The notes below the pieces were generated by a model that was not told the DNA's origin, searched no databases, and saw nothing but the letters and a program-made list of their open reading frames with translations. A stretch of DNA of 63,677 bases, counting the filler, from Perkinsus chesapeaki ATCC PRA-425 (lineage: Eukaryota; Protista; Perkinsozoa): NCBI GenBank assembly GCA_013115145.1. It is 8 parts of 8 records of this genome, joined end to end, with 100 filler letters (N's around TTAATTAATTAA, not from the genome) between each part and the next. Parts side by side here need not be neighbours in the genome. Positions count along the whole stretch, not along the records: positions 1 to 15,815 come from JAAPAO010000719.1; positions 15,916 to 35,423 come from JAAPAO010000637.1; positions 35,524 to 46,514 come from JAAPAO010000865.1; positions 46,615 to 48,169 come from JAAPAO010001900.1; positions 48,270 to 59,278 come from JAAPAO010000864.1; 3 more parts are not named here. One strand, 5' to 3'. Within the stretch, counting starts at the first letter, position 1. Each line of letters starts with the position of its first letter. Shown one piece after another: positions 1 through 63,677 of this stretch. Made by a program: the position numbers and the translations under genes.

Positions 1-1416
1 AGACTCTCTGAGTTAGGGGCACACAGTCGCAAATCTGGCAGAGAATGGTCACAAAAACGTGATATTCTAAGTTAATTTGGAGGGCTGTAGTTAAGATACC
101 TAATCGGGAATCGGGTGTAAGTGAAATGGAGTGAAGCAGCATGCTACTCTCGGAAGGTGCCAAATGACGGGCTTGCATCACTCCCGGCAGTGGTGGGGCT
201 ATCGTGTACATTGAGATTTCCCCAGAGACCATCTAGGCACTGTTGTAGTCGATGATCAATTGCACTGTGAAACTGATGAGATAAAAAGCAGCCGATAAGG
301 CAGCCGCTTCCCAATGAGATCCTGCCCGACTTCACCGTTCAACGCATTTCTAATATGCTTGACAATATATTTTGGACTCGCTACGTACTTCAATAAAAGC
401 AAATTTCTGTTGATACTGTTTGTCCTTCTTTTCTCTATGTTATTTCGCAGAGAACTTCTCATGAACGATTTCCTCTCGCGCCTCGTACCTACCGGTTAAG
501 TACACCGTTTCTACCAGCCAGAAAGTCTCACTCAATAAAAGCGTCAGTGTTGGCAAGAAATCCCACCACTGTTCCGAAAGCTCTGGTGTACTTAAGAATA
601 TGCGGCAGAACGATCCCTACATATTAATAATAAAATATCACGCCAAACACGAGTCGGACATACGGCCCTCTGGATTGGATTCATCATCAGTAACAAGCAG
701 AAGGTCGTATATCTCTGACACCAAGGTCCGAAAAATGGCCATGGTCCAAAAAAGTTTTCGCTCAGAGCGAAAGCGAAGCGACAAAGTGCTGATAGACCTA
801 AAGCAACCGGACGAGCTTGGATAATTAACATTCCGTCTTTGTTTCCACCCAATTCATTCAACAATTATTGCCCTCGCAGGAGGCCCTGTTGTAAGATTGG
901 TATAACGCCGTTCCCTGGAATGCATGTTCACGACTACAATAACAATGTTTATTTGTGCAACAGATATTGTCTCATGTATATGAATATTTTCATAAGCGCG
1001 ACAGTTTATGCTTGTTGTTGAGTTTAGTCAGAGACATGCGTGACAAAGTTCCGTACTCGGCGGCACGCCCCACAGATTCCGATATACCCCTCTCCTTGTC
1101 TCGGGCCAGGATTGTAGCAATCCGACTGCTTGGTATTCGATCGAAGGGTGACAACACAACACTCGCTTGGTGAGCCTCCTGGAAAATCGATAAGAGTAAT
1201 CAGAACGATGGAGTGGACGTTTGAAAGAGCCCTGTCGAAGGACTACCGCGATAAGAAAAATCTGACTGGGCTCGCCAGCCTTGGGAAAATACGCAACCCA
1301 CGGAAAATGGACCTCGAATATGACAGAAACTCCGACACTAAACATGCATGAGCTTCGCATGGGATGAAGGAAGAGGCCACTAGACGGCACGGAATCCAGT
1401 TGATAATCAATCACGT

Positions 1417-1704
1417 TTAGCCAAGTAATAGAGGATGCAAAAGTCCGAAGATGATGACAAGGGAGAGCACAGTCGATGCATGGGTTGTACGAAAGCCAGG
1501 ACGGATGGCAACACTAGGTGGCTTATAACTCGGATCCGACGTATTAGGAGCCCAGTGGAACTTTGAATAGTAAGCGTCCTCCTCGATCTGACACGACTCT
1601 CGAAAAAAGCAAGTTATATCGACACCTACCCGCTCTTTATAGTTCTTGCCGAGGACGTATACAAATATCGTGTTCCAGTCCTCGTGTACCGCGAGGCGTT
1701 CCAC
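1417..1704 (-). CDS. Probable 3' exon of a hypothetical secreted or membrane-anchored protein
   Basis: ORF ends in a hydrophobic tail (STVLSLVIIFGLLHPLLLG*). Upstream exons could not be resolved. Confidence 0.3.
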   Translation of the reverse strand: MERLAVHEDWNTIFVYVLGKNYKERVGVDITCFFRESCQIEEDAYYSKFHWAPNTSDPSYKPPSVAIRPGFRTTHASTVLSLVIIFGLLHPLLLG

Positions 1705-4700
1705 AGTGTCCCCGAGATATCTGAAGGTCTAGGGTGCACTCGAAAGGCTATAAAGGGTCGAGCTAGTGATATCATCTGCACGATTGAACACTATGGAGCT
1801 CACCTGTTGCCATCGTCCAACTTAAAGATGACCGTTGGTGTAACAAGTCCATTGTGAGGGATAGCTTCACGAATTGACTCTATGTTAATATAAGAGATCT
1901 CCATTCCAGGTTTTTTACCCACACGATCCCTGTAGACCAGTATGATGACTAACTATCTGATATCGAAGTAAGGCGCAGTTTACCTCTCGGAAAGGATCAT
2001 AACATCACCGCTCCTTAACTGAGCCACATCGGACATCCGCACGTTGAAATCGCTCTACAGAAGATCATTAACGCGATTTTATGCTTCGTTTGCTTGCCTT
2101 GATGCGGAATTTCTGAGTCTGTTTAGAGACCTCATTGTAAGCAAAAACCTCTATAATCTCATCTTCAGGAAGAGAGTGCTGACAGAAGATCAGCAAAAGG
2201 CCGCCATCGCCGCTATCTGGGGTTGCACCTAATCGATTCACTCATCATAGGTTCTGGAGAAACCCGCGGTACGCAGTTTTAAGATGGTCCTCAGATATTT
2301 ACAACGGTCTGAGAGATTTATGGCATGTACACCGATATGCACGCCGACACCTCCTTGTAGACCGTGTGAGTATCTGACGTGAAAAATACCTCCAAAACGA
2401 CCACCAATAACGCTTCGATTACTTTATTATGTCGCTGTTCTCGTAGAGGGCATAAAACTCACCTTGGAGCCCTCCCTGATATTCACCACTGATAATCAGC
2501 CTTTCTATATAACCTAGAGCTGAGACCAAGTAAAAGATCAAAACGACGATGTGGGAGCGCCGCTGGCTTACCGGTGAAAAGTGAGCGTCCATAGATATCT
2601 TCCGGGTCAGGCAACCAATTTATGGAAATTGGGGTACTGGAGCCTCCAACTGAAAAAGGATTTGCCATCCAATAATAGTGCCTAAAAGGTTGGGAATATC
2701 CCTTTCTCCTAATCAAAGGCCAACTGTGGCTTGCGTCCTACATGTGAGATATACCTCCCACCATCTGGAAACCATCCTCGCTGAAAATCATCGATACCTG
2801 CCGGGCTGCCCATCCACCTTTTTCGATCTTCAGAGTCTTTACGTGCTTGAGGATTCCTAAAATGGAGGGGGTAGATTATGAAGTCTAACTCGGTATCTAC
2901 CTTTTGATGAATTGAAAACTATTGGATTAGGAGGCTCAATGTCGATGAGGGTAACCGGTGCAGTATAGAGGGCACTTTCAACATAATGTTGAAAGGAGGC
3001 AGCGAGGAGGACGAGGAGTGAAATAGTTGAAAGCATTGAGCACTGCTACTAATAGCAATGAACAGCGAGGTGTCACATATAGTATTTCGAAATCTCGAAG
3101 TGAAAGGGCACCGCATGTGTTGAGATAACAATGCCATGCCGAGGAATCGCACTACCATTAACGGCGACAGTACCCGTATATACAACGCTATTAGTGTCGT
3201 ATATACAGTTGCCGAATGAACAAGGTATCTCTCGCGAAGCCCCCGCTCGCGGCTGCTAGCACAGCGCCGCCACCTGTTCACGTACAGCTGGGCTGATCCG
3301 CCTTATCCTCTCTTGGAAACCAGACTGTTTGAGTATTTCAACTTGCGAGCGAGAGTTGCCACGAACTGGTCTGCGAATCAAAAGTGTGAGTCCTAGGTAG
3401 CGAGCTGTAACCCGATCCACCGTTTTCTGTGAGCCTATCATCTGTGCTGCCGCTGTGCTGGGTGGGGGAGCACAACAGCAGCACAAGGGCCGGCCCGACC
3501 GGTGTCACTGGCGAATGCAGCACGACTACCAGCGCCGCTCCACGAGCCTCAACGGTGACTGTTCCTCTGCTTACATGTTGCTCGATGGCACCCCCTGTGG
3601 CTGCTGAGCAATTAGACTAGCCATGGTGTGAGCAGAAACATGGAACGAAGGCCTGAGACAGGATTGTCTAACGAAGGATTCTTCGCAGTTGGTCGTCCAA
3701 ACCCGCAGTTACACAAAACAGACAAAATTGCCTAGTGACCTTATTTAGTATGAACAAACTCACGTTAAGGCCAATCGATTGAGAGTTGATTGGTTGTATG
3801 GCGTTTAGTTGGGGAAAGAGGAGTCTTTGCTAGACTCGTTGTAAACGTAGCACAGCTTACTTGGGAACCCGATAATCGAATCAGACGATGCAAACTGTGG
3901 TCACCGTCCCACTGAATGAGAATCTGAACTCGAGATCAGTCAGAGTTGAATTCCAACGTGCTGCCGGATACTGATAAGCCTCTGGCAGCCCGACCTCTTG
4001 CTCAAATTTTGGGTGTGCTACAAACTCAGGCTCCAGGCAGTATCACCCAATATCGAAGTAACTTACTCCAAGTAAGGCAACACACATCTACTGAACTTCA
4101 GCGTTCCTCCCAAACTGAGCATTCCCTTGCTCAGTCCAACCTGCCGTTCAATCTTCATACTGTACAGTTGCGCTCATCAACCTATCTCCAATGGAAAAAT
4201 ATATGGAGCATACAAAGCTTATATCATAAGGCCCAACATTGCGAAAATGCGCCCCCCCCACAGAAAGTGCGCGGACACACAAGTGTCTCCACCTCGGATG
4301 ACATTTCCCTCTAATGAGTTTTGTTTGTTAGTAGAGAAGCGCTGAGCTCGATGAACAGTAGGAATATTTCAATGCTCAACCAGCTCTTTCGTTTGAGGAG
4401 AAACATACAGAACAGTCTAATATAGCATCACGTAAAGCTACCTGCATACTGTATAAAGACACACCCCTCCAACGGCGCCTTCATGCTGGTAAGAGGCCGC
4501 GCCATATTTCGCTTAAGCTAATCGGAGGGTGTCCGAGTTCCGTAAGTCAAGGTTCTTGCACAGTGTGTCCGGGAACCAGTAGAGTATCAGTCGAAGCCCA
4601 TCAGTCGAAGCTCTATTACGGAAGACACCGTTGCTTGCTTCATGAGGAAGCTGTCAACTCGTATCCTCTTATAATTTTTCGCTGTTGCCTGTTCTTCAGT

Positions 4701-4738
4701 TGTCCTTTTACTTTAACAGACAACACCTCACAACACTA

Positions 4739-5458
4739 ATGTCATTCTTGGTACTTTCCTCTGTATCGCTTCTAATCATGGTGACACAACCGTGCTTCGG
4801 AGGCAGCAGAACTTTGCGCGTTCCGGTGGTTGCCAGTGACCCAAACAACTGCCTGTATAGGAAGACTGCTGGCCTCTATTGTTGGTATATTTTAAGAGAC
4901 AAACATCAAGTCAATGGTGGTATGAGACTACTATCCAACAGCACTGGTGTCACTTCGTTCACCTCCTTAGAGCTAAGCGCCGTTTTAGATAGTGGGGGAC
5001 ACCCCCAGAATGTGGGTTTTTGGGTTGAAGGTACCACAGCATATAGCTCGGTTCTCTTCGGAGATGTTAAGCTAGATCTGTACCTCAACGTTCCTGCTGC
5101 CTCGAGGGAAACCGGTCGTGCTTTCGAAGATAGATGGGAGCTTGGTTTCCCCTTCTCCGTCCGCTCTACTGTACAAGTTCCTCATATCGGGAGTATCACC
5201 GCTATTGGTAATGCGACAGCCAGCGCCATCGTTAAGAAAAATGGCAATGCCTACATGGTTCTAGATGTCGATACATTCTCGAGGTCGGGCAGCTCCCTCT
5301 CGGCGTTGTGTGGATTTACCGTTATCATTCGCTCCGAAGACTTGGTCACTTGGTACTATGAAGCCTACGCTTACCTTTACGTGAAAGGCAACAAAGGAGG
5401 ATATACAATTCAATACGACGCTCCAGTCCTAAATATTCTCGACGGCTCTCTCAAGTGA
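4739..5458 (+). CDS. Hypothetical secreted protein (~239 aa, intronless, beta-rich)
   Basis: ATG at 4739 starts a signal-peptide-like segment (MSFLVLSSVSLLIMVTQPCFG) and the frame is open to TGA at 5458. No family recognised. Confidence 0.6.
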   Translation: MSFLVLSSVSLLIMVTQPCFGGSRTLRVPVVASDPNNCLYRKTAGLYCWYILRDKHQVNGGMRLLSNSTGVTSFTSLELSAVLDSGGHPQNVGFWVEGTTAYSSVLFGDVKLDLYLNVPAASRETGRAFEDRWELGFPFSVRSTVQVPHIGSITAIGNATASAIVKKNGNAYMVLDVDTFSRSGSSLSALCGFTVIIRSEDLVTWYYEAYAYLYVKGNKGGYTIQYDAPVLNILDGSLK

Positions 5459-5691
5459 GACTTTTCAAAATGTATCATTGGAAGCTTCCACATATCGTAC
5501 AGTCGCGGCCATTATCGGCTTGAATTACTTGCTGAGCGCAGCGGGTTTTATCGTCTATTTTTTGTGTTTTATATGCAACATAATGACTTTACTTTTCGTA
5601 CCATCCAAGGCGCTTGGGCCCAGTGGTCGTCTGATGATGGTTCGTTGTGAAAAAGGGTACGAACTGTATTGAATATTACAGTTTGGAATAT

Positions 5692-5713
5692 GTCTCTACT
5701 AGAGACTCTCTAG
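5692..5713. other. Palindromic transposon-excision footprint (8-bp word GTCTCTAG)
   Basis: Reads GTCTCTA + CTAGAGAC + TCTCTAG, an exact triplet. The unmodified GTCTCTAG is present in a local duplicate at 5760-5767. Confidence 0.7.
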
Positions 5714-6343
5714 CCGATTTCATTAGGTTCGTTCTGAAAAAGGGTACGAACTAGGATATGTCTCTAGCTGATGTTATCTCCTTGTATCATGTACGTATGC
5801 GATATGTCAATACACTTTAGATGTTGCTCCAAGTAGTATGAGTGATTGTCGACCTTTAACATGGTCCCTCTAAGAACGGTGCGTCAACTTGGTACCCCCA
5901 AGTAGTCGTACAATTATTATCGCTTTCCGCACCTAAATGCGTGTCTTTCTCGGTGGTTGTTCATTGTGTTGATCTAAGTGATGGATGTCCCTTCGGTGTA
6001 ACGAATGGCGTAAAGTATCATAACTGTGCTGCAATCGCTGTCTCATTCACATTGCTCTGGTCGGCTTGCTGATGATGAGTGACGCTCTGCATCAGTGGCA
6101 CCTCGTTAATGCCTCCTGAGGCGGTCTGTGGATGGATTAAATTATCGGTGAATCGATGAGCACCGCTCGTTGAGCAGACGGAGGTGGAGCTAGATCGAGG
6201 CGTCTGCCTCGAGAGCGTATTCCGAGAATCCTTCTTTGGAACGCCAGACGTGTCATCCGCGGCATGTGCACCCACCCCTCGGCAGCTTGGTAGCAGCAGC
6301 TGCAACACAACTCGGCCAATGATCCGAAAAATAGATCATAAAT

Positions 6344-9300
6344 TCAGTGCAGCTTCCAAAGACGTAAAAAGCCGTCGCCTCCACCTGTCACCTACAGGAA
6401 ACATCCCAGTAAAAGGAACGAATAAACCTACAATAGTGTCGTCTCCCATCCACCCGACCGCAGTGACACCGTCCTTATGACAGTCGGTCAACCTCAGAAA
6501 CAGACTCGCGTTCTCCGCGGTGGATACATCGAAGATGCAAACCTTCGTCGATATGAACCATCAAGAACGCATTGATGAGGTACCATTTTGTCGAGGCCAG
6601 CAGTGGCTAGCTTATCGTCATCGCTCCATGAACAATCCATGATCCTAGATGTGTGGTAGGTCCAGCCTTGAGTTGACGGAATTGTTGCCCACGTGCTCGT
6701 CGCGATGATGCTCACAGAACCTTGACAGACTTCCTTAGACTTCCTTCATCTTTGCCTCACCGTCGACAGCACCGACTGCCAAGTGCTTCGTATTTTGGGA
6801 GAACTCCAGGATGCATATGTCAGCCTTATGATTGCTTCTAACCCGGCGTACCTGTAACCAGCACATGCACACGTCACTCAGTGATACAACAGGCTGCCAC
6901 CATCTGATATACCTCGATCTTTCGAAGATCATCTTTTACTCGACACATATTTGATTTTCCTTTCTACACCTTACTTTTTTCGCAAAATTTTCCCACACGG
7001 GACCCTTCTTTCCGAGACGAAGTATTATGAAGTGTATGAGACAAATTGCCCCCATAGATCCCCGTAGAGCGTTGAGCCAAAAAGCCTTGGGCATGTAGCG
7101 TACCTCCGCGCCGGTAAAGATGTCGTAGATGAAGACCTCACGCTCCGTGACTTGTTCATGTAGAGAGGCAGTTGAAGCCTCATAGGAAACCGCAATGCAC
7201 TTTAGTTCTTCGCTAAATGCTATCTGAATGCAGAAGGAGAGATGTAGTAGCGCACATGGCCGGATGGGGGACGAGGAAGGCCCTCGGGTGTAGCAATCAA
7301 AGGCCACCGACGGTAAACTATAATTCGTTAAGATGGTGTTCCTGGATCACTCAAGCAAGTTGGGCCCAGCCGGAACCAGAGGCCTCTCATAGGTCCCTCG
7401 AGAACCAAGGGGTATTCCAAGTGCTAAAATCCAACATATGCTCCTAGTAAAAGAGTCTACCTTACTGGTAAAGACTGCCTGGGAACACCTCACGGAAGAT
7501 GCCCTCAACCTTACCGCCAATGGTTCCCTTTCAAGCTTTATGCTAAGGCGTCCGTCCGCCGATTCGATGTGGCGTCTTTTGGCTGAGAAGACTACTGCAG
7601 ATCCGCCGTGCAGTCCAAGGAGCTGTGATGAGTCAGCAACCTAGTTCCGAAGTCCCCGGTCGAAGCGTCGTGTGATGAGGTTACTTCGCTCGACTTATTA
7701 GTTCCTTCTAGGATGACACCTTCTTTGTTAACAATGACCGGTACGCCTGTACTTGGCGGAAGCAAGATGCCAGCCGTGGGCCGGATACTCTTTGCAAGGC
7801 TGATAACGAAGACGAGGATCACCAAGCACTGATACTGGGGCAGACACACCAAGTCACTTGGTCGAACTCCGGTTTCCATTGGTGCAAAGTTGAGTCGGCC
7901 GAAGCCCATAGGACTCTGTCATTCACGTTATCGTAAGCCACAGAATATATCTGAGCTTCTTAGCTTCCTCAACAATCGGTGAGAAGTTCAGTTCACCGCT
8001 CCACAGCTCCCAACAAATTCGTCCAATCGCTGCCCGTCGGCGACACTCCATCTCAAGAGCCGACCGTCGAGGCATGTGGTGATCACGGCCAGCTGCCCAG
8101 CAACCTGCGCCGCACCTCGTTCGAGGAGCTCTCTTCGAGCCGGCTCACAGCGACGCCAACTTGCTGATCCGCAAGCTCCTTGCCGACTTCCACGTCCCAT
8201 CGGAGCGTCCCATTGCTTGCACTGCCAATATCGAAACACCGAACCTTACGAAGGGATCAATGTTTAGACTTCGCATTTTGAACTCACGTGCTTGTCAGCG
8301 CATGCAGTAACGACCGTGTTGTCGTCTGGACAGGCGACGGCGAATATCGTACAGGGCAACTTAGGCAGAGAATACTGGAACTCCGCCGTTGAACCTGTCG
8401 AACCATGCTACCCTGTTAGCCTTCGGAAGAAGTACCATCAAAGACGTTAACGACGCCGTCACTCCCACAGGTCACAAGCTGACTGCCATTCGGGGTGTAT
8501 GTGACGCCTTGGACGAAGTTGGTGTGCTTTCCTAAAAAGCAAGGGACGGGGTCGCAGTTTTAGGTATGTTACTCATGGCTCACCAGTGAGGGAAGTCTTG
8601 AACTTGAAAGGTGGACCCTCGTAAAGATTGACACACGTATCCTCCGACCCTGCAAATGAGATGTAGTGGAGTTGGACACGTTTGGAATACCCGTGGCAAT
8701 TCTGAAGGGTCTTGCAGGACGGAAGGAGATACTATTGATGCCTTTCTGATGACCAGATAAATCTCCGATCTAAAGTGCCGCGTTGGGTAGGCAGGATTTG
8801 TGTCAGTCTTGCCTTGTTCCCAGTATCCCACATGACGCAGGCGGCAGATATCTCGCGGCCGCTACCACAGACTGCAATACGCTGGGAATCAGGGGACCAA
8901 GAAATGCCCTGAGGAGCACTGTTCACTTCAATGTGTGGTAGAGGCTGACCCTTATGTCGCCGCTCCAGAGTCGGAATTCTCCCTTGTCGGCATGGTCACC
9001 CTTGGCACCCCAAACCTAATATGGACTGTAGCGCATGTGGAGAGATAGGTCACTTTGAGGATGCCAGAGTTGTCTCCGCTGGCGACCCACTGCCCATTGG
9101 GCGATATGACAGCAACTTGGACGCGCCTTGTGGCATGGCCAGTATACGCGAACTAACCGATGGCGAACGTTCCAGGATTAAGTACAGGCAGCTACGTACC
9201 ACATCATTGGCAACCTTTAAATGACGCAGAACAACATTGTTTCCGGAGGGGTATCTGAGCTCGGAGCAGTTCGGTCCTTACAAGGGGGGCCTGTAGGATA

Positions 9301-9438
9301 GAGGGAAGCGGTGATACGATCGGTGCCCCATCTTAACGCTATTTTGTTGGAGTCAGTTTGGTCCACTGAGATACTAAAGGGGAACCCTCGCTCTGGAGAA
9401 GGTAGAGGTGGATAACAAGCATACGGAGAACTTGTCAT
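6344..9438 (-). CDS. AIP1: Actin-interacting protein 1 / WDR1-like WD40 protein (multi-exon)
   Basis: Exons translate to YPPLPSPERGFPFSISVD (AIP1 N-terminus), VYTGHA..VAVISPNGQWVASGDNSGILKV, GHQKGINSISFRPARPFRIATG, HTSRIMDCSWSDDDKLATAGLDKMV and HKDGVTAVGWMGDDTIVTGGGDGFLRLWKLH*. Confidence 0.85.
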
Positions 9439-10155
9439 TTGGACTCGGGGAACTGAAAGGCTATGGGTCAGATACATCCACGTCGAAGGGCTTGCGGGAC
9501 TCGGCAAAGAGAAGTTATTTGCAGAAAAACCTTCCTGCCAGGAGAACTTGGGTCCCCAGAGTACGGCTTGCGCTGCGGGTTCCCCTCTCTCAACACGGGC
9601 TCAGTGGAGTCTGGGGCGACGCATTTAGATGAAGCCGCGATATGGGGCGGCCCGGTGTGCCGGCCCACGAGAACGCATGCGCAAAACCGTAGCACATGCG
9701 CGTGCGTGCAGAAGAAGAATGAGGCAACTCCTGAGTAAAACAGACTCTCATACAATGTAGTTAGGTCGCGCTAATATGTGTGATACACTCGGTAATATCA
9801 AGGCCTATGTCGATGAGTAGGGGATGGGCCTCAAACATGTGTATCTAACATACCACTCAGAGAGTGGTTTCCATTACGAGGGCCCCAACCAAGTAACATT
9901 AATTCAACAACACTAAATGAAGAGACAAAATAGAGACGAGATCAGACGCCAACGTCAAGACTTGAGCTCCTGTAGGACTAGTCAAGCTGATTGCGCTTAG
10001 AACTAGTCCGGCTCAACCTGTGTCAAAATTATGAGGAATATAAGTTTTCTGCAGGGTCAAGAAATCAGGACAAAATATGAGTGAGAGAAAAAGAGATATC
10101 GCGGGGAGCTCCGCCATTTGTACTTGATGGCCAAGACTAAATACAAGCAATCACT

Positions 10156-11868
10156 CTAAAGGTCTTCTAGAAGGTTGACCTCTTTATTATCAAATATTCT
10201 TATGAGACCAGTGTGCTTGTAGAATGGCGCCCAGATGCCATATGCCACAGGTAGATCAACTATATAATTTAGGATGTTTCCATTTGAGCGAGCGAAGAGT
10301 AGAGCCTCAACCACGAAACCAGCGACGAGCGCATCCAGGCCTCCGCTTAAAGGAAGATAATTGCCCAATAGGCTATCCTTCCCACCGCCAACGACGCCAA
10401 CCCCACCAAAACCGGCTGTTAGCAGGTCAGTTTTGTCAGCTTTTAGAGACACTTCCCCGGAAAGCACATATCCGCAGCCAATTGATGGCTGCTGATCAGG
10501 AAAGCGTCGAGGGTTACCTCCATCAAGAATCTGGAGGTTTGCTGTTGCCTCCAATCTAACCTCGCCATCGGTGGAGTATACGACGGCAGTACCTCCTCCT
10601 GATATATGAAGGTCTATCGCTTCACTATTCACCTGGATCAGATTTATTCCAGCACTGATCCTAGACGTATTCGGAGTATGATAATCGTAGATGGAAGCGG
10701 CCACATCAATAATGTTTCTTTCAGCCGTGGTGTTGAGACTGGCATGAACACAGAAGATATCATCGAATGTTTTCTGCTCCAAGTCGCATCCCTTAGGAGC
10801 CATGACATTGATGACAATCAGTTTTCTTCGGTCTGATTCATGCTTGAAGAATGCCTCAGCCGCAGAGTTCGGCTTGATAGTGAAATAGTCAATGGGCTGG
10901 AAACCATCAGTTGATGCTCGACGCCGAAGACTTCTATGTCCTTCATTCACCTTCAGCCAGTCTAAGTCATCCCAGCGCCCTTCATGAGCTTTATAGACCA
11001 GACGCTCATCTTCGGATAAGTGCCGCTCATGTAGATTTGATGGACTGGCGCGGTTCTCATTAGCAGCGGCCTTGGCGAACTGAGATTGCAAGGATTCCGC
11101 AGAGCTCTTGCAGGCAGTGCCACCATATACATGCTGAAGCTCATCGAAGGCATCATTTATGTTCATATTTTCGCTAAGCGTCTGGTGGGCGGTGACGAAG
11201 ACTTCTTCAAGGAGCTCATTCTCAGCGTAACTGTTTCTAGCTTCCATCTTCACGACTTTTCCGTCGACTTTCTCGTCCATGTAGAACGTGAAGGCATTTG
11301 CAGCAAGTCCTCCCTTGGCAAAGTTATCGAGAGACTCAGCACCTTTGATGTCAGTAGCATAGCCAGTGAGGACCCTAACGGGGATGCCATCGAGCACTGT
11401 ATGACCAGTCTCGGTGAAGCCATGCTCGGTTAGGCTAGATAGAAATCTGAAAGAGCCCCCTTTACTTTCACTGTTATTGTTGAAGTCCAAGACACCTTCA
11501 CTGGAAGTTGTAGCGACACCTCCGAAGATTTCTGCATGTTTGCGGTAGTGATCCGAGTTGGCAGACAATAGATATTTATACGGTCTGTTTGGGAGAACCG
11601 TTACTTTGGCCATACCGTCATCGACCAGAATAATGTCTTCTTTAGTAACGTGCACCCCATTTTCCATGCCCGGCAAGGTAAGACCCTCAGTGCCAGACAC
11701 ATCAGATATACCACATTTTGCAAAATTACCATCTGAACCAAGCATTTTAATGTTTGGAGTGCAGTAGGACTTCCTTAGCAGTTGCATACGCGTAGTAGTA
11801 CCAAGAGTAGAACCGAGAAGCTCGAAGAGGAAGAAGGTGACATAAGTACAAGCAGGAAGACGATACAT
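10156..11868 (-). CDS. Hypothetical secreted protein (~570 aa; 3' part may be spliced)
   Basis: Long ORF with an N-terminal signal-like segment (MYRLPACTYVTFFLFELLGSTLG) and basic processing-like sites (RSLRRR, DRRK). No family recognised. Confidence 0.6.
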   Translation of the reverse strand: MYRLPACTYVTFFLFELLGSTLGTTTRMQLLRKSYCTPNIKMLGSDGNFAKCGISDVSGTEGLTLPGMENGVHVTKEDIILVDDGMAKVTVLPNRPYKYLLSANSDHYRKHAEIFGGVATTSSEGVLDFNNNSESKGGSFRFLSSLTEHGFTETGHTVLDGIPVRVLTGYATDIKGAESLDNFAKGGLAANAFTFYMDEKVDGKVVKMEARNSYAENELLEEVFVTAHQTLSENMNINDAFDELQHVYGGTACKSSAESLQSQFAKAAANENRASPSNLHERHLSEDERLVYKAHEGRWDDLDWLKVNEGHRSLRRRASTDGFQPIDYFTIKPNSAAEAFFKHESDRRKLIVINVMAPKGCDLEQKTFDDIFCVHASLNTTAERNIIDVAASIYDYHTPNTSRISAGINLIQVNSEAIDLHISGGGTAVVYSTDGEVRLEATANLQILDGGNPRRFPDQQPSIGCGYVLSGEVSLKADKTDLLTAGFGGVGVVGGGKDSLLGNYLPLSGGLDALVAGFVVEALLFARSNGNILNYIVDLPVAYGIWAPFYKHTGLIRIFDNKEVNLLEDL

Positions 11869-12625
11869 GGTTACGCAGGATGAAACCTACTTAAGGAAAC
11901 TCTTCTGTTTGATTTAGTCGATTAGCGAAAACGACACAAAGAAAATAATGGTTACACGGTAGGGTTTTAGGAGGCTTCTGTTTGAGCGAGCAAAGAATAG
12001 ACACTAGACCAGCAGAGTAGCAACAAGAATACACCACTACAAACGGGAAATGGGTATAGAATGGGATTAAGCTATCTGCAGCTTAAGTTGTTCTTCAGAG
12101 TATAAAGATAGCTACAGATAGCTTAAAGTTCAGAGCTAAGTTTGATCTTCCACATTGACTGAAGTTCCATAGTAGCAAACAGAGAGGCGTAATAGGGTAA
12201 GGACTACAGGGTATATTTTTAAGCAGTCTGGGATGGTATGTACTATGCAGCACTACGGGTCACCACTCGCGAAGTAATCACAAACTGCGTTGCTTGTGTA
12301 TCCCTGCGGTCCACAGGGTGGCTTTGAATGTATAGCTATTGTTGTTAGGTCGTGTAGTGCTTCGCATTCACTGTAAGGCAGTCTTAATAGTGTACGTGGG
12401 CGGCAACCTTGTAAGTTGAAGCTGCAACGATAGGGCCGCCAGAGTGGTATATAAGGATCACACACCTTCTGGGGTGGGCTTCTACCCGAAGTCCAGTACA
12501 TATTAGCTATGAGCAGCCTTCATTCAGCAGTTCTCGATATTAGTTTTGAAAACCTGTTTCAGAACCAGTCTTGTCAGTGTTCGACGGACGAGAAGACCAA
12601 GTGGGCCTCGTTTGCTATGCCGGCT

Positions 12626-13234
12626 CTACACCTTTTTAACATCAAGTTCACACTTTAGGAACTTCAATTTCGTCTCAACGGGCGAATTTGAGGGCACGAA
12701 TCTGAAACGGGAAGATCCACTTCACCGTTAGGATTTTCAATTTCGCCATAGGATTCTCAAGTTCGACAAGATAAGTTAGTATAGTCGAGTTCGCTCGACT
12801 AGGACAATCAATTTCGCCGTTAGGATCTTCGATTTCGCGTTCGGACTTTCAATGTTCGCCAGTCCCTCATGGTACATTCAATTTCGCAACAGTAGAATAT
12901 TCAAGTTCACAGTTAGGAAGATCGATTTCGCTCAAGTCGAGGGTAACCACCTACTGCGAACACGACAAACATTTTGAAAACTATATTTTGAACATGGCAA
13001 CAAGGCACCGCTATCACAGTACAGCACGCAGCGAATTTGTGTGGGCATACTATCGGTCTACTGGGAAGGGCTTTGAACATGGAAGACATACCGGCAGGAG
13101 GCTGATCAGCACTGCCGACCCAATCACGATTAGTCAACAACTCGTCACGATGTGGCACATGTAGAACATGTAGAACATGTCATGTACCTCAAGTCAAGAT
13201 TCTCAGGAGTGTTCAGAATGTTAAAAAGGTGTAG
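12626..13234. mobile_element. MITE / non-autonomous DNA transposon (~610 bp)
   Basis: Perfect 17-bp inverted repeat CTACACCTTTTTAACAT (12626-12642) and ATGTTAAAAAGGTGTAG (13218-13234), readable as TA-TSD + CACC...GGTG + TA. It contains an internal ~20-bp degenerate array and no long ORF. Confidence 0.65.
12641..12925 (+). repeat. Degenerate ~20-bp tandem array (consensus about TCAATTTCGCCGTTAGGANTT)
   Basis: Recurring TCAATTTCG / TCAAGTTC / TCGATTTCG units separated by TAGGA-like segments. Confidence 0.75.
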
Positions 13235-13854
13235 TTCCCATATTATCGACTACTCTTGGTTGTCCCGTTACCGGGCTTCCGCAGTTCAGATTTGTAGCTG
13301 ACATAGCGCATCGAGGTTTCTTACGCTGGTTGATAGTTTCGACTTGAAACTTCCGAGCTGGTCGTACATTTGCTGGCGGTAAACACTAAAAGGGTCATAT
13401 GCACATGGAAGTCCTTGGTGCAGGAGCTTGGGAAAGGGTAAAGCATGTGACCCTACAATGCTGGTTCTACACCGCTGGACGAATCAGGAACTCTGATTTG
13501 GGGTTGTTGAGCGATCTTTCAAGGATGAGCAAAGTCAGTAGGACACGTCACTAGCATATATGTGCATGCTTGTCGAGTAGTATCTTTTACCGCAATATTT
13601 AATTTCGTGCGAAACCCAATAATCATGCACGTGCGGCTATTTTCTTTCGCATTTCGTTCATTTTGTGTTTTTACTGCCACTGCGTTACTCTTCCCTTTAT
13701 ATAATATTGATTTGATAATCTGATATAGCATTGTTGCAACAGATTTAAGTAAATTTGTATTTTCAAGAAGCCAATACCGATACAGTATCGGCTGGCTGTG
13801 TTGTGTTTCTTGCTCCGTAACGCAACGGGGCGCTGAAGCTTGAATTGCATCATA

Positions 13855-15141
13855 ATGACAGTCAAACCTTCGGTTTTACTTCTATTTGGAATAACAGCAG
13901 CTTACACTGAAACGGAGGCGACAGCCTATCTGTCTGCCATATCACTAGAAGGCTTGAGAGATGGTTTCACACTTGACATTGAGGATTTAGTGCCTCCATT
14001 TAAAGCACTCTACAAAGGCCCTAGGAAGTCTGGAATTTTCCTAGATATTGGTGCGCATATGGGCAAAAGCACCAGTACGATGTTAGACAATCTCGAATCT
14101 GTTGTGGAGAGCCTACCGTACAAAGCCTTTCTGCCACTAGAACCGGTGGCCACAACTGTGGTGATTGCGTTCGAAGCAATCCCGTGGCTTTGTGAGATGC
14201 TGAAGCGAAAGTCAATACTCTTTGGCTGGAAATTGCTACAACCACTTCACGTAGAATGTGCAGCAGTCAGCAACGTCACTGGAGAAACAACGTTTTACTT
14301 CAAAAGCCCTTACGGACAGACAGCGTCGATGCTCCCGCGAAGAGATAACATCCCAAAGTTGCAGAGCATTGCCGTGTCAACCACTCGATTGGTTGATAAT
14401 CTCCGCGAACTAGAATACACTGCCTTGCCTGTCTTCCTCATGAAGGTTGATACCGAAGGCATGGATGGTTTGATCGTAGAAAGCGCTTTGAGCGATGGCA
14501 TCAAGCCAAGTATCATTATCTTTGAATACAGCCGAATGTGGAATGAACCCTCGGTGAACATTCACCTCGGTCATTTCGCCAGTAGGCTCCAGCGTCTGTA
14601 TGGTTATTACTGCTTTGCGGCAACGCGTTTGGGTATATGGGTGCCATTGTGGGGTCGTTGGTATACTGACATCGTGGATGGTGTGTATTCCTATGGGAAC
14701 GTTGTGTGTCTCGTTTGTTCGCCAGAATTCGGTCATTTATTATCGCAGCAGATAACGGATCCAGCAGCCCGAGTATTTGTGGTGAACGATTTCCTTGAAA
14801 AGTGCGGGCTGGAAACTCGCGACCCCGAAAGCCTTTACACGGAGCTTGACCACATATACTGGGGAGCCCTCAACGATACTGCATCTCTGGAGTGGCACAT
14901 GGCTTCCTTAGCTACCTATCGTTCTGATTTCGCTAGTGCATTCAAATGGTCTGAAAGTGCAGCAGCGAGAGGGCAGTTCGACGCAGAGTTTCTTGTTGGT
15001 CTTCATAACTATTTCGGTCTGAACCGCCGTGGAGTCGGCAACCGACAGAAGGGTATTTACTGGCTGAATAGAGCCGCTAGTAAAGGCCACGGTGGAGCAG
15101 CGTGGTTTTTGAACCGAGTGGGACTCATGCATGATCGATAA
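13855..15141 (+). CDS. FkbM-family SAM-dependent methyltransferase with C-terminal Sel1-like repeats and a signal peptide
   Basis: FkbM motifs FLDIGAHMG, VIAFEAIP, CAAVSN, MKVDTEG and IIFEY. Sel1 pattern AFKWSESAAARGQFDAEFLVG..QKGIYWLNRAASKGHGGA. Intronless. Confidence 0.8.
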   Translation: MTVKPSVLLLFGITAAYTETEATAYLSAISLEGLRDGFTLDIEDLVPPFKALYKGPRKSGIFLDIGAHMGKSTSTMLDNLESVVESLPYKAFLPLEPVATTVVIAFEAIPWLCEMLKRKSILFGWKLLQPLHVECAAVSNVTGETTFYFKSPYGQTASMLPRRDNIPKLQSIAVSTTRLVDNLRELEYTALPVFLMKVDTEGMDGLIVESALSDGIKPSIIIFEYSRMWNEPSVNIHLGHFASRLQRLYGYYCFAATRLGIWVPLWGRWYTDIVDGVYSYGNVVCLVCSPEFGHLLSQQITDPAARVFVVNDFLEKCGLETRDPESLYTELDHIYWGALNDTASLEWHMASLATYRSDFASAFKWSESAAARGQFDAEFLVGLHNYFGLNRRGVGNRQKGIYWLNRAASKGHGGAAWFLNRVGLMHDR

Positions 15142-15660
15142 ACGTTTGTTTGTACTGAGATGAGCAGATGCGTTGGTGGCTTCGCTCTGCCCCGCAGCCA
15201 CCATTGCTGCTCATATAGGCAATGGAGGGCAGGGAACGTGATTCGATATTACTCTGATAGGTTACATATGTTAATTGTGACTGTTGCAAATGCGTTAGTT
15301 ATCGGGCTCGATAAGACCGACTGAGCGGATATGGGAAGTGTTGTAATTTCGGTGATTCGCATCAGTTGTTAATTGATAGGGAGATGAGGATGTCGGTGTC
15401 TAACGCTACGGGCCCTAAGATATCTCAGGTATGAGTTGTGAGCTAGAAAGATGCTTTCGCAAATGAATATACGTCATGACTCATGACTAGCAATAATATG
15501 ACGGGAATAGTGCCGTATTGAATGGACGGAAAGTTGCCACGCTTGGCTAACTATAAATTATATAAGAAGTTACAAGTCATCCTTGAGCGCGTACTAATCG
15601 TTATCCCTCCTGCGTAGTGAGCTTACCCTCAAACGGTACTAATATTAACCCAATTTTCAG

Positions 15661-15787
15661 TTATGAATTCCTGGTTGGTTCCCCACCATTCGAGGATGAA
15701 TCTAAGAAGGCGACATATCAGAAGATTAAAAATGTCGATGTTAAGTTCCCAAGCTTCCTCAGCCGCCAAGCCATCAGTCTTATTAGA
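15661..15787 (+). CDS. Aurora-like Ser/Thr kinase C-lobe exon (fragment, cut by gap)
   Basis: Exon bounded by ttttcag and gtaaga, translating to YEFLVGSPPFEDESKKATYQKIKNVDVKFPSFLSRQAISLIR, which matches the Aurora subdomain IX-XI pattern. Confidence 0.6.
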
Positions 15788-15993
15788 GTAAGAGACCTTC
15801 ATCAATACATTATCGNNNNNNNNNNNNNNNNNNNNNNNNNNNNNNNNNNNNNNNNNNNNTTAATTAATTAANNNNNNNNNNNNNNNNNNNNNNNNNNNNN
15901 NNNNNNNNNNNNNNNGAGAAGGTCACTTGACGCTCACTGTGCATTTTACCTAGCTGAACACTCTCAGGCGAGAGTCTTCAACTCACATGAACG

Positions 15994-16069
15994 AATGTGT
16001 CTATGTGTGTATGTGTGTCTATTTGTCCATGTGTCCATGTGTCTATGTGTCTATGTGTCCATGTGTCTA
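15994..16069 (+). repeat. 8-bp minisatellite (ATGTGTCY)n, left part
   Basis: About 9 degenerate tandem copies are directly visible. Confidence 0.9.
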
Positions 16070-17163
16070 CAGTACCGCCGGTATCTTTCCATTGGAAAGA
16101 TTTGCCATTCGCGTCCATATCACACGACTTAGTAGACAGCAGTAACACAAAAACGACCACTAGCGATAACATAACGGTAAATATTGGCCCAACTTAATTA
16201 GCAACTTATATTGGCCCGCTTAACCAACAACATCAGCAACCAGATGCTGAGCAGGAGGTGTGTGAATGTATTTGTTTAATGCGAGATATATTTATTATTT
16301 ACAATAGGAGGACTAAAGAGGTGTGGAACTACAGTTTCGCTTTATTTACTACCAGTGAAGTGCTAGTGAAGCCCCTACTTTAGAAGATATCTGCGATGTG
16401 AGTACTTTATGAATATTGTTGAGGTATTAAACTTTCTTTTTTCAGATATCCCCATATATGATGAATTGTTCCAGTCTTAATAATGGTTTATTTGGGTTTA
16501 TGATGAAGTAAGTCAGTTGCATAGCACTGTGATATTTAGCCAAATCATCTGCAGGTTTCTGCCGTCAGTAAGTGAAAGTCATCCTTACCTGTTCTTTTTC
16601 GTCACTCAAGTCTCCTCCTCGCTCTCCTCTAATAAAAAGATCTCTTGTGTTACAGTGTAAATTATATGAATTATATTAAATTAATAATTATTCTCATTTA
16701 TTCAACTTGCTGCAGCCGCGACGAGGATAAATGGGCGATTGACGGGAAAAATGAAGGTACTACGGGTTTGAGACTCATACTATGAGATCAAAAACTCTGT
16801 GAGTGATTTACTTGCTGTCGCGTGTAGGACCTTTTTTCATACTTTATATTGCTATGAATACATTACTATGATTGCATTATTAATGCTTGCTTTTATTATT
16901 ATCGTCATTGCGCGACAGCAAGCCATGGCAATGGGTACCATCTCGTTGACGGATGTGCCTATGGAGGGTATGCACAGGTGTGTTTACGTAGCGAAAGCAC
17001 AGTGTTATGTTATATCTCTGACGGTGGAATCAGAGGAGACAGGACTCAAAGGAATAACACTCGAGATCTCATCTAGGGAGTTGATGCAATGGTTCATCAA
17101 TTCGAGAGTGTATGTGGTAAGTTTCTGTGTGTTGTAGGCGAATAATTATTTTTTTCATTTCAG

Positions 17164-17695
17164 ATGGAAATCTCCGAGATCAATCCGGCTACACTGTCGG
17201 CTGAGCCGACAGTGTAGCCGGATTGACATGAGCCGACGCGGCTCATGTTGACGAGATATGCGATATCGTGAATGCTAATGGTGGTTGGACGTTACACATT
17301 TGGCGTAAAGCGTCGCGCTCCGAAGACGGCATATTGCGTCCGCCTAAATACCACTTGGCGAAACTGGAGCCTAGTCCTATGAGCGATGGAATACGGCGAC
17401 AGTGTCTGCAGCTGAGGTATTACCTCATATTTAAATTCGCGCTTTCTATTCGTTCAAGTCTCGATTATATTATTAGTTGTATGTATTTGACTTTGTTTCT
17501 GTTTCAGATATAATGGAGAGCCTGCACAAAACAATAACGCCGCACAATAGCCAGCTAACAATGTTGGGCAAGGGCCCGCCGACAATGCTGGGCAGGGCGC
17601 CGCCGGCAATGCTGGGCAAGGTGCCGCCGGCAATGCTGGGCAAGATGCCGCCGGCAATGCTGGGCAAGGTGCCGCCGGCAATGCCATGCAAGACC
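17164..17695 (+). pseudogene. Two exons of a disrupted element-borne gene with (GNAGQGAA)-type repeats
   Basis: Exon 17164-17415 reads MEISEINPATLSAHVDEICDIVNANGGWTLHIWRK..QLR once the footprint is removed. It splices in phase to YNGEPAQNNNAAQ*PANNVGQGPADNAGQGAAGNAGQ.., with an in-frame TAG at 17548. Confidence 0.5.
17559..17692 (+). repeat. 24-bp tandem repeat x5.5 (CAATGCTGGGCAAGGTGCCGCCGG)
   Basis: Directly visible. Confidence 0.9.
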
Positions 17696-18280
17696 CACAT
17701 AATGGTAGGTTTCATTATCTGATGGTCCATTCCCACGAATAGCTATTCAGGCGGTCTGGCTGGTGTTAATAACGATGCAGCTGTTCCTAATGTAGGCCAG
17801 CTCCCAATTGGTGGTAAGATACTTTTCTGGTAAGTGAGATAACATTCTGTCCCGTAGGTGCAGGGCACGGTGCTAATCAACTTGCGGGGAACGAAAATAA
17901 TGTGCAAGTAGGATTGTTTACCCAAAAAGATAGACGACGAATATAACCCACTTTTCAGCCACCACACGGAGCAAATTTCAATGATGGTGGTAATGATGAT
18001 AACGGTGGCGGGGACAATGTAAAAGTAAGCATACAGTAATCTTGTGGAATATTGGGTTCTAACTTAGGATGAGGACTAACACTGCTGATAAGAAGACAGA
18101 GATAGAGTAATGAGAGATGATTTTATTTTTCCGTACAAAAAAACCCCAAAAACCATTTTCCAGCTCGAGTTGAGTTCACTGAACTCAGTTCAGTTAAAGT
18201 CAATTAGCTGCCAAGTCATTCCAGCATACCTAAGTATTAATGGATGTCTAAGTGTATTAATAGGAGGCATTAATGAGCAG

Positions 18281-18658
18281 GTCCTGTACACTCCAGCTTA
18301 TTTCGTTATTCGTTTACTCCTTTGTTACTTCGCGAGCTGAATGGTGATACCTAGTGAAGCATCATATAGGAGTATTGCAAAATCGCTGAGAATATCTAAC
18401 GTCATCGGGTCGTCAGCTGGGTTCAAGGAACGAGTAGAGGCGGCGGCGGAGTCCGCAGATCTGAGTATCACCGTCATCCGCAAGTATTTCCGGTCTAGTA
18501 GGGAGTACTTGCGGTATTACCAGGAAGGGAAAAGTATGGCAGAGATAGAGGAGCTCAGAAAAGCACGTCGCAAGCATCGAGGAGCATCGCCGATCATTCC
18601 TCAGCGTGATGACAACCAGGCCAAGCCGAGTTATAACCGGAATCGGTTACTCGAATGA
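18281..18658 (+). pseudogene. IS630/Tc1/mariner-like DDE transposase C-terminal remnant
   Basis: VLYTPAY...ELN (broken or frameshifted) resembles the LYLPPYSP[DE]LNPIE motif. It is followed by ITVIRKYFRSSREYLRYYQEG, which is like the C-terminal helix of such transposases. Recognised from memory only. Confidence 0.4.
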
Positions 18659-18949
18659 GCGAGCGGCTTCCTCTGGTGCTACTCGTGCAAGTAGCAACTT
18701 GTATTTAGCATTCATCAATAAGACTTGCGTTTGTCAAAATGGATTTAAGGTGACTAACTGCGCGGGTCTCGTATAAAATAGGTGCAGATTTTCACGTTTA
18801 CCTTTTTTTGAGTTGACGGACCGCTGTCCTATCCTACCGTGTAGATATATATATTAGGACTGTATAGGAGAAAAAATTACCTCAAAACTCTCATTTTTGA
18901 AGAAGTTACGGCTGCCCATCGATTCTCCCTCTCTAGATGACCGGTACTG

Positions 18950-19005
18950 TGTCTATGTGTCTGTGTGTCCATGTGTCTATGTGTCCATGTGTGTATGTGA
19001 GCGTA
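18950..19005 (+). repeat. 8-bp minisatellite (ATGTGTCY)n, right part
   Basis: Same unit and orientation as 15994-16069. Confidence 0.85.
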
Positions 19006-19826
19006 TGTCTGTTGTTGATATTTATGATGATGTTGAATTATAAGTGATTATCTTAAGAAAGTCGTTAACACTTCATTTGTACTGGTAATCTTTCATGAAT
19101 CCGCATGGAGAGCATTACTTGAAGTGACATTCATTACCTGAAACGGTGTGGTAGTCATTTGCTGACATCGACGCGACCTCCTTCCTGAGCCAGTAGATAA
19201 GTGTGCCTGAAGATTCTGTACCTTATAATAAACGGGTGTAATCTTTGGCGCTGTTGGCCATTGTTCCTATACTTTGGCGAGGACCGAGGTGACTCACCTC
19301 AGTTGAGCTGTCTAAACTCTCTTATGCAACTAACGTCGCTGAATTCGATTCTGTAGTCAGTTTTGACTCTAGAAATCATTAGTTGCCCTTCAAAAGTTGG
19401 GTATCAATGCCCAACTTTGGAAGGGCTTCTTCATTTCAACGCTGTTTTCAAATGACTCATCTCTTTCTGGATCGCCCAGGATGGGAGTAATATAACCTCA
19501 CACAAATATGTCCCTCGGGGATGAAGAAGTGTTCATTATAAGGGAATGCAATAGAATTCTCGCTGTAAAATGTGCGGTTCGGCCTAGCGGAAAGATCAAA
19601 TCCTTTTGAGACGATCTGATCTTCTTCTATGACACTTTTAAACTAGTAACACCCCATGGAACTGAGGGAAACGATAAGAGCGTTAAGCAAATAGCATCAT
19701 GGATGAAATGAAGGTGACAGTCACCCTTGACAGACACTCAATATCATCCGTAAACAAAGGAGAAGTGGCGATGCCTTGTCTGGGATGGCAGTCCTTGTTC
19801 TTAAGGAGCCTATCTGACTTCGCGCT

Positions 19827-20273
19827 CTATAGGGTAGGCATATCACTAGAAAGATTGAGGAATCCACCTTGGTAAGTCACGTTCATGTAATTCCCCTTGA
19901 TATCATAAAGCATATACCAGAAGTCCTCAGTATGATGCTTAGTATAACCAAACCTACCACAATAAGTCAGAGCATATTCCACCATGGCATCGTAGGTCTC
20001 ATTATCCATACCCATCTTATAAGCCTTGATGCCCGGTTTGGGAGGTAAAGGATAGGTGGGAAACGGCGTAGACGAAAAAGCATCAGCCTTATTGGTGCAG
20101 TTTAGGTAAGCTACTTGAACTCTAGCTTCTAGAACAAAGCCATACATGAGGGCATAATGATGGTCTTTATCGAAGTAGTGAACATAAGGCCCAGATGGAT
20201 AGGTGTCTGCTTGGGTCGTCACGGCCCAGCTCAACAAAGAACCTATAGCTGCTATGCATGTGAAGTAGTGCAT
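19827..20273 (-). CDS. Small secreted hypothetical protein (148 aa), paralog A
   Basis: Signal peptide, YPSGPYVHYFDKDH motif, intronless. Clearly homologous to 22468-22908. Confidence 0.7.
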   Translation of the reverse strand: MHYFTCIAAIGSLLSWAVTTQADTYPSGPYVHYFDKDHHYALMYGFVLEARVQVAYLNCTNKADAFSSTPFPTYPLPPKPGIKAYKMGMDNETYDAMVEYALTYCGRFGYTKHHTEDFWYMLYDIKGNYMNVTYQGGFLNLSSDMPTL

Positions 20274-22467
20274 TCAGACTGGTAACAACCTGATGAGATA
20301 TTGAACGATAATTGATTATTATGATGGTTCGATATTCAAATGAGGAGTGACTCCTGAGGAGTTGTGCGATGTCACCGTGACACGATCTGATAGCTGCCAG
20401 CACCCTGACCTCTATTAGAGAATCTCTAAGCTCCTACAACGGCATGAATCGCCACGTTAGTGTCGCAGACTTCGACTCGCAGGCGCATGTAGGTCTGAAC
20501 TACACCGTTTAGTCAATTCTAATTCTTTGCGAGAGCGATATTGGAGGAATCATTCGCGGTTGGGTAACTATCAAGCTTGCAGGGGAAAGATCTACGCTAT
20601 GTTCTAACCTGTGTGTCGTCATGATGGCCCTGCTACAGAACCATCCCATCTGTAGACTCATGGACTGCCGCGCTCGCCCGGTCCGGTGCTCTCCCCGTTA
20701 TTAAGGTTCTGTTAACAGCGTCGCTGTTATGAACAGTGCGCCTTAAAGTTCTTAAAGCTCTTGACAGCCGGACGTAGGTATTTCGCGACCTCTACTCGGT
20801 CACACGTATACGTGCATGTGGCAGCCGTTAGTCCAACAGAGTCTCATCCTTGCCTACGAATCAACCGCAAGTACCCACGATGTCAGAATCGAAATATATG
20901 GATTATGATTGCAAATTACGTTGCGTTATTTACTGTTCGTAATATTTAATTGCGAACTCTGCGAAATCTTGTTTCACTTTTACCTGCTACAACATTTGTA
21001 TTCTCTATTGCGTCTCGGACCGAGACTCTTGGTGATAAGACCCAACAGGCATTCAAACTATCCTTGAAATTCAGGTGAATCTTTGGGAACGGCGTCTGTA
21101 CTGTGGCGGCCGAATACTATAATATTTTCTTTGCAGACAGTCTACTCAAGTATCTGCTCCAGCTGGTATTTGATTTCGAGCACTCCAATTTCCGCCGCCA
21201 CTGAGCGCAGTACTTCGAGCTGATATTCAAGCTAGCGGCTAGCCGCTTTCTTGCTACTGGATATATAGCGAGTATAACAGGGCTCCCGCTGAGTTATATC
21301 TTTGCCGTTATGGCTGAAATAATACTGTAAGGGAATTAGCCGTGAATGAACGAGCATCAAGAATACTGAACGTGAGCTACCTACAGTATATTGCTGGTCA
21401 CCACCAGTAAGCGATTGCTTACTGGTGACCTTTTTCTCACACTTCTACTGGGAACATTCCCACATCATGTACGTACCCAAGCTAATTCTTAGATCGCATT
21501 GCAGAACCACTCTTGAACCTCGGGGGTGCTGAAGTGAGCGCCGCCGCCCCCTGATGGTGTGTGTGAATTTCAGGGTTTCATCACAAGCTTAACTCACTGA
21601 GTTTATAGTCCAACGCCAAAATTGGTTTAGTTAGACAATCCATACTATGTGCAGCTTCCGAACGAAACTTTAATACCTATACTGTTATTGCCACTGAATG
21701 GTTCACTCAAGGGAATGTTACTTGTGTTAAGAGATCATACTCCTCCTAGCAGAATTCACTTACGCAACCAAGGGCCTGATGCAACTCGAGTAAATACTTT
21801 CCGATGCAACCCGCCTTGAAGGCGCCGCCTGCCGGCGCCCATTGTTCGAAATTTGCGCGGCCCTTAAAACTAAAAACGATCAGCGGAAGCAATCGCCGAG
21901 TACCAAAGCAACTCCAATCGACAAGTGAAAACAGATTGAAGGAATCTAGACTAGCTCATAGTCCGTTTAGTGGACTTCTACACCTAAGGATATGATTACC
22001 TATAGGAAGCGAACGTAGATGGGACCGATAGAACTTCTCTGCGCACAAAGAAACTCGGAACGCTTCGCCAGACTTCTTCTATCGCGCAAGCTCAGGGTGC
22101 ACCTCGCACAAGATATGGTTCAAGTTGCTTCGTGAGATCTTACTAGAAGATGTTATATTAATCACAGAGATCGGTGTTTCCGGGATCCTGCCGGCACGAA
22201 GAGCTACTGCTGTGTGTGATCTCTAGCGGGTCCCTTATGATTAGCGCGATATCTGCCAAAAGGTTGGTTCCAGCTGGAATAAGTGCTGCACCGCCCCAGA
22301 AAATGCCATGCACTCAGAGGACACATCGCGCTACTAATTGAGACTTCCGAGGGCTGAATCTCTCTGGCCTTGATCACAGTTTTTCGGTGAGGTCGTAGCC
22401 AGAGCCTTCTGCATCGATACCCATCTCATTCAGCAATGTACCGATTCAGTTGTTATTTTCTGTTAAA

Positions 22468-22908
22468 ATGTATCACTTCTTCACCTTGACAATCGCAGCG
22501 TCTTTGTTGAACTGGTCAGTGATAGCCCAGGAAGACCCTTTTCCAGCAGGCACTTACCTTCACTACTTCGATAAGGACCACCTATACTCCCTCCGTTATG
22601 GCTTTGTTCAACGTGCTAGTATTGCAATAATTACTCTTAATTGTACCGATAAGGTTGAAGCTTTTGGGCCAAATGATTTCCCGAATCTACCGGTGTCTAG
22701 CCCTAAGCCCGGTATACTAGCCTATACTATTGGTTTTGATGACGCCGGCTATGCTGCTCTGGTGAAATATGCTTTAACCTACTGTTGCAAGTTTGGATAT
22801 ACGTGCCATCGTCCAAAGGATTTCAGGTATCTTTATTATGATACCCAGAAGGACAATATGAAAGTGACTTACAGAGAGGGCTACCTTCAACTCTCGAGTC
22901 AGGTGTAG
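22468..22908 (+). CDS. Small secreted hypothetical protein (146 aa), paralog B
   Basis: Signal peptide, with FPAGTYLHYFDKDH, LNCT, PKPGI and YALTYC shared with paralog A. Confidence 0.7.
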   Translation: MYHFFTLTIAASLLNWSVIAQEDPFPAGTYLHYFDKDHLYSLRYGFVQRASIAIITLNCTDKVEAFGPNDFPNLPVSSPKPGILAYTIGFDDAGYAALVKYALTYCCKFGYTCHRPKDFRYLYYDTQKDNMKVTYREGYLQLSSQV

Positions 22909-24290
22909 ACGTGCTGGACTGCGACAGAGAGTTTTTAAAGAATGTCGACCAGAGTTATAATCATGGCTTCGCTTAGCGAAATTCGCCATTGTGATTGTAG
23001 ATGCGTTACCTCGAGGTTTGAGGGTCTCGCGTCTCAGTCGGTACAGATATCTTTGTTTCGGACTACTATCACCTTGGCTTAACGCTTTAACCATGTTTGC
23101 TTGTCGTGGTGTTGTAACTACGTAGTTTCCGTGTGGGATTGCAGGCATCGTTCTCTCTCGAACTACGAGTAATGTTGACAATACGTTCTGTAGGATGTGA
23201 ATTCAATCCAACATACCGCGCCCAACATTAGGCTTGAAAACACTGAAGTCAAGCGGCTTGGCTACTGTATGGGGCTTGGCTCAAGCCCCATACAGAAGGA
23301 ATCGGCATAGTTGTAATTTGCTGATAACTTGCGGTGTACACTGAATTCAACATGACGTTGACAACATTCCGGGATTCATACAGTACGACTAGCCTGCGAA
23401 ATTGACCGGTGATTACTGACATCAAATCTTGTGAGTTGTTGCAATATTACTAGTGACACTGATCATGACAAAAAGGCCACCAAGAAGGAAACTGATGTTG
23501 TCGTTACCAACCCGCGACAAGTTACTGACCAAAGACTTCGAAGATCCCTTCATAGGCTCAGCGATATAGTCGGTGGTACAGATTCTGTATCCCAACTCCG
23601 TGTCGTCTAAGCACAATCCGAGTGTGTGTTCAATTTTCGGACATGTACCATTCTAACAACCTTTTCAAACATGTTGGCTTCTGGCAAAGATGCTAAGTTT
23701 TGCTTGTTTACTCTAAGAACTTTACGAACGATTTCGGTTGGTGTTTTTGCCGTTCCATCCAGGATGCATCCGTCCTTCTAGATTTCCTACACGATCGATT
23801 CACGCATATCTTACAGAGTTTGTATTACAAGCGCAGCTCGTAGAGTCACTGTAGCTTACCTGACCAGTGGCTTCGAGATTTCTTGAGCCAGTAATATAAT
23901 AGACTCAATCTACCCTGGCCGCGTCCGTGCTGCTCGGCCATCGGATACATCCTTCTAGCTACTTCACCAACCCGTGACTTGTTCCAGGGATTTGTTCGCC
24001 TTTCTTCTGTATGTTATAATGGAAGTATTATCGAAACTTCAACTCTACTCGAGCACTATATTGTTATGAACAACAATCACACTGCGTGACACACATCCCA
24101 TACATTTTTACTAACAATTTGTTAGAAATCTTAAAGATGGGCGTTGTCGTGGATCGACTTCCTGAAAGGAACCGCATCACGTCGCTGATGAACAAGCTTT
24201 CAATCTCACAATCGAATGGCTCTGCTATACGCCCACGAAAGGGCTCTATCAAAAGCCGGCCTGTTGTTGTCTTGTTGCCCACGGATGTAG

Positions 24291-26269
24291 TCACAAACCT
24301 GAAGTGAAGACATCGAGATATCGACTAAACAAGAGTATCGCAGATGGCCTGACGTTTAGAGCTTGTGATGAAGGGAAGAGCTGAGGGAATCTATGTCTAT
24401 TGGCATCAGCGAACCTACGTGGTAAATGGATCACTGAATATCACTGAGCCAGTCACTCACCAGGGTATGAATGTCGGCTGTTCTAGCTTCTCGGTATATT
24501 TCGGATCGATTGGGCAGCAAACTCGTATCTTGGAATACGAATCGGTTAAGAAGTCTTTAAAGAGCACATTGCTTACTCCACACATTTTAAATACTAACCC
24601 CATAGATGGGTTCTGTGCTAAGGCTATCGCCGTCACCCTATCATATCTACTTCTTGGCAGCTTTCCTCCGCCGGAGAATGATAAATATTTTAATATGTCT
24701 CCTTCAACTGGCGTCTGATAATGGGCAATAATATAACATCACAGATAACCCTACAAAATAGCTCATATGCGCCCCTATCATGGGCTCATCCAGTGTCCAT
24801 CCCCAAACAGACCTAAAATGCATAAAGCGTTTTCTACAGCAATTATTGTTCAACAATGCTCGTTCTGGAACGTACGGGGAAGGGCGTGGGAGGCCCGCAC
24901 TGTATTTCCCTCTTGCTTTAATATCAAATATCATAGGAGCTTCCTGTATGTCGCCAGGAGGTAGTTCTAAATAAGTACTGCTTTGTAGGAAGTGAAAAGG
25001 GTAAGCTCGTGCCAATAACTTACTGCCCCAGGCGAAATTCTGGGCAACAAATCTTGTGGGTAAAATGACTGGTAAAGAATGCTGCCTTGGCAGACAGTAC
25101 TTAAAGGCCGCGACTTGCTCGGCCGACGGCATCTGAAAAGTTGTGAGCAAGTGTTCTACAGGCTGTAGGAAAATACCTCATCGATGTCCCCGTGGATAAA
25201 CAAGGTGGAGCCGTTGTCAGTTCCGAAAGCTTCGACGTATTTATCCATTAGATACGCCCTACTGAAGCGCTGAAACGAAAACCTGAACTCTCAAAGCTCA
25301 AAGCAAGATCTCAAGCCAGCGAGTGCCATTACTCGTCTTCGAATGCGGGTCTATGCCTCTCGTATCTGAGTCTACCAGAATCGTCTAGAACACTATAGAC
25401 AATTTTGTGGCGGAATCTTTTGAATCTAACAAATGGGATAAAATTGAAACAAAGAACAGAAGTGAGAACCACCTTGGCGAGTCCAGCACTGCACCCAGCA
25501 TGATAGGCTTATCCCAGTTTCGAAAGGATTTAGTCGTCTCGACTATAACGAAAACCTAACACCACAATAGATTCTCAATAACTATTGTGAGCTCCTAAAG
25601 GTGCGAGGTCCCGGAAGAAGTTCAGGCTTGCAAATAAAGTAATGAGATGTTTGCTAATCGGCCCGCATACGATGAGGAGCGGATCAATCAGAAGGGCTTT
25701 AAGAGCTGAAGTGCTAAAATTCGAATTAACTGGATTATTTTCCTTCGACTCAAAGCATTCGAGTGTTATAACAGTTCCCATAGAGGATAGTCGACTTACA
25801 TCAACAAGAGGATCGAGTTCATACAAGCGCATCTCTAAAACATCAAACTCATAAGCGAATAAAAACAAATCAACTATCCTTGCTGGTGTGGGTCGTGGAC
25901 CCGACATGTACCTGAGAAACGATGAGAAACGAGTTATACCATGAGCCTTACATATTGTCAAGACAGTTCCATTTAAGGGAGCGATTCGATGGTCGACTGA
26001 GCGTCAGTGGTTTTGTGGATTGTGGATCCCGAGTTAGCAAGGGTCGAAGTAAGTCGACGTAGCGGACAACCCAGGACTAAATGACAGGACTGTTGTATGG
26101 TGAGGCAGCCTGGCCATACCGTAAAATTCGGATGCTTTATGTCAGCCAGCGCTTCCCAGTCGAAATGCGGGCCAGCTCGTCGCTTTATATCACCAAACTC
26201 GGGATTTAGTTCCCACTTTCCTGACACACAGAGGATAATGAAGCTGGTCAGTCTGAGAGGCGGCCACAT
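24291..26269 (-). CDS. Glycosyltransferase family 17 (MGAT3/GnT-III-like) protein, multi-exon
   Basis: RIVDLFLFAYEFDVLEMRLYELDPLVDV, FIHGDIDE (DxD-type motif), GAHMSYF and C-terminal FIPWFADANRHRFPQLFP. Hydrophobic N-terminus. Confidence 0.7.
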
Positions 26270-26319
26270 AAACTAGTAGGAGTCCTACCAAGTTTGCGGA
26301 GATCTACTTCTTGTTCACC

Positions 26320-27582
26320 ATCCTTGATCTGTCTACTTGCTTCATCTAATATTCTTGGTATGTCAATACTAGTCGCTCCTTGTACGCTACCACCCTAGCA
26401 TACCTCTAACGATCATATAAAAGAATGCCTCGCAGTTACCTTGAGCCGAAGCCAGGTGGGTGACGTAGATCGTATTGAGAAATAAATGGAAAATGTGGCG
26501 CAAAGGCTGATGACGAGCAACACGAAGGCCAGAAGGCGCGCTCTCAGTAACTAAGCACTCCATTCTGTACCGTATAGCGAGATCGAAGCTCACCTTGTTG
26601 GTCTTCCCTAGACGCTTAGCCTTGGCCGATTTTGATTGAAGTACGAGCATTCTGGAAGCGTAATTTAAACTGACTTCGGTTCTCGGGTCATAATAACGCG
26701 ACAGCTAGTAGGTGATATTGAGTGTGACATATCGACTTGAATTTCTAATGCTCGTCTGAAGCTCCACCTGAGCCGGTCACTAGTAGTTAGCCAGTTTCCA
26801 AGTCGTACCCACCGGCCTGCAGCAAGGTGCTGCACTTCCCGGGTTTCGGTCAAGGGTTGGCATGAAGAGCATTGAATGGTACCAATGAAAAAAGCCTTTC
26901 TATCTTCCGGAAGGGCCTTCATCAACTGCATGTCGTCGTGCCATTTTAGGGGAGAAGTGACAGAAATGACCGAGAATGACTTGGATTCAGATAGCTTCCC
27001 GAGATCGGTTTGCGTACGAGTTGCCATCTTGTCGTACTCACAGTCAAATTCCGTTATTGTATACCGACAATACGGCTTTGCCAAGGTTAAGCACATTCGT
27101 CTATTGCCGGTGACTACAGAACGCCCGAGTTGACCAGCCGAGGAGTCGCACCACGAGAACGCGCGTGCACTGCTATCGTGACCAGCCATATGCCATATCC
27201 TGTAACTATGTCCAACTACGCTGGGCCATCACATTGCTCGGGGTCGAAGCGTTCAGTCTCGCTGCAGGACTGACTTTTGAGTCGATGAGTTCTCTGAAGT
27301 TTACCACCAAGTTTACTGAATATGACGGAATTTCATGATCCTCAATCTTAAGAGTTGCGTACACGTACGTCTGCACGCAGATGCGGAGACAGCTCTGGAG
27401 GGTTGACTTGCGCTTAACTCATCTTCAGCCAACGGGGACAGTTTGTAACGATATCTCTGACGTTTTAGATCATCACCGTACCCAATGAATCCGGTGGTGG
27501 CTCTCTGGAGCACAATCACTTGACCACGATGGTATCCAAGAAGATGCCTAGTAAAAAAGAAGAAGGCTAATGGGAACTTCAC
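26320..27582 (-). CDS. Hypothetical multi-exon gene
   Basis: Several consecutive minus-strand open segments with splice-like boundaries. No motif recognised. Confidence 0.25.
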
Positions 27583-27833
27583 CTGCCTTTATCGTCGTCC
27601 CTCCCGCTGGCATCCGCTAACGCCACGTCAGCATTTGATTCGGCGTTTCCCAACTCGCAGAAAGGCTCATGTGCGCGCCCCCTTTCTTGCATGATTCATT
27701 CGGTAATCCTTGGTACCGTGTATCTCTAGGTTGGCAGTACTTTAAGTGTGCTGCCTGCTCCCCTGCTGACATCTAATGAGGTAGTTGCTCATAATTGACT
27801 AATCAAGCAGAGTCCGCTCCGAATGATGCTATC

Positions 27834-27907
27834 GCCCGATTAGTTCAGCTGGATAGAATGTCTGCCTACGGAGCAGATGGTCGTAGGTTCGAATCCTGCA
27901 TCGGGTA
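27834..27907 (+). tRNA. tRNA-Arg(ACG)
   Basis: Cloverleaf with acceptor GCCCGAT/ATCGGGT, anticodon arm TCTGC-CTACGGA-GCAGA and T loop GGTTCGAATCC, followed by a TTTT terminator. Confidence 0.93.
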
Positions 27908-28778
27908 TTTTACCCAAAGGGCCTCCAGCCCGAATGAGACATCTCTACTTCGTTCATGTCCTCATAAACAATGTATTGTCATCCGGCTCTCCGAATGCCT
28001 CCACACATATATACCCACCAGAGACCCTCGTGTGAAGGTCTCAATTGCGTACCCATTTGGGTAGCCTACATCAGTGCACATTCACTTGCCCTCCGCGACA
28101 ATTCCAATCACTTGCCGCAAGTTTGTTGCGGTGAGTTGCGCTCACGTAACGAATTGTATACTAACGGCCTGTTCAGTAGATGAGCTCTGAGATTGAGAAT
28201 AGATTCTGACTCCGGGTCTATGAGAATTAATGCTGAGAATGAAATCCATTCAATGGATTCTGGAAATGTTTTGACCAAGTTGACTGAAAACGGCATATAT
28301 CGATCTGGTGGGATCGCGCCAAATATCGTGGCGCGCAAGAAACATAGGCGACGACTCAAGTTCCCCAAATTTTGGAGGACCGTACGCCTTGAAGTTAGCC
28401 AGTCTTACGCGCAAGTATATCAGCGTCCTAACAAGTTTGACACTTCCCCAGATTTCTTGCGAATGTTTTGCCTTTGCCATACATTTGAGAAAAGACCGCA
28501 TAATATAAAAAGCATTATGGCACTGACAGAATCACGTTGACGGCCCATCACAGACAGCACAGTTCTTGCACACTCCTTGATGGAATCCGATACTGTACTA
28601 TTAAGCTCGACTGTCGATTTGCATTGCAATCCCAACGCAGATTCGATACTAGGCCTCCAGTAACCGAATCGACCTCCCACGTATCTTGTTGTCTCAACCT
28701 CGGGATATTTTCCGTACTGGAATGTTTTGTAGGTGTAAAATGCATCATATATAGTTGGATTTGTTTTAATCGATATAA

Positions 28779-30911
28779 ATGGGCTCCTGTTGTTCCCGAG
28801 GCAGTTCGCCATCGGAGCTTGTAAACGCGTCATCACCTGTCGAGGATCCCTTCTCCGGCGCCGCCCGGACAGACAAGCGTCGGCGCAGATTGTCCGTGAC
28901 TCAAGGACCTAATAATTTACCCCCTACTCCCCATGCCTCCTCGAGCTCCGACACAGAAGTCGACGAATGTGAACGGACAGGTAGTGGGAAGTGTGGGGAA
29001 CTTCACATTTTCCCTTTATATTTCTATTATATCTCCTCCTTGACCATCGAATTGGAGTTTTCGAATACATTTCAGTCTGCCGTGATTGATTACAGAATTA
29101 CTATAATTCTACATCTCATCCTTCGTGGTAGATCTTCGATACACGCTAAACTCGACCACAGTCTTCGGGAATTCCGACATCCTCGCCAACTAAGGCGACC
29201 AAACGATATCCATATGTTAATGATGCCCTCTGTCGAATAGGTAGAATCGTAAAGAAGGGGAGCAGCTCCGGTTTACAGCGACGGGGTCGGAGGAGGGTAT
29301 CAATAACCACCCAAACTGTTGATGATAAATGGTCACGCCAGAAAGGATTTGCTGTAGTTCCCGAGCTACTGCTTGGTAGTAGGAGATTACATTACCTGAA
29401 TTCAGGATAAGGATTATTACAGCCAAGGCCCACCGCCGGCAACCCTGGGGTATGCGTGCAAAAAGGGATTGAAGCCAGAGAGCCCCAACCAGGACGATTT
29501 TGCAGTTTTACTCACGGATGACTGGGAAATGTACTGCGGGATTGAATGGGCGATATCTACTCTTTATGAGGGGAAATTTCGGGCTCTGGACTGATTTGAT
29601 AGAAGCCTATAGAAAGGTCCTATCTGGCCGTAGAGGGATCAATTCGGTGAATCTGTTAGGATATCTCACAGCTACTCAATTTCCGGGAATTGTCATTATT
29701 ACCCTCAGGTACGCCGTATTCGATGGTCATGGTCCATACGGGCATGTAGTGTCCAAATTCTGCCAGGATACCCTCCCCAAGGTGGGCCAAACATTGCCCA
29801 TAATAACTTAACCTCTCCGTCAGTTAATAGCGAAGGATCCGAACTTCCAATCAGATCTCGTCAAAGCGTTCAAGGCATCCTTTATCCGGACTCATGGTCA
29901 TAAGGGATATGCTATAACACGCTTTGGCAATTTTATAATTCAGTTCTTTGCGAGCAAACCGCCAATTCCGACGGTCGATTTGATTGCTCTTTTTCGGGTT
30001 CCACTGCCACTGTTATCCTCCGCAGAGATGGTCACCTTTACTGTGCCTGGGTGGGCGACTCCAGGGCCGTCCTGGCAACCGTTAAGGTGAGCCGCACACA
30101 CCACTATCATTTGGCGAATTTATGGCAGCCCCATCGTAACGACAGTGTTCCTGCATCGCGGCCAGTGGCGGTTGATCTGTCTTGTGACCATAAACCAGAC
30201 AGACCGGATGAGAAGGCTCGAGTGGAGGCGGAAGGAGGACGAATACTCAAACTGGGTGGGGATATTCCATATCGCGTCTTCGTGAAAAGTAAGTCTGCCG
30301 CCCTCTCATCATCATCATCATCATCTCCCGTATAGAAGCCTACTATCCTGGATTGGCGATGACAAGATCGATTGGTGACACCGTTGGTGTGTCGGCGGGT
30401 ATATCCCATGTACCTGAGGTGTCTATAAGGTAATAACTCAACTCCTTCTACAAGGAAGGGGGATACCATAAAGAAGGAAGGCGTTTTACTGAGCTCATCT
30501 TCCGGCGATTATATTATTGGCTCTCGGTGTCGTACAATATTGAGAAGTCTGAAAGAGGTCTGAAATTGCGAAAGATCGGCGGTGGTGGGAAATGGCGGGC
30601 CTAGTCCTTCGTGATTCCTCGAGTTGTCGTTGTTAGGCCTCTGGATGAGTATGCAGATAAATTCATTATTGTGGCGAGTGACGGTGTGTGGGAGTTTATA
30701 TCAAGCCAGGAAGCCGTTAACATGATAAGTAAGCCGCTTCTCCAACCTCCCGAGACATATCTTTTCAGATAAGTATCCCCCTAGTCGAGCTCAGGATGCT
30801 GCTGAGGCTCTGGCGCATGAAGCTTGGATACGATGGATGAGAGAAGAGCATGGTAATGTAGTGGACGACATCACAGTCATTGTCTCATGGCTGCGTGAAC
30901 CGGAAACCTAA
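28779..30911 (+). CDS. Protein phosphatase 2C (PPM) with N-myristoylation/palmitoylation motif, multi-exon
   Basis: MGSCC start, FDGHG, SGSTAT, WVGDSRAVL, DHKPD, GLAMTRSIGD, VASDGVWEF and VDDITVIV. Confidence 0.92.
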
Positions 30912-31221
30912 CGTATAGTAGCGGTCTCAGTGAAGGGCCGCAGATTTTAATACTGTGTAACATTGTTTGTGTTGGTTCATCTGCCTTTTCTGCTTCTACC
31001 GCTGCACCATAGTAACATAGAACGGTCAGGAAGGCTGTCCTAACTTGACTAACTAACTGCCTTTTGAAGTTTGTATTAAGTAGTCAGCAACAACAATAGG
31101 CTTAGCATTCGTAATGCTGCCGACGTCTCTATTACCCGACTCTTGCGTTTAAATGCACCTCAATCCGAGTCCACCTAGTCCGAAGGGTGAGCTATTTCAT
31201 CAGTAGTCGCCTTGCAGTTTC

Positions 31222-32134
31222 ATGGTGACAGCCGATCCTCCTGTTGCATCCTCGAGCCATTCCACGAAGGGTAGGTCGAGGGATGGTCGAGTGCGTTCAC
31301 ATCGTATCTTTCTAGTTGCCGGGAAGCCATCCTTGGCCGCATCTCGAACTAGAATGCTGCGGGTTACTAACTTGACGAGAAATGTGGACCAAGACCATTT
31401 AAAAGAAATCTTTGGTGAGACGAACTTCGCTTGGGTAGTGAGTGACGGTTCTCCCTAGGGACCTATGCACGGGTTGAGAGCGTTTATTTGGCAGTGGACG
31501 ATAAAGTAAAAAAAGCGGAGATTTGGTCATGAATTCTGGTTAGTCTCATTTGTCAAAGGGATATGCTTATGTCCAATTTGCCACACGAGAGGGAGCAGAG
31601 GAGGCTTTCATTCACGTGGACAAAGGGCAGATCGACGGTAACGTCGTGAAGGTGTTATCGTACCATGTCGAATCGTAAGTTTATCTTTCCTTGCAGGTGG
31701 TCTTCGTTACTCCTCCCCCGCCTCCTCCTGAAAAAGCCCAGCCACGTAAAGCAGTAGTTCCCAGTGGAACGAGCAGCGCTGGCGACCGTAGGGGCGTTGC
31801 GACGTAAAATGGTAGCAGGTTTGGTATTTACTCAGGCAGTCGCTCACCACCGAAGCGTAGAGGGGAAGCTTCCACTGAAAACAATCGGTAAGCGTTCCGA
31901 GCTCGAATTTATCTATCCTCATCGCAGGTCCCGCAGCCCATCTAGTTCATCCTATTCATCGTCTTCATCTGGATTGTCCTCCGATTCCGAATCGAGGCAA
32001 CACCGACGAAGGCGAGGGCGTTCTAGATCGCGCTCCCTCCATAGGCGACGCTCATCCGGTGAGGATCGTCGGGTAAGTGGGGGAGCTGGTATGGCTGGTG
32101 GATTATATTTCAGGGGAGACGAGGGCGTCGATGA
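31222..32134 (+). CDS. RNPS1: RRM + SR-rich RNA-binding protein, RNPS1/SR45-like (start uncertain)
   Basis: LRVTNLTRNVDQDHLKEIFG, SKGYAYVQF and DKGQIDGNVVKV, followed by RS/Ser-rich exons. Confidence 0.75.
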
Positions 32135-32399
32135 TGATGATGATGATGATGATGAAGAGGTTTCACTATGTTTTTCAGCAACGCTCCTGTGTATTTGTGT
32201 TCGTCAAGTTTGACTTACCAACGCGAAACAATAGCAAACGAAACTTTACACTGACATATTCGGTCACGATTTAATTTGTGATAACTCCATCACTTCCTTT
32301 TCTATCTCTTCCTGTCGAGCCTTGACTCTATTCAGCCTAGCCATCAGATTGGGTAGATCTACTTGTGCTCTTGCTGCTCGCTTATCACCTATCAGACCT

Positions 32400-32952
32400 A
32401 TCATTCGAGCTCGCACTGTAACCTACTGTCTGTAGCTTCTGTCTCGGTAAGATTGAGACCCTGCAATTCCTGAATGATTCTCAATGACTTTCCTAGCTCC
32501 TCCAAATCTCCAGCGTGTTGTATAACCTGCTTCGCAATGTACTCCTGTTAGTCCACTACAGCAGTACATAATCTCTTCTCGAAGTAATCTTACGGAGTTC
32601 ATCTTTCAGCCTTCCACTGTTAGCAAGCTGCATGAGATATGGAGACACTAGGTCATACCTGTCAATTGAAATTATTATCGCATTCAACAGGACTATACTT
32701 CTCCAGCAGCTCGCGCAACAATCGAGGATTCCCCGATCTGTCCAGAAGAGCATCAATGCGATTTTCAAGGTCAGCAAGAATCTCCATGACCTGATCGATA
32801 GTTCCGAGGCGAACCCGTACGGTTGCTACGGTTTTCGCGTTTGGTCTGTCGTCAACTGGCTTCCTAGGCTGGGTAGGCCCTGATAACTCTAACAGGCGGT
32901 GAGTCTCTGCATTACAGGTCTGCTCGCAGAGCACATATGCCTGATAATTCAA
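32400..32952 (-). CDS. Hypothetical small multi-exon gene
   Basis: Helical-looking open segments (DQVMEILADLENRIDALLDRSGNPRLLRELLEK; GRLKDELRKITSRR) with GT-AG boundaries. Confidence 0.3.
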
Positions 32953-32986
32953 CAGCTACGTACTGTTTGAGAGCGCTCGAAAACAA

Positions 32987-33059
32987 GCCCGTCTAGCTCA
33001 GTCGGTAGAGCGCGAGGCTCTTAACCTCGTGGTCGTGGGTTCGAGCCCCACGGTGGGTG
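32987..33059 (+). tRNA. tRNA-Lys(CTT)
   Basis: GCCCGTCTAGCTCAGTCGGTAGAGCG...GAGG-CTCTTAA-CCTC...GGTTCGAGCCCC is a canonical eukaryotic Lys-CTT. T-run terminator follows. Confidence 0.96.
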
Positions 33060-33310
33060 TTTTTCTCTGAATATTTTCCCTGTCGCGACATCGCCAAAGC
33101 ACAGCCATGTCTGTTATACTACCTGGCATTCTGCTATACGCCCCGCCAAGGCCTCAATCCGACATTCAATAGCGTACTTCTCATCAACAAACACGCCCAC
33201 TCCATCAGTCATTCCAAGAACACACGTATCTATTTCTATTAGCAGAACTCTAAACTCAACAACAGACGGTGGCATCAGATTAAAATGTGATAGTCATGAT
33301 GATTGTTGCA

Positions 33311-34237
33311 TTAAAGGTACATCGTTACGAATAGAAGTATGGAGAATAACACGACTATGGTGCCCCAAAGGAAAGTGGTCGAGGTCGACTCCATGTGATG
33401 CTGTAGCATCGCATGTGCGTATCTGCCAGCCAGTCTTTAGCCAAGATCTCGGCAAACCACCGTCTCACTTTTGTTTGGCGTCAACGTGGTCTGTTGCCTC
33501 ATGGACTTCATCCAGCAGTTTGCAGTGCACTTCTATTTCAGTGTTAATTGCGGTCCCAATGTGTTTCAGATTGCTAACACTTCCTCGTAGATAATCCAGG
33601 TGTTCATCTTGTTGAGCTAGCAACTGCTCTGAACTCACCAGGTTACCCTCGGACGTGGCCGCTGCCCGGCTGCTGTCCGCGATGGACGACGGCCAACCGC
33701 CTGAGGCGCTTACTCCCCTCCCCGTGTAGAAGAGCTCACTTTCAAGATCATGGCTTCCCCTGGGATGAAGACCCGACTGGAAACTGGCCCAGACCCGTTG
33801 GATGTCACCCTCGAGATGCCGCAGCAGCTCTCCCCGATGAGCTATCTCTCTCTGTGTTAAGCCATGCCTGAGATACAAGCTCACCCCACCAACCAGCGCC
33901 GCCGCTGCCCACGCTTCAGGTTCACTGGACAGATTGGCCAGGTCCCTCGCCAGGTGCGTATGGAGCTGCCGTAGCTGCGATATTCGGCCACGAGTCATCG
34001 CAATCGCCTGAGTCAATACCGTACAGAATGGCAATACGGCTGCTCACCGTGCCGGTCCCTTCTTGCGGCCGCCTCCCACTAGCTGATCCACGCAGCCTTT
34101 CTTCGCATTCTCGAACGATATCCTGAATCCGGTGGTATCATATCGACAGGTTGAACGCGGTCGTCTACTTGCAAGGCAGTCTGGGCATGCTTCAGGTCAG
34201 TTGTCCAGAGCTCCCCTGCAGTCCCAACGGGGGCCAT
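33311..34237 (-). CDS. Qc-SNARE (syntaxin-6/8/Bet1-like), tail-anchored
   Basis: SNARE heptads LLAQQDEHLDYLRGSVSNLKHIGTAINTEIEVHCKLLDEV. The spliced last exon gives a TM segment FLWGTIVVLFSILLFVTMYL*. Confidence 0.8.
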
Positions 34238-34329
34238 GGGATCGCTGTAACACTTGTGAAGAATTGAGGACCCCCACAACACAACCGAATCAGTCTGTTG
34301 GTAAATGACAAATTAATATTTCATGCATG

Positions 34330-35285
34330 GTGTTCATCTGGGACGTTCATGGCACACTGCTGCACTGTGACGTTCAGGTAGTACTGGGAGCTGAGCGGGA
34401 ACACGGACTCGTGGACTAGAGGAGGCTAATAAATATAAAATGCAAGGTTTGATACAAAATATACTCCTAATAAAAAGACACACACGGACATTATCTTCCT
34501 CAGAGGGAGTTCCCCCATGGCACATACACCATATATGAGCAAAACGATGTGACCGAAAAAACCCGGATCCTTCTGAGAGTTTTACTCGTTATGGACGGAG
34601 ATTTGTACTGTATGATAATTCCACGATGTATTTAAAAACACACCTTCAGCAACGCCTAAGGTGCCTCCCTGCTATAAAGAGATATATCTGTCGTCACTGT
34701 CATCAAGCTTCCCAGTGGGACACTAAGGTTGTTACAAGGGTTCTCAATATGTCAACATAAATGCACTTCTACTCTCCAGAGTCGACATCCCTCCTTACAC
34801 TAATGCAGCCGCTGTTATTCCGTACCAGAACTTCACCTGGGCCTTCGATGCTCTTGCTACAATGACATCTACCTCCGAGGGACCGGTGACGTCTATCGAT
34901 CGAATGCCGACGGCCCGACACCTTCCATGACTTGAATCCTGTTTAACAATGGAGCTGGGCAGACAGAGGAGAACTGACCTCCCATATCGAAGGGCCCCGG
35001 ATAGAAGGGATTAACGCTGGGGTTGGCAGAATACAGCGCTTTGTACCTGAGGAAGGGCGTGAGCTTTAACTTGGAGGAGGGTGGTTGTTGTACACTAAGG
35101 GATGACCGATCCACGGAATCGATCTGCGGCGTGAAGTGAGTCTGAGATAGGAGGAGGATGGATAGTGTGAACGGTAGGCAATAGGCGACCTTGGCGGTAG
35201 GGGCGACTCTGGTTGGGTATTGTATTTGATAGCTTCCATCTCTGAAAGCAATATTGGTAAAGGAAAACTGAATGATGGCTCGCAA
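34330..35285 (-). CDS. Hypothetical multi-exon gene (5' end in gap)
   Basis: Open segments such as KALYSANPSVNPFYPGPFDMGGQF with splice-like boundaries. No family recognised. Confidence 0.25.
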
Positions 35286-35571
35286 TACTCAATGATACAT
35301 TAATAATAAACCCCTTACAGAATAATAACAATACCTCTACATTTTGTAGATGTCGCTGGCGCGCGCGCTCCATCCTTAAATGATGTCACGTCACCCCCCA
35401 TCAGTCCGTTCATTGCATTCATTNNNNNNNNNNNNNNNNNNNNNNNNNNNNNNNNNNNNNNNNNNNNTTAATTAATTAANNNNNNNNNNNNNNNNNNNNN
35501 NNNNNNNNNNNNNNNNNNNNNNNCCCCCGCCGCCCCCCCGCCCCCCCCGCCCCCCCCCCCCCCGCCCCGCC

Positions 35572-35609
<38 letters not shown>

Positions 35610-36329
35610 ACTACTGACCAACGCGTAGCAGCTCTTGTCGTGACATTTTGTCACCGTCCTAGTGAATTTTCCGTTTCATTGCGCTACGAGGAAGACTTGT
35701 CAAAATATGACACGAGACATATATACGATCGGTTCGCTCTTAGTCATGGCTTGAATTGTCATACAATCCGATTGTATGGTCTGATAGTCTAGATTACGTT
35801 GATCTGATCAAGGACTCTGCAGAGCGAAAAGCACGGAGGATACTTATTGTCGTTCCGCTGACAAATCGAACCGAAGAGAACAATGCCGATGATGATGAGG
35901 TTGAGCGATAGCAGAGAGCGGTGTCGACTCGACGCCGCGGCGTCGAGATTCGATTTGGCGATATTATGTCACGGTTCACATCACGTAAATTACATGCATG
36001 TAAATTTGCACATATGCTTTCATGTGAGTTAGCTGTCGTGTTCGAAATAATGCTTCATGATTGCTCAGCAATGGTCAATAGTGTGAATCGGAAGGCCCCC
36101 GATCGATGTTCGAGTTTCGGGGCCCAAATACGGGAAATCGAATTCGTTGCGGCCCTCGATGGTCACAATCAAATTCGAAGAGTCACCATTATGCTACCGG
36201 CGTAACACCAATAATAAGGATGGAGCAGATCAGGCGTCATCGAAACCTTGCCTCAGCTGCTTGGATCTCACTTAGATGCCATTGGTCTCATTACTCATTC
36301 GTCCGTGGTCGTCGACCACTGGTCGATTC

Positions 36330-37985
36330 GTGCGTTCTACATACTTATGCTGCTTAACATAAGCGAGATGCACAATTTAGGGCTATGACGGTTAAGATTC
36401 GCAAATTGAGGAAACGCCGGTTGGACCAACCGACCAGGAGTAGGCAAAGCGGCAGTTCGAAGGTCGGATTGATGAAGCATGCAGCGATTTCTCGACAGAC
36501 ATACCTCTCTATTCATATCATCTTCTTCAAAACGTTTAGCAGCCAGCTTAGATTCCACAACCTCCTGTTTGGTCTTGAGCCATGAAGAAGTAAAGGATAC
36601 CTGATTGGGGTAACTGTGCTGTGAACTTGAAATACGGAAGGTGGCACCATCATGGTGTGGCTCCCTTGATCGGAGGTCCTAGTGGGCGACAGTTGTGAGA
36701 CAAACAAACGCCCAGGTTGAGAGAATGTATTAAAGTTGGCAGGATTCTCGTGACTTCGAGATGGAAGTAATTTCCGTATCACTACAACTGCTCACTCCCT
36801 CCCCAAATTGATAGGGAATCCTTTGAAAGGAATACTATACATTGTTCCACGAGTTTGCGTACATTGACAAGCATGTCCTTCTCAGTGATAACCACCATAC
36901 TCCTCAACAGCAATCTACCGCTGTTGTCAACCCAGCCAGCCTCGATTAGCTGATCCAGGTCACCTTGGAGGTCCAGCAGACCCGTCCATCCCCTAAAGTA
37001 TCGAAACGTTACACCGTGAGCAAGTGTAAAATGCTTACACTGTGGGCTGCTGCTGAGTGAAGGTCGTCGGCCCGTAGCGTATTATAGAGGAGCTGGGGCA
37101 CCTACATGGCTCTCTATCCAACCATCAAGGTTTGACCCTCCGTCCTGCTACTTTAAATTTGGTATCCACAGCATAACCTGTCGCTTCAATCCATTTGGGT
37201 TCTTTGCCCACAACTGTGCCGGGGATCCTGATAAGCTAGACTGCAAAGTACCACTGCAGCTTGCAGTCTGCAAGTAGTCAGCGCGATTCCGTTAAACGAT
37301 TGTCGCTAACATATTTCTTAAGCCAGGCATATCTAATCTGACCCCGCATACCTTCATCCTCCTCGGCCAGTATATTCACCGCCAGCCATGTGTCCTGAGC
37401 GGTGCTAGCTTGACCGGCACCAGCGTAAAAATACCTGGAAGAAGTCACTCGCCACGAAAATACCAAGGCAGACCTCGCACCCTCTAGGGTATATCTGCAG
37501 TCTGTGTTTAATTTGGCGATCCGGATCCCAAATTTGTTGGCCCAGCATCATAGCGGACTGTGGTGGAAATCTGTACCGTGCGTCACGGGTGAGCTGGATG
37601 ACCTGTTAAAGAGAAGATAACAAAGGGATAGAGATACGTGGGCTGGAAGAAGTGATTAGAGACTCGCATTCAAAAATAGGATAATGTGAATACATATCGG
37701 AAAAAAAACCGAAATATGATTTTTCCTAGAACATAATCGAAAAAATACGGTATGCTCCATTATTTTGCAGGTGGGGTTCGCTTCTGTGAAAATAGACATC
37801 AAAGCAATTGGTTATAGAAAAACATTTTACTAGTGTAAAAATAAATATCAGAGCAATGGATCCAATTGAAACCCATGCCTTTTCTAATATCACTTGTACA
37901 TAAATCCGCATCTGTTGATACTATGAAGAATGCGCGCTACCTGTTCCGTCTCATGTGCTCGAAGTGGCGGTAGCACGTCCTTCAT
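36330..37985 (-). CDS. MATH/TRAF-domain protein, possibly MATH-BTB (multi-exon)
   Basis: KHRLQIYPRG..TWLAVNIL and FRGWTGLLDL..LIEAGWVDNSGRLLLRSMVVI fit the MATH strand pattern. Downstream VFQVHS resembles a BTB start (weak). Confidence 0.45.
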
Positions 37986-38045
37986 CTCCTGCGAGTACTC
38001 AATATGAGTCAACGCCACTGAAAAGAAAACAGCTGTTCTCTCAGC

Positions 38046-39456
38046 TCAGCAGGAATAATGCTCGGTTTCTCTCCAACAGGTCGTGGGTTCCACCCCGGCC
38101 TGCTCACTTTTGCTAGGTCCCTTCCACTGCCCTTTCTCTGTCCAGTTACTGGTATCTTCTCCTCCAGGCAGCGGTGGTGGTGGCGGTGGTGGTGGTGGCT
38201 GGTGATTGGGGTACTTCGGATAGGCCTTCCTCTTCGGTGCGGCGGCCCCATTGGCACCTACACCACGAGTATTGATATATTTCCCCGAGCGAGTCCTGAA
38301 GCCCCCCATCATGTGTGAGCTCTGTTTGGTCGCAAAACCGCCCTAAAGTTCTTCACAAATGTTCTCACTCAACAGCATGTGCCCCCCAGAACGTGGGAAT
38401 AGCGATATGGTCGGCGCGCAACTTCGCTTGACAGTCTCACCACGGTGTTGTATCGCTGGCGGAGCCTTCTTTTTTCCGGTAAGGTCAACAACGGCATCTT
38501 TCTTACCAGCATCACCACTAGCAATCTTCAACCTACCATCACCATCAACACCTCAACCTTAGCGTACTTACTTCCACTGCGGCACGTCCGACTGAGCCAT
38601 CGCTTGCTTGTACATGTCGGCCATTGCCTTCTGATCTAACTTAGGCCCCTCTTCAGCCTTCTTGACAACCACCCCGGTCATCTTCGTTTGCCTGTCCTCC
38701 GGGCCAGGAGCTCTGAGCTCGCCAAGGGGCTCCAGCGGCTTGTTCGCCGCTTGTCCGACCTTCCCCTCAGAGACCTTTCTCGGCCCCAGAGGGGTCTGGT
38801 TCGCATTCGACTTGCCTTTTTTCTTGTGCTTCCCCCCACCTCGTCCCCCCTTTCCTTTTCTTGGTTCGAATTTGACCTCGCTTAATTGCTGCGACACTGC
38901 CGGCACCCCAGAGCTCCTCCTTCTGTATTCGACCGTCGGCACAGAATCGAGGTTGGTAGTGGTGGTCACGTCGACAGTACGAGATCGATAAGGTGTATGC
39001 GTTCTCTCCAATGCGCTGGGCTGTACTGGATCCGGGGCCTGATAGCCAGTAGAAGGCTGGACCGGAGGAGGCGGGAGATACTGCCCAGTGAATTGTTGCT
39101 GTTGTTGCGGCACTGCCGGTCCTCCTCGATAAGGTCTACTCGGTGCATGAAAAGCTTCAGCTGCTGCTGCTGCTTCTGGTTGTTGTTGTTGTTGTGATGG
39201 GGGCGCTACAATAAGGTATTGTTGCTGGGGTTGATAAGGGCGACTAGGGAAAGGCTGCTGAGGTGCTGCTGTTATGATATGTGATCTGGATGATGATGAT
39301 GATGATGGCGGCTGATAGGTCCTCACTGGGATGCCGACAGACTGTCGAGGCTGCTGGTTTTGTAGGAACTGCCGTTGTTGTTGTGGCTGTTGTTGCTGTA
39401 ACTGCGGCCGTGGTGGAGGTAGCAATTGCGACGGTTGTTGTTGTTGTTGTTGTTGC

Positions 39457-39492
<36 letters not shown>

Positions 39493-40029
39493 ATAGCAAA
39501 AGCCTGTGCTGCAGCCACTTGCTGCTGCTGTCGAGCAAAGTGCTGCTGTACCTGAAAAAGGACAACCTATAGCATCGCCACACCGCACACAATTGACAGC
39601 CTCAAAAACTAAGGTCGCTTCTCGGCTGTTACCGCCTGGGCGTATTGCTGCTGATAGACCATCATGGCTTGCTGGTACTGCATCAGTGCCTCCGCTGGAT
39701 CACTGGAGTACTGCGTGGAGAAGCTACTCGGAGGTACAGCAGCAACAGCAGCAGTCATCTGTTGTTGTGGCTGCTGGGCAGGACCGCCGCCATAAGCAGG
39801 CAACATACTGCTTTAATCATCATAATCACAAGACCATCCATGATCGACTTGAACAGTATACGCGTCTGCGGATCGACCGATAACCATCACGCCAGGTTGA
39901 GCGGTTTGTTACTAAATGAACTGCTAACACAAGACCAACAGGGAGGCTGCTGCTCTCCAATGATAACGTTATAGTCTTAATGTACCCAAGTATCACCACT
40001 CGAGGGGGAGGAAGGGAATGCTCCATCAA
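38046..40029 (-). CDS. Gln/Pro-rich low-complexity hypothetical protein, multi-exon
   Basis: 316-aa open exon with polyQ and a basic NLS-like GKGGRGGGKHKKKGK, linked to flanking exons. Confidence 0.6.
39433..39491. repeat. (TTG)n / (CAA)n microsatellite encoding polyQ
   Basis: Directly visible. Confidence 0.95.
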
Positions 40030-41259
40030 CCATTACAATGACAGTGACGTGCAACACCTGAAATGAACAACCACGTACCACACAGCTGAGCCACTTCCGG
40101 GCGAAAAGACATACAATTCGCGCAACATGGGAGGAATGGGAAAGCAATCAACTCCAATTTTGCTTGAATTTCTGCCAGTCCTCACCCGACATTCACAGAC
40201 GCAGTGGGAGAATCAAGGGTCAAAGCGAGCCGGATTGCCCAACCCCAAGGGTGAAGTTGGACTAACGTTAAGTGTCACTAGGGGAAGCTACTGGTAGTGA
40301 CCAACAAGTGAAATTGTGGTACGAAAATAAATCATAAGTGCAAAGCTATCGAGTCCAATCCTTTAGAGAGAGCAAGAATTAATGTTAGTTCAATGGAAAC
40401 CTGGCAAAGACGCCACTGGCCACTGCTGCACTATTGGCAGTGCAATACGTACGGTGTATCCGAATGTGCTACTATAATTCATATATTGTAGATGATAATG
40501 TATATGCTCGGCGACCATCTTTATAATAATCACTGCAAATGTAACAAAAATTTAATGTCTTTTCATTGGCTTTATTTTCTCTTTAATGGCCAATATCGAT
40601 GAACAGTGGGTAGACCTAGTTACCCAGGGATGTGTACACAGCCTGAGATGATCTTCTATCTGGATCAGATTGGGCTCCTCGTACTATAGATAATGCATCC
40701 ACATTAATTCCATCGCTAAGGTGGGCAACGCCACGTGCGCTCGGCTAGCCAGTTGACGGTATAATTCGGCTAATCACTGCTTACATAGTCCACATTGATC
40801 GCACTTCCTATGGTGGCATGGGCAGGACACCCCGCTGGCCGCCGTCCACAATACGTTACCACGACGATCTCGAACAGCCTGAGTCAACGGAAGGATTGCC
40901 AGAGTAATTCCCAAAGGCGATGTGGTTGCCTTTCGCCACTGAGCCCTGGAGAAAATGATACACTCTAATGAAAAAAATCAACCGAAATTTTTGGAAATTT
41001 TCCGGAAATTTCCCCTCATCATCACGGAGGGGAGCTGTTCATTTATCCCGAGACATCTCTGGCAGAACTGTGAATGGTGGCCAACTCACGATGAAGACAT
41101 TATCGCAAAGCATCATATTATATAAGTCACGTACGTTACAAAGATACTCTACGTCCGAATCACATCTTCTACTTGGAAATTCCCAGTTACCACGCAGCGG
41201 CGATGGCCTTACCGTGCGATAGTCCCCGTACTTGTGGCCTGTCGCTGAGGTAGAGCTAT

Positions 41260-44249
41260 TTGGTTTGGCCGAAGAGGTCTGAAAAATGCCAAATGCTCAC
41301 AGAAGTTAATCAAGGGAACTTGCTGGCAAAAGATGATTCAAGGCACGTAAACGCAGCAATGTACAGACGTGTATTTCCCATTGTCTCTGAGGGCCGTGCA
41401 TTTATCCCATAGAGATGCGCTGAATCGACACTCTGCGGTGAGTAGGGGGAATTAGCAGCTCTTTCCAAAATGAGGACTTCCCGCAAGTTTCCCGATCATT
41501 TCTTCACTCCCTGGCACGGTTAAACGCCTCAGCACCAAAAATGTCTCACCGATGCGCTCGAGGATGAATCGTCCTTGGATGAGGCGTTCTTCCTGAGCGT
41601 CCCGTCAGTGTCCTTCGACATGCTCCTTGTTCGCCTTCGTGTGGTCATAGGTTCGATCCTCGGGTACGGCATCTCTCTAGGAGTATTCTGAAAACCACTC
41701 CATATCCCCTTTATAATTCAGCCATCGGAGTTCCACCAGCGCTGCGCAAAGCGCCGGAAAAGACAATTCACTTCTCACTTCGCAGATTTCACGTCTTCCC
41801 AGCAAATAGTTAATCAAGAGTAAAAGAGGAGTCATCTAGCCATCACGGAGATGCCCCTCTCGGGGATCGAATAGCGCTCCGGATGTCTAAGACGTTCCTA
41901 TACTATCACGAGGGAATGTTAAAGGCATCCCATCAGAGCCTAACACTTATCGTTCCTCTGCGGCTCCCTATGGTAAAATTGCGAATATTCCTCACCTCAA
42001 TATCGTGTTAAAATATAGTAGTTGACCACGATGGTAACCTTCCACGGTCCTACCTGTGCGCCAGCAGTTGCTCCTCCTTTCCCAGCACCACGCCGTGTCC
42101 TTCGTCGAGTGACGCCTTTACCAGTCTCGTCGACGCTCCCCTTCTCCGAGAAATTGCTGTTGCTGCTGCTGTTCTTCGCAGCAACCTTAGCCACTGCTGC
42201 GGCCGCCGCCAACGCCACCACATGTGGTATCATCGGAGTAGGCTCGGAAGGCACCGGCGGTTGAGTGGGGATGACTGGCGGAGGGAAGGGCATTGGTGGG
42301 GATGGCGGAATCTGAGCTCGAAAATATCTTTGAAAGTGACCAGTGGAGTAACATAACCCATTCCAGCCCGGAATAAGAATACGTTGCCCTGTGACTGTGT
42401 GTGCACACAATCGGCTGTCCCCAATCTTATAGTAGGCCCTTCGTTATGGTCGTATTAACGTTTGTTGAGTTTCGTGATGATACGCTCCCATACCTCTCCA
42501 ATGTAAAAGAGCCATCCTTTGATGTCAGCGGAGAGCCCTAACTGAAGTGTGCAAATTTATTACCTAGTATTATTATTATATTGTTTTATAACATGTGTAT
42601 AATGACTATTACCTACTATACAATTATACTACTTAATAATACGGGACAAATCATTAGAAATATTTTTAATATATCACATTGTACATACGTACATATAAAA
42701 CATAGACCAGTAGGAAATCGGTACTGTTCTGACCCAGGTGTCTGAGCCCGCATCTATACTCCTGTACTGTTTGCCTGGTGAAGGCCGGAGTGCTGACCGA
42801 TGAGAAAGTGATGTAATGATATCACAGACAGACACCACAGATTTGTGGTGAGTTGAGCTCAGTGAGAGGTTTGGATGACTAACGAGAATAGAGCTGACCC
42901 GAGGTACCAAGTAAAAAGTGATACGCTTGTTGTTGCATACTCCTCCTCCTCCCCTACTTCTTGTTGGTCTTCCCCATCGCTCCGTGGAGTGTCCGCTTGC
43001 TGTTGTTGCTTTGTAGACTTCCGCGTCTTGGTATTTTGGGGGTAGGGAGTTGGCTCGTCACACTGGCAGTGGCGTGTTAAACCTGATGAAACAATGAAGA
43101 GAGAGATTCGGTTTGAACGGAAAACAACGAAGCCGTCGGTTCGATTTTGATTTAGTCACGGAGCACCAAATGACATTTCCACGAGAAGGACATAATATTA
43201 CTTTCTTTTATCACTACAGTAGTAACATATCCCCTACTATATCAAGGCACTGGTACCATACGTATATAACAATCAAATACGCCCAAACCGCTTGATGCTG
43301 TTAAAGTTTCCAAAAAAAGAATCTTAATAGAGCGCGCCCTCCAGAGGTTAACCTCCACAAAAAGATACGCCGTCGTCCTACACTGCTGACAATTCATGCA
43401 ACGCCTCTGATGGCAACCACACTTGATCTCGCCCATGCTCGTGTAGCTGATGCCCGGAAGGCGGGGTGCCGGGATCGAACCCACGGTCTCCGACGGCTCT
43501 CCACTCAGCACCATCACTCTGCTGTTACTCGCAACTGCCGTTACAGCGAACTTCTCTCCCAGTAAGGTCACAAAGCCTACTACCACTCTGTCCCTCTTCG
43601 GTCTTAAGAATCTTCATCGGTGTCCCCATTGTGTCGAATGGATCATCTATCATAACTTGTGCTAGCCGCTTCTTGGACATTTCTGAGCAACTGCTACTCG
43701 CCTCCCTCAACTAGTATTAATGATGTTACCTTCATTCTGCCTACTACAAGCGCAGTGTTGGGCCAGACAGTTGCCACACTCCATACCTGACCATATTGAG
43801 ATAACTCATATTTCTTGCTCATCAAAGGGGGGCGCGTGCTGGGTTGTTGTTGCTGATGAACAGTAGTGGGTGGGTTTGGGACACTCTACTCAGGGGTAGG
43901 AGTACTAGTGCGACGGTGCTCCATCCCCTACATCAAATCCCCCACAAAGAATCAAGTTTAATATCCCTCCTTTAAAAACTTCAGCAAGTTTCCGAACTCC
44001 TCTTTCATCCCTTGATTGGTGTGAAGTGCGATCGAGTAACACCAAATGCAGCAATAAGGTAAATATTTCACGCATTTCACTCGAGAATATATACAGATAA
44101 AAATATGATTGATTAGAATAAACCATATATGTGTCATTTTTTGACCCCCGAGGAATATATGTTCTCGAGGTTAGATCGTAAGGGCCCACAAAATCATCAA
44201 GTTGGTTGGCATCATCATCATCATCATCCGCATTGCCCCTCCTCCTCAT
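41260..44249 (-). CDS. Hypothetical multi-exon protein with Cys-rich and Pro-rich segments
   Basis: Exons include MRRRGNADDDDDD.., IKCGCHQRRCMNCQQCRT and QIPPSPPMPFPPPVIP. Ends are uncertain. Confidence 0.45.
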
Positions 44250-44430
44250 CCACCTACATCTGCGTCCATTACAGTTGCATCTCCATCCCATCTCCTTTTT
44301 AACTCCTCCTCTGGTTTCAGCCTGCCAACAAGAGCTATATAAAATTTATATCATATTCATTTGAAAATGTCTCCAATGTTTCGATAGAAAAACCTTCTGG
44401 CGTTCCATGGGAAGATTCTGCTGATGTTGA

Positions 44431-46024
44431 TTAGTTCACTATAGCCCAGCACAAAATATCAATTCTGCCCCCCCCCCCCCCTTCCCTGCTTACCTCTCCC
44501 TGCCGACAAGTGCAATGCTTCGCCAAGCACTTCTGACAATTCTTACATCGTTTTGCTCGAAATCGACGATCGGCTGAAACAAGCGACCATACACACTCAG
44601 AAGGGCGATGGGCAGAGATCTGGGAAGCTATGACGACCCTCAAATTCAACCGCCCCACTTGGTTGCGCAGACTGCCGAATCTTCAATTTCCCCGCCTTAG
44701 AACAGTACGAGATGCTTTCGTGTATCAATATATAGCCACTATTCCTTTCGAAATGAAGTTTGGTAAATACAAGAGAATAATGCTAATTTTGCACTATATC
44801 TGGTAGCACGGAGTAAGTACTGAATCCCTCTTGTTCTTATGTGCAGCTGGGAATCCTTTATGACGCGCTTAGACCTAAGATATGCTTACCACACTCATTG
44901 CACTTCGCCACTGGCCATTGAACTCCCATGCCAAATGAGTATTGGTGAACTTTAGTACCTAATAGACATGCAAATGCGCATAGCGGAGATATCCACAAGG
45001 AGTTTTCCAGTGATACCACATAGAAGCGAAAATACATCTTTCTTTCAACAAGACATCTCATTATCTTATCACCAATGCCAAGCAAGCCACTACTGTAACG
45101 TCGACTCTCTTGGCCCGAGAGCCTCACCCAGCCTCAAAGATCCGAATAGCTTCTATAGGTCCTCCTGGTGCGGAGAGCTAATGAAGAAATTATTTGGTGG
45201 CCCTTCCTTAGCTGTCTCATATTAATACTCAGATGAGGATACATCGGCAGCAGTGATAGCTCTTGTGCATAATACAGCACCCTTGTAATTGATGAATTAA
45301 ACAGGGAAAGTGGTTTTGCATTGTTAATGGAGGGAACCATGTACGCGCACACATACTGAGGGGTGACAGGCAAGAGTTGATAAGACATCAAAAGGCTACT
45401 CCTCGGGCGAGCTACCAGGCTGGAAGGTTTTCACTAGGCACCCTAGTGCTGAAAGTTTTAACACTATTTTCCGCCGCAGACATAATAGGAGGTTCATTAG
45501 AGCATGTGCAACCATCCACGACAGAGGCCCATATGTATCCCTTCTGCCCTGCAGTACTCCCTTAAAACATTCCCATCACAATACAATCGTAAACGCGGTG
45601 ATAATGCAAAGGTAGTTCTCTCAGCCTCCAACCATTTGATGACTCCCCTGTCCTACTTGCTGGAAAGTGTGGCAGGCCGCTAGAAGTGTTGGAAGAATCG
45701 CCAATCCTTATCCGGGGGGATGATGTGGGCAAAGTCTCAACTCTATGAGCTGTCCCATGCCTATAAGTTATAGTCACCAGGCCCGTTGCTGAAAATTAAA
45801 TAGCTCAGCAGGTTAAGCTTCTCTGCTGAACATCCATCCACCCGCATTCGATCCCTACTGGCTTGATTATTCGTTATTCTCGCTCGACACCAAACCTCAT
45901 CTTCACCTGGAGCATTCTCCTGCCCTGCCAGTACCGACACCGGGCATCCAGGATCGGCTGATATCTGATCGTCACGCGCCACTAAATCTCTCCCTCGCGT
46001 TTCAGGAGAACTCAGAACCTCCAT
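44431..46024 (-). CDS. Hypothetical Cys-containing multi-exon protein (weakly SET/SMYD-like N-terminus)
   Basis: RGRDLVARDDQI at the start, with CNECG and RCKNCQKCLAKHCTC near the end. No NHSC motif found. Confidence 0.3.
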
Positions 46025-46615
46025 AACCGAGTCGCTACCGAGTTTTTTAATTCGTTATTTCAGTCGCCATCCAACCAACCACCACTCTAATTACAACAAT
46101 GCATTAGGGCTAAATCAGCAACACTAGAAAGTGATCTGGTCTCAGAGGAACGTGTCTCTCGGCGATCAGAAATTTCTTCCAGTGCGGAGGAGATTAAATA
46201 GAAACTTAGGTAGAGGACCAGTTCCTAGACCACCAAAATGGGACGGCAAATGCACCCCTTCAACACCACTAACTCATGTTGCACTATCATCGCTTACTCT
46301 CTTAGAGCCCAGTATAGCTCTCGGGCCCAACAACCTAGCCAACTTCACACCAATGTCACAACCCATAGTCTTGGATGATGCATAAGTATCGATCCATTGG
46401 GAATATACAAACCTGAAAGCAGCAGCAGCATCAGACAAGGAATTATATAATAACATTTTACTAGTGTAAAAATAAAGGACAATCGAACAACATTATATAA
46501 TAACATTTTACTAGNNNNNNNNNNNNNNNNNNNNNNNNNNNNNNNNNNNNNNNNNNNNTTAATTAATTAANNNNNNNNNNNNNNNNNNNNNNNNNNNNNN
46601 NNNNNNNNNNNNNNC

Positions 46616-46753
46616 GATAACGACAAGGCCACACTTGACGTTGAAATTGGTAACCTAATCTACGTGAGGCCTTCCACGCGTTCAATGACTAGAGGACGTG
46701 GAAAGGAGCTTCGAGATCTTCTATCCTATATAGGAGATTTCCTATCACAGTAG
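46616..46753 (+). CDS. 3' end of an orphan ORF entering from the gap
   Basis: DNDKATLDVEIGNLIYVRPSTRSMTRGRGKELRDLLSYIGDFLSQ*, with the same codon style as 47064-48083. Confidence 0.4.
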   Translation, partial: DNDKATLDVEIGNLIYVRPSTRSMTRGRGKELRDLLSYIGDFLSQ

Positions 46754-47063
46754 CAACACTGTAAGCGTAGGCTAGTACGTAGTTAGAACGTTAGCAGTAG
46801 CCTCGTACGTAGACTCCTTATTTTTCGGTTACCTCTGGGATCTAGTGAGGCATCTTGCGCTCTTACGTTTCCCTTAGCCTGATCGATTTGACATCCTGCG
46901 CCGTTCATCGTAAGGCCGCCCCCCCCTTACGTGATGTTCTGTGCGCTTTCCTTGGTTTAGATCAGGTCGCTTTACGTCTATAGTGAAGTAGGCTAGTGAG
47001 CGTCTATTATAGCTACGTCCTTGCTCTTATTTCACTTCATTTTGATATGTTTTTATAGAGTAG

Positions 47064-48083
47064 TTGACGACTTCAATTGTACGTCCCTATCCCTCTCTCT
47101 TTCTTACGACTATGTCTGGCAACAATACCAATAACGACTTCAATGATGACGTTAGAAGGCATGCTGAAGACTTACGTCCACAAGCGCCTCATGGCCACTA
47201 CGACATTGACGCCTATCGTAGGCAAATTTGGTCTCCCGGCGCTGAATTAGCCACTGTAACTACTGGCTGCACGGCGGTCCAAAACGTCATCGACTATAAC
47301 GTCAACCTCTCTATGTTTGGTCCTAGTAACGTCACCCCTCCGGCTGATACGACTAGAGTGTCTACCCCACGTATATCTACGACTGGTGTCCTAACGTTAG
47401 ACTACATCCCTAAGATCGACGTCACCATCTTGAACGACTTCGAATTTGCCGTCTGTAGTCTTAAGTTGGTTACGACTCTGTTAGTAGATACTAAGACGTG
47501 GAATACTATTAATCCCTGTCTACGTCTTTTCGTTAAAACTGGGAGGAGCTACTTTGACGACATCCCAGACGGTTCTACGTAGAGTAACGACGTTCTGACT
47601 ACCAACGAGTTACGTGGAGAGTTTATGATAACGACTTTAGGTCAGCTCCTTAGATGGAGTCTGATTGAGGGTCTCTTTAATACGTTCCAATGCTGGGACG
47701 TAATGACGACTAGTTACGTGTTGGGTGTCCCTAAGCTACCTCACGACTTAGCTTTAGACGTCAGGAAGGTTGGACGACTTAGTATGTCTCTTCACTACTC
47801 ATACTTAAGGACGTTTGCTCTCTATAAGGGTATTTTTATTGCCACTATGGACGACGGCTTCAACAAGACTAATAACGTCTACATGCGTCGTATGTTGTAT
47901 AATAACATTGGTGATGCTATGGGTAACGTCTTCTCTAAGTACGAGCACATGATGCAGTTCTTTGATATTGACGACTACAACGATATGGTGAGGCTGGATG
48001 CTATACGTGTTGCTGAACAACGTCACTATTTCTACGTTGGTGAATGGGCTAGAGACGATGGCAACGAGAACGACAACAATTAA
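47064..48083 (+). pseudogene. Orphan intronless ~339-codon frame with one in-frame TAG (47580-47582)
   Basis: ORFs 47064-47582 and 47625-48083 share a frame (offset 561 nt) and are separated only by a single TAG. Distinct GAC/AAC/TAC/CGT/ACT-rich codon usage. Confidence 0.55.
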
Positions 48084-48274
48084 TTGGACGTCTAAGAAGC
48101 TGTGACGACTAAATAGTTATGAGGATTATGACGACTTAGAATTATTTCCATTTTATTTTTTCCGTACATNNNNNNNNNNNNNNNNNNNNNNNNNNNNNNN
48201 NNNNNNNNNNNNNTTAATTAATTAANNNNNNNNNNNNNNNNNNNNNNNNNNNNNNNNNNNNNNNNNNNNCTTTA

Positions 48275-49285
48275 GTGAAAACAATTTCGCATATAGGAAC
48301 TTCAATTTCGACGCATACTCCCAAACTCGACAAGGATGACTTCCGAAACCTTCATTTAGTCACTTCAGAACAGCTCAATGCTCCCCTTATTAATGGATTA
48401 CGAAAGCTCAAGCTGGACATACTTCAACTTCGCGATAATGGTAAAAGGCACCACGTAATGAAGAAATTACTCGTAGCCTTACGTTATCTCGCGAACGGAA
48501 GTTTCCAATTGATAAGTGGAGACGCATTGGAGTGCTCCCAGGAATATGTATCTCGAAGTGTTGCTGAGGTTGTCGAAGCTATCATTGAAAATCGTGATCG
48601 TTTTATTCGTTTCCCTCCGGATGAGGCAATCACTCGAGGAGACGCAGAGGTAGACCCACGTTTGCCTCGCTGCATTGGTCTCATCGACGGGACACACATT
48701 CTACTCAAAGATGTGGTGCCTATGGACCAGAGGGCTGATTTCGTGGATTCTAAGAAGAATGTATCCCTCAACGTGCAAGCGGTATTGGGAGCGAATAATT
48801 TGTGGGTATCCGTTAATTCCTCAAACCCTGGCTCTGTTCATGACTCTCGCGTTTATCAGTCTAGTAGGTTGTTCTTGCGCATGAGATACACGCCAGCCGG
48901 TTATTGGTTGTGTGGAGACTCTGCGTACGGCTTATCCCCTTCGCTACTTACCCCCTACAACGATCCTATCCCCGGAACTGCCGAGGCTGCCTTCAATGTT
49001 GCACATAAGAGTGTTAGATCAGCCGTGGAACGAGGTTTCAGGAAATTGAAGCGGTCGTGGGCAATTTGCAATGGGAACTTGAGGCTGACGCCTCCCAGTA
49101 AAGCAGCTAAAGCTGTTTTGGCGTGTTTCTGCCTGCATAATTTCCAGAAGATGATGGGGGAGCCGGAAGTCGACCTTGACGATGAAGTCCTCATGCCAGA
49201 GGACGCGAGAGGGATTGACCATGGCGCGGAGGCAATGGCGGGCATAGAATGCCGGCGCGCGTATACTATTGAGTTTTTTGCTTAA
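48275..49285 (+). mobile_element. PIF/Harbinger (HARBI1-like, DDE_Tnp_4) transposase, intact reading frame, 5' end at gap
   Basis: KLLVALRYLANG, CIGLIDGTHI, SLNVQAV, GSVHDSRV, LCGDSAYG, FNVAHKSVRSAVERGFRKLKRSW and CLHNF. The catalytic D, D and E are present. Confidence 0.93.
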
Positions 49286-49406
49286 TATGTAAATTTAAAA
49301 TAGGTTTTATGTACCGCTTTCGTATCGAGTTTATAATCAATAGTATACTGACAGTATACACTTACTATGTCTTTGTGATACGACTTTCTAGCAGTCAGTA
49401 AGTCAG

Positions 49407-49902
49407 GATCACAGATCGCGACGAGTGTAACGGTGCCAAAGGGCCCCGTTACAGGATCACTGTGGATTAGTACGTAAAGTGCCACTGATCCGCTGACTGA
49501 TCCTTGAGATGGATCAGGAGCTTGATCCAATGGTTGATCTGGATCAGAGGATGATCTGCCAAGGTAAAATGGATCACGGATCAACGAAATTTCTCAAAGC
49601 CCTTGAGAATTTCTCAGCCCCTTGATCTATGGATCATGGATCAGATTTTTTCTCAAGGATCATGGATCAGGATCAAAAACGAGGATCACACAAGATCCAG
49701 ATCACAGGTCAGAGATCAGTATCGAAGTTCACGGTTCGAGATCAAGAGTCAAGGATCAGGATCAAAGATCACGGATCGAGATCAAGGATCATGGATCTAG
49801 CTCAAGCATTCCGGATCACGATTGATTTGGCTCAGACAAGAAGATCACTGGGTGATCTGGGTCATCGGCTTGATCCATGGATCAGGATCCGCATACCGGC
49901 CC
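49407..49902. repeat. GATC-saturated (GGATCA-like) array, probable Harbinger subterminal region or Tourist-like MITE
   Basis: About 36 GATC sites counted by eye in ~490 bp. It ends in ...GCATACCGGCCC|TGA, whose reverse complement GGGCCGG resembles PIF/Harbinger termini. Confidence 0.8.
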
Positions 49903-51273
49903 TGATGGAGGGCGACAGAATGGACAACGCTAGAGACGTCGTAAAATTGACTCACCAAAAAGAAATGTATCGACTGTAGTTCAGAGCTGAATGCGGGTGG
50001 GTCACTGGAGATCCAATTGTGTCGAAGACTTTCAAAGCTTGTAGCCTTGAAACAGTCATGCACAGTCAACATCGGAGGACTCCCTCGCCTCACTCTGTTG
50101 AGGTATCGTGTTTTGCAACGAAGTTACACTTTTTGTCGATGTTGCAGAGGTCCTCAGTACAATATGGATCGTTAGACTGAAGCGGACTGAAGCGAACGTT
50201 AGCTCTTCTCAGCCTGAATAAGGATGGTGTCTCACTCGTACTAGGTGAGTCGTCCAAATCCCTACCAGAGCAGTCTTGTCTTCTGGTCTTCTAGATACAT
50301 GGCGCGCAAGCCGAAGACACTCTCGATTTGTCTTCTACCAGCTGAAGTAGCTATCTTCCCTTTGATTATACCACTCACTCGACGTATCTGAAATTGACTT
50401 ACATGTTGTTGTACAGCGGTGTACAACCAACTTACAAATGCGAGGCATTCCGGGCTTCCTCCGATACGTTTGTTACTAAATAAATCGCCATAGGTATTCA
50501 AAAATCTATAGAGACAAGTTCATACATCTACAAGTCTCGAGCTGAGCGCACTCGGGGAAATCATATTTTAAGTTTATGACAGGGCAGCTGGCTACGGCTC
50601 CAAGGAACAGGTCAGGATGTTTAACGCGTGCCCATGCTGCTAGACTCTGAAACAAAGATGTACACGATCATACTGAAGCGTCCGTGGTTACCCCGGCAAA
50701 GCTGCAGCCCATCAGCACAAACTTCACTCCACTTAGACCATATTTCTTGATGATGAACTCGCGGAATGTGACAAGATCCGCAATTGCTTGGTTAGTCTGG
50801 AGAAGTTTGCGAAGATCTGCGGTGGTCGGAGAAGAGTTCGGAAAAGACTTCCCGTAAAACCTAATGGACAAGAGCACAAGACACAGATGTCGAAGAGTCC
50901 CACCTGTGTTCCAAAGCAACGACTATGCTCTGTGTTCTAGAAGCAACTTGCGATACATAGAAGGCGTAGAAGTCGTCCATCTTATATGCTTTAATATCAA
51001 CTATGACCAGCTGCATACAACGCGGGTATATTGACTCAGAAATAATCAATTACTTCTGGTTTCGATCCATTTACGAACTTGTCAGAATAAAGGTAACGTT
51101 GCTTGAATGTACCTAGTGGAGGTAAGCTAGAAGTCCAAATACATGCCTGAAACAGGAAGGCAAACTCAGCGTCCCACATGCATACCTGCGCCACAAAGGT
51201 GGTCAATGACTTGGTCGAATACCAGCGAGGGAACTCCTGAGCAGCTGCTAACTAGAAGCAGGGATAGGATCAT
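49903..51273 (-). pseudogene. Serine peptidase S28 family (Pro-X carboxypeptidase-like), 3' part interrupted
   Basis: Signal peptide, FDQVIDHL, VALEHR/FYGKSFP..QAIADL, MGCSFAG nucleophile elbow and LAAWARVKHPDLFLGAVASCPV. The frame runs into the GATC block before the expected CxEFG and Asp/His motifs. Confidence 0.8.
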
Positions 51274-53422
51274 GGGGAGCGTGCAGCGAACTTGAATATG
51301 TAGCATAGGTGTAATCTACCTGAAGCGACCAATCTAGGCACTGTCAAATTTTTGATGTATGCTCTCAGAAATCTCAACTATTCCAAGTGTGAATCTGAGG
51401 TAGCGTCATTACTGCAGCGACAACCCGAATCATCTGGGAGGCACTGCCCTTTCGGGAGCTATTGTGCCGATAGCATTCCCACCACAACCCCGCGAGAGCG
51501 AGAGAGGAAAGTAGAATTAGGAGGGAAGTACATGGTGCGATAAGTGTTCATTAACGGGCTTTCGAGGCGCCTCCGAGGTGCGCCGCTCCCGCGATTATAT
51601 ATTTCGCTCCTGAAGCTAGATTTCTCAATGAGTTCACAATGAAGGAAAGGCTCGCAAGTGTATCCTGTTGGATGCTGTGGGCATTCCTAATTTTTATGCA
51701 GCCCATTTGGATTAATCGGATGAATCCCATCCCAACCCACCGAGGTGAGTCCCCATTCGTGTACGCGTGCCGCCATGAAGATAGATTGTCACGCTACCCG
51801 TAGAAGTCCCACGGTAGTACTGGTCTCAACCAATGACCAGTTAATTTGGGTCTCGGAGCTGTAGTAAGAATTCCTGTAGTTCCACCGTTACCGCTGCCAG
51901 TGGGTTGCGCCCCCCTTTGTATCAACATAATTCTGTAAAGTGACTCGTGGTGGAGCATCAGAAACTCCCTCCGAAGTTTAAGACAATGAGTATCGTGTGT
52001 TTATGGATTCGGGTATCGGCCTGGATGCCAACTACAGGGAGCGCATTGTGCCACGTGATCAATGATGACGCTCGATTTAGCACTCTTCGCCTTGTTGTCG
52101 ACTACCGGACTAAATTCGGCAAGCTCCGCGCATGCTTCCCTCATACAGTCCGATGGAGCACGGCATCATATTCGTATTATGATGCCCCTAGTTAGACTGG
52201 ATTCCAAGCACTGAAGGATGAGTTGTAGTCCATCGATACGAGAATAGCGGGTGCTAGACTAGCACCCGCTATTCTAACGAACTAGCACTGCTAGTTCGTT
52301 CATGCCACCGCGGAATTAAGCACCCATTAGTCCCAAAATCTGGCCAGCGGTTATAGCTCACCATCCAGAAGGTTTAATGCCACTCATTTTGTCACCGGGA
52401 ATAAACGAAGGGATTTCATATATTCCCGCATGTGCCTGCCACATGCAATTTTCTGTTGGCTCTGTTCCTCAGTATTGACTCTTACTTATCGGCTATGCCT
52501 TATCCTAGTCTTACTTTCACCTCCACTTTATCGTAACTTTCGAGTCTTGTTCTGTAAGAAATGATCTAGGAAACTGGAAGCATCGAACCTTCCAAGCTTT
52601 CTATTTCAAGACGATGTGACTACTTGTGTTACCATGTACACGGTATTCGGAATACAATGTGCCATGAAGTTGTGTTAGCAACTCGGTGAATCAAGTGAAT
52701 TCTCGAGCGTTGTATGCCTCATCGGGAGAATCCCAAGCAGAACTTTCTCGGGTGTGCATAGATATTCGAGGTAGATATTCGAGTTCGATATTCGCATCAA
52801 TATCAATCGGAAGGTCAAGGAGTAGTCATTCAGTTGGCAGTCCAGCTACTATACAGGTGAACGTTCCCTCAGTTTAGGCGTAAGAGTATCACGAGGTGAG
52901 TTCTTGATGATTGTATTGCAATGGCTGTTATTTGTAATTCGGTCGGTCCTTGAGCCGCACTGTTCTTGGTATGAGAGAATGGCTCAGCAATATCTAGTGT
53001 AACGGAAGCAGCGTTTGCCCTCGGTTGATGTAGCTTATATAGCCGATGATCGTTTATATGCCCTGGACGGATCTTCTTGAAGGAATAGCTCCAACAAGTT
53101 GGCAAGTTGAGCCAGCAATTGATCGAAAATAAAATCAGCATTTTCGGAGACCCTACGCCTAGCTGAGTAGCCTCTGAAACTTACGTCGATGGTTTCATGC
53201 GTCTGTCGTGAGTATCCCTTCGTAGTCCACCTAGCACTACTATCTAAGCGTAATATTATATACCTTGCAATTTAACCAAATGAGCCTACAAATCGACATG
53301 CTCGCGAAGGTGTTATGTCACGTACTGATGTGACGATTTTACCGTATGAACGAAACAGCGGAATAAAAAGAAACCGAGTTGGAAAATGTTACGATCAATA
53401 GCGATGGGAATGGATATAGCTA

Positions 53423-54421
53423 TCATTCCCATGCCAACCGATAAACCGAGAACAACTTCTTCGTGCCAGATTCTTCGTCCGCCGCGAGGATGCCAAACCC
53501 GTCTTTGATGGCAATAAGCTCTGGTGGGACCGTCCGGTTCGATGGATCTCCCTTTACGATGAACCACTCCTTCCCTCGAAGCTCCACCACAATCAGAGAT
53601 GACGTGTCCTGCCGATAGGGGGTCGTTACCAACAAGATCAGGTTCGGATTTACAAAACGCACAAACCGTAGATGGCGAAGGAACGGCGCTGAAATGGGCA
53701 CTCTACTCCACAACTCTTTGGTGGCCCTCAAGCAGGAATTGCCACTTAAACCGACCGTTGCGCCCACTATGCTGTCACCGGCCATGACCGCGAAGCTGCA
53801 AACATCTTTTGACTCCTCAACCACGGTGAAGTCATGTATGTGTCTCACTGAGACTTCCACAGTGGAGGTCCAGAGCGGCAGGCAACGGCAGGATTTCCGT
53901 TGCAAGTCGCGCTGAACAATAGACAGAGAAATCCTTCCATCAATCAGAAGTCTAGCAAGAAACAAGCGTCCGCCACAGACGCTCAGATAGCCAGGTAGCT
54001 CCGGCAAGGGGGACTTCACAGTTCCATTCTCCGGTCTGAATAAGTCCATAGTAAGTAGCAGTCGCCTGTCTAAGTCGGTCACGTATAAGTGGTCCTCAAA
54101 TGGGTCATATATAAACTGTGATCGCCGCGGTAGAGGCTCCGTAAACTCGAAGGTCCTTCCAGAGTCGAGCTCTTGTAGTGCTGCAAGATCATTCCCGTCA
54201 GAGAGTATAACCATAAGGCGGTCACCCTTCAGAAATGCGTATCGAACTCGACTTTTGAGCTCAGCGTGCTCACGGGAGACTTCCCTCAGACATGGCTCTC
54301 TCGGTCGTAGGAAGCAGGAGATCTCTCGAAGCAGTTCCTCGAACATTCCGTCCAAGTTGCGCTTCTCCCACAGCCTCTCAAGGGTCTTCACGTCAAGGGA
54401 CAGAGCATGGTACCGATCCAT
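53423..54421 (-). CDS. Hypothetical protein (332 aa, intronless): helical N-terminus plus beta-propeller-like region
   Basis: Long ORF. FIYDPFEDHLYVTD and LSVCGGRLFL resemble propeller blades. Confidence 0.6.
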   Translation of the reverse strand: MDRYHALSLDVKTLERLWEKRNLDGMFEELLREISCFLRPREPCLREVSREHAELKSRVRYAFLKGDRLMVILSDGNDLAALQELDSGRTFEFTEPLPRRSQFIYDPFEDHLYVTDLDRRLLLTMDLFRPENGTVKSPLPELPGYLSVCGGRLFLARLLIDGRISLSIVQRDLQRKSCRCLPLWTSTVEVSVRHIHDFTVVEESKDVCSFAVMAGDSIVGATVGLSGNSCLRATKELWSRVPISAPFLRHLRFVRFVNPNLILLVTTPYRQDTSSLIVVELRGKEWFIVKGDPSNRTVPPELIAIKDGFGILAADEESGTKKLFSVYRLAWE

Positions 54422-55105
54422 TCACCTCAAGGATATCGTGTCGGATCTGAGCGGTGACGTCCCGACCGTGACGTGACGCTGCGCTCCATCAACCGTCACC
54501 CGTCTCCAATATAGAAGCGGTCACTTTCGTAATGAAGCGGGAGCTTCTTCAGCAACAACAGACCGGCAATCTTCTGCCCACTGAGATCTTTCCACACATT
54601 GTGTATCACGAAATTGGAAGAGCAGTGATGAAGCTCATCGAGTAAATCGAACAGCGAACCTCGCCGGTTCATTTTGCAAAGTTACCAGGGACGCTCTATC
54701 TTCGGCTTCGGGCACAAAAAAGCAAGTGTTCTGGTAATTCTTCCTTAGATACTCAAATGCTACTGATTCATATTAAGATAATCATACTATTTTGCGACTT
54801 CCAGATCTTAGTAAGATTCGTTACACTGATAGGATTCCTCATCTCACGAGGTAACCCTCGCTCATGTTCATGATGCTTCACTTCAGACCGAGCTGAAGTG
54901 AAGCTAAAGGCAAGCTGATTTTTAAACTCACTTTTCCTTTCGCTCTACCGAATGAGCTCGTAGCACGTAACCGTATCAATTACAACGGTTTTATACGAAT
55001 ACTATGCGATAACCCAGATGTTCGGTTTACCCCGAAATCATTGGAGCACCCCAGATGTTACAACACAAAACTTAAACTATCGCAACAAAGGATTGAACAT
55101 GTACA

Positions 55106-55531
55106 TCATTCTTCATGACTTAGACGCGTATACCATCCCATCACTTCATCAGCATCAAGCTGTAAACGAGTAAACCGTGAACTCCCGATACGCAGCCAAG
55201 CACGGGTTCCACGAAACTCGACCTCACGAAGGCCGTCGCTCGGCACTCTTGTTGGAAGTATCCGCACGCGATTCAATTGTGCAGTGGAGCTGGTCCGTTC
55301 CTCGGACGACCAAAGCAGAGTGAACTTCACTACACCATTTCTATTACTCCGACTCATTCGGGTGGCTACCGTATAGGATGGTACACCGGGAATAGTGACA
55401 GTGGCGGGGCTGCCGTCATCTGGACAAAGTATAACCAACTTGTTTGGACCGCGCTCAAACAAGACGCCATATACCCGTGCGTTCAGAGTACCGATAACGC
55501 ATAGAAGTACAAGTACGGGGGTGGAGAACAT
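55106..55531 (-). CDS. Small secreted hypothetical protein (141 aa)
   Basis: ATG start with a signal peptide (MFSTPVLVLLCVIGTLNA). Intronless. Confidence 0.6.
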   Translation of the reverse strand: MFSTPVLVLLCVIGTLNARVYGVLFERGPNKLVILCPDDGSPATVTIPGVPSYTVATRMSRSNRNGVVKFTLLWSSEERTSSTAQLNRVRILPTRVPSDGLREVEFRGTRAWLRIGSSRFTRLQLDADEVMGWYTRLSHEE

Positions 55532-55853
55532 ACGCGAAGGCGAGCAAGTAATTACTTGAATCAGAAAATACTCCGTCGATTGCCGAAGCTACAACGCGGC
55601 AAGCCATCCTAGTACTAAGTTAGAGAACGACCACTGGTGGTTCCGACAACGCTAACACTGAGGATATAGGAAAAGGGTACAGCTACAAGCGAGAAGGAAG
55701 TTCCAGCGTAATGGTTGAAAGGCCAATAGAGACAAACTGGAATGGTACAGTCGCGTCTCCCTGGCAAGGCGAGCGAAACAACCGCTGCGGAATTCTCCTT
55801 GTGCGCCAGGCCAGCACCAAGCAGTAAGTCAGCGGACGGTTGAGTGTCTCCTA

Positions 55854-58800
55854 TCAGTTGGTGGAGTGCTCGGTCATCAAAGCTTGCGCGGCGTCACGCC
55901 ACATCTTCGCGGCGTTGAGTTCTTGTCGAACAGCGCTGATCAACTTGTCATTGAAGGTGTCGCCAGTTTCCAGCAAAGCCGTCACGTTAGTCTGATGAGA
56001 AATATGACACCATTTATACAGCGGAGTGTACCGTAGAAAATATGTTAGTAATATCATCGACTCTTTGTTGACAAGACTCCAGCACAAACCGAAGGGCCTG
56101 AGAGAGATAATCATGAGTCACATTGAGGTACGCAGATTACTTGAATATCTTGAGGACTAAGCTGGCCGGGTATCTCATCGAACGCAGGGGTGCTCCAAAG
56201 CTGCTTTAGCGCGACTACGTCAGCCACTTGGGCATACCTATACAATGGCTTTCGGTGAAATCTACTTCCCAGCTTGCAATAATGCAGGGAAGGCGAAGGA
56301 AAACTGGGACTTCTCCAGTGCTTCGGTCAGTTCGCCATCATCTAGAAATCTTCAACATGTCAGACCCTCGGTGGCTCGCTATCACGATATGCTGCGGAGG
56401 GCCTTATGACGAGCTCATGGCTACGTGGATCTTCCATAATGCTTCGATCGTTGAACTAAGCTTGAATTCCCCAGACTCTCTCCCCCCAGCTGAAACCGTG
56501 TTCCCAAAACTTATTCACAGTAGAGCAGATTTGATTGCAAAAGTTGTCACTGATCGCTGTGAATCACAACATCTACTCGACGCATCTTTCCCCCCTTCAA
56601 CTAGAACAATTAAATCTGATCTGTCCTGTGCCCTTAGGAAGATAACCAACCACGTGCTCTATGCAACTTATAGGGATTTCTCGTAGGTACGATAGGCAGA
56701 GGGTTTCTTACTGTGCTAGACGGCTGCACTTCAACATGCGCTTCCAGTCGGATTCATCGCCTACCGTGGAGGCAAATGAACAGCGAAAAGGAACCCACAC
56801 TCACCAACGACGAAGGGGTCGACGCATTGCTTGAAGATGTTATGTTTCTTCATCAGCAGCGATATCGAGTCATTCCCCGATGCGGTGTAGTTGAGAGCCA
56901 TTGGGTAACTGAGGAGCCAATTCCATGGCGGCACAACACATGGAAGAAGGATGCACCGTCAGCTCTGATAAAATGGCAAACGACAGCCGTTTGTCGTTCA
57001 ACCGAGGCAGTGGCAAAACGCAGTGCCAGACTGAGTACTGTTGCGAACCTCCCATGCACTCGACTCAAGTTGTCCTACTGAACTTAGCCTATAATACTAT
57101 CTATGTTGTATGTGCTCAAACTCCAAACCGCACGATCGACTATAGCGATTTGACGACTAGGAACCTCACAACGACGAAACACAATCAGCAAGGTAAATAG
57201 ATATGAGGCCTATAGTTGGAGTTTCACAGATATATACGAGCTCCATCGACGGTCGTTTGTTAATCCAGCACGCCTCATCAGCCATCACTGCTCACCTACC
57301 CTAATTTGTTCCCTGGAATTGTGAAGCCATCATAAAGCAAAAACTCCAAGTTACTTTTCAAGCCATAGTCCATTGTCAGTTCATCACCTAGGCACGTAAT
57401 TTGCAGGCTGCTGCCGATGCTGAAGAGACTAACCTTTATGTAAATCTCGCCGGGCCCGTACGAGACACTCTTTATAATCGCATGCAGGTACCTGAATACG
57501 ACGTATCCAGCACTGAAATACCTATACGTTTTCGCCTATATATGATTGATGGAAGTCAAGGATATCGGGAATCTCCGGTCGAGTTTTGAACTTGTCCAAA
57601 TTAAGTAGTGTGATCAACTTGCCCATTTGTCGCGCAGGTTACCGCGTCCAAGTCAGGAAACACGACCACTATCTCATCGCCAGGTATTCGGTTTCTTGGT
57701 GAACTAATAATTCATGAAGCGGGAAACATGCTGCTGGGAGTTGCCTACCTACAGATGTTGCGAAATCCAGTCACAACAATTTTGAGGAAGCAGGTAAGGT
57801 CATCTTACTAAGATGGTGGACTGCATTCATCCTTCGCACCAGCGACAAAACGTATAGAATCACACGTGGATTACGACGAATAAAATAAATAAAACACATT
57901 GGACGATGCATGCATCGATCAGAGCTACGGAAAGTACCACGCGGGTCCATTTTCTAACCTAGCGCCCGGAGAGCAAATTTCTGTGGATATTCGTACGGGA
58001 GAGTCGGTGCCTCTGTTACGAATCCCAAACGAATATTCCATAACACCATCTGACGTACCTCTAGATTCCACCCATCTTGAACTGTATTTACCAGCGACAC
58101 TGCTGGCAAGAGCAGCACCATTTCTCGTGTCAAACCCGTGGCCTCTTTCACTCGAGCGACGCCAGTCCGAGACAAAACAATCCCCCATGCCCATCTGAAC
58201 GCCTCAAACAGTAAACTGGGGGCTGAAACGCCATCAAATAGCGCTAATCGGAGCTCGCCCATCTAGGATTTTTGAAACACAGGCAGGGGGAAAATTCAAG
58301 AAATCAGGCGTACGATTGTTTTCTCGTCAGAGTGATAGAGTTTCAGAGCCGAACATCAACCTCGAAGGAACTGGCGAAGTAATATAGATTTGCGAAAGAA
58401 GTTCTACCAGTAATTCAATCGGGTCTATCAATGCACGGTTGAAACCATCTCACCTGGCCATCGTCTCCACATAAAATTGTGCCTCGTCAGTTTTCATGCT
58501 ATCAATTCCGAACATTGCCGGCATTGCCATTGCTAGGCCCCGAGAGGTCACCAGGAATCTTTCCAGTCTAAGTTGGCAAATCACCACGATAACGAACTGT
58601 CACAATCTAGGCATTAAATCGCCGCGAAAGACACGTATAGGACGGATAGCCCAAGTGAGCCGTTCCAAGCGTCGGACTATGATCTCATGCACGCCGCGGA
58701 GATGTCGGTATATACCTTAGTAAGGTAAGGCTTACCTTCGCAGCTCCTCTTTGGCGGGCTCGAAAACTAACGCACTTTGGTTTGCGTTGAGGCTCACAAC

Positions 58801-59278
58801 AGAGTCGAAGGTATCCGGGAAGGAACTGAACCACTCCTTCAAAAAAGTCTTATCTTCCACCTTTGATTTGCCAAGTCGATTATGCAACCAGCCTGATAGC
58901 CACAAATTTCGCCGAAATTAGAATCAGAATTTCGAGATCAGAATTTCGCACACTCGTCGAGGCGAACGGAATATAGGTTCAACGGGGCAGTCGGGAAAAC
59001 AATGTGACAGAGATCGATACCTTGAGGTGAATAAAGTCAATCGAGATCCCCACTACGAGTTTGCGCGAGTGCAACGAGGTTAATGGCCCACCCATCCCCT
59101 TGTCTCTGTCATGCTCTTTCAAGTGCTAAAGAAACGATCAAGACGCGCTTCCTTCTCGGTAAAGCCTCTAAGAGGCGAGGAGCATTAAGGTTAGGAGGCA
59201 ACGGTTACATTGTCATCAAAGGCAATCATGTATGCAGTCGGACGGGAGTATTGGGTGAGGACAGACAAGCGGCATGTT
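55854..59278 (-). CDS. SET-domain lysine methyltransferase, Rubisco-LSMT/SETD3-like (many exons; 5' end in gap)
   Basis: KEWFSSFPDTFDS, FEAFRWAWGIVLSRT..LLLPAVSLVN, GDELTMDYGLKSNLEFLLYDGFTIPGN (~57305-57388) and a C-terminal helical segment KLISAVRQELNAAKMW. Confidence 0.75.
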
Positions 59279-59378
59279 NNNNNNNNNNNNNNNNNNNNNN
59301 NNNNNNNNNNNNNNNNNNNNNNTTAATTAATTAANNNNNNNNNNNNNNNNNNNNNNNNNNNNNNNNNNNNNNNNNNNN

Positions 59379-60792
59379 TGGCGATATGGTCCGCATATGT
59401 CGATATGAATACGGTCCCAACATCTGGGAGATGATGTTATTGAGTGTAATGGCACAAGTGGTTTACGATCATTGGGAAATGCCTTTGCCGAAGAACATAC
59501 ACTACATTTGAATTGATTACATTCTGATGCTAATCCCGGTATATTTACCCAATCTCTTAGTTTTGCGAACTGTGCGGCACGTCCTTCATGATTATGTGTT
59601 AATATTAATAGTTTCTGTGCTCGTGATCTTGGGATTTCTACTTTCCCGTTAACTATTGGGAATTCTTTCAACCATTCTTTTAATGTCTCTGATCGATCTT
59701 TATTAACACCATATATTTGTATTGGTATTGCAATCTCCTCTTTTTCTTTTTCTAAATCGTGCATTATTTGATTAAATTGTGGTAACAACTCGCTTGGCAA
59801 TCTAGATGGTTTATCTGCTTTGTTTTGTTCTGATGGAGTGTAATGTACACTTAGTGATATATTGTATGCTGCTTTAATATCATCTATTAATTGTAATCTA
59901 CCTTCAATTGCATTCCTACACCTTCCTTTAATATGGCTCCAGTTTCTCTCATTAGATCTTGTTAACCAATGTTTCACTGATACATTATCAACATGTAAAT
60001 GAATAGTTTTTTCTTTGATTTCGTATGCTCTCATATAATCTATGACTAATTCTAGACCCCTTAATACACCTTCGGTTTCTGCCACATTAATATGGCGTTT
60101 ACATCCTTGCTTTCGGAGCCATGCTCTGTCTTCTATTTCTTCATCTCCGAAGCAAAGAACTGCTGCTATTCCGTATGATGATGCGTCTGTGTATGAATAC
60201 CATTCTTGATCTGGATTCACCTGCCATTTACCATGGCATGGGTCCTTTTCTATAATATATGATGCAACGTGTTTCCATAAATCTTGTATTGGAGTTGGTA
60301 AATCATAATCATATTGCGGGTGATCTTTCGGCTTTGCAGCCGCACTCACTCGAGTTAACGTTGCGGCTACTAATCGTAACCATGAGGCGACAGGATATAC
60401 TGTTACTATTTTGCCTACTATTGATGCTAATTCTGAACGAGTCTTTGGTATCGTATTTAATTCTTTTTCAATTGATTTCCCTCTCGTCCATTGACCATCA
60501 TCGCTAACATGTATTCCTAATAATGTTGAACCTGCTACCCGCTGTGGCGGCTTTGTATTAAATGAGTTTTTTGATAATTCAGACTGAACTTTTTTCAAGT
60601 CTTCTTCAGCTACTAACATGTCGTCAACATATTTCTTAACTGGTTTATTTGTTTTTGATTCAGCAAGTGCTGTAGTAACTGCACTGTGTAATGCTTTTCC
60701 TGATATATTTAATCCAAATCCTGCTCTAGTCATTTTACATGTTTGTTTATTTTTTGGTAGATGAACAAATCTACAACATTGATATAACTGTT
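59379..60792 (-). mobile_element. LTR retrotransposon pol fragment (RT - RNase H - integrase), AT-rich
   Basis: TRAGFGL, YVDD, YTDASSYG, HINVAE, VDN, NKADKPSR, HHCC-like HNH..CSVC, and WDRIHIDICGPY. Open across the whole contig. Confidence 0.9.
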
Positions 60793-60892
60793 NNNNNNNN
60801 NNNNNNNNNNNNNNNNNNNNNNNNNNNNNNNNNNNNTTAATTAATTAANNNNNNNNNNNNNNNNNNNNNNNNNNNNNNNNNNNNNNNNNNNN

Positions 60893-61929
60893 GTCGTGAT
60901 GGTAGATCATTATTTACAGTTGTTGATATGATACGTGAAGGTCGTGCCTGTCTTGCTACCAATGTTGCTACCTATTCATTCTTCATTGTTTACGCTTTCA
61001 TCTTAACAAGCTCTAGAGTGGTTGGAACTATAATCGGCAATCAAGTGCCTGGTGAGTGGTTCTGGATTTCCCAGGATATACTTATCAGTGTTATTATGGT
61101 ATGGACGATGACGCTGTGTGGGCCGTCCAAAAAGCTGGCAGACTACCGTCCAAGCGGATCCCTGCTTGGTTGGAGGACAATCCTGGTATGCTCACTGCCG
61201 ATCATATCATTCTTCATAGCCGAGATGGTAGCCTTTGGCATCCTATGGTCACCATCAAATAGGGAATGGTATCGCCGAGTGAACACCCTCGATCTCCATG
61301 TGCCACCGCAGGAGTGGGCGAAGAAGGGAGACAACTACGATATGCCTGTCCAAGTCTTTCTCATGTTGACTACTCTCAGCACGCACGCGTATGTCTCCAG
61401 CTATGGAGGAGCATTCAGGAAGAGTGTCCTTAGGAATTGGGCTCTTAACGTCATGTACATCGTCGTTAATGTCCTACTATTTTCGCTGCTGTGGCTTCAG
61501 CCAGGTGATTTGCCCTGCGTCTATCGCATCAATTGCGATACTGGTGCCTCACTCGCTACTGCGGGAATTCCTCTCATCGAGCAGTACTCAGTCGGATCAG
61601 TTGGTGGATGCTTTCTTGGTCCTCAAGTGAACACATACCAGACAGCTGTGCCAGAGCTGAGCGCGTGGTCTCCCGACCCAGCCAGCGATTGCCGTCCGTC
61701 TGGCCCAGGATCGGAGGCTGCGCTTGAGATGTTCCCCTGGACTTCACCAGCTATTTCAACTCTAGGCTATGATGGTCCTAATAATGTCTACCCGGTGTCG
61801 TTCCGAATCGTCATGACTATCATTCTTGTCGTCTACATTATCTTGCAGCATCTCATCTTCCGCTTTGGCCTTGCCGGCTCTTATTGGCGGAAGTGGATAG
61901 GAAGACGCGGACTCTCGAGAGCAGACTAA
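60893..61929 (+). CDS. P5-type (ATP13A-like) cation-transporting ATPase, C-terminal part
   Basis: IREGRACLAT followed by TM helices and LADYRPSGSLLG. The 5' part lies in the gap. Confidence 0.85.
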
Positions 61930-62358
61930 AACTATCGAAAGTCGTGCTCAAGTGTTTACTACATTGGCTACATGCCATTGTTTGAACTAGAGTAACCCAG
62001 TAAAACGGTAAACTGTATGCACCGGTGATGGCTCCTGTTCTATTGAGCTCAGCTCGTTAAATTTTTATAAGCAGAACGCTCATCATGTTAAGTGCATGCT
62101 AGTAGAGCCTTGTTAACGGGTTATCAACCAATATTATGACCCGCGATGAGACTCCCAACTGTCTCATCGCGGTGTCATCCCATGGCCTTGCGGCCACTCA
62201 ACTTAGGTCAGGCTTTGTACTACTTTTTAAATCCTCCTTACCCTTTTCTTCATGTCGTNNNNNNNNNNNNNNNNNNNNNNNNNNNNNNNNNNNNNNNNNN
62301 NNTTAATTAATTAANNNNNNNNNNNNNNNNNNNNNNNNNNNNNNNNNNNNNNNNNNNN

Positions 62359-63513
62359 CTAGTTCTCGGTATCCTCCTCTCTTATGATTCAGAGGGCCTC
62401 GTAGTCGATTGCAATCGACGCCCCGGTCTGGGGAAGGCTAAGCGCTTACTGGAAAGTACCAGTTGGTCACGACAGATAGTGTACCGGATCGGAGGAGCCC
62501 TGGGAGTTGATAAAGCGGGACTCCATGCTGAGATTAAGCCCCTATGTGATGCAGCTCGTCGTCTTTTCGGACGAGTACCCCAAACAGTAGCTTGGACGAC
62601 ATTGCTATCTGAAAGCGATCTGACACCTCTACAACGAGAGTGCTGGTTACGCCTTCGGCAGCACATGTTGGCTTACATAGAGGACGGTCTGTCTAAGCCA
62701 TGTCACCATTGCACACCAATCTGTTCCCCAACAGAAGTTAGACGGTTGGTTCTACAGACAGACTCTAGTGGCTCGGGTGGGGGATATTATATTTACCTCG
62801 AGCTCTCTTCTGGTCGGGAGGTACCCTTGGTCACTGACAGCTGGATCTGGTCGCCCCGCCAAGCCCGGTACCACTCCAACCGCAGAGAATTAATTAGTCT
62901 GTTTCGCGGTGTATCCGGGGCCGCGAGGCTTGTCCAGCAACTTCAGACCACTCAATATAGTTCTTGCCAACCGCTCAGGGAATGGCTCCAGGTTGTCATT
63001 GAGTGCGACAATGCAGCGTCCGTCCGCTGGTGCCAAACTACGGCATCTACCCTCAAGGTTACCGCCGTCGAGAGGGATGCCATCATCCGTTTGGTCGGCG
63101 CGTTGGGGTCGCAGCTGCACACTATTAAGGCCATCGTCCCCTACGAAATCAGACATCTAGCGGGAGCAGCTAATAAGCGTGCGGACGGCCTAAGTAGGGT
63201 GCTAGAGTCTCCTATTCCCGGCACGTCATCTACTCTACACTCTTTGTTACGAGCCGTCGTTGCCGAGAACAACCCAGCTGCTAAGGGTCGTAAAAAGACA
63301 CTCTTTGAGACTGCAGAAGCTCAACATGCCGAAGCTGGACATGACGCCGATATGGACTGGTGCTCGGAAGGCTGTCCTGGACATACCCTACCAGTTGCTG
63401 ATACACATACCATCTATGAAGAAGGGGTCCGTCTGGTTAGTGACTACCTTCCCTTCGTTACCCCTGAATTACAGACAACTGCATTCGTTGATCACTGCCG
63501 CGCGACCCGCTAG
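62359..63513 (+). mobile_element. Retrotransposon pol fragment (RT thumb - RNase H)
   Basis: VLGILL, LVLQTDSSGSGGG, YHSNRRELISL, IECDN and RHLAGAANKRADGLSR. Open from the gap edge. Confidence 0.85.
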
Positions 63514-63677
63514 GCGGCAGCTGAGGAGGACGTAGTTCCCCCTCAACAGTCGCCCCTGGTGCGCAGATTGAAGGAATGCAGCTGGGGGGCGGGGGATATG
63601 TTCTATATGGTGGCGGTTATGCGTTGGAGTCTCCGTGCATGGAAGAAGGTGACCAGTGAGGCTGTCATAGAGCCGGT

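Follow-up and report, generated by a model that had tools for sequence, protein, structure and literature searches.

At least 22 marks of a single fixed design in Perkinsus DNA are likely the healed excision wounds of a hAT-type element. They lie in a stretch of 63,677 nucleotides from Perkinsus chesapeaki ATCC PRA-425 (the window), which consists of eight pieces joined through 100-bp gap linkers. The canonical scar has the form X[1-7]+rc(X)+X[2-8] and is 22 bp long, X being a word of 8 bp. Three exact triplets given in a preliminary description (5692, 18172 and 36305) were all confirmed as stated; its one-mismatch triplets at 19286 and 37253 stand as well, but that list was incomplete, with 21012, 24104, 28237, 57794 and ten two-mismatch sites missed. 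Of its degenerate candidates, that at 20342 proved to be a triplet with two mismatches, whereas 20714 and 35921 form no triplet at ≤3 mismatches; 20714 is a single hairpin. The canonical scars, to which no strand is assigned, are as follows:

5692..5713, exact canonical scar, X=GTCTCTAG
18172..18193, exact canonical scar, X=GAGTTCAG
36305..36326, exact canonical scar, X=GTGGTCGA
19286..19307, one-mismatch scar, X=GAGGTGAG; at the margin of a repeat (19304-19380) that has a single X in its other copies
21012..21033, one-mismatch scar
24104..24125, one-mismatch scar
28237..28258, one-mismatch scar
37253..37274, one-mismatch scar
57794..57815, one-mismatch scar
1109..1130, two-mismatch scar
4055..4076, two-mismatch scar
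13157..13187, two-mismatch scar (13166), likely with a later 9-bp slippage duplication; within a TA-flanked MITE
16766..16787, two-mismatch scar
20342..20363, two-mismatch scar, the deviations being both loop bases
20408..20429, two-mismatch scar
21811..21832, two-mismatch scar
22967..22988, two-mismatch scar
36637..36658, two-mismatch scar
49337..49358, two-mismatch scar

Enrichment of a single geometry

In the window, 56 geometries (words of 5-12 bp with 7 end trims) were compared, with 40 order-4 Markov simulations as control, and the 8-bp word minus one base per turn is the only one far above chance. At 0, ≤1, ≤2 and ≤3 mismatches, 3, 9, 19 and 36 sites were observed against simulated means of 0, 0, 0.22 and 3.0 (maxima 0, 0, 2 and 8); the first three of these counts bear out, within the window, the specific 8-bp peak over simulated controls and other word lengths that had been anticipated. 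Neighbouring geometries show smaller excesses at three mismatches, which overlap the same sites as the canonical scars. Sorted by exact mismatch number (0, 1, 2, 3), the sites number 3, 6, 10 and 17, that is, a graded decay by point mutation. The 22 good scars correspond to about one per 2.9 kb, instead of the one per 6-8 kb first estimated; with decayed scars included, the total for the window is perhaps about 55-60. At 58715 there is one perfect double hairpin that agrees with a word of 6 bp, a point against the excision reading.

Hairpins with a 1-nt loop and an arm of ≥7 are also in excess (31 observed, 6.2 expected), while those with loops of 0, 2 and 4 nt are near chance (7/3.5, 2/3.2 and 7/3.0, observed/expected). 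At sites picked without using the loop bases, 23 of 32 loops fit the complement rule; with 1-nt loops raised and even loops not, the palindrome centre in the scars is thus the complement of the element-adjacent base. An 8-bp target-site duplication is indicated by the enrichment of the 8-bp word alone, in the short and the long-armed class, and by the single X in paralogues. None of the 22 scars falls within the 21% of the window called coding (p 0.005); scars shift reading frames and therefore likely survive outside coding DNA only.

Long-armed scars and half-scars

Long-armed versions had been reported at 17196, 23248 and 52251; all three were verified, also with an 8-bp word. They and two further structures are:

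17196..17244, no strand, long-armed scar: X[1-7], rc(X), 16 nt of inverted left flank, 4 nt of inverted right flank (1 nt common), rc(X), X[2-8]
23248..23287, no strand, long-armed scar; spacer of 1 nt inverted left flank, 1 unexplained nt and 8 nt inverted right flank
52251..52295, no strand, long-armed scar with 0 mismatches; spacer of 10 nt inverted left and 5 nt inverted right flank, overlap 0
21563..21604, plus strand, half-scar within a high-copy repeat, made up of a full X (1 mismatch), 19 nt of filler that start with CAGGG, then rc(X) (1 mismatch) and X[2-8]
35921..35947, no strand, likely half-scar consisting of the left hairpin, 4 nt and a full X

As a class, long-armed sites number 4 at 8 bp, against 0.0 in 10 simulations, and 0 at 9-11 bp. 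Their spacers are made of inverted left plus inverted right flank, joined with an overlap of 0-1 nt, which points to host-flank hairpins at both ends. The 19-nt filler at 21571-21589 in the 21563 half-scar has no close second copy within the window; one might speculate that it is an element end left behind. Because known scars and microsatellites swell the counts of one-ended scars (per strand 22 and 16, 3-9 simulated), these were not established as a class.

Template switching and snap-back synthesis produce inverted copies of flanking DNA, and in break repair they could give short forward-inverted-forward triplications in which no transposon takes part; single odd hairpins beyond the 22 scars (14, about 6 expected) would suit such a process. 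It predicts variable lengths and loops, however, whereas in short and long-armed scars alike the word has a single length and the loop a single size; moreover, the same 8-bp word stands at both hairpins even when these are 30 bp apart, and the word logo is target-like. A transposon-free origin therefore appears very unlikely.

Empty sites and read support

Empty sites are a new addition to the original scar observation. Relatives at three loci, namely a duplicate of 5692, paralogues of 19286 and repeat copies of 21563, carry X once, in agreement with the claim that the minimal scar is a 14-bp addition. The first of these lies within the window:

5760..5767, plus strand, empty site at which X stands once, within the tandemly duplicated copy (about 5728-5772) of the scar-5692 region

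Together with 4+5 flank bases it matches the predicted empty site at 16 of 17 positions, and upstream the match is 24/25; such an empty twin within the window exists for only one of the 22 scars. At 19304-19326 a single X-like word is present in 12 of the 12 loose-end contig rows listed, the homology of the 19286 paralogues left of X being 2 bases only. At the 21563 locus, the insert before 21598 is missing from 9-28 contigs per run, which read on without it.

Read support for the motifs, which the preliminary description had left to be checked, was obtained for all 12 scars examined: they are present without differences, at a depth of 20-100, in independently built read-derived contigs of two samples from two studies, and hence these 12 are not assembly artefacts. 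That the scars in general arose as assembly or library artefacts (fold-back chimeras) is exceedingly improbable; the window is a gapped draft and one contig sample may be its own source, but apart from the independent contigs, the graded decay and the avoidance of coding frames argue against it. With respect to the alleles expected for an excised element, the single X was found in the duplicate and the paralogues, whereas two samples nearly identical to the window showed neither an empty orthologous allele nor, over 15920-35420, an occupied one (X-element-X), in contigs that drop rare variants.

A proposed model for excision

We consider it probable that the 22-bp triplets mark places from which a cut-and-paste DNA transposon was excised and which were then repaired; this transposon would have produced target duplications of 8 bp and, on leaving, a hairpin on either flank. 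The exclusive geometry, the loop complement rule (23/32), the inverted flanks and the empty sites at three loci all support the original proposal of such excision footprints. We infer that the element was probably a hAT; hAT chemistry predicts this scar geometry, with an 8-bp duplication, flank hairpins and a nick placed one base inside the flank.

From known hAT chemistry, insertion would give X-element-X; at excision the transposase would nick one base into the flank at each end, and the freed 3′-OH would seal the flank as a hairpin. Opening of the hairpins would leave X[1-7] with part or all of rc(X) on the left, and part or all of rc(X) with X[2-8] on the right. For openings with n+m ≥ 8 nt the overhangs could pair in register and give the single product X[1-7]+rc(X)+X[2-8]; since they are pieces of one rc(X), all such openings can funnel into it. 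The geometry implies that the identical 22-mer arises with 0 to 8 nt of microhomology, and the scar is consequently no proof of joining via the full 8 nt; annealing through the shared revcomp(TSD), as first proposed, is one possible route, full microhomology not being required. The long-armed form would result if both hairpins opened 9-24 nt from the tip and were then joined end to end, which makes it likely that hairpins are opened by the host at a considerable distance from their tips. Once formed, scars would decay through point mutation.

Intermediate products (n+m 4-7) gave 0 exact sites across 26 classes, against 3 exact canonical ones. Short footprints (n+m ≤3) number 4 vs 1.1 and 3 vs 0.03; part of these small excesses stems from coding sites, and the number of plain tandem repeats is likewise raised (13 vs 2.5 simulated). 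Precise excisions and very short footprints are uncountable by a scar-geometry scan.

Search for the element

As had been noted before, the window lacks a hAT transposase: among 192 frames profile-scanned against Pfam (of 220 frames of ≥75 aa), neither this nor another candidate transposase was found. The only DNA transposase in the window is Harbinger-type (48272-49285). PIF/Harbinger excision was rejected as the source, as it would be expected to involve a 3-bp duplication and to be precise, while the scar word has 8 bp; mPing sites are described as repaired precisely through 3-bp overhangs (PMC4561436). Intact elements with terminal inverted repeats and an 8-bp duplication were not above chance in the window (24, simulated 10-20), none being convincing. 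No report of hAT elements in Perkinsus was found in the literature, the accessible part of the P. marinus CRISPR paper does not mention repair genes, and a scan of metagenome contigs revealed no Perkinsus relative, none of its 86 pattern matches being confirmed.

The same excision-and-hairpin route could have been used by a non-hAT element, i.e., a Mutator-like, Merlin, Dada or other related transposase making 8-bp duplications. The window itself has not yielded an element; Muta1, a MULE, forms hairpins on the flank and duplications of 8 or 9 bp (PMC5499845), and Merlin, with 8-bp duplications in another protist, and Dada are present in P. marinus (PMC8101967, PMC3706591). However, a size of 43+43 nt was measured for the hairpin of Muta1, so that no base is lost at gel resolution, and >90% of its excisions are given as precise (PMC5499845); in the window, the no-loss geometry is not enriched (0/0/1 at 8 bp, 0/0/0 at 9 bp) and the 9-bp class is absent (0/0/1 for the drop-one geometry), and a MULE footprint was rejected. 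Dada duplications are reported as 6-7 bp, in RNA genes; as a source it would be expected to act in tRNA/snRNA genes, and it was rejected, there being no 6- or 7-bp peak. The two tRNA genes of the window have no listed scar inside. For Merlin, the accessible parts of the cited work do not mention hairpins. We thus regard a non-hAT element as improbable, and a hAT as the preferred source.

Target-word preference

In the symmetrised logo of the scar words, G occupies position 1 in 21 of 44 (p 4e-4) and T position 2 (T2/A7) in 18 of 44 (p 0.03, uncorrected), whereas positions 3-4 are flat. The logo is lopsided, with G1 in 15/22 and C8 in 6/22 (sign test p 0.02, post hoc), an asymmetry for which a symmetric target preference does not account. 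The reported target preference of Hermes is nTnnnnAn (PMC10368747, PMC2803484), to which the G1/T2 lean may come close.

Significance and comparison with known systems

Excision is the usually unrecorded half of cut-and-paste transposition. From a self-describing scar, excisions could be counted and roughly dated in a single genome, the target preference of a possibly vanished element recovered and the way in which a little-studied alveolate repairs hairpins made out; at one good scar per 2.9 kb, the process would have added a measurable share of non-coding DNA. More tentatively, and with some doubt on our part, Perkinsus may open hairpins far from the tip and anneal them via the duplicated target word, nearly every excision leaving the same 14-bp stamp. 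If so, tens of thousands of datable stamps would be expected in its genome and would amount to a direct census of past cut-and-paste events, which are normally invisible; each stamp would identify the word that had been targeted, and insertion might be biased towards one chromosome strand.

The chemistry and the kind of footprint are known; no description of the uniform form and natural density was found, and the primary tables for yeast Ac/Ds, Arabidopsis, Ascot-1 and Hermes may contain the same 22-mer. V(D)J coding joints with P-nucleotides resemble the scars in that opened flank hairpins are joined end to end; they differ in the absence of a target duplication, so that no shared word funnels the joint, and their hairpin loops are even, not of one base. 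Muta1 shares the 8/9-bp duplication and the flank hairpin, but differs in that no hairpin base is lost at gel resolution, excision is mostly precise and a 9-bp class would be expected (PMC5499845). Hermes, hobo, TcBuster and Tol2 share the 8-bp duplication and flank hairpin, although no such transposase was identified in the window; unlike the scars, TcBuster is described as leaving footprints of a few bases, or deletions, in human cells (PMC3499496), and its nnnTAnnn preference is not apparent in the scar words. The hAT footprints reported so far are mostly shorter and more varied, which counts against a hAT. Also comparable are the reported Ac/Ds footprints of yeast, Candida albicans, Arabidopsis and maize, with palindromic P-nucleotides at the joint, centred on the complement of the element-adjacent base, a share of 85-100% of joints with microhomology in Arabidopsis and S. 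cerevisiae, and arms reaching 20 nt in the latter; in C. albicans, 128 clones gave 28 footprint types, the longest arm being 3 nt (PMC5873905). While those sets are mixed and mostly short, one 22-bp product dominates the detectable scars of Perkinsus, in which the whole inverted target word is kept and fixed at >20 natural sites in 63 kb.

Geometry and number of the scars

Among 56 geometries (words of 5-12 bp in 7 end-trim combinations) compared with 40 order-4 Markov simulations, the only one far above chance in the window, a draft scaffold of 8 pieces with 100-bp gap linkers between them, is the 22-bp triplet X[1-7]+rc(X)+X[2-8], where X is an 8-bp word and rc(X) its reverse complement; these canonical sites number 3, 9, 19 and 36 at 0, ≤1, ≤2 and ≤3 mismatches, against 0, 0, 0.22 and 3.0 in the simulations. 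The preliminary description had proposed that 8-bp words be set against other lengths and random controls, and in this comparison the 8-bp drop-one form alone stands out; the three exact and two one-mismatch triplets it had listed were found where it placed them. One-base-loop hairpins with arms ≥7, counted without assuming any word length, number 31 (6.2 expected); hairpins with 0-, 2- and 4-base loops are near chance in the window. At 16 sites chosen on the 12 inner constraints alone, 23/32 loop bases are complementary to the base that was dropped from X (p 8e-8).

By mismatch class (0 to 4) there are 3, 6, 10, 17 and 45 sites versus 0, 0.03, 0.17, 3.2 and 20 in 30 simulations, the 4-mismatch class possibly taking in half-scars, that is, one-ended forms keeping the full X; as these counts exceed the simulated ones, a window total of ~55-60 scars is plausible once decayed ones are counted. 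The 22 good scars (19 canonical at ≤2 mismatches, three long-armed) correspond to one per 2.9 kb, and none overlaps the 14 frames counted as coding, which occupy 21% of the window (p 0.005). On the + strand, their words carry G at position 1 in 15/22 and C at position 8 in 6/22 (discordant 11 versus 2, p 0.02, post hoc), an imbalance which is possibly a strand bias along the scaffold.

Read support and empty sites

The region is present in five DNA runs from two samples and two studies, one sample perhaps being the source of the window; the read check covered the 12 good scars (of 22) in the piece 15916-35423. Difference-free contigs of one run, X1, span all 12; among the contigs listed for the other sample, 10/12 scars are covered difference-free, one more lies in a contig with 3 gaps, whose positions are not given, and the remaining one is not among them. 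These 12 scars are not an artefact: lack of read support had been named as grounds for abandoning the motifs, and read-derived contigs carry them.

Both samples are too near-identical to the window to supply empty orthologous alleles; paralogues supply empty sites, which hold X once. The stretch 5641-5772 is a diverged tandem duplicate, with the exact scar 5692 in copy 1 and a single X (5760-5767) in copy 2; the copies match at 24/25 positions upstream and at 16/17 across the predicted empty site, and no twin better than 14/17 was found in the window for any other scar of the 22. Scar 19286 was placed at a repeat edge, where 12/12 listed loose-end rows at 19304-19326, compared by eye and representing at least 5 paralogous contigs (the table holds 31 further rows), show a single X-like word; it matches at 6-8/8 positions and follows a CC, just like X in the window, with no inverted copy in the listed rows. 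Left of X, homology to the paralogues comprises these 2 bases only. Just upstream, at 19256-19279, the left flank of paralogues of the 19304-19380 repeat is, by eye, seemingly present inverted. The half-scar at 21563-21604 lies inside a high-copy repeat, and 9-28 contigs per run pass directly from the (TG)n tract to X[2-8]. Because paralogues at three loci (5760, 19286, 21563) hold X once, the triplet is, to judge from these comparisons, derived, and exceeds the single-X site by 14 bp. The repeat itself (21557-21778, ~200 bp, with a (TG)n end) has very high summed depth in the runs and no match in Rfam.

Long-armed and irregular scars

Forms with two separate rc(X) copies occur at 4 sites for 8-bp words versus 0.0 in 10 simulations, and at none for 9-11 bp in the window; 5-, 6- and 7-bp words also exceed simulation (113/63, 8/1.4 and 7/0.6, observed/simulated), the excess being due to a tandem repeat of 24 bp, to sites shared with the 8-bp class and to a single genuine 6-bp case. 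The latter, a perfect double hairpin at 58715-58739, is the only such case. Of these four 8-bp sites, 13157 is better explained by a canonical scar that afterwards underwent a 9-bp slip; in the remaining three the spacer consists of the inverted left flank, then the inverted right flank.

Spacers of the long-armed scars (inverted left + right flank)
17196: 16+4 nt; 1 nt shared
52251: 10+5 nt; none shared
23248: 1+8 nt; one base unexplained

At 23248-23287, the forward word copies agree mutually, as do the inverted ones, the pairs differing at position 2. Copy 1 of the tandem duplicate holds an extra 19-bp insertion (5661-5690) which folds as an imperfect odd hairpin and is possibly a second, irregular scar.

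Other features of the window

12627-13233: element flanked by TA, with internal repeats and imperfect terminal inverted repeats of ~44 bp, enclosing scar 13157; by its TA flanks likely a Tc1/mariner-type MITE
19872-20240 and 22501-22872: paralogous small genes, an inverted pair, 68% identical
27834-27907: tRNA-Arg(ACG) gene
32987-33059: tRNA-Lys(CTT) gene
47064-48083: two adjoining frames (172 and 166 aa) with one stop codon between, no match in Pfam
59381-60790 and 62359-63513: retroelement-like frames (DUF7047; weak RNase H-like matches)

At 48272-49285 a Harbinger-type transposase (DDE_Tnp_4) is encoded, 89% identical to a P. marinus protein; because the product of host gene 10156-11886 is only 55% identical to P. 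olseni and 49-55% to P. marinus relatives, the transposase may have moved between Perkinsus species. The identities of this host gene also place the source within Perkinsus, probably outside these two species.

The putative source element

The Pfam scan covered 192 of the 220 frames ≥75 aa in the window (the rest being of low complexity or overlapping called genes as alternative frames) and returned a Harbinger-type transposase and retroelement pieces; like the preliminary description, it found no hAT transposase among them. TIR elements with an 8-bp duplication are not above chance in the window. In the half-scar at 21563-21604 the filler follows an uncut X and starts with CAGGG, as many hAT ends do; it may be a left-behind element end, and occurs nowhere else in the window. 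The scar words favour G1 and T2, close to the Hermes target preference (PMC10368747), but G1 is without a matching C8.

A MULE-type origin of the scars fits worse: Muta1 hairpins show no base loss at the resolution of the gel, duplications include 9-bp ones and excision is mostly precise (PMC5499845). Dada and Merlin are present in P. marinus; Dada has the wrong duplication length, and Merlin is a candidate. The excision-footprint reading put forward earlier fits the derived triplets, the one-base loops and the inverted flanks of the long-armed scars. The scars are real and represent a derived state; excision of a hAT-type element is their best, and a probable, explanation.

Proposed formation of the scars and comparison with known footprints

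The duplications made by hAT transposases are 8 bp long; the first cut falls on the non-transferred strand, and the flank is closed into a hairpin (PMC6900584, PMC10368747). Excision leaves either blunt ends or a 5' overhang of one base (PMC8151067). Applied to X-element-X, such a cut would leave X[1-7]+rc(X) on the left and rc(X)+X[2-8] on the right, and would predict the short and long-armed forms with no free parameter. If n is the distance from the tip, in bases, at which the left hairpin opens, and m that for the right one, every combination with n+m ≥ 8 would give the identical 22-mer, at an overlap of 0-8 nt; the duplicated word would funnel the joint to one product. Annealing via the whole rc(X), as originally suggested, would be one route to the short form, though full overlap is not needed. 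None of the 26 product classes with n+m of 4-7 has an exact site in the window, and the long-armed scars trace back to hairpins opened at 9-24 nt from the tip; the host therefore likely opens them at a distance from it. The method is blind to very short footprints and precise excisions, so that "stereotyped" holds among detectable scars only.

In the literature covered, a dense natural record made up of this one 22-bp form was not found described, nor was the form itself in Perkinsus, which is a weak negative. Palindromic hairpin-derived hAT footprints as such have long been known (PMC5873905, PMC1978519, PMC3499496, PMC4561436); in those of Ac/Ds, the centre of the palindrome is the complement of the base that adjoins the element (PMC5873905). 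In the same source, hairpins in S. cerevisiae are, like here, opened away from the tip, with arms to 20 nt, whereas those of C. albicans, unlike here, leave arms to 3 nt only (PMC5873905).
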